Shown piece after piece: positions 1 through 64,000 of a stretch of DNA of 64,000 bases (positions within the stretch are counted from its first letter, which is position 1; every line of letters starts with the position of its first letter). Below the pieces are notes generated by a model. It did no database searches and had not been told where the DNA came from. It worked only from the letters and a program-made list of their open reading frames with translations. The stretch is taken from positions 1 through 64,000 of the IMG/VR virus record IMGVR_UViG_3300033233_000010; one strand, written 5' to 3'. Origin of the DNA: a virus. The position numbers and the translations under genes were made by a program.

Positions 1-165
1 CAGCCGAAGTGCGAGACCGTGCTGCCGGGCTGCTCGACGACGGTGACGTGCGACGCGCACGACCCCGACCAGGTCGTCGTCACGACCCACAAGGGTCCGA
101 GGGTCTACAAGAAGCACCACGACTACGACGGGGCCAAGCACCACCTCGACGTGGACGCGGATTGA
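1..165 (+). CDS. hypothetical protein (5'-truncated by window)
   Basis: Frame 1 open from base 1 to TGA 163-165 (QPKCETVLPGCSTTVTCDAH...), with GC3-rich codons. Confidence 0.6.
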   Translation, partial: QPKCETVLPGCSTTVTCDAHDPDQVVVTTHKGPRVYKKHHDYDGAKHHLDVDAD

Positions 166-168
166 GCC

Positions 169-591
169 GTGGAGCTGATCTTCTCGCTCGCGGCGCTCGC
201 CGCCGCCCTCTCCGCGCTCTACCTCGCACGGAGGAACCGCGCGGCGATGCTCTACCTCGCCAGCGCGGTTGCAGCGCTCTCCGGCTGCGGACCGATCACA
301 CCGCCGTCGACCAACTCGTTCATGGTCGTCTTCCACAACCAGTCCAACTTCCCCCAGGACGTGACGGTGCGGACGTGGGACTCGAACAGCCGGTTCCTCG
401 GCGAGAGCAGGGCCAAGGTCCAGCCTGGCTCCGAACAGACCTTCCGGTTCGGACCGACGCCCGCCGATCTCGTCGAGGTCGACGCCGGCTGGGGTCCGGT
501 TGGATGGAACGGCCCCGACGTAGCCGGCTTCTGGGTCTTCCACGTCGTCTTCCCGTCTGGGTCCACCTGGAAAGAGTTTCCGGTCCAGTAG
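169..591 (+). CDS. putative lipoprotein / membrane-anchored protein
   Basis: Hydrophobic N-terminus and lipobox-like ALSG-C followed by a Pro/Thr linker and a beta-rich domain. Confidence 0.6.
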   Translation: MELIFSLAALAAALSALYLARRNRAAMLYLASAVAALSGCGPITPPSTNSFMVVFHNQSNFPQDVTVRTWDSNSRFLGESRAKVQPGSEQTFRFGPTPADLVEVDAGWGPVGWNGPDVAGFWVFHVVFPSGSTWKEFPVQ

Positions 592-683
592 TGGCGAGCG
601 CCGTCTGCATCGCGATCGCGAGCCTCGCCCTCGCTTACACCGCGGTCCTTCTGCGTCGCGAGACGCAGGACTGGAGACGGTAA
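591..683 (+). CDS. small single-TM peptide
   Basis: GTG overlaps upstream TAG; VASAVCIAIASLALAYTAVLLRR is hydrophobic; stop abuts next start. Confidence 0.4.
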   Translation: MASAVCIAIASLALAYTAVLLRRETQDWRR

Positions 684-684
684 C

Positions 685-1803
685 GTGGATACCGAGCGCG
701 ACCCCATGACGGGGCACTTTCGCGGGCCACCCAGTTCGATGCCGGCCCGTGATCCCGTGACGGGGCACTTCCTGAAACCGGGCCGGACGACGGCACAGCA
801 ACGCGACGGCGCGCTCACGGCGCGCACGGCGAGACTGGAAGAAGAAAACGCTCGCCTCTCGAAGCTCCTCGGACTCGTCGAAGGCTACTCGGCCAACGCT
901 GGCATGCCACCGCGCTGGCTCGCGCCCAGGAAGGACAAGAGCAAGGCTTCCAAGAAGGCGGCGACGGCCTGCCTTCATTTCTCCGACCTCCATCTCGACG
1001 AGGTCGTAGACCCGGCTCAGGTCGGCGGGCTCAACGCCTACAACCGCGAGATCGCCGGCATGAGACTTCGCCGGTGGGCAGACAAGGCGTGCGAGTTGGG
1101 TGATCGGTTCCGGCACGACTGGGACGGCGCGCTCATCTTTTGGGGCGGCGATATGGTCAGCGGAGCGATCCACGACGAGCTTCGCGAAACCAACGCAGAC
1201 TACCTGCCCGGTACGCTCGTCCACTGGGCGCCGCTCATCGCGGGCGCGATTCGCCAGATCGCCGACTTTTACGGCAAGGTCCACATCCCGGCAGTGGTCG
1301 GCAATCACGGACGCCTGACGAAGCTCATGACGGCTAAGGGGCGCGGTCGCAACTCGTGGGACTGGCTCCTCTGCCAGATGGTCCACGCACACCTGATCGG
1401 CGACAAGCGGATCACCTGGGACATCGCCAACGGAAGCTACTTGTTCGTTCCGGTCTACGATCAACACGTCTTCCTGACACACGGCGATGAGGTCAAGGGC
1501 GGGAGCGGTTGGGCGGGCGTTTGGACGCCGCTCGGCATGATCCACCGGCGCGGGATCGAGCTTGGAGCCTCTCACGGCGTCCAGCCAGTTTTCAGCGTCA
1601 TCGGCCACTGGCACCAGCTCGTCATGGCGCACCATCGCGGAATCTCGTGCAACGGCGCGCTCAAGGGCTGGGACGAATACGCGGCATCACTTCGTTTCCG
1701 GCAAGAGCCGGCCATGCAGGGGTGGTGGGTTCACTGCCCCACACGCGGCGTGATCCTCTCCGCGCCGCTGTTCGTGGAAGACCGGCGTCGAGAGGGCTGG
1801 TGA
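685..1803 (+). CDS. calcineurin-like metallophosphoesterase (phage type) with N-terminal coiled coil
   Basis: Ordered motifs SDLH, GGDMVSG, GNHGR, THGD, GHWH. Confidence 0.85.
   Translation: MDTERDPMTGHFRGPPSSMPARDPVTGHFLKPGRTTAQQRDGALTARTARLEEENARLSKLLGLVEGYSANAGMPPRWLAPRKDKSKASKKAATACLHFSDLHLDEVVDPAQVGGLNAYNREIAGMRLRRWADKACELGDRFRHDWDGALIFWGGDMVSGAIHDELRETNADYLPGTLVHWAPLIAGAIRQIADFYGKVHIPAVVGNHGRLTKLMTAKGRGRNSWDWLLCQMVHAHLIGDKRITWDIANGSYLFVPVYDQHVFLTHGDEVKGGSGWAGVWTPLGMIHRRGIELGASHGVQPVFSVIGHWHQLVMAHHRGISCNGALKGWDEYAASLRFRQEPAMQGWWVHCPTRGVILSAPLFVEDRRREGW
697..771 (+). repeat. direct repeat encoding RDP(M/V)TGHF twice
   Basis: cgcgaccccatgacggggcacttt (697-720) and cgtgatcccgtgacggggcacttc (748-771). 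Confidence 0.85.
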
Positions 1804-1806
1804 TCT

Positions 1807-1932
1807 GTGGCCGAGTTGATCTGCAAAATCTGCAAGGGCGAGTTTTCGGACCCCGGGGCCGATCTGGACTGCCCCATCTGCGACGACTGCAAGTTGGAGA
1901 TGCAGCGGGAAGAAGACGAGGCACCACAATGA
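1807..1932 (+). CDS. small Cys-rich (CxxC...CxxC) protein
   Basis: MAELICKICKGEF...CPICDDCK; stop overlaps next ATG (ATGA). Confidence 0.55.
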   Translation: MAELICKICKGEFSDPGADLDCPICDDCKLEMQREEDEAPQ

Positions 1933-2306
1933 AGAACAAGCTCGCCGTCCTGGTCTCCGGCCTGTTCGTCGCCGGTGCGGTTGCGCTCGCCGACGACAAC
2001 AAGAAGGCCGACGACAAGAAGCCGGCTCCGAAGAAGGTGGCTCGACCGGAGCTTGAAGACGCGCTCAAGCGCGCCTTCAAGCGCGTCCGCGACATGGACG
2101 AGTACAAGCTCATGCGCTTCCACCTCTGCGTGTCGTCCGACCGCGAGGAGGGCCCCGGGCTCCTGTGCTTCGCCGAGCTGGGCACCGGCGATCTCCTGCT
2201 TGTCCTCGCGTCGAAGGGACAGCCGGAGCTGGACCAGATCATCCTGGTCGAGAAGGCGAACCTCGAACAGCTCGAAGACGCCATCCAGCGCTCCAGGCGC
2301 CGGTGA
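1929..2306 (+). CDS. secreted/periplasmic hypothetical protein
   Basis: Sec-type signal MKNKLAVLVSGLFVAGAVALA-DD. Confidence 0.7.
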   Translation: MKNKLAVLVSGLFVAGAVALADDNKKADDKKPAPKKVARPELEDALKRAFKRVRDMDEYKLMRFHLCVSSDREEGPGLLCFAELGTGDLLLVLASKGQPELDQIILVEKANLEQLEDAIQRSRRR

Positions 2307-2323
2307 TCGGCTGTACGATTACG

Positions 2324-2404
2324 ATGCCGTGCTGGTGCGCTTGGGGGCTTCTGGCGCTCGCCGGCATCGGCCTCATCGCCTTCATCATCTGGCGATACGT
2401 CTAG
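2324..2404 (+). CDS. small membrane peptide
   Basis: MPCWCAWGLLALAGIGLIAFIIWRYV, single TM. Confidence 0.35.
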   Translation: MPCWCAWGLLALAGIGLIAFIIWRYV

Positions 2405-2543
2405 CGAGCCAGGCGAGAAGCTCGACCACATCGCGCGGCGGGTTCGTGCAGTAGCCGGTCTCAGTCGCCGAGCACTGTCGAATCCAGTAGGGTCCGCGCT
2501 CAGCTGGAATGAAGCGCCGGCAGTTCAAGCAGCGCTCGTTCAC
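2385..2543 (-). CDS. small Cys-rich protein with C-terminal tag (DVVELLAWL)
   Basis: GTG at 2543 overlaps upstream TGA; CxxC...C...C. Confidence 0.55.
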   Translation of the reverse strand: MNERCLNCRRFIPAERGPYWIRQCSATETGYCTNPPRDVVELLAWLARRIAR

Positions 2544-3262
2544 GCGTCGCGCTTGGGGCGCTTGGGCGTCGGTTCGAGCCGCCGGACGTTGAGCCAACCG
2601 ACGCGCATCACCCTACCGTTGAACGCCACGCCGCGGTCGAGCAGGGCGCTTCCGGCGAGCTGCACGGTGAACGACTTCCCGATGTCGACCGCGGGCGCGA
2701 TGACAACGGCCTGCTGCCAGCCGTGCTCCTTCTCCCACTCGCGAGCGGTGAAGATCAGGCGCCCGTGGACGTAATCATCCATCTTGAGATACTCGGCGTC
2801 GGGCGGCCAGCTGCCGTCCCACACCGGAACGCCCTCGGCCCAAGCATCCAGGGCGTCGTCGAGCGTTCGATCCCGTTCGTTCGACCGCCACGCGCGCTCC
2901 TCAAGGCCGGGAACCTCGACCACCTCGCCCTTCGTGATGTGCTGGTTCTGCCAATCGCAGCTGCGCTCGAACCGTCTCTTGGCCTTCTGAATCTTCTCCC
3001 ACTCGTCGAGCTTGGCAAGGTAGGCCAGTCGGTCCTGTATCGCCGCCCGGACGACTTCCTTTCCCTTTTGGAACACGAAACGCTCACCGTTCACCCACTC
3101 GACCGTGATGTAGGTCCGGCCATCTTCGCGGTCGCGCTCGACGAAGCGACAGATGCGCCCCGCCCACCTCGGATCGGTGAACCCGTTATTCAGCACGCGC
3201 CAGAACTTCGGCGGGACTTTCTTCTTGCGCTTCGCGTCGGCGGCGAGCCGAACGAGGGTCAC
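2540..3262 (-). CDS. hypothetical protein
   Basis: GTGA coupling with the 3259 stop; GC3-biased frame. Confidence 0.7.
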   Translation of the reverse strand: MTLVRLAADAKRKKKVPPKFWRVLNNGFTDPRWAGRICRFVERDREDGRTYITVEWVNGERFVFQKGKEVVRAAIQDRLAYLAKLDEWEKIQKAKRRFERSCDWQNQHITKGEVVEVPGLEERAWRSNERDRTLDDALDAWAEGVPVWDGSWPPDAEYLKMDDYVHGRLIFTAREWEKEHGWQQAVVIAPAVDIGKSFTVQLAGSALLDRGVAFNGRVMRVGWLNVRRLEPTPKRPKRDA

Positions 3263-3504
3263 GGCCTCACCTCGATCTTGGCGATCATGTCGACGACGCT
3301 CGGACCTCTGTGGAACGTCCCGCAGGAACACCCGCCGTAGAGCACATCGCATCGGGCGCCCGGCCCCAGGCCCTCGTGCTTCTGCATGAGGTCGATGTCT
3401 AGCGCGCCGTCGTAGAAGCAGCACGCTTTGAGCTGGTCGAACGTGTGGCGATGCCGCTCGGGGTTGGCCTTTATGTCGACGAGGATCTCAGCGCGTCTGC
3501 CCAT
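3259..3504 (-). CDS. Cys-rich hypothetical protein with C-terminal tag (SVVDMIAKI)
   Basis: ORF track; coupled to neighbours. Confidence 0.7.
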   Translation of the reverse strand: MGRRAEILVDIKANPERHRHTFDQLKACCFYDGALDIDLMQKHEGLGPGARCDVLYGGCSCGTFHRGPSVVDMIAKIEVRP

Positions 3505-4051
3505 CGTCGCTCCGCCGCATCCTGGTGTTCGTGTGGAGCACCAAGGCCGGTTCGCCGTATCCGTCGACCGTCACTTCGATCTGGTCATCGTTACTGACAG
3601 CCGCGATGGCGCGGACACCTTCCTCATAGGACGGCGGTGTGGGTCGGAGCCGCCCCACGAGCAGCTTCAGGGCGTCGCGTTCGCCCGCTCTGAGCTTGCG
3701 ACCTTCGCGCAACCGCCGCGAGATCCGCAGCACCCGACTCCGCGCGTCTCCGACGAGCGCATCGAACCGACTGGTCTTCTTGGGAGCGGTCAACCCGTCG
3801 TGGACCAGCGTAGTGGAACGGCTTAGGCCGTCGATCGGGTAGGAGCGCTCAAGGCGCTCGGTTTCCGTTTCGAGACCTCCGCGCGCCACTTCTTTCAGGA
3901 AGGCGTGGGCCGTCTCGACAGAAACCTTGGCCTCCAGCGCCAGCCATCCCGCGAACTTGAGGCTCGCGAGGTCGTCTGCCGGAAAGCCGAGTCCGTCTGT
4001 AACTCGGTCATAGGCACGAGCGAGGCGCCCGCGCTCGGTAGGTTCGGCCAT
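3488..4051 (-). CDS. hypothetical protein
   Basis: ORF track; GGTAGAAC 6 nt upstream of ATG. Confidence 0.75.
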   Translation of the reverse strand: MAEPTERGRLARAYDRVTDGLGFPADDLASLKFAGWLALEAKVSVETAHAFLKEVARGGLETETERLERSYPIDGLSRSTTLVHDGLTAPKKTSRFDALVGDARSRVLRISRRLREGRKLRAGERDALKLLVGRLRPTPPSYEEGVRAIAAVSNDDQIEVTVDGYGEPALVLHTNTRMRRSDDGQTR

Positions 4052-4070
4052 ACCTTCGTTCTACCCGACG

Positions 4071-4391
4071 CTACCCTAGCGCCGGCCCGTCGGGCGTTCG
4101 CCCGTTGCGGATCGCGCGCCCCGTGAGGTCGTCGGGGGTGATCTTGCCCGCCGTCTTGAGGAAGGCGACGGTCTCCTCATAGGTCTCGCCGAGGTTCCGG
4201 CTCAGGTCGATGAGGAGCTGCTTCTGGTGAGGCTTGAGCTTCCGACCCTCGCGCAGCCGCTTCGCGACGGTGTTGATGACCGTCGCGAGACCTGCGCAGA
4301 GCTGGTCGCTCACCGTTACCCGACGGCGTCGGATCTCGACGTGCCCGCGCTGGTGCTGTCCGTCGTTGAGAAACCCATCAAGAGCACTCAC
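4071..4391 (-). CDS. hypothetical protein sharing RLREGRKL motif with downstream gene
   Basis: ORF track; start uncertain. Confidence 0.6.
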   Translation of the reverse strand: MSALDGFLNDGQHQRGHVEIRRRRVTVSDQLCAGLATVINTVAKRLREGRKLKPHQKQLLIDLSRNLGETYEETVAFLKTAGKITPDDLTGRAIRNGRTPDGPALG

Positions 4392-4392
4392 A

Positions 4393-4623
4393 TCAACCTC
4401 GCTTTGCCTCAGAGGCAGCGACGAGCCGGAGCACCGGATCTGTCTCCGCGTCTCTTACGCACCTCTGGAGCCTGAGCGCCAACCCTTCCACGCGGTCGAT
4501 CGGGATACCAGCCCGGGTAGCGATCATCCTCAAGTAGCGTTCGCGATGTTCGGGCACGAGTTTGCCCTGCTCGGCCATGACCGACTTGAGCGCCTCGTAG
4601 AACCGCGTCAACTCGCCCTTCAC
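4393..4623 (-). CDS. hypothetical protein
   Basis: GTG at 4623 overlaps the 4620 stop. Confidence 0.55.
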   Translation of the reverse strand: MKGELTRFYEALKSVMAEQGKLVPEHRERYLRMIATRAGIPIDRVEGLALRLQRCVRDAETDPVLRLVAASEAKRG

Positions 4624-4919
4624 GGCGAACCTCCGTCCGTCGGAGCTGCCGACACTCTCTTTCCGCTCGCTGTCGTGCGGTAACTGACGGTTACTACTTC
4701 CTCGATGTCGAGAAAACGACCCTTGATGAGACGGAAGGTATCCACCCGCGAACCGCCGCCCGTCGGGTCTGGGCAGTGCTCGGCGATGTAGTCGAGCGCG
4801 TCCTTCTTCGTGTCGAATACCGCCATACGTTCGACCTTGCCCGCCGCCGCATCGAAGTCGGGTTGCTCCCACCACACGAAGAACTTGCTTCCGTCGGACT
4901 TTAGATTCTTCTTGTTCAC
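4620..4919 (-). CDS. hypothetical protein
   Basis: ORF track; GTGA coupling on both sides. Confidence 0.7.
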   Translation of the reverse strand: MNKKNLKSDGSKFFVWWEQPDFDAAAGKVERMAVFDTKKDALDYIAEHCPDPTGGGSRVDTFRLIKGRFLDIEEVVTVSYRTTASGKRVSAAPTDGGSP

Positions 4920-5461
4920 GGCGTTCCTCCGTAGGACGAAAGCGCCGGAAGAACGCCTCCAGACGCCTCGATCAATTCCGCCGCCTTGAGCGGGATAACG
5001 CGCCTGCCGCGGACGTGCTCGTAGCGGACCTGACAGCTCGCACAGAGCACTCGAAACTCAGACAGTGTTTTTTCGCCGCATGCGATAGCCTTCGCGTCGG
5101 ATGGGGTGAGGCCGTTGCGGCGAGCCTTCCTAGCCTTGACCGGCGCATCGTGGCCGTTGATGTGATCGACGGTAAGCACTCGGTAGTCGCGTTCTCCGCA
5201 CCAGGCGCAGACCATACCACCAAGCGAAAGCATGAGTTTGACCCGTGCGCGATGACCTGCGACCCGTCTCCACGCGTTGTGCCAATCGCGGTAACGCGCG
5301 TGATTCTTCTTGGAGCGAGCGCGATTAAGGAGAAGATGGCGCCTACAAAAGCGTTTGCTGCGCGCCGTTCGCTTGCGGTTGCACTTGGCGCACAAACCTT
5401 TCTCTAGGTGTTCTTGTTCCCACCTTCGCCCTCGCTCGGCGATGAGCAACTTGTTGGTCAT
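4916..5461 (-). CDS. HNH endonuclease (free-standing, putative homing)
   Basis: CAWCGE...LTVDHING...LCASCQ HNH/zinc motif; more A/T-ending codons than neighbours. Confidence 0.8.
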   Translation of the reverse strand: MTNKLLIAERGRRWEQEHLEKGLCAKCNRKRTARSKRFCRRHLLLNRARSKKNHARYRDWHNAWRRVAGHRARVKLMLSLGGMVCAWCGERDYRVLTVDHINGHDAPVKARKARRNGLTPSDAKAIACGEKTLSEFRVLCASCQVRYEHVRGRRVIPLKAAELIEASGGVLPALSSYGGTP

Positions 5462-5700
5462 CGGCCCTTGTCCTTCGGCTTGTCCGGGTCCAGCGCGGCC
5501 AGCTCCTCGACCACGTCGGGAACGATCTCCTGACCAGGCGGGATGCAGTAAGCGTGCGTTTCGGTGTAACGGCCATCTGCCCGACGGATGAAGAAGCGTT
5601 GCCCCCACACGTAGACCTCGTATGGGATCTGCCAGCGCGGGACGACGAAATCGGCGATCTTCTCGCCGTCGCTCGTATAGAGGGTGACCTTCTCAAACAT
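5458..5700 (-). CDS. hypothetical protein
   Basis: ORF track; ATGA coupling. Confidence 0.7.
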   Translation of the reverse strand: MFEKVTLYTSDGEKIADFVVPRWQIPYEVYVWGQRFFIRRADGRYTETHAYCIPPGQEIVPDVVEELAALDPDKPKDKGR

Positions 5701-6145
5701 CGTCGAGCCCCGCCAGCCTTTCGATCACGTTGAGCTGCTCAGTCACCATCTTCCTCAACTCGGCCTCGTCGATCGAGAGAGAATTGTCCGGGGAGTTGAG
5801 GCGGAGACCACGCCCTGCTGTGGGAGTTGGACCCGGGAACCCGTCTCGACCGTTGAGCTTCCCCGACGCGATGAGCGCTTTAATCCACTCGACAACGGCT
5901 GAGTTGTCGCGCCTTGCCGCCGCTTCCAGCTCGTCAAGCGTGGGGGGCTGGCGGCAGGAGATGCCCAAAGGCAGCGAGACCGGAGAGATCGTCGCCACAT
6001 CCGTGTTGACTCGCACGAGATACCAGCCGTCGGCAGGCACCACGAACGGCTGGGCGAGCGGCACCTCGGACTTCGAGTCGATTCCGATGCGCTCGATACG
6101 CCTGCCGCAGTTGAGCCACACCCGCCTGCTCTCGGCGCCGCTCAC
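5693..6145 (-). CDS. hypothetical protein with C-terminal tag (NVIERLAGL)
   Basis: ORF track; overlapping neighbours. Confidence 0.7.
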   Translation of the reverse strand: MSGAESRRVWLNCGRRIERIGIDSKSEVPLAQPFVVPADGWYLVRVNTDVATISPVSLPLGISCRQPPTLDELEAAARRDNSAVVEWIKALIASGKLNGRDGFPGPTPTAGRGLRLNSPDNSLSIDEAELRKMVTEQLNVIERLAGLDDV

Positions 6146-6738
6146 AGCGCAGCATCGCCTACCGGGTTGATTCGGTGAAGCCCATCTTGGAGCGTCGGCG
6201 TGGGGGGCTGGGCCGACGGCGGTGCGGCCTTCAAGCAGTCCAGCCGACCGTTGCAGATGTCGATGACGCGCGCCAGTTCCGGGAGGCCCCTGAGCGTTGG
6301 AAACATGGCGAGCGCATCGTCCACGGTACAGTTCTTCGGCCCGTTCCGCACAGCGTGGACTGCGAGCCAGACGAGCTTGATCTCACGCAAGGGGACGTTC
6401 GGCCTGAGCGCCCGTTCGAGCGCCAAGATGGTGCCGGCGATCTCGAAGCCGCTGATCTCGCGCTCGGGGTGCATGTCGTACTCGAAGCCGTCAGCCCACG
6501 TCTTCTTCGTCCACTCCTTACCGAGAATCGACCGACCGATCTTGGTGAGCGTGGCCTCCGCCCGACGCCGCAGCTCGGGCGTCAGGGTGCTCCGCTTCAC
6601 CTTGGATGGGTGCAAGTCCTCCGGCCTGAGCCAGCACTGGAGGCCGTCCTGGTTGTCGGGCGTGGCGACTCTCACGAGAACGTGACCGGCAGGCGGCGGC
6701 TCGCCTTCAACGTAGGGGATTCCCTTGATCTCGCTCAT
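6142..6738 (-). CDS. hypothetical protein
   Basis: ATG 6738 lies 7 nt after GGTAGAAC; GC3-biased frame. Confidence 0.75.
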   Translation of the reverse strand: MSEIKGIPYVEGEPPPAGHVLVRVATPDNQDGLQCWLRPEDLHPSKVKRSTLTPELRRRAEATLTKIGRSILGKEWTKKTWADGFEYDMHPEREISGFEIAGTILALERALRPNVPLREIKLVWLAVHAVRNGPKNCTVDDALAMFPTLRGLPELARVIDICNGRLDCLKAAPPSAQPPTPTLQDGLHRINPVGDAAL

Positions 6739-6748
6739 GCTGCTCGTT

Positions 6749-7030
6749 CTACCCGAGACCAAGTCGGTCTTCGGCGCGCTCGACGAACTTGGTGAGCTGG
6801 GACGGCGAAAGGCCGGCGACGCGCTCGACCTCCCTGTCGATCGTGGGTGAGGCGGCGCTGGCGAGCCAGCGCTTGAACTCCTCGCGGCTCTTGCCGAAGG
6901 CGTAGAAGACCGTGTGGAGAGCCAGCTCTTCCTGCTCGGAGAGCGTGCGGCCTTGCCGGTAGCGCCGCAGAGAGCGCTTGCCGCACTCGACGAGCCCGGC
7001 GGTGTTCACGACCAGTCGCTTCGTGGACAC
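6749..7030 (-). CDS. hypothetical protein (in frame with upstream HTH gene)
   Basis: ORF track; same frame as 7178-8425, separated by one TGA. Confidence 0.6.
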   Translation of the reverse strand: MSTKRLVVNTAGLVECGKRSLRRYRQGRTLSEQEELALHTVFYAFGKSREEFKRWLASAASPTIDREVERVAGLSPSQLTKFVERAEDRLGLG

Positions 7031-7177
7031 GGCGGTTCCCGGCGTCGCCAGCGTTGCCGGCGGCAGCGCCGGAAGCGGCGCCGGCTCCGGCGTGACTGGT
7101 TGGTTGGGAGTAGCCCCGGTCTCCGGCTCAGCTACCGTCGGCGACGCGGGTGACGAACAAGCCTCGCGGCCTGCCCC

Positions 7178-8425
7178 TCAAGCCGCCTCTTGGACCTCTT
7201 CCTTCGACTCGGTCCACTCGATGCGGACGTAGCCCTGCGGCGTGAACGCGACGGAGGGCTTCTCGCCGAGGTTGTAGCCGAGGAGGGTGAACATGCCGGC
7301 GAGCTGCGGGACGGAGACGGAGATCGACTCCTTGCCGACGCTCTCCGAGTCGAAGTAGCGACCCGCCACCCGATCCTTCGCGAGCGACCACTCGACGGAG
7401 AAGCCAGCCGGACCGCCGCGGATCTCAGCGGCGTCGGGGAGCTTCGCACCAGCCCTCCGCAGAAGGGCGTGGATCTGATGGGGTCCGAGTTCGATCGACT
7501 TGGTCGACAGGACCATAGTGACCTTCTTCCGCTCGACGACGTTCAGGTCGAGGAGCCGGTCTTGGTCGTTGCGGAGCTGCGGCGTGGCGACGGTCACAGG
7601 ATTCTCCTCTCTTGCAGGCGCCGGGTTCGGTCCGGCCTGCGCTGGTGCTTGGACGTTCTGACGGTGGTAGCGGCGGATCACGTTGTTTCCGCCAGGAATC
7701 GAGTTGAAGAGCGGGTAGAGCCACGCCCGGTCCTGCTCGATCACCGAGCGCGGGGTATCGCCCTGGAGCCGCGTCGAGTCGGGGGCGTGCGTGCGATAGA
7801 ACGCGCCCGTGACCTGCTCGAAGAAGTAGACCATGCCGTCGGTCCGCTTCGACTTGATCACGGCGATCCCGTCGTGGATACCCCAGCGACAGTCGCGCTC
7901 CACGGTCGGGAGTCGCAACTCACCAGCCGAGACCTGAGTCATGAGCGTCGTCACACGACGCTTGATCCCAAGCTCCTCTTCGCCGGTGACCACAGTCGGT
8001 GCTGACATGACCACGTCCTCCGCTTCCTCTCGCCCCCTCGACTCGTCATACCCCGGTCTCGGCTGGTCGCCGCGCGGTGCGGCTCCCTCGTCGGGAATTC
8101 GAGGCGGTTGCACCGGCGGCGCGACCCGCGGAGCCGGGGCGTGTAGTTGTCGTGACCCCACGAGCGACCGGAGCCGCCTCTGGGTGCGTGGCGGCGGTGC
8201 CCACTCGTTGCGTTCCCACCCCGAGATGGTGCTCGGGTGGACCTGGAGAATCTCCGCGACCTGCTCGCGGGTCATCTGGGCCACCTCCCGCCACCGCTTC
8301 AGGTCGGCGGGCTGAACGTGCCGCCACCGGTGACGCCGGTGCGGGCGGTGCCGTCGCTCTGGCTGGTCTTCGTGAACCACGATCGAGACCTCCACCACGT
8401 CTTCGCTCCTCGCGTCGGACCCCAA
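7178..8425 (-). CDS. XRE-family HTH DNA-binding protein with long C-terminal region
   Basis: LKRWREVAQMTREQVAEILQVHPSTISGWERN is a typical Cro/C1-type HTH; start uncertain. Confidence 0.75.
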   Translation of the reverse strand: MGSDARSEDVVEVSIVVHEDQPERRHRPHRRHRWRHVQPADLKRWREVAQMTREQVAEILQVHPSTISGWERNEWAPPPRTQRRLRSLVGSRQLHAPAPRVAPPVQPPRIPDEGAAPRGDQPRPGYDESRGREEAEDVVMSAPTVVTGEEELGIKRRVTTLMTQVSAGELRLPTVERDCRWGIHDGIAVIKSKRTDGMVYFFEQVTGAFYRTHAPDSTRLQGDTPRSVIEQDRAWLYPLFNSIPGGNNVIRRYHRQNVQAPAQAGPNPAPAREENPVTVATPQLRNDQDRLLDLNVVERKKVTMVLSTKSIELGPHQIHALLRRAGAKLPDAAEIRGGPAGFSVEWSLAKDRVAGRYFDSESVGKESISVSVPQLAGMFTLLGYNLGEKPSVAFTPQGYVRIEWTESKEEVQEAA

Positions 8426-8687
8426 CGCGTTCTACCTCGGCCCGACAGGGCAAGAGGCTCACCCGACCACCAAGAGTCGAGGCCAATAGTTGTAACCTCT
8501 TGGTTGAAATGGAGTTATAGTCGTTGGCGCCCCTCCGAGTCCCGGCCTAAATTCTTCGCCGATGCGGTCTTAGGCGGGCGCGGTCGTGTCCGCGCCGGAG
8601 CTGCGACCCGACCCGTCGTCCACCAGCCTGCGCCGGGGCTTACGCGCTCCTTCCTGGCGAAACAACGCGCGAGAATCGCGGAGCGGC

Positions 8688-8972
8688 TCAAGACGCCACC
8701 TCACCGACGAGGGCGAGTCCCTCGACCACCGGAACCCCTTCGCAGGAGATCGCGTCGGGCGACGTGTCCGTCTCGGAGCGGGTGTGATCGTCTTGCCACC
8801 GTACCCACACGCGGACCTCCTCCCGAGCTTCACGCTTGCCGGCGAAGAACGCCTCATGGACCACGACCTCGATCCGCGAGACGATGCCGACCCGCGACAT
8901 CCCGTAGAGCGTACGGACGACCGACCCGGCCTCCGCCAACCTGTTGTCACCGAGCTGCGCGTGACGACCCAT
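8688..8972 (-). CDS. SH3-like small protein with C-terminal tag (PVVEGLALV)
   Basis: Strong SD GAGGAGG before ATG; GSVV...GIV...VWVRW pattern. Confidence 0.7.
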   Translation of the reverse strand: MGRHAQLGDNRLAEAGSVVRTLYGMSRVGIVSRIEVVVHEAFFAGKREAREEVRVWVRWQDDHTRSETDTSPDAISCEGVPVVEGLALVGEVAS

Positions 8973-9313
8973 GACCGCCTCCTCGCCCTACTCCTGTCAG
9001 CCCTAGAACCGCGGTAACCGCCACCAGGCGACAACCTTTTTCAGAATCGTTGTATGGCCTTGAGCGGCATGAACTGTGCCGCTCGACGATCTCGGCGACT
9101 TCTCCACAAAGAACACGCACTCGACCCTACCGCCTTACTCCGCACGGGCTGAATTCGATGACGCCCCTCTAACCGACGACGACTCCGATCCTGACTGGGG
9201 GCGCGGAAACAGTTTTTCCGCCTGACCGGAATACGGGGCCTCGCGAGGTAGCTCGCATGTACATGGGGGTGAGAACCACGAAATCCGGCTACTCTTTGTA
9301 GGCCAGCTCCGAT

Positions 9314-9341
9314 GGCGGTCGCCCAAAGGCGGTCGCCCAAA
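9314..9341. repeat. perfect 14-bp tandem repeat (GGCGGTCGCCCAAA)x2 in divergent intergenic region
   Basis: Read directly from the sequence. Confidence 0.9.
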
Positions 9342-9429
9342 GAATGTGAACGATGACCTGTCCCGCCCCGTGACACCCGCCAGCGATTTTGTTCCCAAGT
9401 CCAAGCCGCCGAGGCGGTCCCGAGCCGAG

Positions 9430-9437
9430 GGTAGAAA
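9430..9437 (+). promoter_or_regulatory. putative -10 element of a leaderless promoter (GGTAGAAA)
   Basis: Hexamer ends 6 nt before ATG 9444; no SD; recurrent motif. Confidence 0.55.
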
Positions 9438-9443
9438 GGGCGC

Positions 9444-10148
9444 ATGGACCTCGCCCTTCGCGTCACCCAGGTGATGCACCGCGCCCTCCGGCCTCTATAC
9501 GGCGACGATTTACTCTGGGGCTGGCTCGCCAGGCGCATCAAGCTCGGGTGCGTGAGCCTGGAGCCGGTGGACATCGTCTTCTTCAACGTCGCGGAGCATC
9601 GCGTCCTCGCGCGTGAGGTGCGGAGAAGCATCTTCGTGCTCGCCGCCGACCCCGACTGGCCCAGCACGACTCAGCGCGACTTCCAGAAGGCCGTCGCGGC
9701 GCTCGACGCGTGGTTCGAGACGATCAAGGAGTGGATCAGCCTCCGGTTCTCACAGGACATGGCGAGGGCGATCACGCCGTTCATTCCGCACGGCGTCTAC
9801 ACCGACATCGCGCTCTTTCTCGGGCTACAAGCTCTGGGGAAGCACAAGGGTCGGTTCCTCCGCTTCTCGCGCTCGGACGGTACGCCGATCGACGTGTTCG
9901 ACGACGGCATCTGCATGACGCGCTCGGCGGCGGTCTACTTCCGCAAGGTGCTCGTGAGAACGTGCGTGATCGTCAGCGCGAAGGACCGCGAGCGGCTGAC
10001 CGACACAACACGGCAGGCACTCTGGCGCCGGGTACTCGAGCTGGACGCGTGGCTCGACTCCGAGGGCCTCGGCGCGGACGCTGTCGAGCGGCTCTCTTAC
10101 GCGGACAAGGGAGTGTCCCTCAAGCGCCCGAAGCGGAGGCGGGGATGA
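9444..10148 (+). CDS. hypothetical protein (near-C-terminal DAVERLS)
   Basis: ORF track; GC3-biased frame. Confidence 0.8.
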   Translation: MDLALRVTQVMHRALRPLYGDDLLWGWLARRIKLGCVSLEPVDIVFFNVAEHRVLAREVRRSIFVLAADPDWPSTTQRDFQKAVAALDAWFETIKEWISLRFSQDMARAITPFIPHGVYTDIALFLGLQALGKHKGRFLRFSRSDGTPIDVFDDGICMTRSAAVYFRKVLVRTCVIVSAKDRERLTDTTRQALWRRVLELDAWLDSEGLGADAVERLSYADKGVSLKRPKRRRG

Positions 10149-10558
10149 GCCTCCGTCACCGACGGTTCGCGCTCTCGCCCAACGCGTGCGACGCGCTGTG
10201 GACCGCGCTCATGCCACTCCTCGAATCGGTGACGGAGCGCTCGCTCGACCGTGCGCGCTTCACGACGCAGGAGTGGATCGACGCGATCCGCCCTCCGGTC
10301 TTCGGCCCGCGCGAGGAGGTCGTCGAGCTGCACCTCGGAGCGGACGCCTACGACAATCTGCTCGCGACGCATCTCTTTCGCGAGACACTCGTGCGCGCGT
10401 ACACGCGCTCCCAGGAGCCGCTCTCCAAGCCGACGAGACGCTTACTCGGACAAGTCCTCTCCGGCGTCGACGAGCTTCTCAACACGCCGGTCGTGGACCG
10501 ACTCGCCCATCTCGTCGAGCTGGACCCTGGTGAGGTTAGACCGTCAGCACCAGACTGA
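10145..10558 (+). CDS. hypothetical protein with C-terminal tag (PVVDRLAHL)
   Basis: ATGA overlap with upstream stop. Confidence 0.75.
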   Translation: MSLRHRRFALSPNACDALWTALMPLLESVTERSLDRARFTTQEWIDAIRPPVFGPREEVVELHLGADAYDNLLATHLFRETLVRAYTRSQEPLSKPTRRLLGQVLSGVDELLNTPVVDRLAHLVELDPGEVRPSAPD

Positions 10559-10562
10559 GGGC

Positions 10563-10796
10563 GTGAGAGACGGTCAAGCCAAAGTCGGCGACTACGTGGA
10601 GACGATCCACCCGGGCTTCGATGGCCGTCCCGTCGTTGTCGAGGTGCTTGTGGTAATGCCCAGACCGCCTCTCGGCGTACTCGGCGACTGGATCAGAGCC
10701 CGAGACGCTCGCACCGGCACCGTGGCGACCTACGGTCCCCAGGAATTCACCAGGATCGTCCCGCCTGGCGATCTGGATGCCCGTCTCAATGGGTGA
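10563..10796 (+). CDS. SH3/KOW-like small protein
   Basis: KVGDYVE...V.VL...WIR pattern; GAGG before GTG. Confidence 0.6.
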   Translation: MRDGQAKVGDYVETIHPGFDGRPVVVEVLVVMPRPPLGVLGDWIRARDARTGTVATYGPQEFTRIVPPGDLDARLNG

Positions 10797-10846
10797 CGGG
10801 TGGCCGTCTACGCGGACGGCCTGGTAGAATCCCAAGCGGTGAGCCA

Positions 10847-11650
10847 GTGAGCCTTTTCGACCGCATCATCACCGAGGCGCGGAGCGCGGAGACGTTCAAG
10901 TCGATGCCGGGAACGGACTCGTTCTCCCACACCGACCGCTACCGCGGTGGTCGACGGAACCAATCGCCAGCGAACTGGTTCAAGGGCACGAACAGGCGCT
11001 TTCCGGTGTGGCAGCAACGCGCCTCCGCCGCTGCGACGCTCGGCTCAGCCGAGAGACACCACGGGGTGCAGTTCGCGAAGAAGATCGCCCAAGTCGTCTA
11101 CAAGATGAAGTCGCTCAAGATGTGTCCCTCGGTTCTCCCTCAGTGCCCCCCGAAGCGCAACCACGGTCCGGGCGGGAAGCCCGAGCACACGACCAAGTGC
11201 CACGGGAGCCACTGCGCGGTCACGAAGCAGAAGCCCGACTACCACGGCAAGTACCCGTGGCCCTTCAACGAGAAGGGCAAGACGAAGTGGGACAAGGACT
11301 GGACCTCTCTCGGCTACGCCAAGGGGTCACACAAGGTCGCCTCCCCCAAGAAGAAGAAGGCGCAGCAGGCGGCCAACGAGACGATCGAGCTGACGCGTCG
11401 CCCCATCGCTTCGCTCTTGGAGTTCACGCCCGAGGAGATGGAAAGGGCTGCGAGACGGGCGCGAGTGACGCTCGGCCACTTCAAGCTCGCGAGAAATCCC
11501 GGCATGAAGACGAGTTCGGTCGCGAGCGGGCTGGTTCGTCGGCGTCAGAGAGCGGCACAGCACGGACTACCGGCTGTCCCCCCGTCGGATCAGGCACCGC
11601 CGCGGCTTCACCGTCCTCCCACGCGGCAACCGAAGCCGCCCGCTCCCTGA
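10847..11650 (+). CDS. basic Lys/His/Pro-rich protein with N-terminal SLFDRIITE-A leader (candidate internal virion protein)
   Basis: Composition; leader resembles T4-type I-x-E|A processing sites (inference). Confidence 0.6.
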   Translation: MSLFDRIITEARSAETFKSMPGTDSFSHTDRYRGGRRNQSPANWFKGTNRRFPVWQQRASAAATLGSAERHHGVQFAKKIAQVVYKMKSLKMCPSVLPQCPPKRNHGPGGKPEHTTKCHGSHCAVTKQKPDYHGKYPWPFNEKGKTKWDKDWTSLGYAKGSHKVASPKKKKAQQAANETIELTRRPIASLLEFTPEEMERAARRARVTLGHFKLARNPGMKTSSVASGLVRRRQRAAQHGLPAVPPSDQAPPRLHRPPTRQPKPPAP

Positions 11651-11676
11651 CCGGCGCACGGGGTATAAGCCGCAGC

Positions 11677-11856
11677 ATGCCCGACTTCCTCGACGATGAC
11701 CTCACACGCCGCCGCGTACGCTCGCGCGCCGAGTCGCTACGCGTGTGGACCATCTCCGAGCGGAACCGGCTTCGGCGAAACTGGACGATCGCGCTCTTGA
11801 CTGTTCTGGGAGTCGCCCTCATCTTCGTCGCATGGGCGCGCTGCCGGCCAAGCTGA
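11677..11856 (+). CDS. small membrane protein
   Basis: C-terminal TM; GGTATAAG 7 nt upstream. Confidence 0.6.
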   Translation: MPDFLDDDLTRRRVRSRAESLRVWTISERNRLRRNWTIALLTVLGVALIFVAWARCRPS

Positions 11857-11886
11857 GCGAGTCACTCTCGCAAGTCGACCGGGTGA

Positions 11887-11894
11887 GGTAGAAC
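11887..11894 (+). promoter_or_regulatory. putative -10 element of a leaderless promoter (GGTAGAAC)
   Basis: 6 nt before ATG 11901. Confidence 0.55.
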
Positions 11895-11900
11895 AGAGAC

Positions 11901-12326
11901 ATGGACCGAGCCCTTATGTCCACCGGACGCGCGGCGCCCTTCGCGGTCGGCGACCGCGTCACCGCGATCACGAAGGACGGAGGCACGACCAAGGTCCGAG
12001 GGACGGTCGCCAAGGCGATCGAACCGCTCCCCGCCGACATCTTCGGCGAGGCTACGTCCGTCTGGGAGTTCGAGGTCGAGTGGGACGACCGGAGCCGCAA
12101 CTTGCTCATCTGCCCAAAGTGCTCTCGCTCGATTCTCACCGCCACAGCCGCAGCCAACGATGACAGCGGCTACTTCGGCATCCGCCGCGGGCAAGCGCAG
12201 GAGTGCTGCGGCGAACGGATGGCGTTCCAGCCGGCGCGTGATAGTCGTGTGAGTGAGTACGAGATCAAGGGGCTCTCAGCGGTCGATCTGATCGCCGGAC
12301 TGGACACTGGAGAGCCACCGGCATGA
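11901..12326 (+). CDS. SH3-like protein with zinc-finger insert and C-terminal tag (SAVDLIAGL)
   Basis: FAVGDRV...GTV...FEVEWD; CPKC...CC. Confidence 0.75.
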   Translation: MDRALMSTGRAAPFAVGDRVTAITKDGGTTKVRGTVAKAIEPLPADIFGEATSVWEFEVEWDDRSRNLLICPKCSRSILTATAAANDDSGYFGIRRGQAQECCGERMAFQPARDSRVSEYEIKGLSAVDLIAGLDTGEPPA

Positions 12327-12583
12327 CGCCTGCCGCCCTTCGCAATCTCCGTCTCGGCGATCTCGTCTTCGCCCACGACGAGAAGTTGGGGTGGCGCAAA
12401 GCGACTGTGCTCAACGTCGTCGTCGAACGGGTGTCGAATCCGTCCAAGAAGGTCGTCGCCGGGACGGTCTATGCCGTGTGGGTTCGGATGGAGCACAACG
12501 ACGAGGCGCTCTCGCTCGGTCCGAGCGAGATTCGGGAAGCCGGCATCGTGGACAGCATCGCCTCACTGGAGCGGAAACCGTGA
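12323..12583 (+). CDS. SH3-like protein with C-terminal tag (GIVDSIASL)
   Basis: LGDLV...ATV..V...VWVR. Confidence 0.75.
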   Translation: MTPAALRNLRLGDLVFAHDEKLGWRKATVLNVVVERVSNPSKKVVAGTVYAVWVRMEHNDEALSLGPSEIREAGIVDSIASLERKP

Positions 12584-12840
12584 ACGGTGGAGCCTCGAAT
12601 GGACTGCCCTTCGACTTCTACGCCTCGTGCGGCGAGGTCGCCGTGCGCACGCACACGATCGGCGGCTCGGTGCTCATGGAGTTCACAACCGACCCGGTCG
12701 AGCTTCTCGCCTCGCTGGCCGACCCGAATCGCCTCCCACGACTGTGGGCGCCGACGCCTGAGTCCTTCGATGCGGGGTCGTGGGTCATCATCGACCGTCC
12801 GAGCATCACCGACGAGGGTATAAAGACGGAGACGCGCTGA
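12580..12840 (+). CDS. hypothetical protein
   Basis: GTGA coupling. Confidence 0.55.
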   Translation: MNGGASNGLPFDFYASCGEVAVRTHTIGGSVLMEFTTDPVELLASLADPNRLPRLWAPTPESFDAGSWVIIDRPSITDEGIKTETR

Positions 12841-12854
12841 AACCGAGGTGATCT

Positions 12855-13295
12855 GTGGTCCACATCTTCAACCGATTCGGCCAAGGCGACAAGGTCGACC
12901 TGATCGTCCGCGGCTCGGAGACATTCCGCGGCACGCTTCAGCAGGTCAGCAATCAGGGGATCGCTGGCGGCAAGCTCTCGCTCGGCGTCGGCGCGCAAAA
13001 CGCCTTCCAGAAGGCCAAGGAAGAAGCGCAGGGCAGCAGGCGCCGGGCCGTCATCGACCACATCGTCGACGAGAACGAGATTCGCATCATGCTCTGCGAC
13101 ACGATGGAACTGATGTGGGTTTCGCCGCTCGATCTCGAACCGCTCGACGCCGTGAGCGTTCTCGCCGACACCCTCACGTCCAAGTCGCTCAAGGAGCAGC
13201 TCAACGAGCTGGAGACGGAGGAGAAGGCGCAGAGCGAGGTCCGTCCGCAGGTTCACCCGTTCCAAGACGAGATCGGCGAAGCGGGCGCAAAGTGA
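12855..13295 (+). CDS. SH3/Sm-like protein with internal tag (DAVSVLADTL)
   Basis: FGQGDKV...GTL; GAGG SD. Confidence 0.7.
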   Translation: MVHIFNRFGQGDKVDLIVRGSETFRGTLQQVSNQGIAGGKLSLGVGAQNAFQKAKEEAQGSRRRAVIDHIVDENEIRIMLCDTMELMWVSPLDLEPLDAVSVLADTLTSKSLKEQLNELETEEKAQSEVRPQVHPFQDEIGEAGAK

Positions 13296-13510
13296 CCGTC
13301 AAGACCGACGAGTTTGGCCGCGCGAGCGTCAGGTGCCCCCACTGTCGGTCGGCGATCACCGTGTCGGCGTTCCAGACCAGGATCGGAAGCCACAAGTCGG
13401 CGCTCCGACGCCACACCGACCGGTGCGTCGGGGCGACGCCCGAAGATCGCGCCCACTACCGCAAGCACGGCAGCTGGCCGAACGCCAACCGGAAGAAGGT
13501 CACTCGGTGA
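13292..13510 (+). CDS. small C2H/C zinc-finger protein
   Basis: CPHC...LRRHTDRC; GTGA coupling. Confidence 0.65.
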   Translation: MTVKTDEFGRASVRCPHCRSAITVSAFQTRIGSHKSALRRHTDRCVGATPEDRAHYRKHGSWPNANRKKVTR

Positions 13511-14112
13511 ACGCCGATCCCATCAAGCGGGACGACGTTGTCTGGGTCAGGTGGCAGGAGCGTTTCGGCCCCGACTGGAGCCCAACCCAGTCCGTCACGC
13601 ACACGGATCGCCCGGAGGATTGGGTTCGCGGCAAGGTGCTCGAAGTCATCGGCTTCTCCGAGTGGCCGCCGCTCCGCATCGCCATCGGCACCGGTCTTTG
13701 CGAGGACTTCTGGCCCGGCAACTACCACCGGATCGACGAACCGATCAGCCTTCTCGCGCACGCCGACGGCGCGTGCATCTACTGCCTCGGGAACATCCAC
13801 GGGCGTCTCGTCTCGCGCTTCGGCACGATCAAGGCGCGCTGCGAGGTCTGCTATCCGCCGATCTTCGCAACACCGGAGATGTGGACGATCCCGCTGCGGA
13901 ACGTAGCGGTGACGGGGAACACGCTCGCGGTCAAGATGACGTGGACGATGGCTACGACCCAGACTGGCCCGGACCCGCTCCCGTCGTCGCGCCCGTCCCG
14001 TCCGGGCTTTCGGGAGCCGGCTCGGGGACGGTTCCGACCGCCGGTGTCGCCGGGAGAGCGGCAGCAGCGCCTCCATCGGATGCGCGATCATGAGCGTCAT
14101 CCGCAACGATGA
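13507..14112 (+). CDS. SH3-like N-terminal domain plus CxxC zinc module
   Basis: IKRDDVVWV...GKV; EPISLLAHA; CIYC...CEVC. Confidence 0.65.
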   Translation: MNADPIKRDDVVWVRWQERFGPDWSPTQSVTHTDRPEDWVRGKVLEVIGFSEWPPLRIAIGTGLCEDFWPGNYHRIDEPISLLAHADGACIYCLGNIHGRLVSRFGTIKARCEVCYPPIFATPEMWTIPLRNVAVTGNTLAVKMTWTMATTQTGPDPLPSSRPSRPGFREPARGRFRPPVSPGERQQRLHRMRDHERHPQR

Positions 14113-14320
14113 CCTGTGAACGCGTCCCATTCGATGCGCGCAGAACTTCGAGAGTGCGCTCGGGCAACGCTTCGAGCAGCGAAAGGACCGCCCGCACCGG
14201 GCCGGGCACCGTCCCGCCGTTCTCCCAACGAATGACGCTGCTTCGGCTTACGCCGAGCATGCTTGCGAGATGGACTTGCGTGAGCCCGGCGCGTTCGCGG
14301 GCCCGCTTTGCCAGGCTCAT
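13952..14320 (-). CDS. XRE-family HTH transcriptional regulator
   Basis: ARERAGLTQVHLASMLGVSRSSVIRWENG. Confidence 0.85.
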   Translation of the reverse strand: MSLAKRARERAGLTQVHLASMLGVSRSSVIRWENGGTVPGPVRAVLSLLEALPERTLEVLRASNGTRSQVIVADDAHDRASDGGAAAALPATPAVGTVPEPAPESPDGTGATTGAGPGQSGS

Positions 14321-14391
14321 CGGTTACGAGATGTTCTACCCTTTGGGCGAGGCGGACGCGCGAGGTATGAGAGGTGACGCAGGAGGGCCCA

Positions 14392-15849
14392 ATGCGTGAC
14401 GCCTACAAAGTCGTCAAGCAGATCGTCGAGTCGACCAACCCGAAGCAGGCCATGATTCCGCATCAGCGCTCGTGGGTCCGGTACCGCGAATCGCGGGCTG
14501 TAACCGGCGATGCGGTCTGGGTCTTTGCCGATGGAAGCTCCACCGGTCGCTTTGGGGCGATTGTTATTCACCCGCAGACCGGGGCAACGCGGCATGCTGG
14601 ATCGGCTCCGCCGACCGCTACGCGCAACATCGCAGCGGAGCTGAACGGAGCGCTCTTAGGACTCGAAGCGGCGGCTACGCTCGCCAACGGTCTCCCGGTC
14701 ATAGTAGTCCAAGACTACATCGGCGTCGCGGCGTGGATTGTCGGCGCTTGGCAGATCCGGCACGAGGAGGTGGCGGACAAGGTGCGTGCGCTCAAGGCGC
14801 TCATCGAACGAAACGGGTTCGACCTTCGGTTGATCCATCACGCCGGGCACCAGACCGATGGGAGCGACTTCACCAAATGGAATGCCGCTGCGGATGCGAT
14901 GTGCGCCCGCTCAGTCGGCCAACGCTTCTCGATGCTGACCGTGGTTGAGCGATGGTCTGAGGTGGTCGGAGGGCACTCCAAAGCGTTCTGCAAGTGCTTG
15001 TGTGATTGCGGAAGCGGAAAGGTGGTTCGCGAAGACGCCTTGATGCGCGGATCGACCAAGAGCTGCGGCTGCGCGACGGTCTCATTTCACCATAAGCTCG
15101 CCGATGGGGAGAGCTATCTCAACTTCCTCGTTCACACCTACACGCGAAACGCGGCGCGAGGCAGACATCGCTTCGACCTATCCCGGGATGAATTCAAGAG
15201 GCTCATCGTCGCACCGTGCGCTTACTGCGGCGCAGCGCCGACCAAGTCCATCCACTACAACTCAGACAGTCGATTCGTTCACCATGGCATCGACCGCGTA
15301 GATTCCGCCGGGGACTACGTCGCCGCAAACTGCGCAACGGCCTGTAAGGACTGCAACCGCTTCAAACGCGATCTTTCGCTAGATGCGTTCTTACGCCACG
15401 CCTTACTCGTGGCGGCACACGGTGGGTTGACCCCACTCGTAGCGGTCTCTCGGCACCCGCCCGCCGCGCACTACTACGCAGCTGAACGCCTGTGGTTGGA
15501 GACGCAGCGAAACGCAACTAATCGTAAACTTGCGTTCTCGCTGTCGCTGGACAGCTTTTACGGGTTGGTCACGGCCCCGTGCGCATACTGCCGCCAGTCG
15601 CCAACGACGTGCGGAGCAGTGCTGCGCTCCACCAAGCGGCTCTCTGAGAGCGCTTTCGAGCACCACGGACTCGACAGAGTCGACCCGGCGCGATCCTACG
15701 AACCCGAGAACTGCGTTCCGTGCTGCAAGACGTGCAATTACGGGAAGCACCGACTCTCTGCCGCGGCCTTTGTCGAGCTTGCGCGCGGAATAGCACGAGC
15801 GGGCGCAAGATCGGCATCACCGAGCGATAACCGGAACGACGCAGGGTAG
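14392..15849 (+). CDS. RNase HI fused in frame to a tandem HNH endonuclease
   Basis: RNase H motifs FADGSS, NIAAELNG, QDY, HAGH...WNAAADAMC; then CLCDCG...TKSCGC and two CAYC...GIDRVD...C..CN HNH units; SD AGGAGG. Confidence 0.85.
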   Translation: MRDAYKVVKQIVESTNPKQAMIPHQRSWVRYRESRAVTGDAVWVFADGSSTGRFGAIVIHPQTGATRHAGSAPPTATRNIAAELNGALLGLEAAATLANGLPVIVVQDYIGVAAWIVGAWQIRHEEVADKVRALKALIERNGFDLRLIHHAGHQTDGSDFTKWNAAADAMCARSVGQRFSMLTVVERWSEVVGGHSKAFCKCLCDCGSGKVVREDALMRGSTKSCGCATVSFHHKLADGESYLNFLVHTYTRNAARGRHRFDLSRDEFKRLIVAPCAYCGAAPTKSIHYNSDSRFVHHGIDRVDSAGDYVAANCATACKDCNRFKRDLSLDAFLRHALLVAAHGGLTPLVAVSRHPPAAHYYAAERLWLETQRNATNRKLAFSLSLDSFYGLVTAPCAYCRQSPTTCGAVLRSTKRLSESAFEHHGLDRVDPARSYEPENCVPCCKTCNYGKHRLSAAAFVELARGIARAGARSASPSDNRNDAG

Positions 15850-15870
15850 AAGGATGCGCAGGAGACCCAG

Positions 15871-16422
15871 ATGAAGCTCGACATGACTGGGCCGTGTTCG
15901 TCGTGCCCCTTCCGTTCCGACAAGCTGTTCTTCCTCGGGCCAGAGCGGGCGCGCGAGATCGCCGATGCGCTCCTCGCCGACAAGACCTTCGCGTGCCACA
16001 AGACGGTCCAGTACGACCGGCAGGAGCGCGAGGATGGCGAGCCGGAAGACGACCGAGTTGACCGCAGCAATCCGTGTCTCGTCGACCTCGACAAGCTGTG
16101 GGGCCGTGACGCTCGAACGGCGCCGCCCGACCCGAAGGAGCAGCACTGCGCCGGGGCCATGATCATCCTCGAAAAACTCGACCGCCCGAACCAGTGGATG
16201 CGGATCGGCGAGCGGCTCGGGATGTACGATCGCCGGAAGCTCGACATGAAAGCCCCCGTCTTCGACGACTTCGACGGATTCGTCGAGTCGATGGAGGCGC
16301 TCGAAGGTAGAGGGTCAGCATGCCGTCGGAGAGCCACTGCCCGCGCTGCGGAGAAGGTTACGAGCAGGGCTACTGCCCGACGCCGGACTGCGACCGGGAA
16401 AGGGCGGAAGAGGTCGAGGTGA
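15871..16422 (+). CDS. Cys/His metal-binding hypothetical (PCxxCPF...FxCH...CAG; DUF6283-like)
   Basis: Motif pattern recalled, not searched. Confidence 0.6.
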   Translation: MKLDMTGPCSSCPFRSDKLFFLGPERAREIADALLADKTFACHKTVQYDRQEREDGEPEDDRVDRSNPCLVDLDKLWGRDARTAPPDPKEQHCAGAMIILEKLDRPNQWMRIGERLGMYDRRKLDMKAPVFDDFDGFVESMEALEGRGSACRRRATARAAEKVTSRATARRRTATGKGRKRSR

Positions 16423-16853
16423 GCCGGGAGACGATCTTCACGCTCGACCCCTCGAATCACGACGACGTGATGCGGTATACCCGCGACACGTCGGAGCCGT
16501 TCTTTGTGAACGGCTTACGCTGCGAACCGGGCGAGGAGTTCGTGCCGCATTTCGGTGATAAAGTGGCCGTCGTGATCGCCAACGTCGTTGACGAGATCGC
16601 CAAGCTCGACGAGCCGGCGCAGGCCACCGCGCCCCCAGAGCCCTTCGTTGTTGTTCCCTGCGTGAGCCCGAGACACCGTCGGATCAACGACATCCTCATC
16701 GTCGACCCGGCGTGCGGGACATGCCTCGGTCTCGGGATCGTCCGGGTCATGCGAGAGCACATCCCCGTCGTGCATCGCCGTGGCTCGGACTGGGTCCGCG
16801 GTGACGATGCCGTCTCCAGGCTCGCAGACCTCGACGGCCCACCGACTTCGTAA
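16320..16853 (+). CDS. Cys-rich protein with two copies of the tag (NVVDEIAKL, DAVSRLADL)
   Basis: GGTAGAGG 6 nt before ATG; CPRC and CGTC motifs. Confidence 0.7.
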   Translation: MPSESHCPRCGEGYEQGYCPTPDCDRERAEEVEVSRETIFTLDPSNHDDVMRYTRDTSEPFFVNGLRCEPGEEFVPHFGDKVAVVIANVVDEIAKLDEPAQATAPPEPFVVVPCVSPRHRRINDILIVDPACGTCLGLGIVRVMREHIPVVHRRGSDWVRGDDAVSRLADLDGPPTS

Positions 16854-16926
16854 GGACTGCAACTCCTGTCCGTTCTGGTGTTGGAGTCGTGAAGCACCAG
16901 GGTAGGACGAGAGGCAGGAGAAGACG

Positions 16927-17217
16927 ATGCGCGAGCCCGATTGGAAGCTCAGGTTGGAGTTCATCGGCGAGAACGCTGACAATCTGTCAGGCAGGTCGGC
17001 AAAGTTTTGGCAGGCCGAAACTTACGGACGCGAGTTCGTCCGTAGGTGGGGGAAGATCGGCGCCGGGGGCCAGACCATGCGCGAGTCCTTCGGCTCGTCC
17101 TACGAGGCGAAGTCAGCCGCGCTCAGGATGGTCGAGGAGAAGCGCAAGAAGGGCTACGTCAAGGAGGTCGACATCATCTCCCTGATCGGGTCGCTCGTGA
17201 AGGACGAGGTGGCGTAG
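16927..17217 (+). CDS. stand-alone WGR-domain protein with C-terminal tag (DIISLIGSL)
   Basis: KFW...RWGKIGAGGQ...A......EKRKKGY. Confidence 0.85.
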   Translation: MREPDWKLRLEFIGENADNLSGRSAKFWQAETYGREFVRRWGKIGAGGQTMRESFGSSYEAKSAALRMVEEKRKKGYVKEVDIISLIGSLVKDEVA

Positions 17218-17219
17218 TC

Positions 17220-17555
17220 ATGCGCGTCATCTGGGAATACAAGCGCGTCGGTGGCCTCACCGAACACACGATCGAAGCCGCGCTTCGGACGTACGGTGAG
17301 GAGGGGTGGGAGCTTGCGGCGTTCGAGCCGGTGCCCCACTACCGCGACCGACCGTCCATGGCTGTCTTCAAGCGCTCTCGCGTCACTCACGACCGACCGC
17401 CTGAGACCGAGGTCACGAAGCTGCTCGGAGAGGTCTCGAAGCTCGCCAGCTTCCTCGCCAAGCGTAACCTCGACGGCAACGAGGAGTACGCGATCGAGGA
17501 AGCCAAGAAGCTCGGGAAGCTCGTGCTGGAGCTGATCGGAGAGAGTGGCCTGTGA
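17220..17555 (+). CDS. DUF4177-like protein
   Basis: WEYK...L..YGEEGWEL...VFKR. Confidence 0.7.
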   Translation: MRVIWEYKRVGGLTEHTIEAALRTYGEEGWELAAFEPVPHYRDRPSMAVFKRSRVTHDRPPETEVTKLLGEVSKLASFLAKRNLDGNEEYAIEEAKKLGKLVLELIGESGL

Positions 17556-17971
17556 AACCGGATCACCCTATGGCGAAGCTCCTCGCCGACCTCAAGGCGG
17601 CGATGGCCGACTCGAAGGCGATCCCCTTCGGCCCCACGGGACACGTCGGGCCGGTGCTCTCCGGGCGGGAGCACCGCACGGACGAGGCGACGCTCCAGAG
17701 GTTCACCGAGATCGTCGAGTGGCTCGCCCAGATGACGTTCGGGCAGAGCGACTGCGACATGCCTTGGGCCGAGGTCCACATCGTCGACCGCACTCGGAAC
17801 GAGAGCCTGCCGTTCACGCCGCTGCCCTACAGCCACAAGACCGAGACGGAGGACGACCACTGGCGGACCGTTCAGCTCGCGCAGATGAACCTCGCCATCG
17901 CGGCGGGCAGGCTGGACACGGCCATGAGGATCTACCAGGACGTGCGGGAGCGCGCGAAGCGGCCCGCATGA
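17552..17971 (+). CDS. hypothetical protein
   Basis: GTGA coupling. Confidence 0.7.
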   Translation: MKPDHPMAKLLADLKAAMADSKAIPFGPTGHVGPVLSGREHRTDEATLQRFTEIVEWLAQMTFGQSDCDMPWAEVHIVDRTRNESLPFTPLPYSHKTETEDDHWRTVQLAQMNLAIAAGRLDTAMRIYQDVRERAKRPA

Positions 17972-18150
17972 GCCACACCGAGGAGCACGAGAACGAGTGG
18001 GCCTTTCTCGAAAGGCTCGTCCCGTTCCAGGCGGCGCTGGACAACTTGGCCCCGAAGTGCGCGCCCGACATCGCCGAGGCTCTCCGCTCCGGTGACGCTC
18101 TCGCGCTCTACCTCCGAAAGATCGCTGAGCACGAAGGGAGAACGCCGTGA
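17968..18150 (+). CDS. hypothetical protein
   Basis: ATGA coupling. Confidence 0.6.
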   Translation: MSHTEEHENEWAFLERLVPFQAALDNLAPKCAPDIAEALRSGDALALYLRKIAEHEGRTP

Positions 18151-18359
18151 GCTACCCGGACGATCCCACGCTCGCGTTCAGGAACATCCTCATCGAGTCG
18201 TGTGCCGGCATGGCCGTGGCGATCGGCGTGGCGTTCGTCGCCCTCTTCTACTTCCGGCTGTCGCCCGGTGGCGCGGCTGTTCCGACCGCCATCGTCGCAG
18301 TAGCCGTCATGAATGCGGCACACGACCGACTCAAGGGGAATCGAAAGGACCGGACATGA
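18147..18359 (+). CDS. small two-TM membrane protein
   Basis: Two hydrophobic stretches. Confidence 0.6.
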   Translation: MSYPDDPTLAFRNILIESCAGMAVAIGVAFVALFYFRLSPGGAAVPTAIVAVAVMNAAHDRLKGNRKDRT

Positions 18360-18991
18360 TCGAGTTCGACGAGCTGACGGAGCGACTCCTCAACGGCAGC
18401 GACAGCGTGATCGACAAAGCGATCACGCTCGCGACCGTGGCCCACGAGGGGCAGGTCCGCAAGTACACCAACGAGCCCTACATCGAGCACCCCAAGCGCG
18501 TCTCGTGGCGCGTGTCGATGGTGCCCGGCGCTTCGGCTGAGATGATCGCCGCGGCAGTCCTCCACGACACGCTGGAGGACACCGATCTCTCGCCCGAGCA
18601 GATCGAGCGCTACTGCGGCCCGGTCGTGCTCCGCTACGTTGACGGTTGCACCGACAAGTTCGGCCCCGAGGACCACCCCGGGAACCGGAAGGTCAGGAAG
18701 CAGCTCGAAGCGGAGCGGCTCGGGAAGGAGCCGCGCGAGGTCCAGGTGATCAAGCTCGCCGACATCTTCGACAACCTCGTCGGCACCGACCCCAACGACT
18801 CGTTCTCAGAGGTCTTCCTGCGGGAGAAGGTCGCGCTCATGGCGCTCATGGCGCTGATCAGCGGCGCCGATGCGTTGCTCAAGGCCGAGGTCGACGCGGC
18901 TGGCGAGAAGCTCCGCATCGCGTTCGACGCCGCCGCGGCGGTGAAGCTCGCAGCCAAGGCGGCGGCCAGGGCCGCCAAGGGCCCTCAGTGA
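18356..18991 (+). CDS. HD-domain small alarmone ((p)ppGpp) hydrolase-like protein, Mesh1/SAH family
   Basis: A...A..AHEGQVRK...EPYIEHP..V...AAAVLHDTLEDT...V...TD...IKLAD..DNL. Confidence 0.85.
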   Translation: MIEFDELTERLLNGSDSVIDKAITLATVAHEGQVRKYTNEPYIEHPKRVSWRVSMVPGASAEMIAAAVLHDTLEDTDLSPEQIERYCGPVVLRYVDGCTDKFGPEDHPGNRKVRKQLEAERLGKEPREVQVIKLADIFDNLVGTDPNDSFSEVFLREKVALMALMALISGADALLKAEVDAAGEKLRIAFDAAAAVKLAAKAAARAAKGPQ

Positions 18992-19164
18992 GCGAGTTCG
19001 GCGTCAACGGCAAGAAGATCGACATGACCTCCTTCCCGGCGTTCGAGAAGGTGGTGACGCACGCGAAGGACTGTCCGACCTGCAAGACAGGCGACGCTAC
19101 GTGCGCCGATGGCGAGAAGCTCTGGGCCGATTACCAGGCGGTCGACAAGAAGGGGAGGGCGTAG
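18988..19164 (+). CDS. small Cys/His zinc-binding protein
   Basis: H...CPTC.....C..G; GTGA coupling. Confidence 0.6.
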   Translation: MSEFGVNGKKIDMTSFPAFEKVVTHAKDCPTCKTGDATCADGEKLWADYQAVDKKGRA

Positions 19165-19166
19165 TC

Positions 19167-19619
19167 GTGGGCAAGATGAACAAAAAGCTCGGGCACCGTG
19201 TCGGCCACAAGGAGCCCAAGAAGCTCGACGCGCAGGTCACGATCACCCGGCAGACGAACGCCAAGGGCGAGAGCTGCGTCGGGCTCCGCATCGAGGAAGT
19301 GCTCTCGGGGTGCCTCGTCGCCGACGTGACCATGTCGATGGAGCGATTCGCCGAGGCGATCTTCGCGATGGGCAACCAGCCGGCGAAGCTCGTGTTCTTC
19401 GAGGGCGCGGTCGATCGGCTCGGGAAGAAGGGCGAGTCGAAGACGGCCCGGGTGCCGTGCAAGAACGGCCAGCTCCCATCGCCGAAGGATCTCAAGGCGC
19501 TGGAGGTCGACGGCTGGATAGTCAGCGAGGACGCGGAGTACAACCAGCACCGTTTCTCGTCGGAGAAGGGCGTGGGCTCCTACCAAGTCACGCTTCATCG
19601 GTGGGTAGAACAGTGGTAA
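19167..19619 (+). CDS. hypothetical protein
   Basis: SD GGGGAGGG; ORF track. Confidence 0.7.
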   Translation: MGKMNKKLGHRVGHKEPKKLDAQVTITRQTNAKGESCVGLRIEEVLSGCLVADVTMSMERFAEAIFAMGNQPAKLVFFEGAVDRLGKKGESKTARVPCKNGQLPSPKDLKALEVDGWIVSEDAEYNQHRFSSEKGVGSYQVTLHRWVEQW

Positions 19620-19629
19620 GGGGGCGTCG

Positions 19630-19977
19630 ATGATCCGCAACGAGCCGACGAACAAGGAGACGACGAAGACGACCTACATCATCGTCCTCTACAAGCAGAT
19701 GAGCTGTGGGCTCGAAGCCTACGGGCTCAGCAGGAGCACGTTCGGAAGGCAGAGGCGTGTGAAGTGGGAGACCTACGCCGGTATGCCGGGACACGAGTTC
19801 GACACGCTCGCCGAGGCGAGGAAGGTCTTCGCCAGGCTCGACCACGTAAGGAAGGGCCGTCGCGCCGCGATCATGGAGCACGTCAAGCTCGCGAGGGAGA
19901 CGTTCGCGGTCGCCCACTCGCGCGGTGATGTGGTCGAGCGGATCGCAACGCTCGCCGTAGGGGCCAACCAAGCATGA
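19630..19977 (+). CDS. hypothetical protein with C-terminal tag (DVVERIATL)
   Basis: ORF track. Confidence 0.75.
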   Translation: MIRNEPTNKETTKTTYIIVLYKQMSCGLEAYGLSRSTFGRQRRVKWETYAGMPGHEFDTLAEARKVFARLDHVRKGRRAAIMEHVKLARETFAVAHSRGDVVERIATLAVGANQA

Positions 19978-20354
19978 GCGGTCTGAAACCCAACCGGTGC
20001 GGCGTCTGTGGCTCGACGGGATGGGTCGCACGACCGGTCAGCGGCGGTATGAGCATGGGGCCGTGTACTTGCAAGGGCGGCCAGGCGTTCAAGCCCGAGG
20101 ACTTCGCGTGGTTCATGCACGCCGGAGTAGCGAACGCCCCAGATGGGCTTGGGCGCCTCATCCTCGGAGTCCTCAAGGACGGTCGACAGGTGCTCGGCCA
20201 GGCGTTCTCTCCTGTGGAGCTGCTCGCCGCTGTTCGGACGGGCTCGGGGAAGGCCCCGTCGGACATCCTGCTCTACTGCATGCTCTCGGAGCTGAACCGC
20301 CTCAACCTGCGCGTGGGCGAGCTGGAGAAGAAGCTCGCCGAGGGGAAGCCGTGA
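19974..20354 (+). CDS. zinc-finger hypothetical protein
   Basis: CGVCGSTGW...CTC. Confidence 0.7.
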   Translation: MSGLKPNRCGVCGSTGWVARPVSGGMSMGPCTCKGGQAFKPEDFAWFMHAGVANAPDGLGRLILGVLKDGRQVLGQAFSPVELLAAVRTGSGKAPSDILLYCMLSELNRLNLRVGELEKKLAEGKP

Positions 20355-20605
20355 TCTACGAGTCGGCGGCTGGCTCGCGCGTAACCGTCGCGCCCGGCAA
20401 GGGCACCGAAATTCTTCTCGATTGGTTCGAGGAGGAGGTCTGTATCGAGGCCGACCCCCGATTCGAGCCGGATGCGCAAGAACCATGCATCGTCGCAACA
20501 TGCGGCGAAGAGTGTTGCGTCGATCAGCGTGGTGACCCCTACGTATGGGTGATCCCCGTCAAGCCGCTGGTGATCGAGGGGCTAGGTGCGCTCGATGAGA
20601 GCTGA
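20351..20605 (+). CDS. hypothetical protein with C-terminal tag variant (LVIEGLGAL)
   Basis: GTGA coupling. Confidence 0.6.
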   Translation: MIYESAAGSRVTVAPGKGTEILLDWFEEEVCIEADPRFEPDAQEPCIVATCGEECCVDQRGDPYVWVIPVKPLVIEGLGALDES

Positions 20606-21026
20606 GAAGATCGTGAGCGTCAAGAACGACATCGTCACCAAGCTCGGTTGGCTCGGCGTCTCCGAGGAGGAGCTTCGTCGTCGACTCGTGGCGCAGTTCT
20701 CCTTCAAGGAGAGCGACTGGACGCATCTGCGCTACGGTCGCGCCGATCCGAAGACGAAGCACTACGACGACTACAAGAAGCCGGACCGCGAGGATCTTGC
20801 GACAAAAGTCCACGCCGAGATCGTCCGCATCGGCGCCGCTCGGAAACGACCGAAGATTCTCGTGGGAGCTGTCGTCAAGCGCATCTACGCGACCTACCCG
20901 GCGACGGACGCGTTCAAGAAGATGATGGAGAAGCGGAAGGACGCCGAGGAGGAAGCGCGGCTGGCGCGCAAGTTCCCCGACAACGCTCACGACATCTCGC
21001 GGCATGGCCGGAAGGGTAACCTGTGA
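20595..21026 (+). CDS. hypothetical protein
   Basis: ORF track. Confidence 0.7.
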   Translation: MRAEKIVSVKNDIVTKLGWLGVSEEELRRRLVAQFSFKESDWTHLRYGRADPKTKHYDDYKKPDREDLATKVHAEIVRIGAARKRPKILVGAVVKRIYATYPATDAFKKMMEKRKDAEEEARLARKFPDNAHDISRHGRKGNL

Positions 21027-21346
21027 CGATCGAGGAGGCGTGCGCGGCGTCGAGCACCGGCATCGCCCACGGCTACGACTCGGACGGCGTCTACCAGTTC
21101 GCCGCGCAGGGGCCGTCGCTCGCCCCGTGGCCGCCGAACCACCGCCAGCCGAAGCACGTCGTCGTGTGGCCCGCGCTGTTGAAGCCCGGACGGCGTCCGA
21201 TCGTCGACGGGTGGACCCCGCACCTCCACCGCAAGCTCTTCCGAGTCATCAAGCCGGAGGTCCGGGCGAAGCTCGACGCACTCGACTGGAGGCCGGCGCA
21301 CCCCGTCGACATCGTCACGGCGCTGGCGAGGGGCAAGCGACGGTGA
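21023..21346 (+). CDS. hypothetical protein with C-terminal tag (DIVTALAR)
   Basis: GTGA coupling. Confidence 0.7.
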   Translation: MTIEEACAASSTGIAHGYDSDGVYQFAAQGPSLAPWPPNHRQPKHVVVWPALLKPGRRPIVDGWTPHLHRKLFRVIKPEVRAKLDALDWRPAHPVDIVTALARGKRR

Positions 21347-21582
21347 CCTACGAGACGGGCGACCGAGTCGAGGGGCTCGACTGGAGTCACAGGGCCAAGT
21401 GGAACGACCGCATCAAGCTACGCGGAACGATCACCGAGGTAGTCTGGTTGTTGCCTGCGTTAGCCGGTGAGGTCCGCTACCGCGTCCTGTGGGACGGCGC
21501 CGGTGTTCCGACAACTCGGGACTTCGACTCGATCCGCCTTCTCGACGCGGTAGAGCGGCTCGCGGAGCTTGGCGATGTTTGA
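21343..21582 (+). CDS. SH3-like array member 1 (tag DAVERLAEL)
   Basis: YETGDRV...GTITEV...YRVLWD. Confidence 0.75.
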   Translation: MTYETGDRVEGLDWSHRAKWNDRIKLRGTITEVVWLLPALAGEVRYRVLWDGAGVPTTRDFDSIRLLDAVERLAELGDV

Positions 21583-21816
21583 GCCCGGCGATCGCGTCGT
21601 CTTCCCGAGCCGGTGGACGGGCGAGGAGCGCCCGAGGAGTTGGCTCGAATCGGCCAAAGAGGAACCATCGTTAAGGTCGGTCTCGACCCGATCTTCGGCA
21701 ACAAGTTCCACGTCAAGTGGGACGACCCGGTGCTCGTCAGCTTTCCGAGCGACGTGCCCGAGTGGGGCCTTGAGCAGATGCCGGTGGTAGAACGACTGGC
21801 GGAGCTTGACGAGTGA
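21575..21816 (+). pseudogene. SH3-like array member 2, split by a -1 frameshift (tag PVVERLAEL)
   Basis: MFEPGDRVV in one frame; GQRGTIVKV...FHVKWD...tag in the -1 frame. Confidence 0.6.
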
Positions 21817-22199
21817 CCGCGCCCAAGAAGATCCCGCCCGTTCCGCCGTCGACCACTCCCGGCATCGTCGTCACCGGGTCGAAGCAGTTCAGCAAAGCGT
21901 TCACCGCGCCCGAGATCAAGCCGCCAGTCTTCCACGTCGGCGATCGAGTCCGCGAACGCCAGTGCTGGGCCTACAGCCACAACTACGACATGCCCGAGCG
22001 GTGGCCGGAAGATTCGACGCGCCGCGGCGAGGTGGTCAACGTCGGCAAGACCTACGTGATGAAGCCCGTGCGCCTCATCGACGCAATCTGGGTTCTGTGG
22101 GACGGCGACGACGAGCCGGAGCGGGAGACCGACCTCGGCAACATCGTGGTCCTCAGTCCGATCGACGAGATCGCGAGGCTCGCCGATGAGGATCGGTGA
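21813..22199 (+). CDS. SH3-like array member 3 (tag SPIDEIARL)
   Basis: FHVGDRV...GEVVNV...WVLWD. Confidence 0.75.
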   Translation: MTAPKKIPPVPPSTTPGIVVTGSKQFSKAFTAPEIKPPVFHVGDRVRERQCWAYSHNYDMPERWPEDSTRRGEVVNVGKTYVMKPVRLIDAIWVLWDGDDEPERETDLGNIVVLSPIDEIARLADEDR

Positions 22200-22443
22200 C
22201 CGCATCCGGCAACGCGCCGAGTACCAGCGATTCCCTACACGCATGCAGGCCGGTTACCTCGGACGACGTGGAACGATCGTCGTCGTTAACGAGCGTCGCG
22301 TGTTTCGCGCGGAGGGTTTGCTGATTACGTTCACCGTGAAGTGGGATGACGCCGAGGAGGCCGAGGCGGGCGTGCCATACTCCGCGGTGGAGATTCTCGG
22401 CCCCATCGAGCGGATCGCGGAGCTGAACGATGGAAGTCGGTAG
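22186..22443 (+). CDS. SH3-like array member 4 (tag GPIERIAEL)
   Basis: IGDRI...GTIVVV...FTVKWD. Confidence 0.75.
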   Translation: MRIGDRIRQRAEYQRFPTRMQAGYLGRRGTIVVVNERRVFRAEGLLITFTVKWDDAEEAEAGVPYSAVEILGPIERIAELNDGSR

Positions 22444-22663
22444 CCGGGTCGTCGAGCTTCGTCGCTGGCGAGCCTTCGACGCGAAGCTGCGCACCGGCGT
22501 CATCGACGCCGTTCACCATCGGATCGGAGGTCTGACCTTCTTCGAGATCGTGTGGGACGACGGCGAGACCGGATACGGCGAGCGCGGCGTGCCGTCGGGG
22601 TGGGTCGAGCCCCAGGACGCCGTGTCAGCGCTCGCGGAGCTGGCCGATGACGACGCCGGCTGA
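22430..22663 (+). CDS. SH3-like array member 5 (tag DAVSALAEL)
   Basis: VGSRV...GVIDAV...FEIVWD. Confidence 0.75.
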   Translation: MEVGSRVVELRRWRAFDAKLRTGVIDAVHHRIGGLTFFEIVWDDGETGYGERGVPSGWVEPQDAVSALAELADDDAG

Positions 22664-23168
22664 GTGGTTTCAAGTCGGGACGGTGGTGATCTACGTCGGG
22701 GGCGAGATCCCGCACGCCATCGGTCGCCGCGGCGTCGTAACCCACGCGCCCAGGCCCGCGCGTCGCAACATGAGCCCGAAGACGCGGTGGCACTGGGTCG
22801 GGATGCGCGTGCGATTCGACGGCGAGTCGGAGGGCATCTTCGCCTGGCCCGATCAATACGAAGTGGTGGGCGCTGTGGATCTTCTGGCTGAGATCGAAAT
22901 TCCGGCGTCAGCTTCCGTCAGGAAGCGCGTTCGTTCAGTTGTGGAGGACTCTGTGCCCGCGACTCAGTGGCTCGACGCGCGCGTTCAGTCGGTGTCGGCG
23001 AAAGGCGTGGAGCCCGGCCACCTCGGGACGGTCGAGGAGGTCGGGCAGGGCGCCAAAGCCGGCTTCGTGTGGGTCCGGTGGGATAGCTCGCCAGCGCGCT
23101 TCCGCGGGAAGGCCACTCGCGTGGATACGGACGCCCCGGAGCTGCTCGATCACCCGAGGATGCCGTAG
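22647..23168 (+). CDS. SH3-like array member 6, two SH3-like units with tag between (GAVDLLAEI)
   Basis: FQVGTVV...GVV...VRFD, then GTVEEV...WVRWD. Confidence 0.7.
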   Translation: MTTPAEWFQVGTVVIYVGGEIPHAIGRRGVVTHAPRPARRNMSPKTRWHWVGMRVRFDGESEGIFAWPDQYEVVGAVDLLAEIEIPASASVRKRVRSVVEDSVPATQWLDARVQSVSAKGVEPGHLGTVEEVGQGAKAGFVWVRWDSSPARFRGKATRVDTDAPELLDHPRMP

Positions 23169-25972
23169 AGACGGAGAGCCTCGGTCAGCTCGCGCACCTT
23201 TCGGGCGAGCTGGTAGATGTCGTCTCGGATTGTGCTCGCGTCGTTCGCGTAGATGACGAGATCGGTGAAGTTGGCGACCGTATCGGTCGTACCACCAGCC
23301 GTGACGCTGTTCGTGAGCGTGGCGACCGCCGACCGGACGACCGGCGTCGCTCCCCACCACCCGATCTTGACCGTGCTACCCGATCCGAACTGCATGCCGT
23401 TCGTGGTCCCGATCTTGAACTTGACGGAGGCCGACGTGTCGATGCCGAGCGCGACTTCATTCGCACCGGCAGAGGCGCCGTGGCCGATGGCGATCGCTTC
23501 GTTTCCGGTCGCCGTCGCGCTGTGGCCGAGGACGATGCCGTGGTTTCCACCATCAGTCGTTGAGCAGGCCGTACCGATGGCGATGTTGTAGTCGCCGAGC
23601 GCTTCCGCTCCGTCACCGATTGAAACGTTATCTCGCCCGCCACCGGTGTAACTGCCCGCGACGCAGACCTCGCCGATCGCGACGTTGAAGCGGACGGTAC
23701 CGGCGTCGCCGCCCGCGATGCACTGGTCGCCGATCGCGATGTTGCTCTGCGCCTGGAAGGTGACCGACGCGGTAGACGCGCCTGCGATGCACGTCTCACC
23801 GATGGCGATGTTCTCGCCGTTTGCGGCGTGTGAGCCGACGCCAGCGAGAGAGGAGTCACCGATGGCGATGTTGTCGGTGGGGTTGCCGGTCGAACCAACG
23901 CCCGCCTGGTTGTCGTTGCCGAGCGTGATGTTGTAGCCGCCAGTGGAGGCCCCGCTCGTACCCGAGACGTTGTTCGGGCCGATGGCGACTGAGTCGCGGG
24001 TCCAAGTCGTCGCGTTGAGCCCGACGGAGAGGTCGTGCAGTCGATCTGCGACGGTGTTCAGGCCGAACCGCTCGCTCCCCGAGCCGGCCCCAGGTACCGA
24101 CAGTGTTCCGTCAGCCGCGTTGAAGTAACCGGCTAGAGTACTTACGTCTGATGCGCCTGTGCGACCCGTGTAGAAGCCGATGTTGCCGCCGGTGTTCGCG
24201 GCGAGGCGCCCGTAGCCGCCAGCGAAGTTCAGCGCGCCGCCCGTCCCGGTCCTCGTGTAGCCCACGGCGGCGAGGGTGCGGATCGGCTCGGTTGTTGGCT
24301 GGGTCTGGTAGCGCTCCGGGCCGAGCCCGGAGATAAGCCGGCGGAGCCCGGTGCCCGTGAACGGCTGCGCCTGGCGGTAGACACCCGAGCCTGGCGCGTC
24401 CTCGATGTAGATGAACTGACCACAGGCGTCGGCGTTGGCATCGAACAGGTCGAACAGTGGATACTCGCCCGCCGCGAGCGTGAACGAGCCGGTTGTGCTT
24501 CTGTTCGACTCGCCCACGCCGTCGTAGAAGACGGCGAAGTAGTTGTAGGTGCCCGCCGCCCACGTCGAGGACCCGGGGGTCGAAATCGGCGTAGCGGTCG
24601 GCGTGGCCGGTGTAGTGGTGAACGCGGTAGCGCTGTTCGCCTTCGTGCCGTGGAGTGTCGTGCTGACCGCGCCTCGCGCACGTTCACCGGCCCCGAACCA
24701 CACGTCCGTCGCTGGCTGACGCGGCGATCCGGCGATGAAGGTGAGCGGCTGGTCGATCGGCATCGCACCCACACCGAGGAGAGTCTGCGACATGAAGATG
24801 ATGTCTTCTTGACCGACCAGGTAGCCGAGCCCGCAGAGGTTGTCGCCTTGGAGCCCTTCGAGCCCGCTGCTACCAGCGAGAACGACCTGGCGACCGGCGA
24901 CGCCCCCCTGGCCGCCGACCACTGTCACATCGAATGACGGCTGGACCGTGCTGACCTGGTCGATCGCCATCTGGTAGCCGAACCCGTTGACCCTGTTGCC
25001 GAAGGCATTCACACCGATGCCGACGCCGACGCAGTCCGTGTTGCCGACAGTCGTGCCGACGTTCCCACCAACGCCCATGGAGACGGTGCTCGTGCCGCCG
25101 CCGACGATGGATGACCCGACCACGACGACGAAGGTGTCGGTGACAAGGCCGGCTGAAACACCCTGACCAACAGCAGTGTTGTTGTTGCCGGGGTTCACGA
25201 TGTTCGCACCGATAGACACGGAGTTGTCGCCAGCCGCGCTCGAAGGGCCGATGACGACCGAGTTGAACCCGGAGGTCGACGCGTTGCCGAAGACCGTGCC
25301 GAAGTCGTTCAGCGCGGAGCTTGCTCGACCGACGATGGTCACGCCCTGGAAGTTCCCGTCGGTCGAGCCGCTGCCGAGGACGGTCGAGTCGAGACCGCCG
25401 GCCACGGCTCCGGCTCCGAATCGCTCGCTGTTCGCGCCGCCTCCGGGAACCGAGATGGTTGCTCCGAAGAACCTACCGGCGAGGCCAGTCGCTCCGGCGG
25501 TCATCGTTACCGACAAGCCGTGGCCGCTCGTGGTCGCACCCATCGTGATCGTCTGGCCGGCGCCAGAGCCGGCAGTGACGCTGACCTCGAAGGCGTTGTC
25601 CGCGTTGACACCGGGCTTGTCGATGTGGACCGCACCCGAGTCGGCAGTGATGACGCGACCGGCGCCGCTGCCGCCGAAGTCGTAGGCGCCGTCGAGGGTC
25701 ACGCCGCTGGAAGCCGGCGTCTGCCACGTCGCGTGGGTGGCATCCGTCGAGGTAAGCACCTTGCCCACCGTGGGAGGCGCGGCGCTGGAGACGTTGACCG
25801 GAGCGCCGGTTGTCGCGAGCGCGTTCGCGGTCGAACCGCCGCCTGGCGGAGACGGGGCCCAGGCCGAGCCGTTCCAGATGGGAGCGTCGCCGTTGTTCGC
25901 TCCGCTCTGGTTGAGCTTGTCGAGGGTGATGCTACCGGCTTCGAGCTGGAAGCCTTGGACTTCGGTGGGCAT
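23150..25972 (-). CDS. large Gly/Ser/Thr-rich tail-fibre/adhesin-like protein with YadA-head-like repeats
   Basis: 940 aa; repeated N(I/V)(A/S)IG...AG units; fibre-type N-terminal motifs (PIWNGSAWAP, GKVLTSTDATHATWQTP). Confidence 0.7.
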   Translation of the reverse strand: MPTEVQGFQLEAGSITLDKLNQSGANNGDAPIWNGSAWAPSPPGGGSTANALATTGAPVNVSSAAPPTVGKVLTSTDATHATWQTPASSGVTLDGAYDFGGSGAGRVITADSGAVHIDKPGVNADNAFEVSVTAGSGAGQTITMGATTSGHGLSVTMTAGATGLAGRFFGATISVPGGGANSERFGAGAVAGGLDSTVLGSGSTDGNFQGVTIVGRASSALNDFGTVFGNASTSGFNSVVIGPSSAAGDNSVSIGANIVNPGNNNTAVGQGVSAGLVTDTFVVVVGSSIVGGGTSTVSMGVGGNVGTTVGNTDCVGVGIGVNAFGNRVNGFGYQMAIDQVSTVQPSFDVTVVGGQGGVAGRQVVLAGSSGLEGLQGDNLCGLGYLVGQEDIIFMSQTLLGVGAMPIDQPLTFIAGSPRQPATDVWFGAGERARGAVSTTLHGTKANSATAFTTTPATPTATPISTPGSSTWAAGTYNYFAVFYDGVGESNRSTTGSFTLAAGEYPLFDLFDANADACGQFIYIEDAPGSGVYRQAQPFTGTGLRRLISGLGPERYQTQPTTEPIRTLAAVGYTRTGTGGALNFAGGYGRLAANTGGNIGFYTGRTGASDVSTLAGYFNAADGTLSVPGAGSGSERFGLNTVADRLHDLSVGLNATTWTRDSVAIGPNNVSGTSGASTGGYNITLGNDNQAGVGSTGNPTDNIAIGDSSLAGVGSHAANGENIAIGETCIAGASTASVTFQAQSNIAIGDQCIAGGDAGTVRFNVAIGEVCVAGSYTGGGRDNVSIGDGAEALGDYNIAIGTACSTTDGGNHGIVLGHSATATGNEAIAIGHGASAGANEVALGIDTSASVKFKIGTTNGMQFGSGSTVKIGWWGATPVVRSAVATLTNSVTAGGTTDTVANFTDLVIYANDASTIRDDIYQLARKVRELTEALRLYGILG

Positions 25973-26036
25973 CGGCTACGCTCCACCGACCACGATACAT
26001 CTCGCCCCTGATGGGCGCTATCGAGGCTCAGGTGGC

Positions 26037-26270
26037 CTAGTCCAATGGGAACTTGCCGGAGCAGCCGAGATGCGCCGCGGCGAATGCCGCACACGACGCG
26101 TCAGCGGCTCCTGGGTTCTCAGGGAATGGCTGAGGCTCGACCATCTCGCACCACGGGCAGAGGAGCCCCCACGAGTTCGTGGCGAAATCGAGGGGTACCC
26201 ATTCGCAGCGCTCGGCTGGGGGCGTAGCCTTGGGCGGCGTGGTGTCGGGTCGATACCTGTGCTTGCCCAC
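26037..26270 (-). CDS. small Cys-containing hypothetical protein
   Basis: TAGACT 7 nt before GTG 26270; CPWC. Confidence 0.5.
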   Translation of the reverse strand: MGKHRYRPDTTPPKATPPAERCEWVPLDFATNSWGLLCPWCEMVEPQPFPENPGAADASCAAFAAAHLGCSGKFPLD

Positions 26271-26302
26271 GACAACGAGTCTACGCCTGGGCCGCTGAAT
26301 CG

Positions 26303-26578
26303 TCAGTTCATCTCGATCCAGTTGTGCCAGATGTAGTTCGAGAGCCGCTTCATGACCACCACGTCGCCGCGCTGACACGCCGGGTTCGCCTTGAAGTGCT
26401 CCCAGACGCCAGCCGCGATCTCCTCGGTGATCTCCGGGTCGATGGACGAGACCCACTTGTGCCAGATGTGGGCGATCATCAGGATGTGCTCGCGCTGGAC
26501 GGCGTTGACCTTGAAGCCCACGGCGGTCTTCTTCTGCGGTTCGGGTTGCTTCGGTGCCTCGAAGTTGAAGCGCTTCAT
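26303..26578 (-). CDS. hypothetical protein
   Basis: GGTAGAAT 7 nt before ATG. Confidence 0.75.
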   Translation of the reverse strand: MKRFNFEAPKQPEPQKKTAVGFKVNAVQREHILMIAHIWHKWVSSIDPEITEEIAAGVWEHFKANPACQRGDVVVMKRLSNYIWHNWIEMN

Positions 26579-26602
26579 GGTTCGGATTCTACCCCCAGAC
26601 CA

Positions 26603-26845
26603 TTAGAGAAACTCACCGACCCCGATAAACTCGCCGTTGACGGTCACGCCGCAGAAGCCGGCGGGAAGCGGTTTGAGGTCGGCTTCGACCGCGTCCAACC
26701 CTGCGTCGAGCAGATGCCGCAGCACGACCGTGAACGGGAGATCCGAGTTGCCGTTCTCCAGCCCCAGCCGGAGCCGGAACCGCTCGACGCGCTTGCGCAA
26801 CTCGGGCGATACGCCAACGACGAGGTAGGTGTCCTTCGTAGCCAC
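26603..26845 (-). CDS. possible ribbon-helix-helix DNA-binding protein
   Basis: Strand-helix-helix pattern (YLVVGVSPELRKRVE...VVLRHLLDAGL); SD GAGGGAGA. Confidence 0.45.
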   Translation of the reverse strand: MATKDTYLVVGVSPELRKRVERFRLRLGLENGNSDLPFTVVLRHLLDAGLDAVEADLKPLPAGFCGVTVNGEFIGVGEFL

Positions 26846-26910
26846 GCGACTCTCCCTCAAAGGCCGTTCTACCCCCGCCTGGTCTCGGGCGGCGGTTACC
26901 GGCTCGGTCG

Positions 26911-27111
26911 TCATCGCAGCTCCTCGCCGCAGAAGGGACAGAACCACACCTGAGTCCCGTACTCCCGAGAGCCCCCGCTTCCGCCGAACACGTACCAGAC
27001 CTCTTTGTCGTCATCCCACAGCGGGAGCGACGCGATCGCCGGGCCGTAAAAGAACTCCTCGGCGTCGCAGGACCGGTCGAGCTGGAGACATTCGTGGGTC
27101 TTGGCGCTCAT
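26911..27111 (-). CDS. small Cys-rich protein (CPFCG)
   Basis: ATGA overlap with dcd stop. Confidence 0.65.
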
Positions 27112-27767
27112 ACCTTCGGGAGAACGACGACCGGGCCTTGCCCTTGGTATTTCCCGGCCTTCCCGGCGTTCTTCTGGGCGTAGCTCAGCTCGCAGGGCTC
27201 GTCGGCCTCGAAGAAGAGAACCTGAGCGATCCCCTCGTTCGCGTAGATGCGCGCCGGAAGCGGCGTCGTGTTGCTGATTTCGATGGTCACGAAGCCCTGC
27301 CACCCCGGCTCCAGAGGCGTTACGTTGCACACGATCCCGCAACGCGCGTAAGTGGACTTGCCCAAAACGATTGCGAGGACGTTCTCGGGGATCTTGAACT
27401 CCTCGACGGAGCGCGCGAGGGCGAACGAGTTGGGCGGGATGCGGACGAAAGTATCGGTCTGCACGTCCTCGAATGCGCGCTCGTCGAGGTTCTTCGGGTC
27501 CACCTCGACGCAGTGGACGTTCTTGAAGACCTTGAACGAGTCGGCGACGCGCATGTCGTAGCCGTAGCTCGACACGCCGAACGAGACGACGCCACGCATG
27601 CCCGCCGACAAGGCAACTGCGCCGCCGTCGGGACGACCACCGACGAGCGTGCCCTTCACAGAGGCGACCGGCACTTCCTTCACGGCCTTCGCCTCGAAGG
27701 GCCAGATCATCTGATGCTCGGCGGCCATCCGCCTGATCCACTTGTCCGACTTGATCGAACCGCTCAT
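27108..27767 (-). CDS. dcd: dCTP deaminase
   Basis: [51 protein letters not shown]. Confidence 0.95.
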
Positions 27768-28006
27768 GCGCTCTCCTCGTTGCTCGCTAGCTTCTTACCT
27801 CGCCGAGCCGGCGCGGAGTGGAAGATGGTCTTGAGCTGCTTCCGAAGCCGGAGGATCTCGGCGGCGGCTCGGACCGAGAGGCTCCCCGGGCCGGCGAGCG
27901 GCCCGATCATCGCCGCCAGCTCGCGCTCGGTAAGCGGTGCGGCGTGGCTTCCGTTGACATCGGCTATCCTCTCGTGAAACCAGCCGGGCGCCGGGTCACT
28001 TGCCAT
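27764..28006 (-). CDS. hypothetical protein
   Basis: ATGA overlap with dcd start. Confidence 0.55.
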
Positions 28007-28163
28007 GGGCGGCCTCCCGGCAGGCGTCGCATCGCTTGAAGGCGGCACCGGCGAGCCAGCGCCCGCAACACCCGCAATAGTCGGGGTCCTGTTGCTCGGG
28101 CGGAAGGAGCAAGTTCCGGGCGGCAAAGCGGATCGGTTCGGCGTGCCGGCAGAGCTGCTTCAT
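27996..28163 (-). CDS. small zinc-finger protein
   Basis: Hand-translated MKQLCRH...YCGCCG...RCDACR. Confidence 0.55.
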   Translation of the reverse strand: MKQLCRHAEPIRFAARNLLLPPEQQDPDYCGCCGRWLAGAAFKRCDACREAAHGK

Positions 28164-28230
28164 CTTGGTCTTCGGTCCCCGCTCCGAGAATACTACCCGG
28201 CGATTCCGACCTCCGCTTCGGCCCCTCCGC

Positions 28231-29166
28231 TCAGTCGAGAGCGGAGGGCTGAGACCCTACTGCTTCGTTCGCTGATTCCACGAGAATCGTGGTCTGCGGG
28301 TTGACCTGAACGCCGGGGAACGGCGTTGGCGTGCAAGGACACCGCGACGTGAACGGCGAGCAGCCGGCGTTGCAGCGATCGCAGCGCGTTCCGAGACCCA
28401 GGAGATAGCGCCCGGCCCGAGCAAGACGCGGCGTGTCATCGCCAAAGCAACCGATAGCCAGATTGCATCGCTTGCACAGCAGCCCTCGAACGCGCATCGT
28501 CTGGTGATCGTGGTCTACTCCCAACCGCTGCCCCGTTGGACACGTATCTCGACATACGGCGCACAGGCCGCCCTGCCGGTTAAGGATACCGTCGTAGTCA
28601 GCCGGCGTAAGACCGTAGTGGAACCACAATCGTCTTGCGTGCGGGTCGCGCCCACAGCCTCTCGTGTTGAGCTTCGGAACCGCCACGAGACCCGTATCTG
28701 CGGTCTCGGCGTAAGAGACGAGAATGCCTATCCGGTCCACGTCGTCATCAAGTAGCCCGAGCGCCTTGTTGCACACGCGACACAGGAGACCACGTATGAG
28801 CAACGTCTGGTGGTCGTGATCGACGCATAGGGCTGACGCCCCCCGACAGATAGCACACGCTCCATCGTGGGCCGCAACGAGAGCTCCGAACACCGCCTCC
28901 GTCAATCCGTATTGCCGCTTTAGCTGTCCGCGGCGCTTAGTCCTGCGAACCTTGTCGGGATTGGCGCTTTCCCACCGCCGCTTACGCAAACGTCGCTGCT
29001 CGGGTTTGGCGCGGGCGTAACGAGCCGCGCTGCAAGACGAGCACAGGCCGTCGGCAGACCACTTCCTTCGGTCTGGGTGGCAGATCGCCGACAAGAACGG
29101 CGGCGCGTTGCACGAAGCGCGGTGTCGGCGGAGGCAATCGCAAGTCCTGACCTTCGGAGCCGGCAT
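28231..29166 (-). CDS. tandem endonuclease VII-type homing endonuclease with Cys-rich C-terminal tail
   Basis: Two YGLT...CAxC...VDHDHQT...RGLLC..CN..(L/I)G..GDD units. Confidence 0.85.
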   Translation of the reverse strand: MPAPKVRTCDCLRRHRASCNAPPFLSAICHPDRRKWSADGLCSSCSAARYARAKPEQRRLRKRRWESANPDKVRRTKRRGQLKRQYGLTEAVFGALVAAHDGACAICRGASALCVDHDHQTLLIRGLLCRVCNKALGLLDDDVDRIGILVSYAETADTGLVAVPKLNTRGCGRDPHARRLWFHYGLTPADYDGILNRQGGLCAVCRDTCPTGQRLGVDHDHQTMRVRGLLCKRCNLAIGCFGDDTPRLARAGRYLLGLGTRCDRCNAGCSPFTSRCPCTPTPFPGVQVNPQTTILVESANEAVGSQPSALD

Positions 29167-29170
29167 TGGC

Positions 29171-29452
29171 TCAACTCAGCAAAACCGTCGGCCCAGGCTT
29201 CGGTGTGTCGCACGGGCAGGCGAGTGCGAGCGGATTAACGCCGTGGCCGCAGACCGGGCACACCCACCCGCGCATGGGAGGAGTCGGCGGAAACAGTGGC
29301 GTGAGCGGCGGCAGGACGGGCGTGGGAGTGATAGTGATGACGACCGGGGTGACCACGACCGGTGGTCGCATCGGGCAGTTGAGCGCGTGTTCGCCGGCTG
29401 TGCTGGGCGAACAAGAACAGCTGGTGAGCATCGGCATGAGTCCTGTGTCCAT
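29171..29452 (-). CDS. small Cys/Pro-rich protein (GWxCPxC...CPC)
   Basis: Hand-defined start; common phage Cys motif. Confidence 0.6.
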   Translation of the reverse strand: MDTGLMPMLTSCSCSPSTAGEHALNCPMRPPVVVTPVVITITPTPVLPPLTPLFPPTPPMRGWVCPVCGHGVNPLALACPCDTPKPGPTVLLS

Positions 29453-29507
29453 CCTACTTCTCCGCGAGTAAGGTGTCGCTGCCGAGCCTAAGTCGCGACC
29501 AGTCCAG

Positions 29508-30182
29508 CTACTTTGTATAATCCTCGTGGTGCCCATACGGTTGGCCGTCGCGGTCGGCGAAGACGGTCTTGCCCGTCTCGCGGTTCGTGAGCTTCTGCGT
29601 ACCGCGCATCGGGGCACCGAGACCGACTCCGACCTGGGGGGCGCCTTGCACCTCCAGCGCCTTCGGGACGGGGAGGTCGCCGCGGATCTTGCGGACACGG
29701 CCACAGCCGTTCACGTCCTGGCAGTCGGGGGTCGGGCCCTGGATGCCAGGCACGCCGCCGCACGTCGCGCACTGCATCGCGTCCTGGGGGTCGATCTGTT
29801 GGCCGCCGGGAGCCGCCATCATCGGCTGCGTCGGCGCCGCGTACATCGGCTGCGGAGCCGGCACGAACCCGCCTTCGACTTCCTTGCGCCACCGGACGGA
29901 GATGACGATCTCGGCGTCCTCGGGGATCTCCTGGTTCCGGGCTCGGGCCATTTCGAGCAGTTGGCTCGCGCCGATGATGCGCGTTCCGGGGGCATGAAGG
30001 TCGCCGACGCGGGCGTCTTCGGAGGCCGGGGCCGACACGCAGACGGTCACATCGCGCGGATCGACCGTCGTCTCGGGGCTCTCCGACTCGATCATCTCCG
30101 CGAGGTCGCGCTTGTCGAGCTGGAGCGCGCACTCCTCGACGGTTACGACCTTCTTCTGAGACAGCTTCTTCATGTCGGCCAC
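29508..30182 (-). CDS. hypothetical protein with Pro/Gln linker and C-terminal Cys cluster
   Basis: SD GAGGAGA; CATC...C....C. Confidence 0.75.
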   Translation of the reverse strand: MADMKKLSQKKVVTVEECALQLDKRDLAEMIESESPETTVDPRDVTVCVSAPASEDARVGDLHAPGTRIIGASQLLEMARARNQEIPEDAEIVISVRWRKEVEGGFVPAPQPMYAAPTQPMMAAPGGQQIDPQDAMQCATCGGVPGIQGPTPDCQDVNGCGRVRKIRGDLPVPKALEVQGAPQVGVGLGAPMRGTQKLTNRETGKTVFADRDGQPYGHHEDYTK

Positions 30183-30228
30183 TGTACTCTCCTCGCCCGC
30201 GGTCTACCCCGGGGCCGTGTCACGGCGA

Positions 30229-30411
30229 TCAGCGTCCGAGGATCGCTCGCGGTAGTTGGGGGACGGGACGTTGCGTCCCGCCGGTCTGGCTTGCGGGGTT
30301 CGCCGTTCCCATACCCCACGGGAAGGCGTTGGCGTCGTCCTTCTCCACACCATCCTTCTCCACGCCGTTGCGCTGGAGGGACTTGAGAGGTCGTCTCTTG
30401 AGCGGTTTCAC
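30229..30411 (-). CDS. hypothetical protein
   Basis: GTGA coupling only. Confidence 0.3.
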   Translation of the reverse strand: MKPLKRRPLKSLQRNGVEKDGVEKDDANAFPWGMGTANPASQTGGTQRPVPQLPRAILGR

Positions 30412-30683
30412 GCGACCCCCGCGAGCGCCTTCTTGCGCGTCCAGAGCCGATCGGCGTAGGTGGCGATGACGCGGCGCTCGTGGCGCGGAAGGTCGTGGTT
30501 GATCTTGCCCGTCGCCACGAAGTAGAGCGCCTGGGCCGTCGTCTTGCCGTCGCCGAGCACCAGACCGAGTTTGGCTTCGGGGCCGTGCTCGGCGAGCTTG
30601 CGGAGGTGCTTCTCGGTACTCTCGCGAAGTCCGTCCTCTCCGAACAGGACGCGGGCGAAGGCGACGAGATCATCGGCGGTCAT
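30408..30683 (-). CDS. hypothetical protein
   Basis: ORF track; GGTAGGAT upstream. Confidence 0.7.
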   Translation of the reverse strand: MTADDLVAFARVLFGEDGLRESTEKHLRKLAEHGPEAKLGLVLGDGKTTAQALYFVATGKINHDLPRHERRVIATYADRLWTRKKALAGVA

Positions 30684-30737
30684 GGGTCACTCCGACAGCT
30701 TATCCTACCCGACCGCGAAAGACCCGGCGACGGTTTC

Positions 30738-31133
30738 TCAGAGCCCGAACCGCTTCTTGATCGTCTGAGCGGCGCGGTCGCGAGCCTGCACGGCGTTCGA
30801 GTTGATCGCGACCGGCGGAGGCTTGTCGTAGAGCGCGGCCAGCCGATCGACGATCGAGGTCCCAGCGCCGTGGGCCACACGCTCGGCGAGATCGGCGAGC
30901 GGCGCGTAGACGGCCTCGCCCGTACAGACCAGGCCGACGAGGGTCGAGACGAGCCACGCCAGGAAGTCGTGGTCGTCGAGCACCTTCGAGAGATCCAGAA
31001 CACCCTCGCTGGGGTTCCACAGCTCGGATAGCTTATCCACACAGTCTGAGTCGAGCCCAGCCGCCACCGCGGCGGGTCTGAGTACCCCGTGTTGGAACCA
31101 CCGCGCCGTCTCGGCGTCGAGCTGAAAGCGCAT
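30738..31133 (-). CDS. hypothetical protein with tag (SIVDRLAAL)
   Basis: TATCCT 7 nt before ATG 31133. Confidence 0.65.
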   Translation of the reverse strand: MRFQLDAETARWFQHGVLRPAAVAAGLDSDCVDKLSELWNPSEGVLDLSKVLDDHDFLAWLVSTLVGLVCTGEAVYAPLADLAERVAHGAGTSIVDRLAALYDKPPPVAINSNAVQARDRAAQTIKKRFGL

Positions 31134-31155
31134 ACCCGAGAGGATAGTCCAAGCC

Positions 31156-31527
31156 ATGTCGAAGCCCAAGCCCGCGGCGCCACGAGCCGAGTTTTTCGTC
31201 GGCGACGTGCCGCCGCCCATCGTAAAGCAGGTCAAGAAGGCGATCGAGGAGCCCGCCGCGACCGACGACTCGATCGACCTCCCGCGCAACAAGCAGCTCG
31301 TCGTTGCACACGATGTCCCGATGGAGGACGACCCGGGCGCGCTTCTCCGGCAGCTCACCGCCGGGATGCCCCCCGGCGCGATGCGCCCCGATGAGATCGC
31401 GGACGAGGCCAACCGCGCAAGGCACAACGCGCACATCGACCTCCTCCGTATGACCGACGCGGAGCAACGCCGGCAGCGTCGGGCGAAGCTGGCCGAGGAG
31501 CGGGGTAAGCAGAAGCGCAAGAGGTAG
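31156..31527 (+). CDS. hypothetical protein
   Basis: ORF track; divergent from 31133. Confidence 0.7.
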   Translation: MSKPKPAAPRAEFFVGDVPPPIVKQVKKAIEEPAATDDSIDLPRNKQLVVAHDVPMEDDPGALLRQLTAGMPPGAMRPDEIADEANRARHNAHIDLLRMTDAEQRRQRRAKLAEERGKQKRKR

Positions 31528-31530
31528 TCG

Positions 31531-31743
31531 ATGTTCATCGCGCTCGATCCGGGATCGTTCGCGCTCGGCATCATCGCCGGGTGCGCGTGCTTCATCGCTG
31601 GTTACGGCGCGGCTGGCATTTACTACCGCCGTCGTCCTCCGGCGCTCGATCATCGGTTCATGGAGCACTTCAACAAGCACACGTTCTACTCGGGCGAGGC
31701 GGGACCGACCGAACCGCCGACCACGGAGCACACAGATGAGTGA
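31531..31743 (+). CDS. small membrane protein
   Basis: N-terminal TM. Confidence 0.65.
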   Translation: MFIALDPGSFALGIIAGCACFIAGYGAAGIYYRRRPPALDHRFMEHFNKHTFYSGEAGPTEPPTTEHTDE

Positions 31744-31906
31744 GACGGAAACGAAGGTCCAGCTGTGGAGCACAGTCATCATCGCCAACACAGGTCAAGT
31801 CGTCTCGGGGTGGGATTGGCTCGGCACTATTCACGTCTGCGACGGCCTAATCGTCTACCCCGGCACGACACGGCCCGTCGGAAAGGTCAAACCGCGTGAT
31901 CGCTAA
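31736..31906 (+). CDS. hypothetical protein
   Basis: Hand-translated MSETETKVQLWSTV...; GGAG SD. Confidence 0.45.
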   Translation: MSETETKVQLWSTVIIANTGQVVSGWDWLGTIHVCDGLIVYPGTTRPVGKVKPRDR

Positions 31907-32204
31907 GGTGTGGCGTGGGCTTCACTTTCACAGGTACAAGGACAACCCGATGGAGAAGGCGTTCGCCGCCGCGTTCGAGCAGCTCAACAAGACCGGGCCC
32001 GGCCTACCGCGCGAACCGTTCGTCGACACGCTGCTCAACGAAACCAGCCGGCCAACTCCGTGCTCACGCCGCGACCAGCAGGTCGCCTGCACGCTCGCCC
32101 AGTGGCTCGGTTCGCCTGTCGGCATCGAGTGGGTGATGCGTGTGCTCGCCAAGAACAAGAACAAGATCGGAAGACCGATCCCGGAGGAGTTGACGAGTGG
32201 CTGA
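31896..32204 (+). CDS. hypothetical protein
   Basis: ORF track. Confidence 0.7.
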   Translation: MIAKVWRGLHFHRYKDNPMEKAFAAAFEQLNKTGPGLPREPFVDTLLNETSRPTPCSRRDQQVACTLAQWLGSPVGIEWVMRVLAKNKNKIGRPIPEELTSG

Positions 32205-32514
32205 GACGACGAACGACGACAAGACGGAGGAGGAGAAATTCGCCGCGCTCCAGTGGTTCGACCTCGGACGCGGGGCGGGCAAGGACGAGTTCCTGCGCTG
32301 CCGCCTCCTCCAGCCCGGCTCGACCGGACCGTGGGTCATCGCCACGGTCTGCGAGCGTCGTAACTACTCGACCAAGGCAAAGACGGAGGCGACCAACGAG
32401 ACGGTTGTCGTCGACGCCATCACGCGGTCCATGGTCATCGTCCCGAACGACCCGCGGATGTCGCCTCCGGTCCACCGCCGCGATGCGCGTGTGCTCACCG
32501 AAGGCAAGCCGTGA
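32197..32514 (+). CDS. hypothetical protein
   Basis: SD GGAGGAG. Confidence 0.7.
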   Translation: MAETTNDDKTEEEKFAALQWFDLGRGAGKDEFLRCRLLQPGSTGPWVIATVCERRNYSTKAKTEATNETVVVDAITRSMVIVPNDPRMSPPVHRRDARVLTEGKP

Positions 32515-33051
32515 GCGAGCAGGTCAACATCCACGGCAACATCACGTTCTCCGACAACTACGGCAAGCAGTACGAAGTGGTCGCTGAGATCAAAAAGCTC
32601 CGCGCTTCGGTCGAGCTTCTCCTCAAGCTGTCCACTGTCCGACTCGGTTCGGTGAACGTCGATGCGCTGGATGCGCTCAAACTCCACTGGTTCCAGAGCG
32701 TCTTCGGTAACTTCGGCGTCGGATGGAGCGCGTCGCGCGTCATCCTCGGCGCAGCCCGGCTACGACATAGAGCACTTGGAGTCCGGGGTCAAGACGGGGC
32801 TCCCGAACGACCTCACGACACCCGACAACCGGTGGAACTTCGTCAACACGCTCAAGCTCATCATCGCGTCCAAGGTGTTCGAGCCGGCCCCCTTGTCGGT
32901 CGAGAGCCTGATCCGCGCCGTCATCAGTAACACAGCCACGCTCGATCCCATCTCACAGGTAGGCGCGTTGGCAGCTATCTGCCCGGAGATCAAGCCGGAC
33001 GGCGTGCGCCCGGCGGAGTCCCTTGCTCTGGCGTCCCAACTAGCTTCATGA
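32511..33051 (+). pseudogene. hypothetical gene with apparent +1 frameshift near 32750
   Basis: Coding-like codon bias switches from the 32511 frame to the 32662 frame. Confidence 0.4.
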
Positions 33052-33835
33052 GCCACGGGGCCTTCATCGAGCGTTCGGGGCCGCGGGCGAGTCGCTTGTT
33101 GTGCCACCGGGTTCCGGTCCCGGCGACCGCGTCTCTGGGGTTCATGTTCCCCGGGAGGTCGTTCTTCATCGGCAGCGCGTAGCCCTGGCCGTCTGAGCCG
33201 GGGATCATAGCCGCGTTGGCTCCGATCGCCCGATCGTAGAGGCTCTCCGCCTTGGGCTCGCGTCCGGTTCGTACCTTGACCGCCTGGATCGCCGCCTTCT
33301 TCCCGAGTCCCTTGGCGCCGCGGATGGCGACGGCGAGTCCACGGATGCCGTCGGCGTCGATCCACGCTCGCTTGAAGGTCTCGATCGGAACATGCCCGTA
33401 CTTTGGCGCACGAACCCGCGGGTCCATGAAGTAGACGCTTCCGTTGTCGACCGTGACCACGACGACATAGTGCCCGTAGGCGTGTTTGTCGATGCGCGCG
33501 TTGGCCGAGGGCCTGGCCTGAAATTCGACGATCACCGTCTCGCCGCCCCTGACCCTTCGCCGGAGGTCGTCGATGGTCATGCGCCTGACGAGGTCGGCAC
33601 GAAGCCCGAGGTGTCGCGCCAGAGCAGCCATCGTGGGAGCCTCGGTCCCGCGCTTCCAGTTGGTCCCGAGCGGCTTCATGATCTGGCGCTCGGATTCGGC
33701 GGGAAGCCGCCAGTAGCGGAAGATCGAGAGAAGCGCCGCGGCGCCGCACGAGTAGCTCGTCGACTGGAAGACGTGAGGAACCGAGAGAGCTTCGAGCCCG
33801 CCCGACGCCTCCAACAGTCGATCGAAGAGACTCAC
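32990..33835 (-). CDS. C39-like cysteine peptidase with N-terminal SLFDRLLE-A leader
   Basis: VPHVFQSTSYSCGAAAL (Gln/Cys), GHYVVV (His), YFMDP (Asp). Confidence 0.85.
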   Translation of the reverse strand: MSLFDRLLEASGGLEALSVPHVFQSTSYSCGAAALLSIFRYWRLPAESERQIMKPLGTNWKRGTEAPTMAALARHLGLRADLVRRMTIDDLRRRVRGGETVIVEFQARPSANARIDKHAYGHYVVVVTVDNGSVYFMDPRVRAPKYGHVPIETFKRAWIDADGIRGLAVAIRGAKGLGKKAAIQAVKVRTGREPKAESLYDRAIGANAAMIPGSDGQGYALPMKNDLPGNMNPRDAVAGTGTRWHNKRLARGPERSMKAPWLMKLVGTPEQGTPPGARRPA

Positions 33836-33896
33836 GGGTTCGAGTTTAACGTTTGTCGGCTTTTCGGGGTAGAACGGAGCGCTTAGAGGAGAAACC

Positions 33897-34280
33897 GTGG
33901 CCGACAAGATGGCGAAGTCCGCGTCAGTAACGACGACAACGACGAAGGTGATCGACACCAAGCCGGCGATGTCCGACGCCGACGCGAAGTGGTTCGAGAG
34001 CCTGAAGGGCGTCCTCCGGCTCTACGAGAACACGCTCGCTTCGAGCGGGGTCATCCGCGCGAAGGCGACCGACGGGTCGGAGCTGACGCGCGTCTCGCGG
34101 CTCGGTCACGCGAGATGGATGCTCGACCAGCTCCTCCAAGGGGTCGAGCCGCGGCACCGCGATCCGCTCGTCGCGCTCGCCCACTTCGGCATGATCCAGG
34201 GGCTCCTCTGGGGCGAGAACGTCTTCCCGATGTCGGCCCTTCACGACCACGCTCGCCAGCTCTACCCCGAAACCAGGTGA
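33897..34280 (+). CDS. hypothetical protein
   Basis: SD GAGGAG; upstream GGTAGAAC. Confidence 0.75.
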   Translation: MADKMAKSASVTTTTTKVIDTKPAMSDADAKWFESLKGVLRLYENTLASSGVIRAKATDGSELTRVSRLGHARWMLDQLLQGVEPRHRDPLVALAHFGMIQGLLWGENVFPMSALHDHARQLYPETR

Positions 34281-34687
34281 ACGCGCATCTCGTTGGGTCA
34301 CGCCCGGTTGTGGGGGCTTCGACGGAGTTCTACATCCGGCTGGACGACGATGACACCGGACGCATCTTCGTCTGCGACGGAAACAAGCAGCGCCTCCCCA
34401 TCGTTCGGGCGGCTGTTGTCGATGGGAATCGCCCGGTGTCGAGCATCGTGCAGAAGCCGCCTGGCGCCCTGGAGACGCGAGCCAACGCCGTCTACGTGAA
34501 CGCCCCGATGGGCGGGGAGACCCTCGTCGTGGTGGTTGGACGCGCACTCTACGATCAGTTCGGGGAAAGTAACGACCCCGACAAGACTTCCGTGTATCTT
34601 ATCTGCCAGTCGATGACCGTCATCGACAGGGTCGGCGAGTTGGCCGAGGGCATGGATCGTCAGCCCGATGCCGAGAGGAAACCGTAG
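34277..34687 (+). CDS. hypothetical protein with C-terminal tag variant (TVIDRVGEL)
   Basis: GTGA coupling. Confidence 0.7.
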   Translation: MNAHLVGSRPVVGASTEFYIRLDDDDTGRIFVCDGNKQRLPIVRAAVVDGNRPVSSIVQKPPGALETRANAVYVNAPMGGETLVVVVGRALYDQFGESNDPDKTSVYLICQSMTVIDRVGELAEGMDRQPDAERKP

Positions 34688-35135
34688 GGACGCCGCAAGG
34701 CCGACCGATCAACCTGATTGGGATGTCTGCATCGCATGGCGACGGATGCTCGTCGCCATGATGAATTCTTCGTGGGACATCGATGTCGCTGTCGAGCCGT
34801 TCCTGCGCAGCACGAGACGGCTCGTCGAGGCGCACTCCGATCCCGATGTCCAGACGGCAGCGCGCAAGCCTCTTCGCGCCGCCTGGATGCTGCTCAAGGC
34901 GAAGCGCTACTACGAGTGCTGCACGGCGGCGCTGGAGTGTCGAGTCCGCATCTTTGGCATCGAGGGGCCCGGTCGCATCGAGGTGGTCGGCCAAGCCCTG
35001 TGTCGAGCCATCCGAGGCGCTTACCCGGCTTCGCCGCCGGGGTTCGAGCGCGTGGGTCGGATGCGGCAGACCGACCGACCCAAGCTCGGCGGCTTCGACT
35101 GGAGTTCCATGCCGACGCCCGATGGAAACGACTGA
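34668..35135 (+). CDS. hypothetical protein
   Basis: ORF track. Confidence 0.6.
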   Translation: MPRGNRRDAARPTDQPDWDVCIAWRRMLVAMMNSSWDIDVAVEPFLRSTRRLVEAHSDPDVQTAARKPLRAAWMLLKAKRYYECCTAALECRVRIFGIEGPGRIEVVGQALCRAIRGAYPASPPGFERVGRMRQTDRPKLGGFDWSSMPTPDGND

Positions 35136-35153
35136 TCGGGGTAGAACCCTGGC

Positions 35154-36008
35154 GTGACGGACGCGAAACGACCGCTGCCCTATCTCATCGCGCGCATCGC
35201 CCACGACGGCAGGCCGTGGCCGGATGACGGCACCTTCGATAAGATCGCGGCGTCCAAGGGGGCCATCCTCGGCGATGACGGTTGGTTCACGCGCGGTCGA
35301 CGCCGAGGCCGGTGGTATCTCGACGTGTCGCTGGCGAACTACGCGCCGATCATCGTGGCGCGCGAAAGGCTCAACGACATCCGCGCGCTCGAAGACCTGC
35401 GTTACCGCGCACAAGTCCACGTCGAGAGGGTACTGGAGCCGCTCTATCAGAAGTCCATCGCTCGGCTCCGGGCAGCTGACGACCCGCGGATCGTCCGCGG
35501 CGACAGGATCATGCGGATCGAGTTCACCAAGGACCACGTCTACTCGTCGGAGAGCTTTCCTACCGAGCGGGAGATCAAGGCCCCGGAGAACGCCGGAATC
35601 GTCGACAGGATCAGCGCAATCCCCACCCCGGACCACGAAGACTTCAAGGCCGGAGAGAACTGGCTGTTTCATCAGCGCGGAATCCACGCGGGTCTGTTCC
35701 GCGTGGGTCGCGCGGAGGCGGCGCTTCGCAAGGCGCTCGACCTCTACCGCCTCAAGCACCACCCGAAGGAGATGAGACTCCACTCGGACAGGCGTCCGAC
35801 CTTCGTCTTCATCATCAACGGGCGCTACTACCCGATCGGGCGCGAGGAGTACCAGAAGAACATCGTCATCTGGCCGCAGCTGTCCGACATCGTGGTCAAC
35901 TTAGACAAGGAGAACACGCGTGGCGAAGATCAAAGTAGTGGACGAGCTTCCGCCCGAGGTAGTGGCGATGCTCGCAGCTCTGTACTCGCGAAGCCCGAAG
36001 AGCGTTGA
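35154..36008 (+). CDS. hypothetical protein (internal GIVDRISAI)
   Basis: GGTAGAAC 6 nt before GTG. Confidence 0.75.
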   Translation: MTDAKRPLPYLIARIAHDGRPWPDDGTFDKIAASKGAILGDDGWFTRGRRRGRWYLDVSLANYAPIIVARERLNDIRALEDLRYRAQVHVERVLEPLYQKSIARLRAADDPRIVRGDRIMRIEFTKDHVYSSESFPTEREIKAPENAGIVDRISAIPTPDHEDFKAGENWLFHQRGIHAGLFRVGRAEAALRKALDLYRLKHHPKEMRLHSDRRPTFVFIINGRYYPIGREEYQKNIVIWPQLSDIVVNLDKENTRGEDQSSGRASARGSGDARSSVLAKPEER

Positions 36009-36075
36009 CGAGCATCTGGAGCAGGTTCTCAAGCGTGGCCCCGACAAGTTCATGGACGACTACTACGTCGGCTAG
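35920..36075 (+). pseudogene. orphaned original 5' end of thyX (51 codons)
   Basis: SD AAGGAG; MAKIKVVDELPPEVVAMLAALYSRSPKSVDEHLEQVLKRGPDKFMDDYYVG* is colinear with the ThyX N-terminus at 36915. Confidence 0.85.
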
Positions 36076-37078
36076 GCTGGCAGTAGATCGCCTACGCTGT
36101 TAGCCTGTCAACGTGGCCCATCGGATCTTGCCGCAAGAACACGTCCGTCGCGTCATCGAGATACACGGCACGCGTCTTCGTGTCGTAGACCACTACGTCG
36201 ATGCCCACACGAAGATCCGCTACGAGTGCCCGAGGCACGGACGGTTCTGGGCAGCGCCGAAGAACGTAGTCACCAGGCGCTCGGGTTGCCGTCGGTGCTA
36301 CGAAGCGACGGTTGGTCCACGGTGCCGAAAGACCCACGCGGTCTACACCGCGGAGGCGCGTGCCGTCGGGATTCGAGTAATCGACCGCTACGTCACCGCT
36401 CTGACGCCGATCCGACATCGATGCGCTAAGGGTCACACCTGGAGCACGTCACCGAACCAGTTGCTCTCGGGCTATGGATGTCCGCTCTGCGACCGATCTC
36501 AATTCAGGCGCCGCCCAGTTCGAGTCGGGAACCGGGAAGTGATGCTCCAAGGTTCCGAGGGAGTAGCTGTTGCACTCATGCTTGCCGCCGGTGTCGATCC
36601 TGACGACCTGGCGTTCACAACCGCAGAGGGCCGCCCGACGTTCCGATACAGATTCGACGGTCGGGTTCGCGTCTACGTGCCCGATGCCTTTCAGCTTTCG
36701 GTGCGTCAGGTCATCGAGGTAAAAAGCGCGGTAACGCTCGGGCTCTACGACTCGACACTGTTTGCGCAAGTGAAAGCCAAGGCCCGAGCCGTCGTAGCTG
36801 CCGGACTCTCGTATCGGCTGATGGTCATCCACCGGAAGCAAAACATCGACATCGGTTCGAGCTGGTTTCGGTGGTCGTGGCGAACACTTAACACGCGATT
36901 CAGGAGGAAGACCCATGCCCAAGATCGTCGTTCTCGACGGAAACGACGTTCCTAGCCCGGAAGACGTGGCGATGCTCGCAGCCATGTACTCACGAGATCC
37001 GCGATCGGTGCTCGACCATCTCGTCCAAGTGAAGCAACGCGGCTCGGCGAAGTTCCACGAGCAGTTTTATGTGGGCTA
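36075..37078 (+). mobile_element. homing-endonuclease cassette carrying a replacement thyX 5' end
   Basis: Bounded by ...GGC TA at both junctions; contains the endonuclease ORF plus a diverged thyX N-terminus. Confidence 0.75.
36113..36955 (+). CDS. putative homing endonuclease: zinc-ribbon repeats plus PD-(D/E)XK (TnsA-like) nuclease
   Basis: ECPRHG...GCRRC; RCAKGH...GCPLC; YVPDAF...IEVKS. Confidence 0.75.
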   Translation: MAHRILPQEHVRRVIEIHGTRLRVVDHYVDAHTKIRYECPRHGRFWAAPKNVVTRRSGCRRCYEATVGPRCRKTHAVYTAEARAVGIRVIDRYVTALTPIRHRCAKGHTWSTSPNQLLSGYGCPLCDRSQFRRRPVRVGNREVMLQGSEGVAVALMLAAGVDPDDLAFTTAEGRPTFRYRFDGRVRVYVPDAFQLSVRQVIEVKSAVTLGLYDSTLFAQVKAKARAVVAAGLSYRLMVIHRKQNIDIGSSWFRWSWRTLNTRFRRKTHAQDRRSRRKRRS

Positions 37079-38246
37079 CGGTCACAAGAGCATCGGCGAC
37101 TGCGGCTCGACGACGGTCTTCTTCGAGGGTGTCTCGATGTTGGCGGCGAAGGCCGTGCAGGACACCCCGCTGTACAACGGCCAGGAAGCCTCGACACGCT
37201 ACATCGACTTCTCCACACAGCTGATTCTCAACCCGCTCGCAACGCCGGGTGGGAAGGCTGTGCAGGACGCCTGGATGGCGCTCTACGCAGACACCATCGC
37301 GGCGCTCAAACCGCTTCTCGCCGAGCGCTACCCCCGGCAACCAGACCAGAAAGAGTCGGTGTGGACGAAGGCGATCGCCGCCAAAGCGTTCGACATCGGG
37401 CGGTCCCTGATACCAGCCGGCGGAACCACCAACGTCGCGTGGCACGTCAACCTGCGCCAAGCGTACGACCACAGCCGGGAGATGCGGAATCACCCGCTCC
37501 CCGAGATCGCCGGCCTTGGCGTGGGCGGAATCGAATGCCTGAAGGAGAAGTACCCGTCGAGCTTCTCCCACGAGGCGAAGCTCAAGGACGACAAGGCGCG
37601 CGAGAATTACAAGGCGGAGGAGCACTACATCGCGAAGAGCATGACGCGCTTCGCTTACTTCGCCGACACCGACGCCGTAGACGGGTTCTACGCCGACTTC
37701 GGCAAGCTCGACCTCCGCGCGATGGAGCCGCTCGGCGACCTCCTCGCCTCGCGACCGCCGCGGACCGAGCTGCACCAGCGCTTCCGCCAGTACGGGGTGA
37801 TCACGTTCAAGTTTCTCCTCGACTTCGGCAGTTACCGCGACCTCCAGCGGCAGCGGAGCGCTGTGCAGGAGATGCCGCTCCTCTCAATGCGCCACGGCTT
37901 CCACCCGTGGTACATCGAGCAGATGCCGCTCGGAACCGAAGCGCAGATCGCAGCGATCGGCAAGCTGGTCGAGCGGCTCCCAGCCGACGACTTCACCCGC
38001 CAGTACTACGTGCCCATGGGCTTCCGCTGCCCGGTCGTGATGACGTGTCCGCTCCCCTCGGCGGTCTACATCGCCGAGTTGCGAAGCGGGAACACCGTCC
38101 ATCCCACCCTCCGCGTGATCGCGCAGAAGATGGGCGAAGTGCTCAAGAAGACGATCCCCGAGCTGGCGATGCACCACGATATGTCGCCCGACTCGTGGAA
38201 CGTGAGGCGCGGAACGCAGGACATCGTAAAGAAAGCATCGGCGTAG
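36915..38246 (+). CDS. thyX: flavin-dependent thymidylate synthase (two-domain ThyX/Thy1)
   Basis: YGHKSIGDCG, EASTRY, DFGSYRDLQRQR, YIAELRS. Confidence 0.9.
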   Translation: MPKIVVLDGNDVPSPEDVAMLAAMYSRDPRSVLDHLVQVKQRGSAKFHEQFYVGYGHKSIGDCGSTTVFFEGVSMLAAKAVQDTPLYNGQEASTRYIDFSTQLILNPLATPGGKAVQDAWMALYADTIAALKPLLAERYPRQPDQKESVWTKAIAAKAFDIGRSLIPAGGTTNVAWHVNLRQAYDHSREMRNHPLPEIAGLGVGGIECLKEKYPSSFSHEAKLKDDKARENYKAEEHYIAKSMTRFAYFADTDAVDGFYADFGKLDLRAMEPLGDLLASRPPRTELHQRFRQYGVITFKFLLDFGSYRDLQRQRSAVQEMPLLSMRHGFHPWYIEQMPLGTEAQIAAIGKLVERLPADDFTRQYYVPMGFRCPVVMTCPLPSAVYIAELRSGNTVHPTLRVIAQKMGEVLKKTIPELAMHHDMSPDSWNVRRGTQDIVKKASA

Positions 38247-38248
38247 CG

Positions 38249-38554
38249 ATGGCGCCGAAGGTGACTCCCGGCGTCTACCGCCACTACAAGGGGGGCCTCT
38301 ATCGCGTGTTCGGCGTTGCGGACTACACCGGCGAGCACGGCGATGTGTTCCCGAGCGCGCACCACCCGAAGACGGAAGGGTTTCCCGAGGGCGAGAAGCT
38401 CGTGGTCTACATCGGCCTCTACGACAACCCGCGCGGCAACCGCCTTTGCACAAGGCCGGTGCGTGAGTGGGTCGCGAAGCTCGTGCTCACCGCGAAGGAC
38501 GGCTACCCGGGAGGCCGAGTCGTCGAGCAGCGCTACGAGCGGATCGGAGACTAG
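38249..38554 (+). CDS. DUF1653-like protein
   Basis: GVYRHYKGGLYRV...LVVY..LY...RP..EW. Confidence 0.8.
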   Translation: MAPKVTPGVYRHYKGGLYRVFGVADYTGEHGDVFPSAHHPKTEGFPEGEKLVVYIGLYDNPRGNRLCTRPVREWVAKLVLTAKDGYPGGRVVEQRYERIGD

Positions 38555-39045
38555 GTCTTCGTCAGCGACTTGATCGCGCCCCGCCGGGCAGCTTCCACGC
38601 TCGGCGGGGCCTTGCAGATCGTCTTGGCGAGCGCCGTGTTGGGCATGGGGAAGCGCGGACCCGGCACGAAGACCGGGTTCGGCTCGACCTTCGAGTCGAG
38701 CATGAGGTCGATCTGCACCTCGCGCGGCGGCGTCCCGACCCGTTGAATGAGCCCGGCGCGCTGCAAGCCGGTGAGGATGCCGCCCAGGTCACGCGGGTCG
38801 ACCGTTACGCCAGCGTGCGCGATCACCTCAGCCGAAGTCCAGCCGAACCGCACGAGCTGTGTGTAGGTGACGACAAGCGTCTTCGTGTACTCGCTCTCCT
38901 CGGCCTTGGCGAAGAGGAAGTCACTAGTGACTTGCCACTTGCATTCGGAGCAGGAGAGCTTGGCGCGACGCGCCCACGCCGTCCACAGAGCGACGGGCGG
39001 AATGGTGCGACCGCAGCCCTCACAAGCGAGATTCTTGCCTGACAT
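38551..39045 (-). CDS. zinc-ribbon plus winged-helix-like protein
   Basis: CEGC...CSEC, then a wHTH-like segment; GGTATAAC 8 nt upstream. Confidence 0.6.
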   Translation of the reverse strand: MSGKNLACEGCGRTIPPVALWTAWARRAKLSCSECKWQVTSDFLFAKAEESEYTKTLVVTYTQLVRFGWTSAEVIAHAGVTVDPRDLGGILTGLQRAGLIQRVGTPPREVQIDLMLDSKVEPNPVFVPGPRFPMPNTALAKTICKAPPSVEAARRGAIKSLTKT

Positions 39046-39098
39046 CTCAGGGAGTTATACCCGAGGCGCTTTGCATCGGCGAGCTGCCGGCACGGATT

Positions 39099-39509
39099 CT
39101 ACTTCCCGAGCGTGTCGACCATTTTGTCGACGATGGAGCGCGCTTGGAACTTCTCCACGTCGGCGACGACTCGCTGCATCGACCTCACGTAGTTCCCCGA
39201 AGGTGGCCCACCCTGCCACGGATGCAGCCCTTGGCAGACGATGCGGAGTTGTCGCTTGAATGCTTCCAAGAGATCCCTCTGGTCGGGCAAGAGGAGCAAG
39301 GTGCGCGTCTTGCCGATCTTCATCCCGAGGTCGATTGCCTTGGCGAGATCGCGTTCGAGAGGGGTCGCCGGCTTCTCCCCCGGGGTACGCGCTCCGATGC
39401 CGTAGGCGTAGTCAACGAGATACTCCTCGATCACTCGGGCCGTGGGCGTTCGCATCTTGAGCGTGACGCCGTGGGCCTTGGTCGGTCGATCGTCCACCGT
39501 CATCGTCAT
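39099..39509 (-). CDS. hypothetical protein with C-terminal tag variant (SIVDKMVDTL)
   Basis: GGTAGAAC 7 nt before ATG. Confidence 0.7.
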   Translation of the reverse strand: MTMTVDDRPTKAHGVTLKMRTPTARVIEEYLVDYAYGIGARTPGEKPATPLERDLAKAIDLGMKIGKTRTLLLLPDQRDLLEAFKRQLRIVCQGLHPWQGGPPSGNYVRSMQRVVADVEKFQARSIVDKMVDTLGK

Positions 39510-39802
39510 CATCCCTGTTCTACCTCTAACCTCGACAACACCGACGCGCGGTGGGAGTTGCACGGGTCGATGGCGGAGCGACTCCGTAAGTGCTTGTGAA
39601 AGCGCGGGAATGACGGATCTTCGCGATCGTTGGAGTCTGGTATACTAATCACCGTAAACGCTTGCCAAGTAATTACTTACGCTGGTCGACTTAAACGCGA
39701 GGAGGCCCAAACCGGTGTAACCACCTGGTCCGAGCCCCTTAGAACACGCGAGCAACGCAGAGTTGCAGCCGGTCAAACACTGCGATTTTGCGCGACTTAC
39801 GA

Positions 39803-39886
39803 CTAGCCGCAGCCCGTCGTCGCACCACACGTCAAGCAGAACGCGCGTGTCAGACTTACGCGCCCCGTTCCACCACACGCCGGGCA
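39803..39886 (-). pseudogene. displaced duplicate of the nrdJ 3' end (zinc ribbon)
   Basis: CPACGGTGRVSLTRAFCLTCGATTGCG* is in register with the NrdJ end CGVCGNPTIRAATCAFCLTCGATTGCG*. Confidence 0.85.
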
Positions 39887-39908
39887 CTCGTGCTCTGAGC
39901 CCACGATG

Positions 39909-42900
39909 CTAGCCGCAACCTGTGGTGGCCCCACAAGTTAGACAAAACGCGCAGGTTGCGGCTCTGATCGTGGGATTGCCGCAGACCCCACACGGCTGGT
40001 CAGCGGAGAGGGAGAGGCGCGCTCCAGGCTTCTCCGCGAGGAGCTGCCGCAGGTTCTCCCGCACCGTGTCGTTCGCGGCCAGGTCCAGCACGTTCGCCAC
40101 CGTGTTGGCGGGGGCGTGATCGCCGTTCTTCGCGGCGAGGCCCACCGGAAGCTCGTAGCGGTCGGTCTTGGGCTTGGCCTCGTCGACCGGGGCGGGCTTG
40201 TGAGCGAGGTCGTCGCGGTTGAGGTAAGTGACGGCGAGCGTACGGAAGATGTAGTCGATGACGCTGAACGATGACTTGATGCGAGCATCGCCTTGGACCG
40301 GCCCCGACGGCTCGAACTTGGTGAAGGTGAACGCCTCGACGTACTCGTCGAGGGGAACGCCGTGCTGGAGCCCGAGCGAAGTGAGGATGGCAACGGTGTC
40401 GAGAAGGCCCTGGATCGTCGACCCGGCCTTCGCCATGTCGATGAACAGCTCGCCGATCTTCCCGTCGTCGTACTCGCCGGTACGAACGTAGACCTTCTGG
40501 CCGCTGATCGTCGCCTCTTGCGTGAAGCCGCGACGGCGCTTGGGGAGCCGCTTGCGCTCGGAGAGAAGCGGCGGGGCGAGGATGGGCGCGGTCGAGCCTG
40601 GAGCCGGCGTGGGCCGGAGGTCAATGGCAATCGCCTTGGTCTTCTCCTTCTTGGAGGTGAGCACCTGGCATCCCTTGGAGCCGTCGCGGTAGACCGCGAG
40701 CGCTTTGACGCCGAGCTTCCACGACTCGATGTAGACCTGTTCGATCTCGTCGACGGTCGCGCTCTCGGGCATGTTGACCGTCTTGCTGATGGCTCCACAG
40801 AGGAAGGGTTGGGCCGCCGCCATCATCTTGACATGCGCCATAGGCGCGATGAAGCGCTGGCCGCGCTCGCCGCACTGAGTCGCGCAGTCGAAGACGGGGA
40901 GGTGCTCGCGCTTGAGCGTACCCGAGCCTTCGATCGTCTCGTGCGCCGCGATGTGGGCTTCGAGCAGCAGGCGCTCGCTGGGCGCGTAGCCCAGCCGCTC
41001 CAGTGCCGGACCAACCGACTGGTTCACGAGCTTCATCGCACCGCCACCGGCCATCGCCTTGTTCTTCACGAGCGCGAAGTCGGGCTCGATACCCGTCGTA
41101 TCGCAGTCCATGAGAAGGCCGATCGTGCCTGTCGGGGCGAGGAGAGTGAGCTGGGCGTTGCGATAGCCCCACATCTCACCCGCCGTGATCGCGCTCTCCC
41201 ACGAACCCTTGGCCGCAGCGGCGATGTGGATGTCGAAGCGGCTCGGCTTCGATTTCTTCCCCTCGGCGGCGTGCATGCGAGCGACGTTGAGCATGTGCGC
41301 CCGGTTGCGCTCGAAAGCCGAGAAGGAGCCCCTCACCGATGCGATCTCAGCCGAACGGTCCCACGCCGTTGCGGCCATGAGCGACGTGATCGACGCGCAG
41401 ATGCCACGACCCTCGTCCGAGTCGTAGGAAACGCCGAGGCGCATGAGCAGCGCGCCGAGGTTCGCGTAGCCGAGCCCGAGCGGACGTAGCTGGTGGCTAT
41501 TCTCGGCGAACGCCTTGGTGGGGTAGCTGGCGTGATCGACGAGGATGTCCATCGCGAGGATGAGCACGCGACAGACGTGCTCGAATCCTGCGATGTCGAA
41601 GGTGCCGTCGGGGAGCAGGAACTTGACGAGGTTGATCGACGACAGGTTGCACGCGCTGTCGTTGACGAAGTGGAACTCGTTACATGGGTTAGCCGCATCG
41701 ATGCGAGCGAAGTCGGGAACGGTGTTCCAGCGGTTGATCGTCGTGTCGAACATCATCCCGGGGTCGGCGCATCGGTGCGCCGCCTCGGCGATCTTCCGCA
41801 TGAGCTTCTTCGCCTTGAGCGTCTTGGCGACCTTGCCCGTGGTACGGTACTTCGTCTGCCAGTCGCCATCGTTGAGGACAGCGTGCATGAAGTCATCGGT
41901 GACGCGAACCGAGTTGTTGGCGTTCTGGCCCGAAACGGTCGCATACGCCTCGCCGTTGAAGTCGGGCGAGTAGCCGGCCTTCACGAGCACGGCGACCTTG
42001 TCCTCCTCGCGCGCCTTCCACTCGATGAATTCCTCGATGTCCGGGTGGTCGGCGTCGAGGCACACCAGCTTGGCCGCGCGGCGTGTCGTACCTCCCGACT
42101 TCACTGAGCCTGCCGCCGCGTCGTAGACCTTGAGGAACGACATGAGGCCCGATGAGGACCCGCCGCCGGACAGCTTCTCGTTCTTGGCGCGGAGCGTGGA
42201 GAAGTTGGCTCCAGCACCCGAACCGTACTTGAAGATCCGCATCTCCTCGGCGATGCCGAGGCCGATCTGCGTGAGGTCGTCCTTCACCGTACGGATGAAG
42301 CACGCGCTCACCTGGGGGCGCGAGAATCCGTCCAGCGTCTCGCTGGCGACGCCGGTCTTGAGGTCAACGGCCCAGTTGCCGGCGGGATCGCCCTTGATGC
42401 CGTAGCTCTCGTGGAGTCCGAGGTTGAACCACACCGGCGAGTTGAAGGCAACGAATTGACGGACGAGGATGTAGCGCAGCTCATCGCGCAGCGCCCTCAC
42501 GTCTTCGTCGGAGACGAGGTAGCCTTGGCTTCTTCCGGCGTTGGCGATCGCGTTGGCGATCCGGTCGATGACCTGTCGTACGCTCCTCTCGGAGCCGGTG
42601 GCAACCGGCTTTCCGCCGTTCAGGTTGGCGAGCCCGTCGACGACCGACTGCGGGACGCCGCCTTTGCGGAAGTACTTGGAGACGAGGATGTCTCCGGCGA
42701 CCTTCGACCAGGCCACCGGGATCTCCACGTCGTCCATCTGGAAGACGACCGACCCGTCGGGGTTGGCGATCTTCGCCGTGCGACGCTCGAACTTGACTTC
42801 CGCGTAAGGGTCGTGCTCGGAAGCGGTGAAGTGACGCTCAACCGAGATGTGACCGCCGACGCGCGTGGCCGGGCCAACCGCCGCGATGCTCATCCTCTGC

Positions 42901-42965
42901 TGCCTCTCGTGCGCTGGGTCTTCTACAGGAAATGCGAGGCCCATCCTACCGCGATCATCTGACAC
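39909..42965 (-). CDS. nrdJ: class II (adenosylcobalamin-dependent) ribonucleotide reductase with TSCPD and C-terminal Cys4 domains
   Basis: AFNSPVWFN, QVSACFI, GGTTRRAAK, NPCNEF, SACNLSSIN, LLAPTGTIG, EPDF, GAISKTVNMP; start uncertain. Confidence 0.95.
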   Translation of the reverse strand: MSDDRGRMGLAFPVEDPAHERQQRMSIAAVGPATRVGGHISVERHFTASEHDPYAEVKFERRTAKIANPDGSVVFQMDDVEIPVAWSKVAGDILVSKYFRKGGVPQSVVDGLANLNGGKPVATGSERSVRQVIDRIANAIANAGRSQGYLVSDEDVRALRDELRYILVRQFVAFNSPVWFNLGLHESYGIKGDPAGNWAVDLKTGVASETLDGFSRPQVSACFIRTVKDDLTQIGLGIAEEMRIFKYGSGAGANFSTLRAKNEKLSGGGSSSGLMSFLKVYDAAAGSVKSGGTTRRAAKLVCLDADHPDIEEFIEWKAREEDKVAVLVKAGYSPDFNGEAYATVSGQNANNSVRVTDDFMHAVLNDGDWQTKYRTTGKVAKTLKAKKLMRKIAEAAHRCADPGMMFDTTINRWNTVPDFARIDAANPCNEFHFVNDSACNLSSINLVKFLLPDGTFDIAGFEHVCRVLILAMDILVDHASYPTKAFAENSHQLRPLGLGYANLGALLMRLGVSYDSDEGRGICASITSLMAATAWDRSAEIASVRGSFSAFERNRAHMLNVARMHAAEGKKSKPSRFDIHIAAAAKGSWESAITAGEMWGYRNAQLTLLAPTGTIGLLMDCDTTGIEPDFALVKNKAMAGGGAMKLVNQSVGPALERLGYAPSERLLLEAHIAAHETIEGSGTLKREHLPVFDCATQCGERGQRFIAPMAHVKMMAAAQPFLCGAISKTVNMPESATVDEIEQVYIESWKLGVKALAVYRDGSKGCQVLTSKKEKTKAIAIDLRPTPAPGSTAPILAPPLLSERKRLPKRRRGFTQEATISGQKVYVRTGEYDDGKIGELFIDMAKAGSTIQGLLDTVAILTSLGLQHGVPLDEYVEAFTFTKFEPSGPVQGDARIKSSFSVIDYIFRTLAVTYLNRDDLAHKPAPVDEAKPKTDRYELPVGLAAKNGDHAPANTVANVLDLAANDTVRENLRQLLAEKPGARLSLSADQPCGVCGNPTIRAATCAFCLTCGATTGCG

Positions 42966-43096
42966 GGCCTAGCCCATCTTCGACCGGTTTTCGCTTTTAG
43001 ATTGAGAACATCGCTGATCGAAATGACGCCGTGCGTTTTCCTGCACGGATCACGGGTTAGCGCGATGTTCCAGGGTGCGACGTGAAGCTAGTTGCC

Positions 43097-43876
43097 TCAC
43101 CCGGAAGTGAGCAAACCGTCGAAGCGCGCGGCTTCGACCTTGTGCTCCGACATCGTGGCGCAGTCCAGGCACGGCGACATGAGCTGATGCGCGAGCATCT
43201 GGGCGTCGGTCTTGCCCGCGTGGGACCATCGTTGCCGACCACCGCTCGGGCACCGCACGATCCAGCCGTCCTGCGGACGCTTCTCAGTGAGCGCCCAGAG
43301 GTAGATGTAGTCGGCGAGCTGCGGGATCTTCACAGTGAGGTAGTGCTCGCGCGTGCCGTCATTGAGCATGTTCACGTCGAACGTGGAGTCCGGCGCGTCG
43401 GCGATCTTGTCCTCACTCGGATGCCCGCGCTTGATCGGCACGCTCGGGCGCTTCACGCGGATCGCAACGACGAGGGTGTCCTTGGGGACTCGCTGCCGGA
43501 CGGCGACGATCTCCTGATCCGGGTGGCGCCCGTCGGAGATGATCGCGATACGCGCTTGGTTGAGCGCAAAGCGGTCGCAGAAGCGGTCCGACCACACGGT
43601 CGGCCCGAGGCGCTGCCGCGCCTCCTCGCCCTCTTCTTGCATGAGCAGCCGCGGCGTCTTGCTGTAGGCCCCGTTGGCGAGGTCTTCCTTCTCGGCCTGC
43701 GTTCCGTTCAAGATCCGCATGGGGATGCCGGTCTTGAGGTGGACGCACATCTTGAGCGGAGCGGCATAGGAGTCGCGGACCGCGTCGGGCAGCAGCTCCT
43801 TGAGCGCGTCGGCGGTCGTATCCTTTCCAGCGCCGAGGTTACCGCAGACGACGACGACAACGCGGCGGTAGCTCAT
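43097..43876 (-). CDS. deoxynucleoside monophosphate kinase
   Basis: P-loop CGNLGAGKDT, YAAPLK, TPRLLMQ..GEE.R, ISDGR. Confidence 0.85.
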   Translation of the reverse strand: MSYRRVVVVVCGNLGAGKDTTADALKELLPDAVRDSYAAPLKMCVHLKTGIPMRILNGTQAEKEDLANGAYSKTPRLLMQEEGEEARQRLGPTVWSDRFCDRFALNQARIAIISDGRHPDQEIVAVRQRVPKDTLVVAIRVKRPSVPIKRGHPSEDKIADAPDSTFDVNMLNDGTREHYLTVKIPQLADYIYLWALTEKRPQDGWIVRCPSGGRQRWSHAGKTDAQMLAHQLMSPCLDCATMSEHKVEAARFDGLLTSG

Positions 43877-44163
43877 TTCAGGCTCCCGACACGCGAAGAC
43901 GGCTTGGCCTTGGGCTCCTCGGGTTTGGGCGTTTCCACCGGAGCGGACACCAAGCGTGGCGCTCCGTTGATGTACTCGACCCGAAAGCGACCGACGGCTT
44001 TGGGCAGCTTCGAGCCGCGGCAGGCCGGAACCTTCAGGTAGACGTAGAGCATGGGCGACTCGGCGGTGCCGCCGACACCGATGCACGCCACATCGACGAG
44101 CGGAATCATGGCGAGCTGCGCCCGGAGCTTCTCGATCGCCGCGCTCTCTTCTGTCTTGCTCAC
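43873..44163 (-). CDS. hypothetical protein
   Basis: Coupled to neighbours. Confidence 0.6.
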   Translation of the reverse strand: MSKTEESAAIEKLRAQLAMIPLVDVACIGVGGTAESPMLYVYLKVPACRGSKLPKAVGRFRVEYINGAPRLVSAPVETPKPEEPKAKPSSRVGSLK

Positions 44164-44543
44164 GCCGTAGCTCTCCTCTTCGGTGGATCTTCGCCTCGCG
44201 AGATCGCTCGGCCCTCGACCATACGCCGAATCTTCTCGGCCTTGGCCGCTTCGCGCTCGGCGTCACGCAGCTTGGACGTTTCGACGATCTTCTCGATGAA
44301 GCAGTTCCAGCTCGCTGGCTCGGCGGTGCCCCAGTTGACCGTGTCCGCGACGCGACCACAGCCGCACGAGCAGCGCAGTGGTCTTCCCTCAGCATCGACT
44401 CCTCGCGGCGCAAAGAGGGGAGGCTCGTTGAAGAACGGCAGGTCGGGCGGCGCCTGGGTGACGGGCTTGGGCCGTTTCGACGCCTTGACCGGCTTGTCGA
44501 GCTTGGCGGTGGCCTCCTTCGCCTTCTTCGGCTTCTGGGTCAT
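44160..44543 (-). CDS. hypothetical protein (CSCGCG)
   Basis: SD AGAGGA; ORF track. Confidence 0.6.
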   Translation of the reverse strand: MTQKPKKAKEATAKLDKPVKASKRPKPVTQAPPDLPFFNEPPLFAPRGVDAEGRPLRCSCGCGRVADTVNWGTAEPASWNCFIEKIVETSKLRDAEREAAKAEKIRRMVEGRAISRGEDPPKRRATA

Positions 44544-44773
44544 CACGAGCGTCCTCTCGCGAGGAATCCGACGATGAAGCCGACCGCGAGCGTAAGACCG
44601 ACGAGGCACCCGAGGGCGCCGATGACCAGTGAGCCGTTGCGCGGCGGCTCGGGGTGAGGGCCGGGGGCTGGCGGTGACGTGAGCTTGTGACCGAGCCTGT
44701 GGGCGCAGAACGGGCAGGACTCGCCGAAGCTCGCCACGGGCCGGTCGCTACAGGTCGCGCACCAGATACTCAT
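44543..44773 (-). CDS. zinc-ribbon plus C-terminal TM protein
   Basis: CATC...CPFC; TM; GGTAGGAT 7 nt upstream. Confidence 0.65.
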   Translation of the reverse strand: MSIWCATCSDRPVASFGESCPFCAHRLGHKLTSPPAPGPHPEPPRNGSLVIGALGCLVGLTLAVGFIVGFLARGRS

Positions 44774-44783
44774 GTGCGTCATC

Positions 44784-45287
44784 CTACCCCTGGCGCGCGT
44801 CATCGGACCCGAGCGACTTGAGGGGCCGGCGCGTGAGCTTCTCCGTCGTCTCCTGGGCCAGTTGGCGAAGCCGCTCGCGCGTGCGCTTGCGCGTCTCGTC
44901 GGCCTGGTGCATGCGCTCGAACTTCTTCTGGGAGAGGTCGGTGATGGTCTGGAATGAGAGCGGAAAGAGCGTGCGCGCCCCCACGGCGCGACCGCCGACG
45001 CCACCCGAGTAGCTCGGGGGCGACTCGACGAGCGGCTTCGTGGCGGAGACCGCGCTGCTCGACTCCGTCTTGGGCTTCTCCTCGGACTGAGGCTTCTGCT
45101 CGATCGTGAAGCCGGTCTTGAGGTTGTACCGGAGATGGCCCTCGCGCATCAGTTCGCCGAGCACGTCGGCGGTCTTGTCGACTGCGCCGAGCGATGCTTC
45201 GGCCACGTCCTTGAGCCGCACGGCGGCGGGCTTCTTGGCCGCGATGGTGTGGACAGCGCGCAGGACGGCTTCTTGTTCCGCGTTCAC
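44784..45287 (-). CDS. winged-helix-like DNA-binding protein
   Basis: N-terminal wHTH-like pattern. Confidence 0.55.
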   Translation of the reverse strand: MNAEQEAVLRAVHTIAAKKPAAVRLKDVAEASLGAVDKTADVLGELMREGHLRYNLKTGFTIEQKPQSEEKPKTESSSAVSATKPLVESPPSYSGGVGGRAVGARTLFPLSFQTITDLSQKKFERMHQADETRKRTRERLRQLAQETTEKLTRRPLKSLGSDDARQG

Positions 45288-45610
45288 AGAGACCCCCGAG
45301 CTGCCTCCACGATGCCTTCGAGGAAGGCGAGGGCATGAAGCTGAACCGTACCGTGATCGAGACCGGCGTCTTTGGCGATGGCATCGCAGGCGACCATGAA
45401 CGCCTGCCCGATCGCCTCCGCGCCGTCTTCTTCCTTGAGCTGTGAGGAGACGTAGTCGAACGTCGCTCGCACGACCTCGTCGATCGACTTGCTGTCGGAC
45501 GCGTCGGTCTTGAGCGTACCGGGCTTGGTGGTCGTGACGGCGGGAGCGGGCTCAGCCTTGACCCCGGCGAGAAACGAGTCCAGGTCTTCCGCCAGTCGCT
45601 TGAGGCTCAC
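45284..45610 (-). CDS. hypothetical protein
   Basis: GTGA coupling. Confidence 0.7.
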   Translation of the reverse strand: MSLKRLAEDLDSFLAGVKAEPAPAVTTTKPGTLKTDASDSKSIDEVVRATFDYVSSQLKEEDGAEAIGQAFMVACDAIAKDAGLDHGTVQLHALAFLEGIVEAARGSL

Positions 45611-45843
45611 AGGGGCGAGCCTCCGGGATTGACGTTGGCATCCTTCGAGTCGACGTAGAAGACGCCGCCCTCGGACGACGGCTTGCCGCCGGTGCGCTTG
45701 ACGGCGAGCCTGCCGCCCGAGACGGACTGGACGTAGCCTTTGTCACCGCCGGTGGTCGTCACGTAGTCGCCGACCTTGGCCTCCGCCAGCGACCGGAACG
45801 TCTCGATCGCCTCACGGAGACCGGGCTTGAGCATCTTGTCCAC
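45607..45843 (-). CDS. SH3/KOW-like protein with N-terminal FRSLAE-A leader
   Basis: KVGDYVTTTGGDKGYV. Confidence 0.7.
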   Translation of the reverse strand: MDKMLKPGLREAIETFRSLAEAKVGDYVTTTGGDKGYVQSVSGGRLAVKRTGGKPSSEGGVFYVDSKDANVNPGGSPL

Positions 45844-45902
45844 GACGATCCTCCGCTGACGGGCCTCGACCTCGGTGAACGACGACTTCGCGTCGGCTTG
45901 GA

Positions 45903-46841
45903 CTACGCCAGGCCGTGCTGCCGGACGAACGCCTGGTCGGCGTCCTCGCCGGGACGGATGCCGTCTTCCTGCTCGAAGCGCACGTCGACCTTCTCGCGAC
46001 CCGACGCGTCGTAGCCGGGGCCGGAGACGCCAGCCGTCGAACGCGTGGCCGCGGCCTTGGCCTCGGCGTCGGCGGGGATCGACGCGGCGTCGCCCTTGTA
46101 GTCCTTGTCGGGCTTGACGTGGTCGTCGAACTTGGACTTCGACGCCGTCTGCGCCTTGCCGTCCGGGGTCTTCTGGTCGGGCGCCGGTGCGGGGATGCCG
46201 GCCTCGGCGACGGGTCGGCGACGCAGGTCACCGACTCGGTCTTGGAGCATCGCCGCGGCGAACTCCAGGTCTTCCTGGTCGTTCTTCGGCGTCGACCGGA
46301 AGTTGTCCTGGCCCTCGTCCTCGCGCTGCTTCCCGCGCTGCTCGTGACGCACGTCCACGCGCTCGCGCCCGGTCGCATCGTAGCCGGGACCCTTCACGCC
46401 AGCCGTCGAGCGAGTAGCCGCGGCCTTCGCCTCGGGATCGCTCGGCTCGCTGACCTTGTCGCGCTTGTAGTCCTGCTGGTCCTTGGGCTCGGTGCCCGTG
46501 AACTTGGACTTCGACGCGGTCTGCTTCCCGCTCGCGACCTGGCCTTGGGGGGCGGGCGCCGGGAGGGCCGCTTCGTTGACCGAGCGGAACCGCTGGATTG
46601 CGTCGTGGAGACTCATCGTGTTCAACTCCTCGCCGAGCGTTTCGCGCCCGTATTCTCGTGGCTTCGTCGGATGCTTGATGGGGACCGTCCGCATCGCACC
46701 CTTGAACCGTCCGTGCCGAGTGGGTTTCGCTCCGCGAATGACCTTCTTGCGGATCTCGCCGAGGAGGCGGTCGACATCGGGGTGGTCCATCTCGGAAAGC
46801 TCCACACGTTTATGGTAACTCGCGGACGGGGTTGGCGTCAC
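45903..46841 (-). CDS. charged low-complexity protein with two ~75-aa tandem repeats (candidate virion protein)
   Basis: KQTASKSKF...AEAKAAATRSTAGV.GPGYDA.GRE.VDVR.EQ twice; start uncertain. Confidence 0.7.
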   Translation of the reverse strand: MTPTPSASYHKRVELSEMDHPDVDRLLGEIRKKVIRGAKPTRHGRFKGAMRTVPIKHPTKPREYGRETLGEELNTMSLHDAIQRFRSVNEAALPAPAPQGQVASGKQTASKSKFTGTEPKDQQDYKRDKVSEPSDPEAKAAATRSTAGVKGPGYDATGRERVDVRHEQRGKQREDEGQDNFRSTPKNDQEDLEFAAAMLQDRVGDLRRRPVAEAGIPAPAPDQKTPDGKAQTASKSKFDDHVKPDKDYKGDAASIPADAEAKAAATRSTAGVSGPGYDASGREKVDVRFEQEDGIRPGEDADQAFVRQHGLA

Positions 46842-47765
46842 CTACTCTCCTGTTCCGGCTGGGCCGGATCGGCGGATGAGCGGTGGAGCAGTCTTCTTGG
46901 ACCTGCGCTTGCCCCCCTCGCTTCGGACATCGACGGCGCGCTGTCCGTTGATGGACCCCATGAAGGGACCAACGGACAACGCGACCGTGGCTTCGGCGAG
47001 AGTGGCGCGAAAGGCTCGGATGACTTCGCGCAGCTGCTCGTAGGTGTGGAGGATCTTGTGCTGAGCGCTCGGCTTGGTTGTGATGAAGCGCTTCCCGGCG
47101 TGCTGGACGACGTGAACGGGTCGACCGATCTGACTGCGGATCTCCTTCGCCTGTCGGAACAGGTGGACCGTGTGGGCGAGCGTCCCAGGCTTGTGCCGTG
47201 TGGAGAGAACTCCGGCGGGTTCGGCGGGAGCGGGCGGCTTGGGCGTCGGCTCCGCGGGCGGTTGAGCGCCGAGCCACGCGAGCTTGGCTCCGAGCGCGGG
47301 CGAAGGCTTGGTCTCGCGAGCGCTCGCGTGCTGCGCGTCGGGTGCAGCGGTCGGGGTCGCCTGGGTGCTTCGTTTGGCGGGTAGCCACGAGTGTGAGGCG
47401 GGGCGCGCGGTCGCTGCCGGCGTAGCGGCGGGCTCGGCTTGGGGAGCATGGCGAGAAGCGGGTGCCCGCGATGTCGACGGCTTGAACGGAGTGTGAGCGT
47501 GGGGCTCCGTAGTCGCGTAGTGGGCGCGCGACTGGGTAGCCGCCTTCGGGTCAACAGCGGGACGTTGGGCGCGCTGCTTCCGCGCGGCGAGAGCCTGAAA
47601 GGCCGGGTGCCTCGGCTGGGGTCGCATCTGCGGTGTCGATGGCGGCGGTCCGCGACGACGCTTCCGCTCGATGGGGAAGTTCTTGGGCATCTCGCGCTGG
47701 GGCGAGACGAGGCCCTTGATGCGCGAGAGTAGGCCCTCGTCGACGATCCGTTCGGACAGGCTCAC
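46842..47765 (-). CDS. basic Pro/Ala-rich protein (candidate virion protein)
   Basis: MSLSERIVDE-G leader; composition. Confidence 0.65.
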   Translation of the reverse strand: MSLSERIVDEGLLSRIKGLVSPQREMPKNFPIERKRRRGPPPSTPQMRPQPRHPAFQALAARKQRAQRPAVDPKAATQSRAHYATTEPHAHTPFKPSTSRAPASRHAPQAEPAATPAATARPASHSWLPAKRSTQATPTAAPDAQHASARETKPSPALGAKLAWLGAQPPAEPTPKPPAPAEPAGVLSTRHKPGTLAHTVHLFRQAKEIRSQIGRPVHVVQHAGKRFITTKPSAQHKILHTYEQLREVIRAFRATLAEATVALSVGPFMGSINGQRAVDVRSEGGKRRSKKTAPPLIRRSGPAGTGE

Positions 47766-47780
47766 CTTGGCCGGCGTCTC

Positions 47781-48962
47781 CTACTTGTGGTGGAACTTCT
47801 TGAGGGTTTGCGCCAACCTCGCGCGCTTGCCTTCCTTGCCACCCTTCTCGGCGGCGGCGGCGAGCTTCCCGGCTGGGATCTTCTTGCCCTCGGGCACGCC
47901 CATCTGCTTGTGGAGCGCGCCCTTCTTCATGTGCATCGCGGCGATCCACTTCTTCGCCTCGTCGAGCTGCATGCCGGCGGTCCGATCTTCGGCGACCTCG
48001 GCCTGGGCAGACGCGTCGCGAAGCGAAGCGGCGCCGACACGCGCCTCGCGGAGCATGCTCGCGCTCGGCTGGCTCACGCCCTCCTTGACGGTGATGTCGT
48101 CCTTGGCGAGCGGTGCGGTGCCGCCGTTGGCCGAGTTGAACTGGCCGGGCTCGACCTCGGCGGGCGAGCGGAGCTTGCCGCCGAGACCCTTGAGCGCCTT
48201 GCCGATCTTCTCGCCCTTGGGCTTGGGCACCGACTCGCCCTCGACGGCGGGCTCGGCGTCGACGGGCGGAGTCGTCGTCTCGGTCGTCGGCTTCACTCCG
48301 AGGTCGGCTGCGTTGCGGAGCCTGGCCGCGTCGTCGGCGGCGAACTGCGCGATGTCGGCGATCGTGAACGCCGGCTTGTTGCTCACGCCGGTTCCGAGTT
48401 CGAGCGCCGGGTTCGACTCGTGCTGAGTCTTGAGCGACTTTTCCAGCGCAGCGCCGTCGACCAGCATCGGTCGTTCGAGGAACGCCGTGGGGAGGCGCAT
48501 CGCGGCTCCGGCGTTCCCGGACGTGGTCATCTCGGCGACCAGCTTGTCCTTCAGGGCCGGGAGATCCTCGATCGCGATGTTGAGGATCTCACCGGCGACG
48601 AACTGCTTGATCGCCTTGGCGTCATCACCACTGACACCGTACTGGCGCATGTCGGGCACGCGTCCCATGCGCATCGCCACCTCGGCGATGCCCATGACGA
48701 TCGTCGGGTTGAGCCCACGATCCTCGGCGAACTTGTCGATCTCGGTCTTCCGCGAGTGGAGGACCAGCTCGCGCGTGTCGGGCGACATGAGCTTGGCGTC
48801 GCGGCTGAACCCGCCCACCGGCGCTTCGAGCGGCGAGTCTTCGTCCATGCGCATCGCGGCGGGAGAGTTGAGCGCAGCGCCGGGACCGCCGCTACGAACC
48901 CGATGGTTCGCCGGATCGCTCGGGTCCCACTTGTTCTTGCCGTTCTTTCCGTTGGTACTCAT
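47781..48962 (-). CDS. candidate virion protein, paralog A, with basic C-terminal KWI...GALH...GVPEGKKIP domain
   Basis: Shares three blocks with 48959-50692; C-terminal domain recalled from other phage proteins. Confidence 0.75.
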   Translation of the reverse strand: MSTNGKNGKNKWDPSDPANHRVRSGGPGAALNSPAAMRMDEDSPLEAPVGGFSRDAKLMSPDTRELVLHSRKTEIDKFAEDRGLNPTIVMGIAEVAMRMGRVPDMRQYGVSGDDAKAIKQFVAGEILNIAIEDLPALKDKLVAEMTTSGNAGAAMRLPTAFLERPMLVDGAALEKSLKTQHESNPALELGTGVSNKPAFTIADIAQFAADDAARLRNAADLGVKPTTETTTPPVDAEPAVEGESVPKPKGEKIGKALKGLGGKLRSPAEVEPGQFNSANGGTAPLAKDDITVKEGVSQPSASMLREARVGAASLRDASAQAEVAEDRTAGMQLDEAKKWIAAMHMKKGALHKQMGVPEGKKIPAGKLAAAAEKGGKEGKRARLAQTLKKFHHK

Positions 48963-50692
48963 CGTTCTCCTCGTAGTACGGCAGCGCCGACGCCCGATCC
49001 GCGAAGCACCCTAGCGCTGGGGGTGTCCAGGTCTTCCTTCACCGAGATGTCGAAAGCCGGAAGCGTGGCGGTGCCATGCGAGGCGTTGTTGAACTGCCCC
49101 GGCTCCGCTTCGGCTGGCGACCGCAGCTTGTTGCCGAGCCCCCTGAGCACCCGACCGATGCGCTCACCCTTGGGCTTCGGGATTGTGTCCTCGGAGAACA
49201 CGTCGGCGAGCGTGTGGTGCTGCTCGGTGTGCTCCTCGGGGAGTCCGGCGAGCTTGCGACCGTGCTTATGCGCGGCGGCGAACGCCGCATCTCCCTTTGC
49301 CCTGTCGGGGTGCTGGAGGACACTCTTCCAGTCGCCAGCCGCCATGTGCTTGAAGAGGTCGCCGAAGTGGGGATCGTCGTGGGCTTGCTTGGCAAGCTCC
49401 GCGGCTCCGGCTTGGGCGTGCTCGGTGGAAGTACGGTTCTTCGGATCGGACTTCTCCGCCTTCACCTTCGCCATGATCTTGTCCATCATCCCCTGGATCG
49501 GCGACTTCGGCTTGGCCGCGGCCTGCGCCGCCATCTTCGCGTGTTGAGCGGCCAACTTCGCCTCGCGCTCAGCCGCGGCCTTTTCAGCGGCCTCCTTCTT
49601 CGCCTTCTCTTGCCCTTCCTTCTTCGCCTTCTCCTCCGGGGTATCGGGCTGGTCGAGATCGAGCTTGGAGAAGCGCTTCCAGATGTGCGAGTCGACGCCG
49701 GGGGGCACGGGCTTCTCACCGGACTTCGCCGGTTCGGCTGCGGCAGATGCAGCCTTGGGCGCGGGTCCTGCCGTGGGCTCCGGCTTGGCGTCCGCGTTGT
49801 GGATCGGGTGATCAGGCGCGTGCCCCATCGAGCGAGGCACGCCGAAGACCATCTTCCAGCCTTCGGGGAGATGCCCCTTCGTCTTGAGCTGCGCGAGCGC
49901 CGTCGACTGCTCCGACGTGAGCTTCTTGGTGGGGTCGATGTGGTCCGAGTGCGGCGAGCCGGAACCGTAGTGGATGTTCAGGCTGTGACCTGGCTTCACG
50001 TCGAGGTGCCCGATGCCCTTCATCGCGATGGAGTGAAGCACGGGGCCGGGCGTGACCTTGCCCCAGTCGGCCTCGTGCTTCTCCTTGTGGCCCTTCGTCT
50101 GTTGGCTGACCCAGGCTTCGAGATCCTTGTGGACCTTGTGCTGAGGGGACTTGACCGCGTGCTTCGTGTCAGGGTTGCTGCTGCTCGGCTTGCCATGCTT
50201 GACGACGTGATGCACAGCCGCCTTCACCGGCTCCGGCAGATCCTTGAAGTTCTGGTGCTTGGTGAGGTCGTGGATCGTCGGCGTGCCCTCGAAGTTCTCC
50301 ACGACTGGGCGCAGAGCGCGACGGGCGTCCTCGTCGGCGAGCTGGGCGATGTCGGCGATGGTAAGCGCCGGCTTGTCGGACACGCCCGTCCCGAGGGAGA
50401 GCGTGGGGCGCGTGTTCTCGCGCTCGGCGATCTGTCGCTCCAGCTGACCGATGTCGATCATCGCGGGACGGCTCATGATCGCGGAGGCGAGGCGCATCGC
50501 CTGGGGACACGCTGGAGCATCGGCGCCGGAGTCCTCTTGCAACGGGCGGGGCTCCGTCTCGGGCTCCGGCGTCGGCTCCTGCTCCAGCGCCGGGAACATG
50601 GCGGAGGTGAGAGAGGCGCCAGGCCCGCCGTTACGAACCCGGTGATTGGCGGGATCGTTCGGGTCCCACTTCTTCTTGCCGTCCTTGCTCAT
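48959..50692 (-). CDS. candidate virion protein, paralog B, with large His/Lys/Ala-rich insert
   Basis: WDPNDPANHRVR, GTGVSDKPALTIADIAQ and KPKGE.IG..L.GLG.KLRSPAE blocks shared with paralog A. Confidence 0.75.
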   Translation of the reverse strand: MSKDGKKKWDPNDPANHRVRNGGPGASLTSAMFPALEQEPTPEPETEPRPLQEDSGADAPACPQAMRLASAIMSRPAMIDIGQLERQIAERENTRPTLSLGTGVSDKPALTIADIAQLADEDARRALRPVVENFEGTPTIHDLTKHQNFKDLPEPVKAAVHHVVKHGKPSSSNPDTKHAVKSPQHKVHKDLEAWVSQQTKGHKEKHEADWGKVTPGPVLHSIAMKGIGHLDVKPGHSLNIHYGSGSPHSDHIDPTKKLTSEQSTALAQLKTKGHLPEGWKMVFGVPRSMGHAPDHPIHNADAKPEPTAGPAPKAASAAAEPAKSGEKPVPPGVDSHIWKRFSKLDLDQPDTPEEKAKKEGQEKAKKEAAEKAAAEREAKLAAQHAKMAAQAAAKPKSPIQGMMDKIMAKVKAEKSDPKNRTSTEHAQAGAAELAKQAHDDPHFGDLFKHMAAGDWKSVLQHPDRAKGDAAFAAAHKHGRKLAGLPEEHTEQHHTLADVFSEDTIPKPKGERIGRVLRGLGNKLRSPAEAEPGQFNNASHGTATLPAFDISVKEDLDTPSARVLRGSGVGAAVLRGER

Positions 50693-50809
50693 CGGGGTCC
50701 CTCGGTTGCCGTCTCGGGCTCTAGACGAACTGGAATAGGGTAGCACCTAAGAGTCTACCCCTAAAGCCCGTTCGATGCCTAGCGTCCGCCGACGACCCAT
50801 CGGCCCAGT

Positions 50810-51193
50810 TCAGTTCGGTCCGGTTCCGGCAACGGCCCGAGCCATGTCCTCGCGCGTTCGCTTGCTCGGGCCGAAGTAGAACGCCTTGGCGCCGAACAGA
50901 CGAACGGCGTAGTAGTACCGCCACGCCGCGAACCTGTAGAACAGGCGCTTGAACCAGGTGCTCTGCCTACGCGCGTGTTCAGCCATCGCCTTGTGGAACC
51001 GCCGGTCGGCATCGTAGCGATCACGCTTCGTGCAGCCGAGCCAGTAGTCGAAATCGTGAGTCTCACATGGACAACCGAAAACCAGATCTGGAATTATCCA
51101 TGAGATGCCTCTAGGTCCGCACCCGTTACATACCGCCTTCCGTTCGGCTGGCGTAAGGTCTTCAAACCGTAAGGGACGAGCCGGAGTGGTCAC
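50810..51193 (-). CDS. phage NGCG...CxxHDxxY protein (phospholipase-A2-like HD motif)
   Basis: NGCGP...IPDL.FGCPCETHDFDY..G....R..AD..F. Confidence 0.6.
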   Translation of the reverse strand: MTTPARPLRFEDLTPAERKAVCNGCGPRGISWIIPDLVFGCPCETHDFDYWLGCTKRDRYDADRRFHKAMAEHARRQSTWFKRLFYRFAAWRYYYAVRLFGAKAFYFGPSKRTREDMARAVAGTGPN

Positions 51194-51915
51194 TTGATTA
51201 CCCTTGCGATCTTCCAACCGTGATGAGCTATCTTACGCCCATGCACAACCTCGTAGAACCCCCATTCACCCATTCCGCGCTCGCGGCAAAAGACCTTGAG
51301 GTTGTCAGTCTCGAAGACAGTCCCGCTCGGATCGGTGATCGTGTAGCGAAACGTGCAGTGCGCCTCGCTGATCTTACGCCGATGTTCGGGCGTCTTTGGT
51401 TTTCCCGTGTGCAGGCAGCGTAGACGCTCGACTTCCTTTAGCGAAAGACGACGACCCAGGTGCGTCGCGCTAATCTTTGCCCGCGCCTCCGGCGAGTGTG
51501 TCTGGCCCCACATCGAGTTCTTCTTGCCGAGCTTGCACACCCGCATCTTCCTGATAGAGGCTGAGCGATGGCGTCTGCCGAAACCGCCGAGACCTCCCGG
51601 TGTGCAGTTGTAACCGTTCTGAATAGATGCCAGCCTGGCGATCCAGTGCCGCTCGGCGGTATCAAGTTCGGCTTGGTTAGAACACGCAGCCACCACTGAC
51701 ACTGTAAACGCGGTCCAACCATACTTGGCTATTGCGCACGCCAGCTTAGGCTGTCTTCGGCAATGACCTCTTCGGTAATTGTCCAGGCGATGCGCTAGAT
51801 CAACCGTCTGCCCGACATAGACACGACCACTCGGGCTACGAAGACAATAGACGACGCCGAAGTGGTCGCACGCAGACTCAAAGACGAAATTCGATACGCT
51901 GCTCTCGATACTCAA
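51065..51915 (-). mobile_element. GIY-YIG cassette carrying a recoded replacement 5' end of its target gene
   Basis: Both junctions follow the G-C-P-C codons; duplicated N-terminus is synonymously recoded. Confidence 0.8.
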
Positions 51916-52032
51916 ACACGGACACCCGAAGATCAGATCGGGGATGATCCACGAGACGCCCTTGGGACCGCAGCCGTTCGAGACAGCTGCGATCTCTTGC
52001 TTGGTCAGGACTTCCCAGGTGATCGAGGTCAC
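51190..52032 (-). CDS. GIY-YIG homing endonuclease with NUMOD3-like repeats, fused in frame to the original 39 codons of the target gene
   Basis: GVVYCL...VYVGQT...R...Y; HS.E...KIS repeats; NGYN. Confidence 0.9.
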   Translation of the reverse strand: MTSITWEVLTKQEIAAVSNGCGPKGVSWIIPDLIFGCPCLSIESSVSNFVFESACDHFGVVYCLRSPSGRVYVGQTVDLAHRLDNYRRGHCRRQPKLACAIAKYGWTAFTVSVVAACSNQAELDTAERHWIARLASIQNGYNCTPGGLGGFGRRHRSASIRKMRVCKLGKKNSMWGQTHSPEARAKISATHLGRRLSLKEVERLRCLHTGKPKTPEHRRKISEAHCTFRYTITDPSGTVFETDNLKVFCRERGMGEWGFYEVVHGRKIAHHGWKIARVIK

Positions 52033-52035
52033 GCG

Positions 52036-52347
52036 CTAGTCCGTGAAGCGGTACGAGAAGCTCTGGTGCCCGGCGTCCTTGACCTTTACGGTGACGGACC
52101 CATCGCCCTTGGTGCCGAAGCTCGGTCCGAGCGTGAGGACGAGTTTGCCGTTGGCGTCGAGCACCCCATCCACCGGAGAAATGTACATGGGCGCTGTGGT
52201 CTCCAGCGTGACCTTCTTGCCCGCCCCCGCCGTGCCGTTCTTGTGCTCGATGGTGAGCTTCTGCAACGAGGACTGATCGCCCTTGACGAGAACGGGTGCG
52301 CCGCTCTCGATGGCGGTGTTGTCTTTCTTGACGACGAAGCCAGCCAT
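52036..52347 (-). CDS. small beta-rich (Ig-like) putative virion protein
   Basis: Beta-strand pattern; SD GGAAGGA; structural block. Confidence 0.55.
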   Translation of the reverse strand: MAGFVVKKDNTAIESGAPVLVKGDQSSLQKLTIEHKNGTAGAGKKVTLETTAPMYISPVDGVLDANGKLVLTLGPSFGTKGDGSVTVKVKDAGHQSFSYRFTD

Positions 52348-52359
52348 GATCGTTCCTTC

Positions 52360-52911
52360 CTAGTTCCAGTTCGCGGTGATGTGGCGCTGCGGGAGCTTGT
52401 CCGACGTGATGATGAGATCGCAAGTGCCACGTTCGAGCGAAGATCCGACCGTGAACTCCAGCTTGCCGTTCGCGTCGAACGCGCCACCCGTCTTGCTGAT
52501 CGGCATCCGGGGGGCGATGATCTTCACCACCTCGCCGTGGCCGTCCGAGTCGTTGCCGTTCCCGTCCTTGAACTTGAGCGTGATCGTCGTGGCCGAGTCC
52601 AGGCCCGCGTTCTTGTCGATCGTACCGGGCTCTCCGATGTCCGTGGTCCCGCCGTCGATGGTCACGATGAAGCTCTCCGCGACACGGTCCACGAGCCCAT
52701 CGAGCACGGCCTTCTCGTCCGTGTCGAGGTCACGAACGCCCGTGACGATGACGTTCGTCTCGTCGGAGTTGAAACCGCTCTGGTCCCAGAACGTCGGGAG
52801 CGCCGCTTCGACGAGGGCGGACAGGTGATCGCTCATCTGTCCGGTGAAACCGCCTCCGCAGCCCGGGATGTTGGCAACCGGGTAGACGTACGGTTGAGCG
52901 ACGGTGGTCAT
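52360..52911 (-). CDS. putative virion protein with Ig-like C-terminal region
   Basis: SD AAGGAGG; shares D.NGKL motif with 52036 gene. Confidence 0.6.
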   Translation of the reverse strand: MTTVAQPYVYPVANIPGCGGGFTGQMSDHLSALVEAALPTFWDQSGFNSDETNVIVTGVRDLDTDEKAVLDGLVDRVAESFIVTIDGGTTDIGEPGTIDKNAGLDSATTITLKFKDGNGNDSDGHGEVVKIIAPRMPISKTGGAFDANGKLEFTVGSSLERGTCDLIITSDKLPQRHITANWN

Positions 52912-53052
52912 GGGTCCTCCTTTTCCTTCGAGCGCTCAGCTTGCGCTCGGGCAGAGTCATCTTCGGACCAAGGGTGTCAAACTGCCCATAGAAATCCGAA
53001 GCCAGACCGGTCTTGTCGCTCGCAAGACCTTACGTGGTTCCGAAGATACGAC

Positions 53053-53586
53053 CTAAGAAGTCATACCGCGCGCGTCGCGCAGCGTGGTGTCGGGAATCGA
53101 AGCGTCAAACTGCGCGAAGTCCCACGTCACCTTCGGGGGAGCGTCCGACGCGAGGATCTCATCCTTGGTCGTGTAGTAGTAAGCGAGGATCGAGTCGATC
53201 CAACCGAGTGCCTTCTCGATGTATGCGGCGCGGTCTGTGTAGCCCTTGGCGAGCGCCTGTGACCAGAGGGCGAGGAGGCTCGCCTGCGACCCCTCATCGT
53301 AGACGCCGAAAATGTACGCCTTGCACGCGGCACGTAGCTCGCCGATCCGGGCCTCGCGTGCTTCGGGGAGAACGTCATGGGCGTCGATGAGGCTTCCGAT
53401 GAGCGCAATCTCATCAGCGGTCGCGTCGTCTGGCAGATGGACGATTGTTCGTGCCTTGTCGTCCACGCCTTCCGGGTCGCCCGAAACGCCAAAGAAGCGA
53501 CCCTTGCCGCCCTTCGCGAGCTGCGCCGCGATCTCCGCGTCGAGCTTCCCCGTGTCGGTGATCTTGGCGAACTTGAGGTCGATCAT
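53053..53586 (-). CDS. putative tail-fibre assembly chaperone
   Basis: Directly downstream of the fibre gene; helical C-terminal W...I......K..I..A...V.WDF. Confidence 0.5.
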   Translation of the reverse strand: MIDLKFAKITDTGKLDAEIAAQLAKGGKGRFFGVSGDPEGVDDKARTIVHLPDDATADEIALIGSLIDAHDVLPEAREARIGELRAACKAYIFGVYDEGSQASLLALWSQALAKGYTDRAAYIEKALGWIDSILAYYYTTKDEILASDAPPKVTWDFAQFDASIPDTTLRDARGMTS

Positions 53587-53587
53587 C

Positions 53588-56500
53588 TTAGGCCACCAGC
53601 TTGAGCAGAATGAGAGACCGGTTAAGCATCGAGCCGGTGCCAGCCGATACGCGCCAGCGTCCTTCTACTGCACCGACTCCAGTTGTCGTAATGACCGCGC
53701 ACGTCATAAACGGGGTGCGGTAGTTCGCGTTGTGCTCGTCTGAGCCCGCTTCCGTTCCCGAAACCTGTGAGCCGTTGAACCAAATGCTCACCGTGCTCAG
53801 AGCCGTGGCTGTCGAGTTGCCGTAACCACCGCGGAAAATCGCCAGCCAGACCCCCGCCGTGGGGGTGTCGGTCATGCTCGTCGCGAGCACGTCCGTCGTG
53901 CTTGCCGTCGTGATCGTGCCTGTGGCAACGACCGGAGTACGGGCGCGAGGCGGAGTCGCCGTCCCTATGGCTCGCCAGCGCGAGGACGTGTTGTCGTAGA
54001 GAAGCACGACGCACGCCGAGGGGGCGAGGTTGATGTCCGCACTGTCGAACGTGAAACGGTTCGCCGCCGTGGACGACGCGCTCTCGTGCAGTAGTGAGAT
54101 GACGAAGCTCCCTGTGTTGACAATGACGAGCATGCGCCCGTCTGCGCCTGTCGCGATGCCCGTAATGTTTCGGGCCGCGTCGGTGTTGATTCGGAGCAGC
54201 ACGACGTTCGAGAGCCCAGTCGGGGAATAGTCGTTCTGGTTCGCCGTGATCTGCGCCGGGGAAAGCGTGCCGTTGAGCGAGAACGCCCCCGAGGCGCGTT
54301 CGACGGTGTTCGAGGCGTTGCGCCACCGCGACGACGTGCCGTCGTAGGCGAGCGTGATCGAGTGCCCAGGGCCGAGCACCACGTCAAGAGAGGCGAACGA
54401 GAAGCGGTTCGCCGCCGTGGACGAAGCCGACTCGTGCGAGAGCGTGATCGGGAATGAGCCCACGTTCTCGATGACGAGAATGCGACCTGTGGCGCCGCCC
54501 TGGAGGCCGGTGACCGTGCGCGCGGCGTCCGAGTTGATGCGCATGGTGTTCGCCGTCGAAAGGCTCGCAGGGTTGTAGTCGTTCTGGTCGGCGGTAATCT
54601 GCGCTGGACTGAGGATACCGGCAAGCGCGAAGGCGATGCTCGATTGTTTGACGGTCGGATTGGCGAATGTTCCCGACAGGTCTCCGCCCGCCGCGCCCGT
54701 TGGAGTGCGCGCGTCGGACAGACGCGCATCGTCACCCTGACAGAACGTGCCAGTAGCCGAGCCGAACGCCGCCAGCGCGTGTACGTGGTCTGCACGAGAC
54801 AGCGAAGTCGATGTTCCCTCAGCGTTAGCTGAGCCAGGCGGGTTTGCTGCCGCCGCTGCGGTAGTAATATCGTGCTTGTGGTCGGCTCTCGCAGGCTCCC
54901 CGCTTGTGCCGATAGCCGCAGCCGCTTTCGTGACGTTGGCTGGCGCGGTGTTCGACTGGTGGGCGTGATCGGATCGGGCAAGCGTCGTCGCGGTTCCTTC
55001 GGCGGATGCGGTAGCCACACCCGTCGCAGCCGGAGCCGCTGTGGTCACATCGTGCTTGTGATCGGCCCTGGCCGGCTCTCCGCTCGTACCAATGGCGGCA
55101 GCGGCCTTGGTTACGTTTGCGGGCGCGGTGTTGGACTGGTGGGCGTGGTCGCTGCGGGCAAGGGTCGAAGCCGTGCCCTCCGCAGAAGCGGTCGCGACGC
55201 CGGTAGCGCCGGGGGCAGCGGTCGCCTGGCGCGAGGCAGAAACAGCACGCCACCTAGTAGAAGTGCTGTCGTAGTGAAGTATGACGCACTCATCGGTCTG
55301 AAGTACTAGGTTGGCGGCGTCGGTAAGCGCGAATCGGTTTGCTGCGGTGGACCCAGCGCCCTCGTCGGTCAGAGTGATGGGAAACGAACCGACGTTATGG
55401 ATCGCGACGACGCGACCAGACGAACCGGTAGTCAGGCCGGTGATGCTGAATCCGGGTGTAGAAGCTGAGAGACGCAAGAACGAGGCGGTGGCAATCCCGG
55501 TGGGGGCGTAGTCGTTCGTGTTGGCTGCAATGGTCGTCGGCGTGATGACTCCGTCGATCGCCAACGTTGCCGCGAAGACGCCTCTGTTGTTGTCCGCGAC
55601 GAGCGCGCCAGCGACACGATAGCCGCCGAACTGCGTGTTGTAGTCCTGCTGCCTGAGACCGCTCGCGGCCCATTGGTTGTCCATGCCATGAACAAAACCT
55701 CTGGCGGCGAGCGTAGCTGCGTAGGTCGCGCCGAGAGACCACTGACCGTCGTCGGCGTGGACCTCCGCGAAAGTGAGCGTCCCATCCTGGTCCTCGATGT
55801 GAAGCAGGATGTCGCCCTCGGCTTCACCAGCCGAAATGAAGACGCCGTTGCCGGATGGGCCGCCTCGAAAGGCCGCAAAGTAACCGGCTGGAATCGGACG
55901 CGTAGCGTCTGCCGGCCCCACACGGAGCCGCGAGCATGCCGAGATGGTGGAGGCTCCGAAAACTCGCCATCGGCTCGACGTGGAGTCGTAACGGATGATG
56001 CAGCCGTCTTCGGGGTTGAGCGTCAGGTCCGTCCCGTCTTGGAGCGAGAAGCGGTTTGCTGCGGTAGATCCCGCACCCTCGTCGGTCAACGTGATGGGAA
56101 ACGAGCCGACGTTGGTCAGAACGAGCAATCGACCGTCTGCGCCGCCCGTGATCCCCGTGATGCTGAACCCAGGTGTCGAGGCGCTAAGACGTAGCGTGTT
56201 CGCCGTGCTCAGGCCAGTCGGGGTGTAGTCGTTCTGGTCAGCGCCGATGGTCGTGGGGGAGATGATGCCGGTGAGCGCGAACGTGGTCGAAGACTGGAGC
56301 ACGAGAGGGCCGGGGTACGTTCCGCCGAGATCCTGCGAGGCTGGTCCCGATGGCGATCCGCCGCTCCCGCCACCTGAGATCGCACGCCAGCGCGAAGTAG
56401 TGCTGTCGTACTGAAGGAGCGCAACCGAATCGGGAGACATGCTCATGTCGGCGGTGAGCGCAAAGCGGTTTGCCGCCGTCGAGCCCGCATCCTCATCCTT

Positions 56501-57424
56501 GAGCGTGATCGCGAACGAGCCGATGTTGTGAACGACCAGAATTCGACCGCTTGCCCCTCCCGCCAGTCCGGTGATATTGAACGCACCCGATGACGTGAGC
56601 CGCAGGACGGCGGCGGTCGAGAGGCTGGCCGGGTTGTAGTCGTTCTGATTCGCACCGATAGAAGCCGGACTGAGCACACCGGTAAGCGCAAAAGCGATAC
56701 TGCTTTGTGCAACTGTGGGGTTAGCGAAGGTTCCGCTGAGATCACCGCCCGCCGCTCCCGTCGGAGTACGCGCATCCGAAAGCCGAGAGTCGGTACCCTG
56801 ACAGACCGTGCTCGTCGTCGTCCCGTATGGGTCGTCTGCTCCGATCGCCCGCCACCGAGCCGACGTGGCGTCGTACTGGAGTGAGATCGTCTTGTTCGGC
56901 GTGAGGATGAAGCTCGCCGCTCCGCGGAGCGAGAATCTATTCGCCGCTGTGCTGTTCGTGTCCGAGTCAGTCAGCGTGATGTTGAACGATCCGACGTTGT
57001 GGACTTGGACCAGCCGTCCGGTTGCGCCTGCCGCGAGGCCCGTAACGTTTACCGCCGTCGAAGCTGCGATGCGGAGAAGCCCGGCGTTGCCGAAGCCAGT
57101 CGGGTTGTAGTTGTTCTGGCTGCTGCCGATCGTGGGCGGCGTGAGCACCACGTTGCCGGCGTTGTTGGCCGCCTCCGTGGGCGGGGTCGGATTGTGCGCG
57201 GCGATAAGACCACCGGCGGGGTTGCTCGTGTCGTTATCGAGCGTCGTCTTATCCCCGGCGGAGAGGGCGCTGACGAAGGTGATCGAGAGCACGTCGCCGT
57301 TGCGCGAGATGTCCTGAAGCGCCGTTGCGATGGAAGACGCTCTGATCTCGATGACGAGATTGTCCTCGAAACATCCGCCGGACGGGAAGTCGGTCGTGAT
57401 CTGATAGGTATAGCTCTGGGCCAC
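53588..57424 (-). CDS. long tail-fibre-like protein with six ~105-aa QNDY.P.GL...AANRF...YD..S.RWR modules
   Basis: Modules counted by eye; AR(S/A)DH(A/K/V)H and GGDLSGTFANPTV repeats; GTG start overlaps upstream TAG. Confidence 0.8.
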   Translation of the reverse strand: MAQSYTYQITTDFPSGGCFEDNLVIEIRASSIATALQDISRNGDVLSITFVSALSAGDKTTLDNDTSNPAGGLIAAHNPTPPTEAANNAGNVVLTPPTIGSSQNNYNPTGFGNAGLLRIAASTAVNVTGLAAGATGRLVQVHNVGSFNITLTDSDTNSTAANRFSLRGAASFILTPNKTISLQYDATSARWRAIGADDPYGTTTSTVCQGTDSRLSDARTPTGAAGGDLSGTFANPTVAQSSIAFALTGVLSPASIGANQNDYNPASLSTAAVLRLTSSGAFNITGLAGGASGRILVVHNIGSFAITLKDEDAGSTAANRFALTADMSMSPDSVALLQYDSTTSRWRAISGGGSGGSPSGPASQDLGGTYPGPLVLQSSTTFALTGIISPTTIGADQNDYTPTGLSTANTLRLSASTPGFSITGITGGADGRLLVLTNVGSFPITLTDEGAGSTAANRFSLQDGTDLTLNPEDGCIIRYDSTSSRWRVFGASTISACSRLRVGPADATRPIPAGYFAAFRGGPSGNGVFISAGEAEGDILLHIEDQDGTLTFAEVHADDGQWSLGATYAATLAARGFVHGMDNQWAASGLRQQDYNTQFGGYRVAGALVADNNRGVFAATLAIDGVITPTTIAANTNDYAPTGIATASFLRLSASTPGFSITGLTTGSSGRVVAIHNVGSFPITLTDEGAGSTAANRFALTDAANLVLQTDECVILHYDSTSTRWRAVSASRQATAAPGATGVATASAEGTASTLARSDHAHQSNTAPANVTKAAAAIGTSGEPARADHKHDVTTAAPAATGVATASAEGTATTLARSDHAHQSNTAPANVTKAAAAIGTSGEPARADHKHDITTAAAAANPPGSANAEGTSTSLSRADHVHALAAFGSATGTFCQGDDARLSDARTPTGAAGGDLSGTFANPTVKQSSIAFALAGILSPAQITADQNDYNPASLSTANTMRINSDAARTVTGLQGGATGRILVIENVGSFPITLSHESASSTAANRFSFASLDVVLGPGHSITLAYDGTSSRWRNASNTVERASGAFSLNGTLSPAQITANQNDYSPTGLSNVVLLRINTDAARNITGIATGADGRMLVIVNTGSFVISLLHESASSTAANRFTFDSADINLAPSACVVLLYDNTSSRWRAIGTATPPRARTPVVATGTITTASTTDVLATSMTDTPTAGVWLAIFRGGYGNSTATALSTVSIWFNGSQVSGTEAGSDEHNANYRTPFMTCAVITTTGVGAVEGRWRVSAGTGSMLNRSLILLKLVA
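54773..55215 (-). repeat. in-frame tandem repeats carrying RxDHxH motifs
   Basis: ATGVATASAEGT...LARSDHAHQSNTAPANVTKAAAAIGTSGEPARADHKHD twice, plus a partial third unit; boundaries approximate. Confidence 0.8.
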
Positions 57425-58758
57425 TAGGCTGTGACCTCTTCGACGAGCAGGCTCGCGCTTTCGTCTTCGCGCGTGATCGGCCTTACTTGCCCCGTCCCGG
57501 AACTGACGCGCCATTGAACGACAACGACGTGAGCGCCAGCTGTGAGTCCTGTGAGCTTGAGGCTTACGGCCATGGCCGTGACGCCCGAGCCACCGTTGGA
57601 TTTCGTGCTGCCACCGCGCCGAACGATGCCATCCACGACCACGCGGAAGAAGACGACAGCGTTATTCGTTCCGTTCGATGCGCTTCCAAGCGACTGAACG
57701 ATGAGCGCACCGCCGGTGGTCGTGATGTCGATTCTGAGCACATCCTGCGTCGTCGCAGTAACGTCGGCGACGAGACCGCCGGTGCTCATGGTTCCGGTGC
57801 CACCCGTACAGCCAGTGAATTGATTGCCTCCGCTCGTCCCGGTGTAGGACACGAGTTGCGGGCCGTTACTGGTCGTTATCAGAAGCGTGCCGGCGGCGGC
57901 GAAGCCCGTCGTCGAGGCGACGTTGATGGTTCCAGTAGGCAGCGAGACGCCGTTGGAACCGGCTGCGATCGTCGTTCGGAGTCGGAAGAATACGAGGCCG
58001 CCGGTGCTCATGGTGCCGGTGCCGCCGGTACAACCGGTGAAGGTCGTGGCGCCTGTGCCCGTGTAGGTAACGATCTGCGGACCCGCGCTCGTCAAGACGA
58101 CGATCTGTCCGGCAGCGGCGAAGCCCGTCGTCGAGGCGACGTTGATGGTTCCAGTCGGCAGCGAGACGCCGTTTGAGGCCGCAGCGATGGTTGTGTTCGC
58201 CGCAGGCCACGTCGTCGCGGTCGTGGTCTGATTCGACGTGACTTCCGTCCACTGCGTCTGAACGATTCCACCAGCGCCGGAGGCGCCGCCAGCCGCGCCC
58301 TGAATACGCCAGCGAGATGACGTAGCGTCGTAGGCGAGGGTAACGATGGCACCGCCGACGAGCGTGACGTTGCCACCAGCAAGCGTGAAGCGGTTGGCCG
58401 CGGTCGAGGAAGCAGACTCACTGATGAGCGTGATCGTGTTCGAGTCGATGTTGATGAGCGTGAGAAGGCGCCCGCTCGTTCCTCCAGCGATGCCGGTGAT
58501 GTTGACGGCGACCGAAGACGTGAGTCGAAGTGTTGACGCGGTCGCAAGCCCGGTCGGGCTGTAGTTGTCCTGGTTGGCCGCGAGCGAAGTCGGCGAAATG
58601 ACGCCGGTCAGCGCGAACGTCTCGGAACCGGCAATCGCTTTGAGGAGAGTAGCCCGAACAGCGGGAAGCGTGGGAGTGCCGCCATCGTCCACGAGGGCAA
58701 CGATGTCTCCGATGAAGGTGTTGATCTCTCGGATCTGGTCGGCGGCGATCCCACTCAT
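57424..58758 (-). CDS. tail-fibre-like protein with one QNDY-type module and two ~68-aa tandem repeats
   Basis: TTIAA(A/G)SNGVSLPTGTINVASTTGFAAAG...FTGCTGGTGTMSTGGLV twice. Confidence 0.8.
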   Translation of the reverse strand: MSGIAADQIREINTFIGDIVALVDDGGTPTLPAVRATLLKAIAGSETFALTGVISPTSLAANQDNYSPTGLATASTLRLTSSVAVNITGIAGGTSGRLLTLINIDSNTITLISESASSTAANRFTLAGGNVTLVGGAIVTLAYDATSSRWRIQGAAGGASGAGGIVQTQWTEVTSNQTTTATTWPAANTTIAAASNGVSLPTGTINVASTTGFAAAGQIVVLTSAGPQIVTYTGTGATTFTGCTGGTGTMSTGGLVFFRLRTTIAAGSNGVSLPTGTINVASTTGFAAAGTLLITTSNGPQLVSYTGTSGGNQFTGCTGGTGTMSTGGLVADVTATTQDVLRIDITTTGGALIVQSLGSASNGTNNAVVFFRVVVDGIVRRGGSTKSNGGSGVTAMAVSLKLTGLTAGAHVVVVQWRVSSGTGQVRPITREDESASLLVEEVTA

Positions 58759-58781
58759 GGACTAATCTCTACGTCTCCGCT

Positions 58782-59879
58782 TTAGGTGAAGGATGCCGGG
58801 CTCTCGATCTGGATGCGGTCGCCCGACTTGACCTTCGTCGTGAAGCTGACCTGCGTCGTGGAGACCCAGGTTACATCCTCACCGGCGCCCTTGGCTTGGA
58901 GAACCCCGTTCCGCCAGATTTTGCAGCGCGAGTCGTCGCGGAACTCGGCAGCTGTGCTTGGTGTGATGGGCGTACCGAAGCTGGCGAACGTCGTGGTGGT
59001 TCCGGTGCCCGAGAACACGCCCGTCTGGACGTTGAACGTCTCTGCCGCCGCCGCCTGGGCTGTGACGTTGAACTGCCGGAAGGGGAGGCGCGTGACGACC
59101 GAAGTGGGGTCGATGATGTCGGGGAGCTGACCACCCGAGAGGAAGGCGCCGCGATCGAGGCCGTAGAAGCTCTGCTGGAACGGAAGTTGGAACTGGTAAG
59201 TTCCGGCGGGCAACGTGACCGCGACGATCGCGTCCGTCGTCGGGTTGATCTTGACGAAGCTGATCTGGAGGTTCTCGCTGGCCGCGGCGGCGATGGCCGT
59301 ACCGTCCGACGTGCCCGTGAGCACCTGGAGCAGACCGAACACGCGCGTGCCACCGTCGAGCGGCGGATCGTTCGTGCTCCCGATGAAGATGTCCACCTCG
59401 TTGAGCACCACAGCTGCCGCCGAAGCAGCCGTGGAGAGTCCGACGCCGAGCGTACCGGCGACGGTGAAGTTGGCCTCGGTCGCGGCGAGGTAGGCGTTGT
59501 TCTGGGTGCTCGACGGCCCGACCGCGATGATGCCCGAACCGCCAGCGACCATCGCGGACGAAACGAGCTTGCCGAGCGCGCCCGCGCCGAGCGTGAAGAC
59601 GTTGTTCGTGTCGCGCGGCGACTTGAACACGAACTTTTTGTCGTGAATTTGGCGCAAACCGAAGTTGTCGAGAGCCGTAGCGATGCTCACGAACCAGTCG
59701 GCGGTCCCAACCTGTGTCTGCGGGTCGATGATGCGCCGGACCTGCGATCGGAGCCCGTTCAGGTCGAACAGGATGTTCTGGTCTGCGGCGGCGGGCGTCT
59801 CCAGACCGGCACCGGGAGGAACGGTGTCGTCGTAGACATCCGAGTTGCGGATCTGTGTTTCTTGGTCGAGAGTGCTCAT
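58782..59879 (-). CDS. putative virion structural protein
   Basis: SD GGAG; beta-rich; C-terminal NG...KG.G...WVS.TQ domain shared with 59892 gene. Confidence 0.65.
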   Translation of the reverse strand: MSTLDQETQIRNSDVYDDTVPPGAGLETPAAADQNILFDLNGLRSQVRRIIDPQTQVGTADWFVSIATALDNFGLRQIHDKKFVFKSPRDTNNVFTLGAGALGKLVSSAMVAGGSGIIAVGPSSTQNNAYLAATEANFTVAGTLGVGLSTAASAAAVVLNEVDIFIGSTNDPPLDGGTRVFGLLQVLTGTSDGTAIAAAASENLQISFVKINPTTDAIVAVTLPAGTYQFQLPFQQSFYGLDRGAFLSGGQLPDIIDPTSVVTRLPFRQFNVTAQAAAAETFNVQTGVFSGTGTTTTFASFGTPITPSTAAEFRDDSRCKIWRNGVLQAKGAGEDVTWVSTTQVSFTTKVKSGDRIQIESPASFT

Positions 59880-59891
59880 TCAGAGGGCTCC

Positions 59892-60794
59892 TTACGCGGT
59901 CGGGAACGGCGCCCGAACCATGATGGTATCCTTATTCTTGACCTTGACACGCATCTTGATCTGCGTCGCAGAGACCCATTCCGCGATGCCGTTGCCAGAG
60001 CCGTCGCCCTTCGGAAGATCCTGCCCGTTCAGGTGAACTTCGATTCGCCCATCGTCCTTGAAAGCGGCACCCGACGCCGGGAGTGTAACATTCAGATCGC
60101 CAGACACCGGGGCGGGCGAGAACAGACCGCCGCCATAGGCCCCCGTCCGAATGTTGATGGCGGTGTCCGGGACGACCGTCTCGACGAACGGCCCGATGAC
60201 GACTTCGCGCAGCTCGAAGGAGTTGAAGTCGAGAATCGCCTCGTCCGGTCCACCGAGCGTGAGCGTGTTGTTGGGCACGATGATGGTCTTCGTCGGGTCG
60301 ACGACCGGGAAGCCGTCCACTTCGCGCACTTTGACGCCACTGCCGATGACCTCGCCCTCCTCGTCGAGTTCGAGCTGATGAACCCGCGTCTCCAGGTCGT
60401 CGATGATCGGCCCGAGATCGGGGAAGGGCGGCGGCGGGGGCGCGGGAGCTGGGAAGACCTGACCCGACGGCAGGACTGTGCTGCCCTGGCTCTCGAAAGT
60501 CACCTTCTGAACGACCAGCTCAACCGGAGTCGAGGAGAGAACAGCGTCGAGCGCCTGCTGCCGCTGCGCCGGATCGTGGAAGCGGAAGACGACGTGGTCC
60601 TCGCGAACGACCGAGACCTGCCAGTCCTCCACGTCGGGCAGGACGCGTTGAATCGTTTGGGCGAGGATCGTCTTGGGCTTGTCGGCGGCGAACCTATCCG
60701 CACGCTCGAAGTAGATGAACATCGCGTAAATGTAGAATGCCGGACACTCCGCGATGTCCCTCCCGAAAGGCAGGTTATCGTAGAGGTAGCCCAA
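59892..60794 (-). CDS. putative virion structural protein with poly-Pro linker and coiled coil
   Basis: PAPAPPPPPFP; LETRVHQLE; shared C-terminal domain. Confidence 0.65.
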   Translation of the reverse strand: MGYLYDNLPFGRDIAECPAFYIYAMFIYFERADRFAADKPKTILAQTIQRVLPDVEDWQVSVVREDHVVFRFHDPAQRQQALDAVLSSTPVELVVQKVTFESQGSTVLPSGQVFPAPAPPPPPFPDLGPIIDDLETRVHQLELDEEGEVIGSGVKVREVDGFPVVDPTKTIIVPNNTLTLGGPDEAILDFNSFELREVVIGPFVETVVPDTAINIRTGAYGGGLFSPAPVSGDLNVTLPASGAAFKDDGRIEVHLNGQDLPKGDGSGNGIAEWVSATQIKMRVKVKNKDTIMVRAPFPTA

Positions 60795-60805
60795 GGGAGC
60801 CCATC

Positions 60806-61015
60806 CTACAGTCGCTTGGCGATGCCGTTCATTTCTCCGATGACCTTGTCGAGCTGGCCGACAACGTCACGGAGGTCGGACGGCGTGCCCGTGCTCGCCG
60901 CCCGCTTGAGGTGGGACAGGTGAGTGTTCGCCAACTGTCCGAGGTCGCGGAGACGGACTCCGAGCATCGGGCTGTGCGATTCCGCGAGTCCCGCGATCTC
61001 GTCAAACCGGCTCAT
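60806..61015 (-). CDS. small helical protein (N-terminal RFDEIAGLAE-S)
   Basis: SD AGGAG. Confidence 0.7.
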   Translation of the reverse strand: MSRFDEIAGLAESHSPMLGVRLRDLGQLANTHLSHLKRAASTGTPSDLRDVVGQLDKVIGEMNGIAKRL

Positions 61016-61024
61016 GTCGGACTC

Positions 61025-61297
61025 CTACTTGGTGTTGTGCTGAGCGGGCTTGCCCGTGCGCAGCTGCGCCGCCGAGACCTTGGCCGTGGTCTGGTCGTTG
61101 TCGCCGTACTTCGGGTCCGGCTTCGGACGGTAGCGCGTGTTGGGGTCGTGCTTGCCCGTCGTCGAGGTCGTCTCGGGCGGCGTCTTGCCGTACCACGAGA
61201 CGGTCTCGGGCGTCGACTTGTCCTCCTCGCCGAGCGACAGAAGGGGGCGCCGCGTGAGCGTGATCCCGAGTCCGGCCATCTGGTCGAATGCACCCAT
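61025..61297 (-). CDS. small protein (N-terminal AFDQMAGL)
   Basis: SD AGGAG. Confidence 0.7.
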   Translation of the reverse strand: MGAFDQMAGLGITLTRRPLLSLGEEDKSTPETVSWYGKTPPETTSTTGKHDPNTRYRPKPDPKYGDNDQTTAKVSAAQLRTGKPAQHNTK

Positions 61298-61306
61298 GTC
61301 GATCTC

Positions 61307-61669
61307 CTACCCGTTCGGAACGGTGACTTGCCTGAAGTGGGCGTCGAACTCGTTGAACGACGCGATGCCGACGAAGATCGAGCCCCTGGTGAGGATGATC
61401 TTCGAGACGATGTTCAGAACGTCGACCCCATCGTAGAGGTCGATCTTCTTCTTCTCACCGCCGTTCATCGAGGTCGTGTTCCACGGCGATGCGGTCTCGA
61501 CCGCCAGGCTGGTTCGCGCGCTGCGGATCGTGAACGTCGTGTCCTCGTGGCACCCGATATAGAGGACCGGGATGACGGCGAGCGCATCGCGATGCACGAT
61601 CACCAGCTCGTCGTTGGAGGAAACGAGCGGCCAGAAGTCCGTCTTGACTCGGAAGTCGCTCAGTCTCAT
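61307..61669 (-). CDS. beta-rich hypothetical protein
   Basis: SD AGGAG. Confidence 0.7.
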   Translation of the reverse strand: MRLSDFRVKTDFWPLVSSNDELVIVHRDALAVIPVLYIGCHEDTTFTIRSARTSLAVETASPWNTTSMNGGEKKKIDLYDGVDVLNIVSKIILTRGSIFVGIASFNEFDAHFRQVTVPNG

Positions 61670-61735
61670 CGACCGCTCCTACCCATCGGACCCATCTTCG
61701 CAGACGGAGCCCGAGAACGCACGCCAGTTTCGCAC

Positions 61736-62473
61736 CTACACCGCTACCTTACCAGACACTCGGGCGCTTCCGCCCTTCCGTTTGCGGTGCCTGGCGAGCA
61801 GTGCCGAGTACCGATCGTGCGGGGCTCCGGTGATGGGGTGGGCGCCTACCGGCTTGCGATTGGCCGCTTTGCGCGTCGGAGCCACGAACGCCATCTTGGC
61901 CTTCTTGGCGCCGCCGACGCGACTGATGCTCCCGACGCTCGCGAGCGGACGACGGGAGAGGGTCCGGTGACCGCCGGAGGCAACCTTCGGTATGACGGCC
62001 TTCGGCTTGGCGGCTCCCGGCGTGGCGGTTTTCGGCTGGGCGGCCTGGGCGAAGGGATCGACGAGCTTGCGCGTGACGCCCATGGGAGCCGCGGGCGCGG
62101 CGGTCGCTACCGGCTTCTTCGCCTTCGGCTTGCGCGGTTTCCGCAGCTTCTTGGTACGCCCGGTGTCGCCGTGGCAGTGCGCGCCGATGCGTGTCGTGCC
62201 TTTCGGGCACGGCGCGCTGGCGAGCGGACGGCGAGCGAGGCTGGTGACTGGATGGGCGGGAGCCTTCGGAACGGCGAGTGGAGCGGCCTTGGGAGCGGTC
62301 TTCGGAGTGCCCTTCGGCGCTGCTGTGGGAGCCGCTGTGGGAGCCTTTGGAGCGGCCTTCCCACCGACCGGCTTGGCGTACTTCTTGACGATGGCCTGGA
62401 TTCCCTCTCGGGCCCTGGTACCCCACTCGTCGAGCGACCGGAAGGCCGCGATGGCTTCGCTCAGCTCGTCCAA
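61736..62473 (-). CDS. very basic Lys/Ala/Pro-rich (histone-H1-like composition) protein
   Basis: Composition; FRSLDE-W leader; two RRPLAS repeats. Confidence 0.65.
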   Translation of the reverse strand: MDELSEAIAAFRSLDEWGTRAREGIQAIVKKYAKPVGGKAAPKAPTAAPTAAPKGTPKTAPKAAPLAVPKAPAHPVTSLARRPLASAPCPKGTTRIGAHCHGDTGRTKKLRKPRKPKAKKPVATAAPAAPMGVTRKLVDPFAQAAQPKTATPGAAKPKAVIPKVASGGHRTLSRRPLASVGSISRVGGAKKAKMAFVAPTRKAANRKPVGAHPITGAPHDRYSALLARHRKRKGGSARVSGKVAV

Positions 62474-62476
62474 GGC

Positions 62477-62842
62477 TCAGTCTCCAGCGATGACCGATTC
62501 GACCGATGTCGCGTTGGGTCCGGTGGTGATGAAGATCCCGGGGATACCGGAAGTGCTCGACCACTGGCCGTCGCCGGGGCCGAACTTGAAGCCGGCATCG
62601 GTGCTGACACCGATCTTGAGCGTGACCTCTTGGTCGGTCCGAAGGAAGACCCGCTTGGCGAGCGTGACGCCACCCATCGGGAGGGGCACGTTCGTCTGGA
62701 GCCCGGCGATGACCTGCGGCGAGGTCGTGGTGACCTCGGTCACGTCCTTCGAGTCCTGGGTCGTCTTCTTGGTCTCCGAGACGTTCGCGGCGTTGATGAC
62801 CTCGAAGGTCCCCTGCATCTTGACGGTTCTCGTAGCAGCCAT
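62477..62842 (-). CDS. beta-rich putative virion protein
   Basis: SD GGGAG; upstream TAGAAT. Confidence 0.65.
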   Translation of the reverse strand: MAATRTVKMQGTFEVINAANVSETKKTTQDSKDVTEVTTTSPQVIAGLQTNVPLPMGGVTLAKRVFLRTDQEVTLKIGVSTDAGFKFGPGDGQWSSTSGIPGIFITTGPNATSVESVIAGD

Positions 62843-62899
62843 CGGGCCTCGCTCCCTGCCTTGGGATTCTACTCGTTCGGGTCGAAACTCGAAATGAGC

Positions 62900-63916
62900 T
62901 TACTTGCTCCCGCGTCGGCCCGGCTTCTTGGGCTCGATGGGCGGCTCCGGCTCCGGCTCCAGGGGTTCGTCGAGGATCACGACCACATCGTTGTCCGAAT
63001 CCTCGGCTGCGACCGGCGGCGGCTGCGGCGGCGCTGGCGGAGCCGGAGGCGCTCCGATGCGGTGAACGGTCCTCGGAGCGGGGTCGCGTGGGAAAACAGG
63101 TAGCCCGGTCGCGGGGGCGGCCTCGGCGACGACCACCGGCGCCTTTGGATCTCGGGGGAAGGCGGGGAGCGTCGACGGCGCGGCCTGGATCGCCGGGATC
63201 TTCGGCTCGAACGCCTCGATGATGTAGAGGAGCTTGTTTCCAGCGCGGCCTGGCATCGACGCGGAAACGGCCTTGCCGTTGACCCGGAGCACGAGCTTCT
63301 CGAACGCCTCAGCCGTCGGGAGCCACGAGTTGATACGACCCGCGGGGATGTGCTCGTTCTGCCCGAGCTTCACCTCGATGGCGAGCTGGCCGCCCGGCTT
63401 GAGGAGCTTGAGCGCCACGACGAGCGCCTCAACGGGGAAGACGGCCTCCTCGAAGCACTCCGGCCAGATGACGAGGTCGAAGACCCCGAGCGATTCGAGG
63501 TGCCCTTCGGTGGGCCATCCGCCGAAGCAGCGGGTTCGGTGCTGGTCCGGGATCTCCTCGCTCTCGTTCTTGCGGACGGGGTGGACCTCGTTGAGCACCC
63601 CCGTAACGAGATCGAGACCTGCGCGGAAGCGGGCGCGGGGCTCGATGGAGACGACCTCGGCGACGCCCAAGTCGAGCGCAGCTGCGGGGAGCCCGCCCAG
63701 CCCGGCCCCGATAACAGCCACACGGTGTTCTTCGGCGAAGTCGGCGAGCCCGAGCTTGGCCTTGAGGAGCGCGATGTAGTCGTAGGGGTCGCACGGCCCA
63801 GGCAGCTCCAGCTCGTGCCGGAGGACCGGGATCTTGAACGTCGTCGGATCGCCCGGCGCGAATGCCGATGAGTGCCGGATGCGATCGACAGCCGCGACCA
63901 ACTCGTCGTGTTTCAT
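62900..63916 (-). CDS. class I SAM-dependent methyltransferase-fold protein with Pro-rich tail
   Basis: VAVIGAGLGG (motif I), VSIEP, FDLVI, LLKPGGQLAI. Confidence 0.7.
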   Translation of the reverse strand: MKHDELVAAVDRIRHSSAFAPGDPTTFKIPVLRHELELPGPCDPYDYIALLKAKLGLADFAEEHRVAVIGAGLGGLPAAALDLGVAEVVSIEPRARFRAGLDLVTGVLNEVHPVRKNESEEIPDQHRTRCFGGWPTEGHLESLGVFDLVIWPECFEEAVFPVEALVVALKLLKPGGQLAIEVKLGQNEHIPAGRINSWLPTAEAFEKLVLRVNGKAVSASMPGRAGNKLLYIIEAFEPKIPAIQAAPSTLPAFPRDPKAPVVVAEAAPATGLPVFPRDPAPRTVHRIGAPPAPPAPPQPPPVAAEDSDNDVVVILDEPLEPEPEPPIEPKKPGRRGSK

Positions 63917-63937
63917 GCGTCCTCCAACCGGCCTATC

Positions 63938-64000
63938 TTACGGGAAAAGCGTCTCGCCGGTCTCGTGGTAGTAGTCGGCGCCGAATCTGTGAAGGGCGCG
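63938..64000 (-). CDS. 3' end of a gene truncated by the window
   Basis: ...RALHRFGADYYHETGETLFP*. Confidence 0.5.
   Translation of the reverse strand, partial: RALHRFGADYYHETGETLFP

Follow-up and report, generated by a model that had tools for sequence, protein, structure and literature searches.

In bacteriophage T4, diverse internal proteins have only a targeting peptide in common (PMC3012670). This capsid-targeting sequence (CTS), carried by IPI-III and Alt, is N-terminal, about 10 residues long, and cut by the prohead protease after binding to the scaffolding core (PMC3012670). BMC encapsulation peptides (15-20 residues, poorly conserved, N- or C-terminal, with a variable linker) mediate docking or co-aggregation (PMC4594438, PMC12339742), and the C-terminal cargo-loading peptides of encapsulins direct cargo inside an HK97-fold shell (PMC8346489). 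In this study, we analyzed a peptide, hereafter the tag, in an uncultured T4-like jumbo phage represented by a 122-kb virus record (IMGVR_UViG_3300033233_000010, here G000), the first 64,000 nucleotides of which form the window. The tag is borne by ~20 small proteins in this phage and ~90 across three related phages (G001-G003), all four records being only 42-58% complete. No published description of it was found in the literature.

Like the CTS, the tag occurs in T4-like phages as a short peptide portable between diverse, fast-evolving small cargoes: the bodies of 111 bearers (59-197 aa) fall into 95 BLAST clusters. However, the CTS marks a handful of proteins, whereas the tag marks 18-64 per half genome, and it lies at the opposite end, with the helix finishing no more than three residues from the C-terminus in 78 of 111 cases and with no evident consistent cleavage site. 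The tripeptide L-[A/G]-E (cf. L/I-x-E of the prohead protease) is present in 36 of the 111, position 9 otherwise being mostly D, A or R. BMC encapsulation peptides resemble the tag as short amphipathic helices at a protein end on unrelated cargo of one system. Unlike them, the tag has ~11 residues, is conserved in sequence, is almost always C-terminal and usually lacks a linker, and the BMC shell gene PF00936 was absent from the fragments G000-G003, in which positive controls were detected, an absence that is provisional for fragmentary records; the tag does not match a BMC encapsulation peptide. The likeness to encapsulin peptides is one of position (both are C-terminal), and T4-type capsid proteins also have the HK97 fold; capsid binding by the tag would be hypothetical. 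Encapsulin peptides bind in extended form, have other consensus sequences and usually serve one cargo per shell. Poxvirus ankyrin proteins with PRANC/F-box-like ends also join variable recognition modules to a constant C-terminal element for a common machine, but PRANC is a folded domain that binds a known host ubiquitin-ligase component and is several times longer than the 11-residue tag. The bacterial sliding-clamp motif (QL[S/D]LF type) is a pentapeptide or hexapeptide with Gln and Leu/Phe; this identity was rejected, the tag logo having no conserved Gln or aromatic residue. The record encodes a DnaN-like clamp.

Enrichment of the tag in the phage record

The preliminary description of the window reported a nine-residue motif near the stop of many genes, conserved at the protein level. 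Comparison with shuffled proteins bore this out. With three ORFs missed by the gene caller added, the original regular expression gave 20 matches in the 122-kb record versus 0.14 in shuffled proteins, and 15 of these were within 30 residues of the stop versus 0.02 expected. Our own gene calls alone gave 16 matches, of which 12 were no more than 30 aa from the stop (0.15 and 0.02 when shuffled). A 13-column PSSM with a threshold of ≥14 bits retrieved 27 matches, including 19 within 25 aa of the stop, compared with 0.33 and 0.05 in shuffles and zero in reversed sequences. The tag is enriched more than 100-fold over shuffles, the majority of matches being near the stop. Among 84 other phage loci (1.16 Mb) there was a single match and no C-terminal one. 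In 0.6 Mb of bacterial loci, which had been preselected for the presence of the pattern, 4 of 59 matches were near a stop, with at most two matches per locus. Moreover, third codon positions within the tags are free (GTC/GTG/GTA, GAG/GAA/GAC/GAT, CTG/CTC/CTA/CTT/TTG). Since synonymous sites vary in this way, selection acts on the peptide, and the codon table agrees with what had been claimed. The observation of a strongly C-terminus-biased, portable helix conserved at the protein level is therefore confirmed as real and very strong.

On the minus strand of the window, ORF 2385-2597, which has a Cys-rich body and whose reality is less certain because the gene caller did not pick it, carries DVVELLAWL (2406-2432; 24.5 bits) 6 aa from its stop. 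On the same strand, the Cys-rich, 81-aa product of gene 3259-3504 has SVVDMIAKI (3274-3300; 20.6 bits) 4 aa from the stop; gene 5458-5700 has DVVEELAAL (5491-5517; 23.9 bits) at a distance of 10 aa; gene 5693-6121, encoding a 142-aa protein whose body looks helical in its sequence, has NVIERLAGL (5705-5731; 27.5 bits) at 3 aa; and the barrel protein 8688-8972 has PVVEGLALV (8706-8732), with all nine core residues identical in its orthologue P0130. On the plus strand, gene 10145-10558, a 137-aa ORFan that matched only itself among 5.8 billion proteins, has PVVDRLAHL (10487-10513) with 14 aa remaining to the stop. This tag is followed by SAVDLIAGL (12276-12302) in gene 11901-12326, a barrel with a Cys-rich insert, where 7 aa remain; GIVDSIASL (12542-12568) in the barrel protein 12323-12583, whose orthologue P0129 retains 7 of 9 core residues; an internal DPVELLASL (12691-12717; 19.9 bits), 40 aa before the stop of gene 12580-12840; and a weaker internal DAVSVLADT (13146-13172; 11.6 bits), which closes the first part of gene 12855-13295. 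The protein 16320-16853 carries two tags, NVVDEIAKL inside (16581-16607; 21.5 bits) and DAVSRLADL at the C-terminus (16806-16832; 22.8 bits), and its N-terminal CxxC pairs suggest a zinc ribbon.

Further along the plus strand, DIISLIGSL (17170-17196) stands directly after the WGR domain of gene 16927-17217 (PF05406, E=1.3e-16), with the Pfam match reaching residue 80 and the tag beginning at 82. In gene 19630-19977, DVVERIATL (19927-19953; 22.2 bits) is 7 aa from the stop, and in the Cys-rich gene 20351-20605, LVIEGLGAL (20567-20593; 19.8 bits) is 3 aa from it. A tandem array of six overlapping barrel genes (21343-23168, plus strand) has, according to alignments and AlphaFold2, a tag after each barrel (cores at 21544-21570, 21781-21807, 22155-22181, 22399-22425, 22616-22642 and 22869-22895); the last gene also has a second barrel, the helix of which has decayed. 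Beyond the array are SIVDRLAAL (30831-30857, minus strand; 26.5 bits), 30 aa before the stop of ORF 30738-31253, the start of which is uncertain; TVIDRVGEL (34616-34642, plus strand; 20.4 bits), 14 aa before the stop of gene 34310-34687; and the borderline SIVDKMVDT (39111-39137, minus strand; 9.8 bits) at the end of gene 39099-39512. The tag-like SVVDGLANL (42621-42647, minus strand; 18.5 bits) falls within a class II ribonucleotide reductase, NrdJ (39909-42893), inside a ~15-residue insertion, missing from four aligned homologues, in an N-terminal loop.

All but three of the instances first listed were found at or near their genes. Those at 21023 (4.2 bits), 35154 (7.4 bits) and 13507 (8.1 bits) are weak. 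The copies in 5458-5700, inside 12580-12840 and in NrdJ were absent from that list. In the second half of the record, tag-like matches are seen near 77, 84, 93 and 113-121 kb; they are mostly internal, and many represent a two-helix version.

Conservation of the tag in related phages

A scan of the remaining genome and of related phages extended these results. G001-G003 are high-GC IMG/VR phage records that played no part in the preliminary description and were located only via a DNA pattern for the peptide. The unchanged regular expression gave 75, 21 and 30 matches in G001, G002 and G003, respectively, versus 0.13-0.26 in shuffled proteins, and the numbers of C-terminal tags were 64, 11-16 and 19-22. 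Because the related records encode a gp23-type capsid protein, the lineage is T4-like. In a relative whose HD protein is 70% identical, 33 of 36 tag-core positions are identical compared with 218 of 316 in the bodies.

The consensus of the 111 tags reads hydrophobic-x-P-x-[S/D]-[A/V]-[V/I]-[D/E]-x-L-[A/G]-x-L-[A/V]-x-stop. Position 4 is V/I in all 111 sequences, position 7 is L/I in 109, position 8 is A/G in 110, and position 10 is L/I/V in all 111. It is predicted to form an amphipathic helix of ~11 residues with an N-terminal capping box, in keeping with the helix that had been proposed from the spacing of hydrophobic residues. In addition, among 110 tagged genes, 77 run into the start of the gene that follows.

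Proteins bearing the tag

The domains attached to the tag had been described as unrelated. This holds for the WGR, DUF6011, Cys-rich and helical bodies, which differ from one another, but one expanded family of SH3/Tudor-like barrels takes in eight bearers in the window and between a quarter and a half of all 111. Sharing of the tag is therefore partly a matter of common descent. In the window, the family comprises the array 21343-23168 and the proteins at 12323 and 8688, and its members are five-stranded small barrels (SH3/Tudor-like, MIB-HERC2-like). AlphaFold2 modeled an array barrel as five strands plus a helix at residues 73-82 (pLDDT 79), the confidence for the helix on the barrel being only moderate (pLDDT 60-76). 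Foldseek searches with the barrel returned the nitrile hydratase beta C-terminal, KOW, PetP and CarD-like barrels at probabilities up to 1.0 and E ≥0.01, and the barrel profile matches the Tudor-like domains of MIB1 and ARF. Against the barrel, neither Pfam nor PHROG gave a family above threshold; a relation to DUF4314, from Atlas, is only a lead. At least 38 of 41 barrels in the family are followed by the helix, which is conserved better than any other part. The profile of the window barrels recovered 31 representative metagenome proteins, all of which have the helix and some of which consist of tandem [barrel-helix-KKNP] repeats. In contrast to classical targeting peptides, a flexible linker is usually absent, the helix coming directly after the last strand, and on barrels the helix may simply be part of the fold.

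Besides the barrels, 56 bearers have no barrel signature. Judged from their sequences, the WGR and DUF6011 bearers are certainly not barrels (for a DUF6011 bearer in a related phage, Pfam E=2e-11). Tags on barrels and non-barrels score 18.8 versus 17.7 bits (p=0.27). Many bodies not recognized by HMMs still look barrel-like by eye.

Two-helix versions of the tag

A virion link had been read from the N-termini of the proteins at 60806 and 61025, but both score -5.6 and are not tags. A different virion link is present, in that fragments of capsid and sheath proteins are joined to the tag in a two-helix form. These hairpin proteins contain segments that share 43-60% identity with the gp23-like capsid protein and segments that share 31-57% identity with a ~920 aa protein, probably the tail sheath. 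AlphaFold2 modeled the two-helix module as a helix at 22-30, a short loop and a helix at 35-62 (block-mean pLDDT 97-98 for residues 21-40), and the two helices would pack together. A profile scan with the second helix brought out no prominent orphan partner helix. Proteins with two tags are 16320-16853 and, in G003, 13353-13637, and P0141, P0142, P0153 and P0155 have 4-8 tags in tandem.

Possible functions of the tag

These data demonstrate a peptide under protein-level selection, strongly biased toward the C-terminus, attached to different folds and recurring in four related records. By a modest balance of probability, we regard it as a portable docking (address) helix read by a single common partner, the existence of which we infer. 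Its near-invariant hydrophobic face (V/I, L, small A/G, L) would pack onto a helix or groove of the partner, and many different small binding domains would thereby be gathered onto, or delivered to, one place. Analysis of the four 42-58% complete records did not reveal a reader protein. By analogy with the T4 CTS, the prohead core or capsid is a conceivable though doubtful reader; the phage MoxR AAA+/vWA pair ranks lower, as an improbable one, and the remaining probability lies with some other hub of phage or host origin. Both members of the pair are encoded in the record, the AAA+ protein of MoxR type at 102116-103387 and the vWA protein, which is CobT-like, at 98433-100145; the ligands of vWA metal sites are acidic, and a D/E is near-invariant in the tag. 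On these 42-58% complete records, AAA_5 is present in G000, G002 and G003 and CobT_C in G000 only, and the most heavily tagged record, G001, has neither a MoxR nor a vWA gene on its 42-58% complete fragment.

A more specific possibility, which we consider unlikely, is that the tag is a C-terminal loading signal by which hypervariable small proteins are packed in the head and injected with the DNA. Dozens of proteins (>60 in one relative) would then be an injected arsenal of T4-like jumbo phages, the two-helix versions on capsid and sheath fragments would be anchors in the particle, and a CTS-like system would have moved to the opposite protein end and expanded about tenfold. Capsid loading is not favored because the tag is acidic and the tagged genes lie in early-looking arrays distant from the head genes. 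Another reading needs no separate hub: tags could bind each other or the two-helix versions in small helical bundles, with the hairpin proteins carrying capsid or sheath pieces as possible anchors. We rate this, too, as unlikely. It would suit the wide hydrophobic face (positions 3, 4, 7, 8, 10 and 11), the A/G requirement at position 8, which fits close helix-helix packing, the very high local confidence of the modeled two-helix module, the natural proteins with two or 4-8 tags, and the hairpin proteins with segments of the gp23-like capsid and probable tail sheath proteins; however, with 9-11 residues the helix is short to hold a stable bundle together by itself, and no partner helix stood out in the profile scan.

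Common descent offers another account, in which the helix is an intrinsic structural element of the SH3/Tudor-like barrels with no shared partner, and the other occurrences are unrecognized barrels or fusions that retained an old 3' end. The near-constancy of the helix after the barrels and its presence in all of the metagenome proteins, together with the barrel-like look of many HMM-negative bodies, agrees with this. The certain non-barrels, the equally good tags of the 56 bearers without a barrel signature and the copy inserted in the NrdJ loop do not, and a relic 3' end would not retain peptide conservation under synonymous drift, so that we hold this account to be rather improbable. The NrdJ copy also weighs against a degradation signal, since it sits in an internal loop of an enzyme needed by the phage. 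Here, a whole class of small proteins, perhaps made early, would carry an exposed C-terminal helix as a mark by which a protease or unfoldase of the phage or the host clears them at a set time. Bacteria usually employ C-terminal degrons to this end, the tag closes small proteins from early-looking arrays, and the record encodes the MoxR-type AAA+ and vWA proteins and a C39-like peptidase. But anywhere from 0 to 16 residues separate the helix from the carboxyl end, where the chain finishes in polar or charged residues, unlike the known ClpX, ClpA, Tsp and FtsH tails, and none of the three other records shows a counterpart of the C39-like peptidase; such a role is quite improbable. A nucleic-acid signal read through the frame (the ribosome-binding site of the next gene, a hairpin or a recombination box) can be dismissed almost entirely. 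The frequent overlap with the next gene's start would fit it, and GCG-GAG (A-E) or GGG-GAG (G-E) at positions 8-9 can give GGAG at a suitable distance, but the codon table contradicts it, with several codons per conserved residue; in most cases the A/G-E/D pair does not resemble a Shine-Dalgarno sequence, D, A or R occupy position 9 just as often as E does, and there are internal copies and copies before long gaps.

If one partner reads the docking helix, the tag would unite as many as a quarter of the genes in these uncultured jumbo phages into one functional class, nearly all ORFans, that is recognizable from sequence alone, and the tag peptide could serve as bait, a direct handle on the function of the class. 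If the loading signal were true, the injected arsenal could be defined in the same way. As a compact, natural and portable peptide, the tag might also send foreign proteins to the same destination.

Detection of a C-terminal peptide tag

The record IMGVR_UViG_3300033233_000010, whose first 64 kb form the window, comprises 121,783 bp with 64.7% G+C and a CheckV completeness of 42%. A contig of 254,565 bp encodes its proteins as well, which makes it probable that the phage is a jumbo phage of ~250 kb. Among cultured phages, megablast and tblastn searches against INPHARED turned up no close relative. A gp23-type major capsid protein is present in three related IMG/VR records and is 27-31% identical to its T4-like phage counterparts, so the lineage is a distant T4-like one. 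Gene calling relied on a simple model of codon usage, for which long ORFs were the training set, and three ORFs of the preliminary description that the model had missed were added.

The regular expression proposed in the preliminary description for a short C-terminal helix (hereafter, the tag) matched 16 times in our own gene calls, compared with 0.15 in 500 shuffles, and 12 of these matches lay within 30 residues of the stop (0.02 expected). With the added ORFs the matches rose to 20, of which 15 were C-terminal. We then used a weight matrix of 13 columns, derived from 20 C-terminal instances of this genome and circular with respect to those instances; at ≥14 bits it gave 27 matches, 19 of them C-terminal, against 0.33 and 0.05 in shuffles and none in reversed sequences, and it found eight copies outside the training set, with further ones at lower scores. 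As a negative control, 84 other phage loci (1.16 Mb, six of high GC) yielded one weight-matrix match and no C-terminal one; 80 IMG/VR loci that encode more distantly related HD proteins were used in this control. Codons vary at every conserved residue of the tag, and the signal is therefore the peptide and not the DNA. Thus, the motif, its C-terminal bias and its conservation at the protein level were all borne out as originally claimed. Most of the instances first listed also stood, those in genes 21023, 35154 and 13507 being weak and that in 39099 borderline (genes are named by their start in the window). The N-terminal look-alikes in genes 60806 and 61025, once taken as a hint of a virion link, scored -5.6 bits and are not tags. 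The N-terminus of gene 61025-61297 contains ..TRRPLLSL..

A logo was built from 111 C-terminal tags. It starts with a hydrophobic residue two positions ahead of a frequent Pro, followed by an N-capping S or D (80/111), A/V, V/I (111/111), D/E (93/111), a variable position, L/I (109/111), A/G (110/111), a second variable position, L/I/V (111/111) and finally A/V plus one residue, with the stop codon falling within three residues in 78 of the 111. The S-x-x-D/E spacing is that of a classical helix capping box, and the conserved side chains share one broad face. With a net charge of -1 to -2 the tag is acidic; the bodies of the proteins carrying it are near neutral. These proteins have 59-197 aa (median ~90); their genes lie on both strands in consecutive runs of up to six, and 77 of 110 tagged genes overlap the start of the next gene.

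The regions ahead of genes are enriched in an element, GGGTAGAAC or GGTAGGA, that has 41 sites in the whole record, including 4065, 6753, 9430, 11887, 16901, 19604, 26593, 35140, 39524 and 61311 in the window. It stands ~14 or ~26 bases ahead of start codons, both in the small-gene arrays and at structural and replication genes, and may act as a promoter -10 box for mRNAs with a short leader or none. To date the genes, all four records were searched for the T4 late-promoter consensus TATAAATA, and none contains it.

Occurrence of the tag in related phages

A degenerate DNA pattern encoding the tag peptide was used to scan IMG/VR and matched at least 80 loci. Among the loci listed, most had single chance matches, including wrong-frame ones and those to a G-x-G-V-V-D-R-L-A-E-L motif, and three contigs stood out with many matches ending at stop codons: G001 (120 kb, 279 called genes, probably over-called), G002 (131 kb, 182 genes) and G003 (160 kb, 215 genes). 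Their genes were called as for the window record, and all four records are genome fragments. At ≥12 bits, 64, 11 and 19 proteins of G001, G002 and G003, respectively, carry a C-terminal tag (≤0.23 in shuffles). The unaltered regular expression matched 75, 21 and 30 times, compared with 0.13-0.26 in shuffles, so that the tag stands far above shuffled proteins in these related phages as well as in the original record. Bacterial genomes with the pattern had single occurrences, not at protein ends, among the matches listed. Because it resembles the tag, the G-x-G-V-V-D-R-L-A-E-L motif gives false positives in pattern scans; it is internal to open frames of ~450-530 aa (one shortened) at loci L088, L101, L114, L115, L127, L147 and L156 of unrelated phages, ~100-140 residues before the frame end, and by this motif the frames are putative terminase large subunits.

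An HD_4 ((p)ppGpp-hydrolase-like) protein is encoded amid the small-gene arrays at 18356-18991. Its relatives at 70% identity were found only in Logan/ENA assemblies; one counterpart lies on a 287,531-bp contig that also has orthologues of four tagged proteins. In these four orthologue pairs, 33 of 36 tag core residues are kept, compared with 218 of 316 in the bodies. IMG/VR searches with the WGR-domain tagged protein, the barrel described below, a 940-aa neighbour and NrdJ returned nothing, or unrelated loci without tags.

Proteins carrying the tag

Eight tagged proteins of the window are paralogues, namely the six-gene array 21343-23168 together with 12323 and 8688, and share the pattern GDRV...W...GRRGT-V...V-WD...vP...E-tag. 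AlphaFold2 run on their alignment predicted a barrel of five strands, after which the tag forms helix 73-82 (mean pLDDT 79, 60-76 over the helix). By Foldseek and by searching PDB sequences with a profile, the barrel resembles SH3/Tudor/KOW-like folds, with matches to the nitrile hydratase beta C-terminal domain, PetP, Spt5 KOW, the MIB1 MIB/HERC2 domain and the ARF Tudor-like domain. A profile of the eight barrels retrieved 31 representative proteins among 1.84 billion, all metagenomic and all 31 with the helix, which is the best-conserved part of the family (mean top-residue frequency 0.57, versus 0.40 in the body). Five metagenomic proteins (P0141, P0142, P0147, P0153 and P0155) consist of four to eight tandem units of SH3-like barrel, tag helix and KKNP linker, and only in these is the barrel-helix unit repeated. 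When barrels were detected without the helix columns, the helix followed at least 38 of 41 in the four genomes; in this family it is therefore inherited with the domain. Neither the barrel-helix family nor the tag matched any curated family.

The barrel-only HMM recognises 26 of the 111 tagged proteins, the share judged by eye being perhaps half. Other bodies include a WGR domain (PF05406, E=1.3e-16), with the tag beginning two residues past it, a DUF6011 domain in G002 (E=1.9e-11), several Cys-rich families resembling zinc ribbons, and proteins that look all-helical; by BLAST, the 111 bodies fall into 95 clusters. The claim that the tagged proteins are unrelated thus holds only in part: it fails for the barrel family, which includes the eight paralogues of the window, and stands for the WGR and DUF6011 bodies and those that look Cys-rich or all-helical. 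In addition, the class II ribonucleotide reductase NrdJ (39909-42893, minus strand) has a tag-like helix at 42621-42647 (18.5 bits) within a 15-residue loop insertion that four homologues lack.

A two-helix form joined to virion-protein fragments

About a dozen proteins of the four genomes carry a longer form, E-P-S-A-V-D-R-L-A-A-L-x-D-P followed by an A-A-x-K/R-V/I-x-x-W/Y-D-E helix. AlphaFold2 predicted a helix at residues 22-30 and, after a loop of four residues, a long one at 35-62; block-mean pLDDT is 97-98 over residues 21-40, and from this model we infer a contact between the two helices. A fold search with the model gave no meaningful match, and none of the orphan copies of the second helix stood out as a candidate receptor.

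The upstream part of the two-helix proteins consists of pieces of virion proteins. One set corresponds to residues 83-125 and 419-458 of the gp23-like capsid protein (43-60% identity, E down to 1e-9), and a second to residues 580-609 and 865-910 of a ~920-aa protein (31-57% identity), which a weak PHROG match (E=0.001) suggests to be the tail sheath. Such proteins with capsid or putative sheath fragments are encoded at 112937-113437, 120353-120998 (L003:16353-16998) and 120995-121783 of the record, at 55593-56355 of G001, and at 12193-14372, 137851-138105, 143988-144371 and 150553-151651 of G003. These fusions are the only virion link substantiated here.

Candidate partners and possible roles of the tag

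Candidate partners encoded on the record are a MoxR-type AAA+ protein, a CobT-like vWA protein, a DnaN-like clamp, a DnaB-like helicase and a C39-like peptidase, and none of the five could be tied to the tag. On the four fragments, which are 42-58% complete, MoxR-type genes occur on three, G001 being the exception, and a vWA gene on the window's record. The helicase was considered through a tag-like C-terminus of the primase and dropped, the G003 primase orthologue being without the motif. The DnaB-like helicases (104565-106172 of the record, L003:565-2172; G003 2936-5680) have an acidic tail ending in ..IDF or ..IPF that resembles the C-terminal tail of bacterial SSB. A papain-like Peptidase_C39-type protein (32990-33958, minus strand, E=2e-9) is encoded inside the tag-rich region; it was rejected as the partner, with no counterpart on G001-G003 and no double-glycine site in the tag. 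Bacterial microcompartment (BMC) shell genes are absent from the four fragmentary records.

We propose that the tag would act as an autonomous protein-protein docking element, because selection maintains a short, capped amphipathic helix at the termini of unlike folds, a copy sits within a loop of an enzyme, and four genomes share the helix. That one common partner binds it is somewhat favoured by these sequence patterns. Tags might instead associate with one another in small bundles, which we consider rather unlikely. A purely structural helix of one family would account for its presence after nearly every barrel, but tags score equally well on the 56 bodies without a barrel signature and on barrels (17.7 versus 18.8 bits, p=0.27), and this explanation is doubtful. 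A degradation signal seems improbable, and a nucleic-acid signal, contradicted by the varying codons, has a negligible chance of being correct.

For the docking element, loading into the head would be one candidate destination. It would fit the T4-like lineage, the small hypervariable cargo, and the fusion of the long tag form to capsid and sheath fragments, but it is disfavoured by a tag that is C-terminal and acidic and that occurs on a ribonucleotide reductase and on genes in early-looking arrays. It is also disfavoured because L-A/G-E, a protease-type site, occurs in only 36 of 111 tags, with no consistent protease site. Among phages of this type, the nearest precedent is the T4 capsid-targeting sequence, the sole feature common to T4's diverse internal proteins (PMC3012670); like the tag, it is one peptide on diverse proteins.

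A full-text literature search, including peptide strings, found no description of the tag peptide, the barrel-helix family or shared phage tags. Shared terminal address peptides are already known from BMC encapsulation peptides (PMC4594438), encapsulin cargo peptides (PMC8346489) and the T4 sequence (PMC3012670). By analogy with these, the tag of these phages would be a new version of a known kind of peptide.

Follow-up and report, generated by a model that had tools for sequence, protein, structure and literature searches.

A homing-endonuclease-like gene and a putative replacement start in the thyX gene of an uncultured giant phage

How can a nuclease gene settle inside a metabolic gene of a phage and leave that gene complete? 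On the usual view, a homing endonuclease gets into an essential gene only inside a self-splicing intron or an intein, and otherwise stays between genes. Here we describe a locus in a 64,000-nucleotide stretch (the window) of a 121.8-kb record from an uncultured giant phage, in which the 5' end of a thyX-like gene occurs twice, with a nuclease gene in between. The best explanation of this locus is replacement of the thyX start by a free-standing homing endonuclease, to which we assign a probability of roughly 0.8.

The interrupted thyX locus

The features of the locus are as follows (window positions):

35907-35912, plus strand: AAGGAG, a Shine-Dalgarno-like motif in front of the stub (the old thyX start), read directly, 7 nt before the GTG at 35920
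35920-36075, plus strand: the stub, probably the stranded former thyX 5' end; GTG start, 51 codons and TAG, ending in KFMDDYYVG
36070-36082, plus strand: left junction GGCTAGGCTGGCA; the match to thyX extends as far as GGC TA, and the base that follows makes the stop
36113-36955, plus strand: free-standing homing-endonuclease-like gene of 280 aa with zinc-finger and PD-(D/E)XK regions (Pfam, PHROGs, AlphaFold)
36902-36907, plus strand: AGGAGG ribosome-binding site of the working thyX start, within the nuclease 3' end, read directly
36915-37076, plus strand: putative replacement thyX 5' end of 54 codons, ending in KFHEQFYVG (from GC3 and comparison with uninterrupted alleles)
37077-38246, plus strand: resident ThyX-like body, from Tyr55 (TAC GGT CAC, YGH) to the stop (Pfam PF02511)

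The complete thyX-like ORF (36915-38246) starts with ATG and encodes 443 aa; 41 nt (36915-36955) are common to it and the nuclease 3' end. Its product matches PF02511 (Thy1) with 58.9 bits against a cut-off of 24.8, and is a member of the ThyX/Thy1 family, a putative flavin-dependent thymidylate synthase. Over 3,500 homologues were found, of which the closest is 63% identical, and the protein belongs to a long (~430 aa) subfamily common to jumbo phages and candidate-phyla bacteria.

A first-pass annotation, made from the letters of the window, had described a 51-codon ORF with its own Shine-Dalgarno sequence, colinear with the ThyX N-terminus. We find it in that place, and BLASTP aligns it to ThyX residues 1-54 with 31 of 54 positions identical (57%, E 3e-15), far beyond chance. 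In a search across the whole 121.8-kb record, thyX 5'-end homology occurs in these two places only. It breaks off sharply: the stub reads GGC TA/G where the complete gene reads GGC TA/C GGT CAC, and the stub stop falls inside the Tyr codon of the conserved G/YGHKSIGDCG segment. The alignment thus agrees with the endpoint noted earlier and with the placement of the insertion just 5' of the conserved GHxS motif. Pfam, PHROGs, AlphaFold and the ORFs likewise bear out a zinc and PD-(D/E)XK nuclease gene between the two copies, its 3' end overlapping the new thyX start. The gene is out of frame with both copies, is bounded by stops and has its own start.

Among the contigs of the probable source DNA sequencing run, a single contig spans the whole stretch and no alternative joint is present, a result that bears neither on expression nor on co-existing empty alleles. 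A promoter and terminator scan of 35000-38800 gave nothing exceeding shuffles, and 35000-39000 had no blastn match among GenBank phages.

Such an arrangement could reflect an intron, an intein or a ribosomal bypass that joins the stub, as exon 1, to Tyr55 onward. In favour of this, the stub is equipped with a ribosome-binding site and a start codon, and its end falls exactly on a codon boundary within a conserved motif, where introns often insert. Against this, the thyX ORF downstream is whole, carries an AGGAGG and an ATG of its own and has an N-terminus conserved under purifying selection; the frame and flanking stops of the nuclease gene do not fit either, nor does any Rfam family match on either strand at E up to 1. 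Furthermore, in a related phage (L005) the stub has an internal deletion of about 13 codons and in another (L075) there is no stub, yet thyX is full-length in both. A group I intron was rejected specifically, given the lack of a ribozyme match (Rfam, E up to 1, 35000-39000, both strands), the self-sufficient downstream gene and the deleted L005 stub. An intein was rejected in view of the stop after the stub, the nuclease in another frame and the lack of a Hint/intein match in Pfam. Splicing is not needed, because the downstream gene is complete, Rfam is empty, and the stub is deleted in L005 and missing from L075; we consider this explanation extremely improbable. On the same grounds, the independence from introns and inteins proposed earlier is supported.

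Two thyX starts of probably different origin

Two IMG/VR phages (L004 and L005) share the order stub, nuclease, thyX and the left junction GGCTARGCTGG with the window: the junction is GGCTAGGCTGGCA in L004, as in the window, and GGCTAAGCTGGTA in L005. The thyX genes of the three are just 56-61% identical, and the genes flanking the L005 locus are unrelated. These relatives were recovered through alignment-based scans; neither ThyX nor the nuclease gave a match in IMG/VR when used as a single query sequence. The stub is present in 3 of 41 IMG/VR thyX loci, the other 38 being uninterrupted.

For L004, an uninterrupted allele is available (P0022), and its N-terminus matches the L004 stub at 89%. 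The L004 ThyX itself (P0006) agrees with P0022 at 39/57 positions (68%) before the junction and at 52/54 (96%) right after it (p 1e-4). Before the junction it is closer to P0009, from another lineage, with 44/53 positions (83%) identical there and 225/377 over the body (p 8e-4). Since the match to P0022 jumps from 39/57 to 52/54 at that point, the L004 ThyX is a chimera breaking exactly at G/Y. The comparison with an empty allele that the first-pass annotation had proposed was thus possible at this sister locus, and came out as predicted: P0022 matches the stub and the body better than it matches the current N-terminus.

For the window's own thyX, the searches gave no close counterpart without an interruption (at best 65% identity over the body), and a tree of ThyX bodies places the window body decisively with neither the stub-type nor the new-type lineages. 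Because of this, the assignment of native and foreign parts rests here on GC3, on the type of N-terminus and on analogy with L004. The claim of a chimeric ThyX with a foreign N-terminus therefore stands for L004 through P0022 and P0009, and is carried over to the window by these three lines of evidence.

The first is composition. GC3 in the window is 0.70 in the nuclease gene and 0.72 in the new start, against 0.88 in the body (p 3e-9 and 0.003, respectively); the stub, at 0.78, falls between them, and its difference from the body is not significant. Across the three genomes the values are 0.66-0.70 for the nuclease, 0.61-0.72 for the new start, 0.78-0.86 for the stub and 0.86-0.89 for the body, and the step coincides with the junction in each. 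The nrdJ gene (0.86) resembles the window thyX body. Together with the switch of partner at G/Y in L004, the GC3 step in three genomes suggests that the exchange boundary lies at or next to the putative target of the nuclease.

The two N-terminal types also differ by a 3-residue indel, with VDxxPPE in the stub and VLDGxDVPxPED in the new start. The window stub is of the family-consensus type, retains all family-invariant N-terminal residues and best matches the N-termini of P0007, P0012 and P0017 (70-75%).

Divergence between the two copies points the same way. For stub against new start, pS is 0.67, pN 0.28 and omega ~0.2 in the window; over all three genomes, each compared within itself, pS is 0.63-0.99 (saturated), pN 0.12-0.28 and omega ~0.1-0.2. 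Saturated synonymous sites combined with dN/dS of about 0.2 argue for two alleles that diverged while working, and not for a local duplication.

A local tandem duplication would have copied the thyX 5' end in place, for instance by illegitimate recombination at the landing of the nuclease, after which one copy drifted; neither a foreign N-terminus nor homing would be involved. Two copies in direct orientation about 1 kb apart fit it, and a nuclease as diverged as thyX in three phages fits one old, vertically inherited event. However, a drifting dead copy should approach an omega of 1 and lose invariant residues, all of which the window stub has kept. The account also leaves aside the L004 stub, which resembles an external uninterrupted allele while the working N-terminus resembles a different lineage, and the GC3 step at the junction in three genomes. 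We hold it very unlikely.

The preservation of the stub raises another alternative, that it is useful in itself, either because it is expressed, as a short peptide or regulator made of the ThyX N-terminus, or just because it provides a homology arm, rather than being a decaying remnant. In the window and in L004 its ORF is open with ribosome-binding site and start, its family-invariant residues are intact, and omega between stubs of different genomes is 0.16-0.38. Yet the same low omega is expected if each stub worked as a gene start until a recent invasion; moreover, L005 carries its stub internally deleted and L075 does without one. Gene calling picked up no more than a 35-aa piece of the stub, and the search for free-standing homologues gave none: in a set of 5.8 billion proteins, the sole match of the 51-aa sequence is that piece of the window's own stub. 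A useful stub is therefore an unlikely option, and replacement of the start remains the preferred reading.

Over its last 25 nt, up to the junction, the stub is identical to the consensus of 21 IMG/VR alleles that are uninterrupted. In the new copy, ~10 of the 25 positions immediately 5' of the junction depart from that consensus, and the sequence 3' of the junction is identical to it. The off-pattern codons pointed out earlier are indeed there: TTC CAC GAG CAG TTT TAT GTG in the new copy vs TTC ATG GAC GAC TAC TAC GTC in the stub. This substitution pattern suggests that an allele without the nuclease would be cut site-specifically and that the occupied allele would be resistant. FH-type tails occur as well on long contigs in which no nuclease homologue was detected (P0002, P0009, P0047 and P0066), which means that the recoded tail is not confined to alleles that carry the nuclease and could be just a variant of certain lineages, or a relic. 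In turn, two alleles putatively linked to the nuclease (P0005 and P0097) are without the FHE signature.

The nuclease and its coupling to thyX

The nuclease gene is intact. Residues 1-130 of its product comprise two zinc-finger DNA-binding modules (CapR/DUF4379/DUF723-like), and residues 131-267 a predicted PD-(D/E)XK domain (DUF7487). The protein matches DUF4379 (a treble-clef zinc family), CapR and DUF7487 in Pfam, and endonuclease families in PHROGs. P-D191 (36683-85) and E202 (36716-18)-V-K204 (36722-24) are invariant in its 17 close homologues, which are 51-66% identical.

The AlphaFold model has a pLDDT of 84. Aligned with VIA-align, its residues 131-267 resemble TnsA (Z 7.5), Vsr (Z 7.0), I-Bth0305I (Z 5.6) and I-Ssp6803I (Z 4.7), as well as Hjc, with the caveat that top hits of this tool usually reach Z 7-8, which may mean just a common arrangement. 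Because these values are middling, it is fold and motif together that assign the domain, as a prediction, to the restriction-endonuclease-like PD-(D/E)XK fold with a D...(D/E)xK motif. Foldseek of the model against the PDB gave nothing at E <= 0.001, the top weak rows being RecE and Cas4; a profile of the nuclease had no match among PDB sequences, and no solved structure is recognisably similar to it in sequence.

The zinc-finger modules are repeated in the family, with a copy number from 2 to 4, and the window nuclease is without the first module of its L004 and L005 relatives. We rejected the idea that it is a deletion derivative: as two modules are frequent among family members (P0130, P0134, P0136), the absence of the first module is copy-number variation and no sign of decay.

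The nuclease tail AQDRR, conserved in 13 of the 17 homologues, corresponds to thyX PKIVV in another frame; its retention indicates an overlap with a PKIVV-type start of thyX in most of the family. A metagenome scan added just two loci: L075, where the nuclease lies directly upstream of the full-length thyX, and L077, where a 4-module relative precedes another Thy1-family gene. Putative linkage of ThyX to nuclease homologues was further seen, from identical lengths of the longest contigs, for P0005, P0006, P0039 and P0097. Altogether, physical coupling to the start of a thyX gene holds for nearly the whole family. A scan of genome contigs returned only distant zinc-module matches in three MAGs, which gave no clue to the host.

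A stand-alone ORF, sporadic presence (17 close homologues, set against the thousands of ThyX homologues) and the exchange boundary described above point to a free-standing (intronless) homing endonuclease gene. Conversely, the nuclease might not, or no longer, be a homing enzyme: it could be a domesticated phage nuclease, used in competition or DNA processing, that happens to sit beside thyX, the stub being an unrelated recombination scar. The homing assignment is drawn from sequence, the family has few members, which differ from each other about as much as their host genes do, and its zinc-finger modules occur in many phage nucleases of other contexts. Such a bystander should neither stay with the thyX start almost throughout its family nor have the L004 recombination boundary exactly at the end of the unit adjoining it, and we judge domestication improbable.

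The nucleases of the three stub-bearing phages are 63-65% identical, about as diverged as their thyX genes, and there is no sign of very recent transfer among them. The element may still be mobile.

Proposed route of invasion and its precedents

We propose that the nuclease gene lived immediately upstream of a phage thyX-like start and overlapped it. The unit made of the nuclease gene and the first 54 thyX codons would have recombined into a resident thyX at the Gly/Tyr codon boundary. The resident's first 51 codons would have been displaced rather than replaced, and left as an untethered stub. The working ThyX would then combine an imported start with the resident body, a chimera formed with neither RNA nor protein splicing.

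In this scheme, the nuclease would cut uninterrupted thyX at or near the site coding for KFMxxYYVG/YGHKS. The occupied allele would be doubly immune: the stub holds the upstream half-site alone, and the new copy holds the downstream half-site behind recoded FHExFY codons. In later rounds of homing, recombination could use the stub on the left and the thyX body on the right as homology arms. These arms would explain why three diverged phages share the left junction and why their stubs still resemble recently functional N-termini.

The closest precedent comes from fungal mitochondria, where mobile endonuclease ORFs (mORFs) form 'gene hybrids' in Allomyces macrogynus atp6 and in Glomus atp6, atp9, cox2 and nad3 (PMC3630166). 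The duplication of gene ends by such elements, mentioned in the first-pass annotation, is thus matched in the literature. As in the phage, an endonuclease ORF sits in a protein gene outside any intron or intein and brings a foreign copy of the gene end that it displaces; the native end is stranded alongside, and the two copies have different phylogenetic affinity. Unlike in the phage, the mORFs are organellar LAGLIDADG or GIY-YIG enzymes that replace the 3' end and lie downstream of the inserted end, often fused in frame. The phage cassette replaces the 5' end and brings a new ribosome site along with the start codon; its zinc-finger/PD-(D/E)XK nuclease lies upstream in an out-of-frame overlap. 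It is the mirror image of a mORF gene hybrid, working alike and not a member by descent.

In T4-like phages, the free-standing endonucleases SegB, SegF, SegG and MobE perform 'intronless homing': in the accepted model, they cleave a conserved gene next to their own site in relatives that have no nuclease, and spread when recombinational repair co-converts the flanking sequence, the donor's target copy being protected by sequence differences (PMC2988022, PMC2330249, PMC2790892). The thyX nuclease is similarly a stand-alone gene between or beside genes, and L075 looks just like these cases. The T4 enzymes are GIY-YIG or HNH and leave no duplicate end of the target gene, whereas here the old start survives and the exchange boundary is confined to a single codon junction.

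Insertions of mobE or mobA split nrdA or a topoisomerase gene, and mobA is part of a bypass cassette with gene 60 (PMC2988022; bioRxiv 10.1101/2022.08.31.505936). There too, a phage homing endonuclease lies within a critical region of an essential gene of nucleotide or DNA metabolism and the cassette preserves gene function; it does so with two polypeptides or through bypass, while thyX would remain in one piece thanks to a complete replacement start.

On the enzyme side, PD-(D/E)XK and Vsr-like homing endonucleases are represented by I-Ssp6803I and I-Bth0305I (PMC3239194). The thyX nuclease shares with them a predicted restriction-endonuclease-like catalytic fold (Z 4.7-5.6, compared with 7.0-7.5 for Vsr and TnsA); they are intron-encoded and it is free-standing. 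Repeated zinc-finger modules of varying copy number also characterize the CapR/DUF723 endonucleases of Vibrio phage ICP1 (PMC10448857), which join CapR to T5orf172/GIY-YIG or HNH where the thyX nuclease has DUF7487.

We found no published description of gene-start replacement by a nuclease in phages; the phenomenon is known at gene ends from fungal mitochondria. Here it would amount to a third route, in which a spare, differently spelled start is carried along and the target gene stays intact without splicing. Such events would create chimeric metabolic genes with sharp recombination boundaries that confuse gene phylogenies, and would leave behind short orphan ORFs that annotation pipelines may call genes or 'fragmented genes'. 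The junction probably marks the recognition site of an uncharacterised zinc-finger/PD-(D/E)XK family with a long conserved target, and use as a rare cutter is conceivable.

The L075 nuclease resembles an ordinary free-standing endonuclease, which suggests that the stub may be a by-product and not a fixed part of the design; it may result from homing into a genome with no homology upstream. A bolder view, which we put at somewhat under even odds, takes the stub as the left arm of the cassette: stub, nuclease and recoded start would make up a context-independent homing unit, the YGHKS-coding site would be a hot spot, and the route would be a general, splicing-free one. If so, any thyX allele could be invaded whatever lies upstream of it, the stub being refreshed from each new host, and gene-start replacement would be a general, so far undescribed, way of colonising essential phage genes. 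The stretch coding for KFMxxYYVG/YGHKSIGDCG would then be attacked independently by unrelated endonuclease-like genes; in one further locus (L018), a 419-aa HTH protein breaks thyX 18 nt upstream.

Finally, further nuclease genes and an orphan nrdJ end lie in the same 64-kb window; their presence suggests that this process may have done much to shape the genome of the phage.

Duplicated thyX start and the intervening nuclease

Every feature that the first-pass annotation had described for a duplicated thyX start with an intervening nuclease is present in the window:

35920-36075: stub ORF, 51 codons, with an AAGGAG ribosome site and a GTG start, matching ThyX residues 1-54
36113-36955: nuclease ORF, 280 aa, between both thyX copies
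36915-38246: complete ThyX-like gene, 443 aa (Pfam Thy1, 58.9 bits)

The stub is 57% identical to ThyX residues 1-54 (E 3e-15). Alignment of both copies places its stop exactly where it had been read: the homology ends after GGC TA, the next base being G in the stub (TAG), while the complete gene continues with C GGT CAC (YGH). The last 41 nt of the nuclease ORF overlap the new thyX start, as first noted, and the thyX AGGAGG lies inside that ORF. Upstream, a 284-aa ORF with no family match (35154-36008, plus strand) overlaps the stub by 89 nt in a different frame; a 27%-identical homologue 5' of the stub in the related locus L004 ends 44 nt before it. The tail of the window ORF may be true coding sequence or read-through from the rearrangement of the region.

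Pfam assigns to the nuclease DUF4379 (a treble-clef zinc finger), CapR and DUF7487, and PHROGs matches it to endonuclease families. Among 5.8 billion proteins it has 17 close homologues (51-66% identity) with 2 to 4 zinc modules each, across which P-D191 and E202-V-K204 are invariant. In an AlphaFold model (pLDDT 84) its C-terminal domain aligns with TnsA (Z 7.5), Vsr (Z 7.0), I-Bth0305I (Z 5.6), Hjc and I-Ssp6803I (Z 4.7), scores of a range that may mirror merely a common arrangement. Fold and motif together support the prediction of an intact PD-(D/E)XK nuclease and, with the domains, agree with the zinc-module nuclease initially proposed. Most homologues end in AQDRR, which is the thyX start PKIVV in another frame, so that this nuclease family is physically coupled to the beginning of thyX. 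The variation in zinc-module number is consistent with recombination among the repeats, such as ICP1 endonucleases are reported to undergo (PMC10448857). The window nuclease is without the first 61-residue module of its counterparts in L004 (3998-5026) and in another related locus, L005 (4019-5032), the break lying directly after the start codons.

Related loci

An alignment-based IMG/VR scan yielded 41 thyX loci, three of them with a second N-terminal thyX fragment. In L004 the stub has 57 codons, closes with KFMDQYYTG-stop and precedes a nuclease of 342 aa (65% identical) and thyX; in L005 the stub has lost ~13 codons internally and stands before a nuclease of 337 aa (63%) and thyX. The DNA of the left junction is conserved: the window and L004 both read GGCTAGGCTGGCA, and L005 reads GGCTAAGCTGGTA. 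Neighbour genes are common to the window and L004, and none is common with L005. At locus L075 the nuclease lies immediately 5' of thyX without a stub. L077 (Ga0334722_10006615, 3989-6492) holds a 430-aa, four-zinc-module relative directly 5' of a different, 404-aa Thy1-family gene, with no stub seen within 4 kb; the nuclease family may track thyX genes across subfamilies.

Judging from its sequence, L018 (IMG/VR 3300020180_000014, 3554-5001) appears to be an independent event on the same thyX region in another phage lineage. Here the homology of the stub to thyX extends to KFM and is lost 18 nt before the Gly-Tyr codon boundary that marks the junction; an unrelated ORF of 419 aa and a complete thyX come next. 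In this ORF only a C-terminal HTH is recognisable, resembling the HTHs of HNH and other endonucleases from phages. At the protein level the L018 stub and working start share 83% identity, with saturated synonymous sites.

The IMG/VR record, 121.8 kb long with the window as its first 64 kb, comes from a sediment metagenome (~65% GC, ~42% complete by CheckV), and a 254.6-kb contig with the same ThyX protein is also on record. Since, in addition, the nearest GenBank phage relatives of the ThyX-like protein are jumbo phages (Vibrio phages Yong and BONAISHI, Tunturiibacter phage Tunturi_5), the record most likely represents part of the genome of an uncultured jumbo phage.

Origin of the working thyX start

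The working thyX start (the first 54 codons) is foreign on four lines of evidence: the L004 chimera, composition, allelic divergence and N-terminal type. The comparison with thyX of related phages suggested in the first-pass annotation found, for L004, the uninterrupted protein P0022, to which the L004 ThyX body is closer (77% identity) than to any other relative; over the N-terminus, P0022 shares 89% identity with the stub of L004 and only 68% with its working start. The latter is 81-83% identical to another homologue, P0009, whose body reaches only 60%. Split at the junction, the match of L004 to P0022 is 39/57 on the N-terminal side and 52/54 directly beyond (p 1e-4), and that to P0009 is 44/53 on the N-terminal side and 225/377 across the body (p 8e-4). 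On these alignments, L004 ThyX reads as a chimera whose affinity flips from P0009 to P0022 exactly at the Gly-Tyr boundary, in line with the foreign N-terminus first postulated.

In the window, L004 and L005, third-codon-position GC (GC3) is 0.66-0.70 in the nuclease and 0.61-0.72 in the working start, against 0.86-0.89 in the thyX body (p 3e-3 to 7e-14); the stub (0.78-0.86) shows no significant difference from the body. For the window itself, this contrast is the main evidence pointing to a foreign working start. Within each genome, stub and working start differ with pS 0.63-0.99 (saturated), pN 0.12-0.28 and omega ~0.1-0.2. Because synonymous differences are saturated but non-synonymous ones few, the two appear to have diverged as functioning alleles, not as a live and a decaying copy. 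The window stub is of a short VDxxPPE type (closest to P0007, P0012 and P0017, 70-75%), and the working start of a VLDGxDVPxPED type. The window ThyX body is 58-65% identical to all relatives and roughly equidistant from them, so that the tree assigns it to neither N-terminal type.

Three rivals stand under the label ALTERNATIVES: splicing, duplication in place with drift, and stub function. RNA or protein splicing rejoining the stub to the thyX body is unnecessary and unsupported, as the downstream thyX is complete by itself, the L005 stub is internally deleted and L075 has none; the arrangement needs neither an intron nor an intein, as originally proposed. The omega values, the match of the L004 stub to an external allele and the GC3 step all contradict a thyX start duplicated on the spot and then left to drift. 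The stub may have a function of its own, as its ORF is whole in two genomes; L005, however, has a broken one and L075 none.

Putative target site and route of replacement

Over its last 25 nt, the stub nearly equals the consensus drawn from 21 uninterrupted alleles. At ~10 of these 25 nt the working copy departs from that consensus (TTC CAC GAG CAG TTT TAT GTG), bearing out the off-pattern codons noticed earlier, and 3' of the junction it is identical to it. Such substitutions are what one expects if the nuclease recognition site spans the junction; the stub would retain the upstream half-site only, and the working copy the downstream one only. Two observations qualify this reading: FH-type tails are present also on long contigs without a homologue of this nuclease, and two nuclease-linked alleles have other tail variants.

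We propose that the free-standing endonuclease 5' of thyX would cut nuclease-less alleles near the Gly-Tyr boundary, and that donor-templated repair would copy the nuclease with the donor's resistant gene start. In a recipient without upstream homology the old start would be displaced rather than replaced, leaving the stub. Stub and gene body could thereafter be used as two homology arms, which would explain the conserved junction alongside stubs still looking recently functional. Setting aside its biochemical claims, the overall interpretation in the first-pass annotation is supported at the sequence level.

This design mirrors the 'gene hybrids' of fungal mitochondrial mobile ORFs, in which insertion of an endonuclease together with a foreign C-terminus leaves the native one stranded (PMC3630166), whereas here it is the N-terminus. 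It also extends the intronless homing of the T4 Seg and Mob enzymes, whose genes either lie between others or divide a gene so that two polypeptides result (PMC2988022; PMC10448857). Literature searches found no description of gene-start replacement of such kind in phage.

Other nuclease and gene-end traces also occur in the window. The nrdJ protein ends in AFCLTCGATTGCG-stop, and the same 13 residues and stop recur in another frame ~100 nt 3' of the nrdJ end; this orphan 3'-end duplicate has no nuclease gene adjoining it now. Two further nuclease genes are recognised by domain calls.

39909-42965, minus strand: nrdJ, class II ribonucleotide reductase, 1018 aa (Pfam RNR barrel, class II N-terminal and TSCPD domains)
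39803-39992, minus strand: region with the repeated nrdJ end
51190-52032, minus strand: GIY-YIG and NUMOD3 nuclease gene, 280 aa
28231-29166, minus strand: nuclease gene with two endonuclease VII domains, 311 aa

Follow-up and report, generated by a model that had tools for sequence, protein, structure and literature searches.

The locus lies in an IMG/VR virus record of 121,783 bp (GC 64.7%; CheckV completeness ~42%), the first 64 kb of which constitute the window analysed here, and all of its genes are encoded on the minus strand. Two overlapping open reading frames stand at its centre. ORF A (52032-51190, minus strand; GTG start, 280 aa) carries 39 codons of a phospholipase A2 (PLA2)-like gene in frame with a GIY-YIG/NUMOD3 nuclease, and ORF B (51193-50810, minus strand; 127 aa) encodes a full-length member of the PLA2-like family, whose start GTG falls within a GTGA overlap at 51193-51190 that couples it to the stop codon of ORF A. 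Read in the direction of translation, the region can be divided into four segments. The old, native PLA2-like N-terminus (51916..52032) comprises 39 codons from the GTG and now forms the in-frame leader of the nuclease ORF. The body of the GIY-YIG/NUMOD3 homing endonuclease (51190..51915) runs from a TTG at the junction (51915-51913) to the TGA at 51192-51190, with its GIY-YIG domain at 51607-51858 and its NUMOD3 domain at 51469-51579 (Pfam, minus strand). A new PLA2-like N-terminus of codons 1-43 (51065..51193), apparently supplied by the inserted DNA, takes the GTG of the GTGA overlap as its start and is preceded, 7 nt upstream and within the nuclease 3′ end, by AAGGG. Finally, the native PLA2-like C-terminal part (50810..51064) extends from codon 44 to the stop and opens with ETHD, which holds the His46-Asp47 dyad; the new N-terminus meets it in frame and with no indel relative to the PLA2-like family. 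Upstream of ORF A lies a gene for an Ig-like protein of 103 aa (52036..52347, minus strand; weak Big_1 match), the stop of which is placed 3 nt before the old GTG, and translational coupling from this stop into ORF A is likely given the spacing. Promoter and terminator prediction on the minus strand across 50600-52500 returned no candidates.

The interrupted gene has many relatives: at E<=0.001 its family comprises 2363 cluster representatives, small proteins with one domain and for the most part 110-140 aa long. A six-member family profile matches the solved phospholipases A2 4aup (E 1e-6) and 1faz (3.8e-6), and in the resulting alignment the H-D of the C-x-x-H-D-x-x-Y helix coincides with the catalytic dyad of these enzymes; H46, D47 and Y50 are invariant across 75 family sequences. 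The AlphaFold2 model of ORF B has a pLDDT of 90.8, and its best five Foldseek matches in the PDB are all microbial PLA2s (prob 0.92-1.00, TM 0.43-0.56), with weak E-values of 0.04-0.6. A precomputed PF09056 match is available for four ORF B homologues; ORF B itself scores below the Pfam gathering threshold of this family (17.8 vs 29.4 bits), and because of this shortfall the protein, whose affinity is suggested by profile and modelled fold, is best called 'PLA2-like'. The junction after codon 43 is situated two codons upstream of H46, where the catalytic helix of the model (residues 42-52) begins, so that the profile alignment bears out an earlier reading, made from the sequence only, that the insertion lies immediately before a catalytic HD.

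The C-terminal end of the stub that forms ORF A residues 1-39 reads NGCGPKGVSWIIPDLIFGCPC, and the N-terminus of ORF B reads NGCGPRGISWIIPDLVFGCPC before continuing with ETHDFDYW. Codon-by-codon comparison of the 21-aa core common to both N-termini finds 18/21 residues identical; nine of these 18 are differently coded, and in eight of the nine the codon of the downstream copy ends in A or T. The sequence-only reading had described the 39 target codons at the head of ORF A, their repeat in the GTGA-coupled gene at 51193 and the shift of synonymous codons mostly towards A/T; the arrangement was confirmed, and the codon table gives the same numbers. The two N-termini resemble each other over a longer stretch than that reading had described, as 36 codons can be aligned, 24 of them for identical residues. 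When the genome of the phage was searched with ORF B by tblastn, the upstream copy was recovered (E=2.8e-14), and a six-frame self-blastp of the 121.8-kb record returned the N-terminal pair at E=1.45e-13, which together place the duplication far beyond chance. At the DNA level, the core is identical at 49/63 positions (78% over 63 bp), with a longest exact run of 6 nt, and the homology between the copies stops at the predicted join of an empty allele (52032-51916 with 51064 onward). Within the 21-aa core, the two N-termini are each other's best match, with 18/21 identical residues, whereas none of 155 family members exceeds 15/21. Segment identities to the same 155 members name one protein, P0030, as the nearest relative of both N-termini, so that no donor is distinguished.

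In the nuclease portion of ORF A, Pfam recognises a GIY-YIG domain (PF01541, residues 59-142, E 2.6e-8, 34.5 bits against a cut-off of 22.6) and a NUMOD3 domain (PF07460, residues 152-188, E 6e-12, 45.7 bits, above cut-off). An alignment with 10 homologues shows G59, Y62, Y72, G74, R82 and E127 to be invariant and N142 nearly so. The ten homologues have 1-17 residues ahead of the GIY strand vs 58 in ORF A, and annotated phage Seg-like homing endonucleases retrieved by tblastn match ORF A at ~30% identity from residue ~40-55 onward, the single exception being a weak match that begins at residue 17. In the AlphaFold2 model of ORF A, pLDDT exceeds 88 for residues 60-140 and ranges between 33 and 51 for residues 1-54, low values that are expected for the leader because the alignment contains no homologues for it; residues 157-226 are modelled as helical repeats. 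A search for longer homologues, as a sign of other fusions between an N-terminal stub and a nuclease, came back empty, which is weak evidence. From the junction to the GIY motif, a single canonical start codon is in frame, the TTG at 51915-51913 located exactly on the junction, and a strong Shine-Dalgarno sequence is absent at both the old GTG and this TTG. That the nuclease uses the translation start of the old gene, as had been proposed, is plausible; however, the junction TTG is also available, and at the comparable thyX locus described below the stub ends in a stop codon, so that the proposal stands as one of two possible starts.

Codon composition separates these segments along the same boundaries. 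GC3 is 0.79 in the old 39 codons, 0.65 in the nuclease body, 0.45 in ORF B codons 1-44 and 0.82 over the remainder of that ORF. Neighbouring genes have GC3 values of 0.85-0.88, and the genome mean is 0.84 (sd 0.086; 2469 windows of 44 codons from 94 likely genes), with GC3 <=0.5 in only 0.7% of those 44-codon windows. At the genome rate, at least 24/44 AT-ending codons, as in the new N-terminus, would be expected with a probability of 7e-9; with the rate of the nuclease itself, the value is 0.006. Successive 22-codon blocks of ORF B have GC3 values of 0.50, 0.41, 0.77, 0.86, 0.91 and 0.67, and the switch in GC3 therefore coincides with the end of the repeat. In the closest uninterrupted relative (L026, see below), GC3 is 0.92 across the whole gene, first 38 codons included; low GC3 at the gene start is thus not a property of the PLA2-like family. 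At third positions, the old stub is 58% identical to L026 and the C-terminal part 48%, against 19% for the new N-terminus. On account of these GC3 contrasts and third-position identities, the upstream stub and the C-terminal part appear to belong to the resident gene, and the nuclease and the new N-terminus to have been imported. The cassette is compositionally foreign, the new N-terminus most of all. A count on the codon table further showed that the AT3 enrichment of the new N-terminus is spread about evenly over identical and non-identical residues, and a donor of lower GC3 therefore explains this segment as well as selected recoding does; on codon choice, a 'recoded' N-terminus would not be distinguishable from the diverged homeologue of such a donor.

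We then set the locus against its relatives. A single contiguous full-length PLA2-like gene is present at 20 of 21 viral-contig loci (L021 included), and the 21st, L023, holds an N-terminal fragment only. The complete metagenome loci are likewise contiguous, which brings the full-length relatives to about two dozen loci with up to 61% identity. At none of these viral and metagenome loci does a nuclease gene lie next to the PLA2-like gene, and none contains a second N-terminus. Relatives that lack the nuclease and still carry both N-terminal copies, the pattern named beforehand as contrary evidence, were thus not encountered among those fetched, which are all distant; across the full-length loci on viral and metagenome contigs, all uninterrupted and all at <=61% aa identity, the interruption is sporadic. 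At one locus, L007, a GIY-YIG homologue is found ~4 kb from the PLA2-like gene.

The closest uninterrupted relative is P0030, encoded at L026:3633-3983 on a contig with a GC content of 64.8% and sharing 61% aa identity. L026 was considered as a true empty allele and rejected, being only 61% identical and not syntenic outside the gene. Among 50,697 phage records, neither blastn nor tblastn gave a match to the region or to ORF B, and none turned up in the viral contigs when ORF B, the nuclease body and the product of the neighbouring 183-aa gene were each used as a single-protein query. Likewise, an exact 26-nt pattern from the new N-terminus detected no second copy of the cassette in the viral contigs. 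As no near relative of the phage was found, the insertion is something we infer from the locus rather than see as a polymorphism, and as no second cassette copy was found, current mobility is unsupported.

Self-comparison of the record revealed only one other local duplicate of the stub/nuclease/intact-gene type, which lies on the plus strand at thyX. An old thyX N-terminal stub of 51 codons (35920..36075, plus strand; 52 aa, 58% identity to the intact thyX start, E 4e-12) terminates in a stop codon at the junction. A nuclease-like gene of 280 aa (36113..36955, plus strand) occupies the stretch between the two thyX starts and encodes a DUF7487 region, a treble-clef zinc finger and a CapR domain; the intact thyX with its replacement N-terminus (36915..38246, plus strand; Pfam Thy1 E 7.5e-16) has a start that overlaps the nuclease 3′ end. 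The thyX nuclease is unrelated to GIY-YIG, and the layout agrees with the sequence-only proposal that the same strategy operates at thyX with a different nuclease family. GC3 at this locus is 0.78 in the stub, 0.68 in the nuclease, 0.72 in new codons 1-54 and 0.88 in the rest, a weaker contrast than at the PLA2-like gene. A record-wide search with three nuclease families matched GIY-YIG and DUF7487 once each and HNH_3 not at all, and both nuclease genes found with these families therefore show the stub/replacement layout. The further suggestion that this architecture is general in the lineage is carried by the existence of two loci, but both are within one genome, and it holds to that extent.

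Taken together, the locus probably represents a splicing-free homing cassette of 851 bp, intron-less and intein-less, that consists of a nuclease and a replacement 5′ end for the PLA2-like gene. The inserted segment would occupy 51065..51915 on the minus strand, as delimited by the ends of the repeat homology and by the GC3 switch. Three lines of evidence support this core reading, namely the composition break at the junction, the single-copy, uninterrupted state of the relatives and the nuclease homologues that lack the first ~40-55 residues, and they sustain the original description of an old N-terminus followed by an inserted nuclease and a differently coded new N-terminus that restores the gene. 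In the proposed mechanism, the cassette would comprise the GIY-YIG/NUMOD3 gene followed by a Shine-Dalgarno sequence, a GTG and codons 1-43 for the PLA2-like gene that it interrupts. During mixed infection, the nuclease would cut uninterrupted alleles near codon 43, in conserved sequence that encodes the active site, and repair would copy the 851-bp cassette, with the old stub and the C-terminal part acting as homology arms. The synonymous differences in the new N-terminus would destroy the nuclease's own site in the rebuilt gene, and the base differences would also guard against loss of the nuclease through recombination between the direct repeats. Translation of the nuclease may begin at the old GTG, by coupling to the upstream gene, or at the junction TTG.

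Part of the same evidence could also be accommodated by a one-off rearrangement, in which a free-standing endonuclease gene upstream of a donor's PLA2-like gene was acquired together with the donor 5′ part, the right-hand end having entered by homeologous recombination and the left-hand end having been joined illegitimately, with the stub left behind by accident and no homing as a cassette. The left boundary falls exactly on the TTG that may be the nuclease's own start, as expected for a joined free-standing gene; the AT3 enrichment is uniform over the new N-terminus; and neither another copy of the cassette nor another N-terminal stub/nuclease fusion was found. We nevertheless consider such a history unlikely, since the layout recurs at thyX with an unrelated nuclease, and the structure once formed possesses both homing arms, so that the distinction from a homing cassette is one of history more than of present capacity.

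Two further explanations would dispense with an imported replacement end altogether. Tandem duplication of the PLA2-like gene, followed by replacement of most of the first copy by a free-standing nuclease, would turn the 'recoding' into ordinary divergence, and the mutual best match between the two N-termini, closer to one another than to any of the 155 family members, is what such paralogues would display. Yet copies residing in the same genome should share codon usage, and these have GC3 values of 0.45 and 0.79; moreover, the low-GC3 tract ends at the end of the repeat, inside one gene, no relative contains tandem copies, and the truncation point is the exact nuclease start, all of which makes this origin very improbable. 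Still harder to credit is the removal of the insert by RNA or protein splicing, as a group I intron or an intein, with the downstream N-terminal copy being incidental. In favour of it, the reading frame continues from the old stub into the insert, and introns and inteins typically occupy conserved active-site regions such as this one; however, no Rfam family, and hence no intron, matches within 50000-53000 at E<=1, Pfam gives GIY-YIG and NUMOD3 only and no Hint domain, the ORF A stop precedes the C-terminal part, the insert begins with Leu rather than with Cys, Ser or Ala, and the new N-terminus has its own Shine-Dalgarno sequence and start and joins the C-terminal part in frame. Splicing had likewise been named at the outset as an outcome contrary to the proposed insertion, and no sign of it emerged. 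On the evidence of splicing signals, codon usage and relatives, the intron, intein and tandem-paralogue readings were rejected.

Elements that replace the end of a gene have precedents outside phages. In fungal mitochondria, mORFs make gene hybrids, reported in the account given in PMC3630166 (its ref. 48, Paquin et al. 1994) for Allomyces macrogynus atp6 and for Glomus atp6, atp9, cox2 and nad3. In these hybrids, a LAGLIDADG or GIY-YIG ORF brings a diverged, apparently foreign 3′ gene end, and the native end remains (PMC3630166); the Glomus atp6 duplicates share 63.5% DNA identity and 91% amino-acid identity (PMC3630166), and mobility of the Allomyces mORF is described there as demonstrated biochemically (PMC3630166). 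Common to these hybrids and the PLA2-like locus are an intron-less endonuclease ORF in a protein gene, a foreign or diverged end in frame with the gene core, a native remnant that is kept, and, in the case of Glomus atp6, low DNA but high amino-acid identity between the duplicates. They differ in that mORFs replace the 3′ end and thus the C-terminus, downstream of the gene core, whereas the PLA2-like cassette replaces the 5′ end. Unlike the mORFs, it must therefore bring translation signals, namely a ribosome-binding site and a start codon, and the old stub is turned into the leader of the nuclease. The mORF hosts are also organelles, with mobility demonstrated in Allomyces, whereas the PLA2-like cassette belongs to a phage and is known from its sequence alone. 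A related design is found in the WHO elements of Torulaspora and Lachancea yeasts, which cut an allele of the housekeeping gene FBA1 and replace its 3′ end at each integration (Coughlan et al. 2020, PMC7282813). With the PLA2-like cassette they share the replacement of a gene end without protein or RNA splicing; they differ in acting on the 3′ end, in using an intein-derived LAGLIDADG-zinc finger nuclease, in residing in a eukaryotic nuclear genome, and in that allele-specific cleavage has been shown experimentally.

Among phage elements, the closest comparisons are of two kinds. The MobA element of T4-like phages, as related in 10.1101/2022.08.31.505936 after Bonocora et al. 2011, combines mobA with the gene 60 bypass cassette, deletes a short stretch of its target and carries a diverged replacement termed HomR. 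As far as that account describes it, MobA resembles the PLA2-like cassette in being a phage homing element within a gene at a metal-binding site, in bringing a diverged replacement and in a feature that protects the rebuilt site against its own nuclease; by the same account, it differs in that its nuclease is of the HNH type, the topoisomerase gene is split into two polypeptides, and a 50-nt translational bypass provides the protection. The PLA2-like gene, unlike the MobA target, yields one polypeptide with its whole N-terminus replaced, and only base substitutions would provide protection, if there is any. Seg-type GIY-YIG endonucleases, in turn, are free-standing, lie between genes and are copied along with flanking markers (T4 SegB, PMC2330249; review PMC2988022). 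They have in common with ORF A the GIY-YIG and NUMOD3 domain set and an intron-less life in phage, but the ORF A nuclease resides inside a gene rather than between genes and carries a rebuilding piece. A literature search found no published phage case of a replaced 5′ gene end, which is absence of evidence only. The gene-end-replacement design is known from fungal mitochondria and yeast, and the PLA2-like locus would be its 5′-end version in a phage.

More broadly, the two loci suggest a generalisation that we advance tentatively, rating its chances at slightly below even: phage homing endonucleases of unrelated families may routinely cut the empty allele and carry a resistant spare. Under this proposal, a differently spelled 5′ end would rebuild the target, remove the nuclease's own site and block loss through the repeats all at once; sequence coding for an active site could be invaded with neither intron nor intein; the stranded native start would serve as an expression leader; and the PLA2-like locus and thyX would be two independent instances. 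The predicted target of the GIY-YIG nuclease is the reconstructed junction of 52032-51916 with 51064 onward. A cassette with a spare 5′ end would also be a natural counterpart of engineered cleave-and-rescue gene drives.

To our knowledge, homing endonuclease genes have been thought to enter coding sequence only within self-splicing introns or inteins, and otherwise to occupy intergenic positions. The locus described here would add a third route into coding sequence, in a phage, whereby the element rebuilds the gene that it breaks by carrying a spare 5′ end. Such a route would explain why phage genomes contain chimeric genes and short N-terminal ORFs that look like 'orphans', features that mislead gene callers, pangenome clustering and single-gene phylogenies.

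The layout seen at the PLA2-like gene recurs at thyX (window 35920-38246, plus strand), where an old thyX stub of 51 codons, terminated by a stop, is followed by a nuclease gene with DUF7487/zinc-finger/CapR features, whose 3' end is overlapped by the start of the intact thyX. All three of these elements lie on the plus strand within that interval. A truncated member of the PLA2-like family was also recovered from an unrelated 5.3-kb viral contig (L023), where the interval 3257-3719 contains a 71-nt direct repeat (96% identical, spacing 392) that spans the end of one ORF together with the RBS and start of the following ORF. The repeat copies flank an 82-aa ORF, the end of which is a PLA2-like N-terminal fragment cut short after CNGCGPKGL, a solitary N-terminal stub of the family.

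Five family representatives of 148-172 aa (P0067, P0077, P0109, P0115 and P0173) matched the profile in two stretches and carry a 30-50-aa insertion after approximately residue 74, marking a separate site of in-frame variation within the family.

Downstream of the full-length PLA2-like gene, a 577-aa gene and its neighbor, both on the minus strand, have two segments in common (covering regions, window 48018-49189 and 48864-50686): an N-terminal segment of 28 aa (48864-48947 versus 50603-50686; 79% identity) and a segment of 73 aa (48018-48236 versus 48971-49189; 63% identity). The pair appear to be neighboring paralogues that share a leader. Separately, within window 53588-58689 (minus strand), a 1308-aa fibre-like protein contains at least five internal repeats of ~100 aa each, which are also present in the region 58303-58689 (46-57% identity).

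The phage-encoded PLA2-like enzyme family comprises more than 2000 cluster representatives, and its member at window 50810-51193 adjoins tail-fibre and Ig-like genes. Might the protein serve as a virion-borne lipase for entry or exit?
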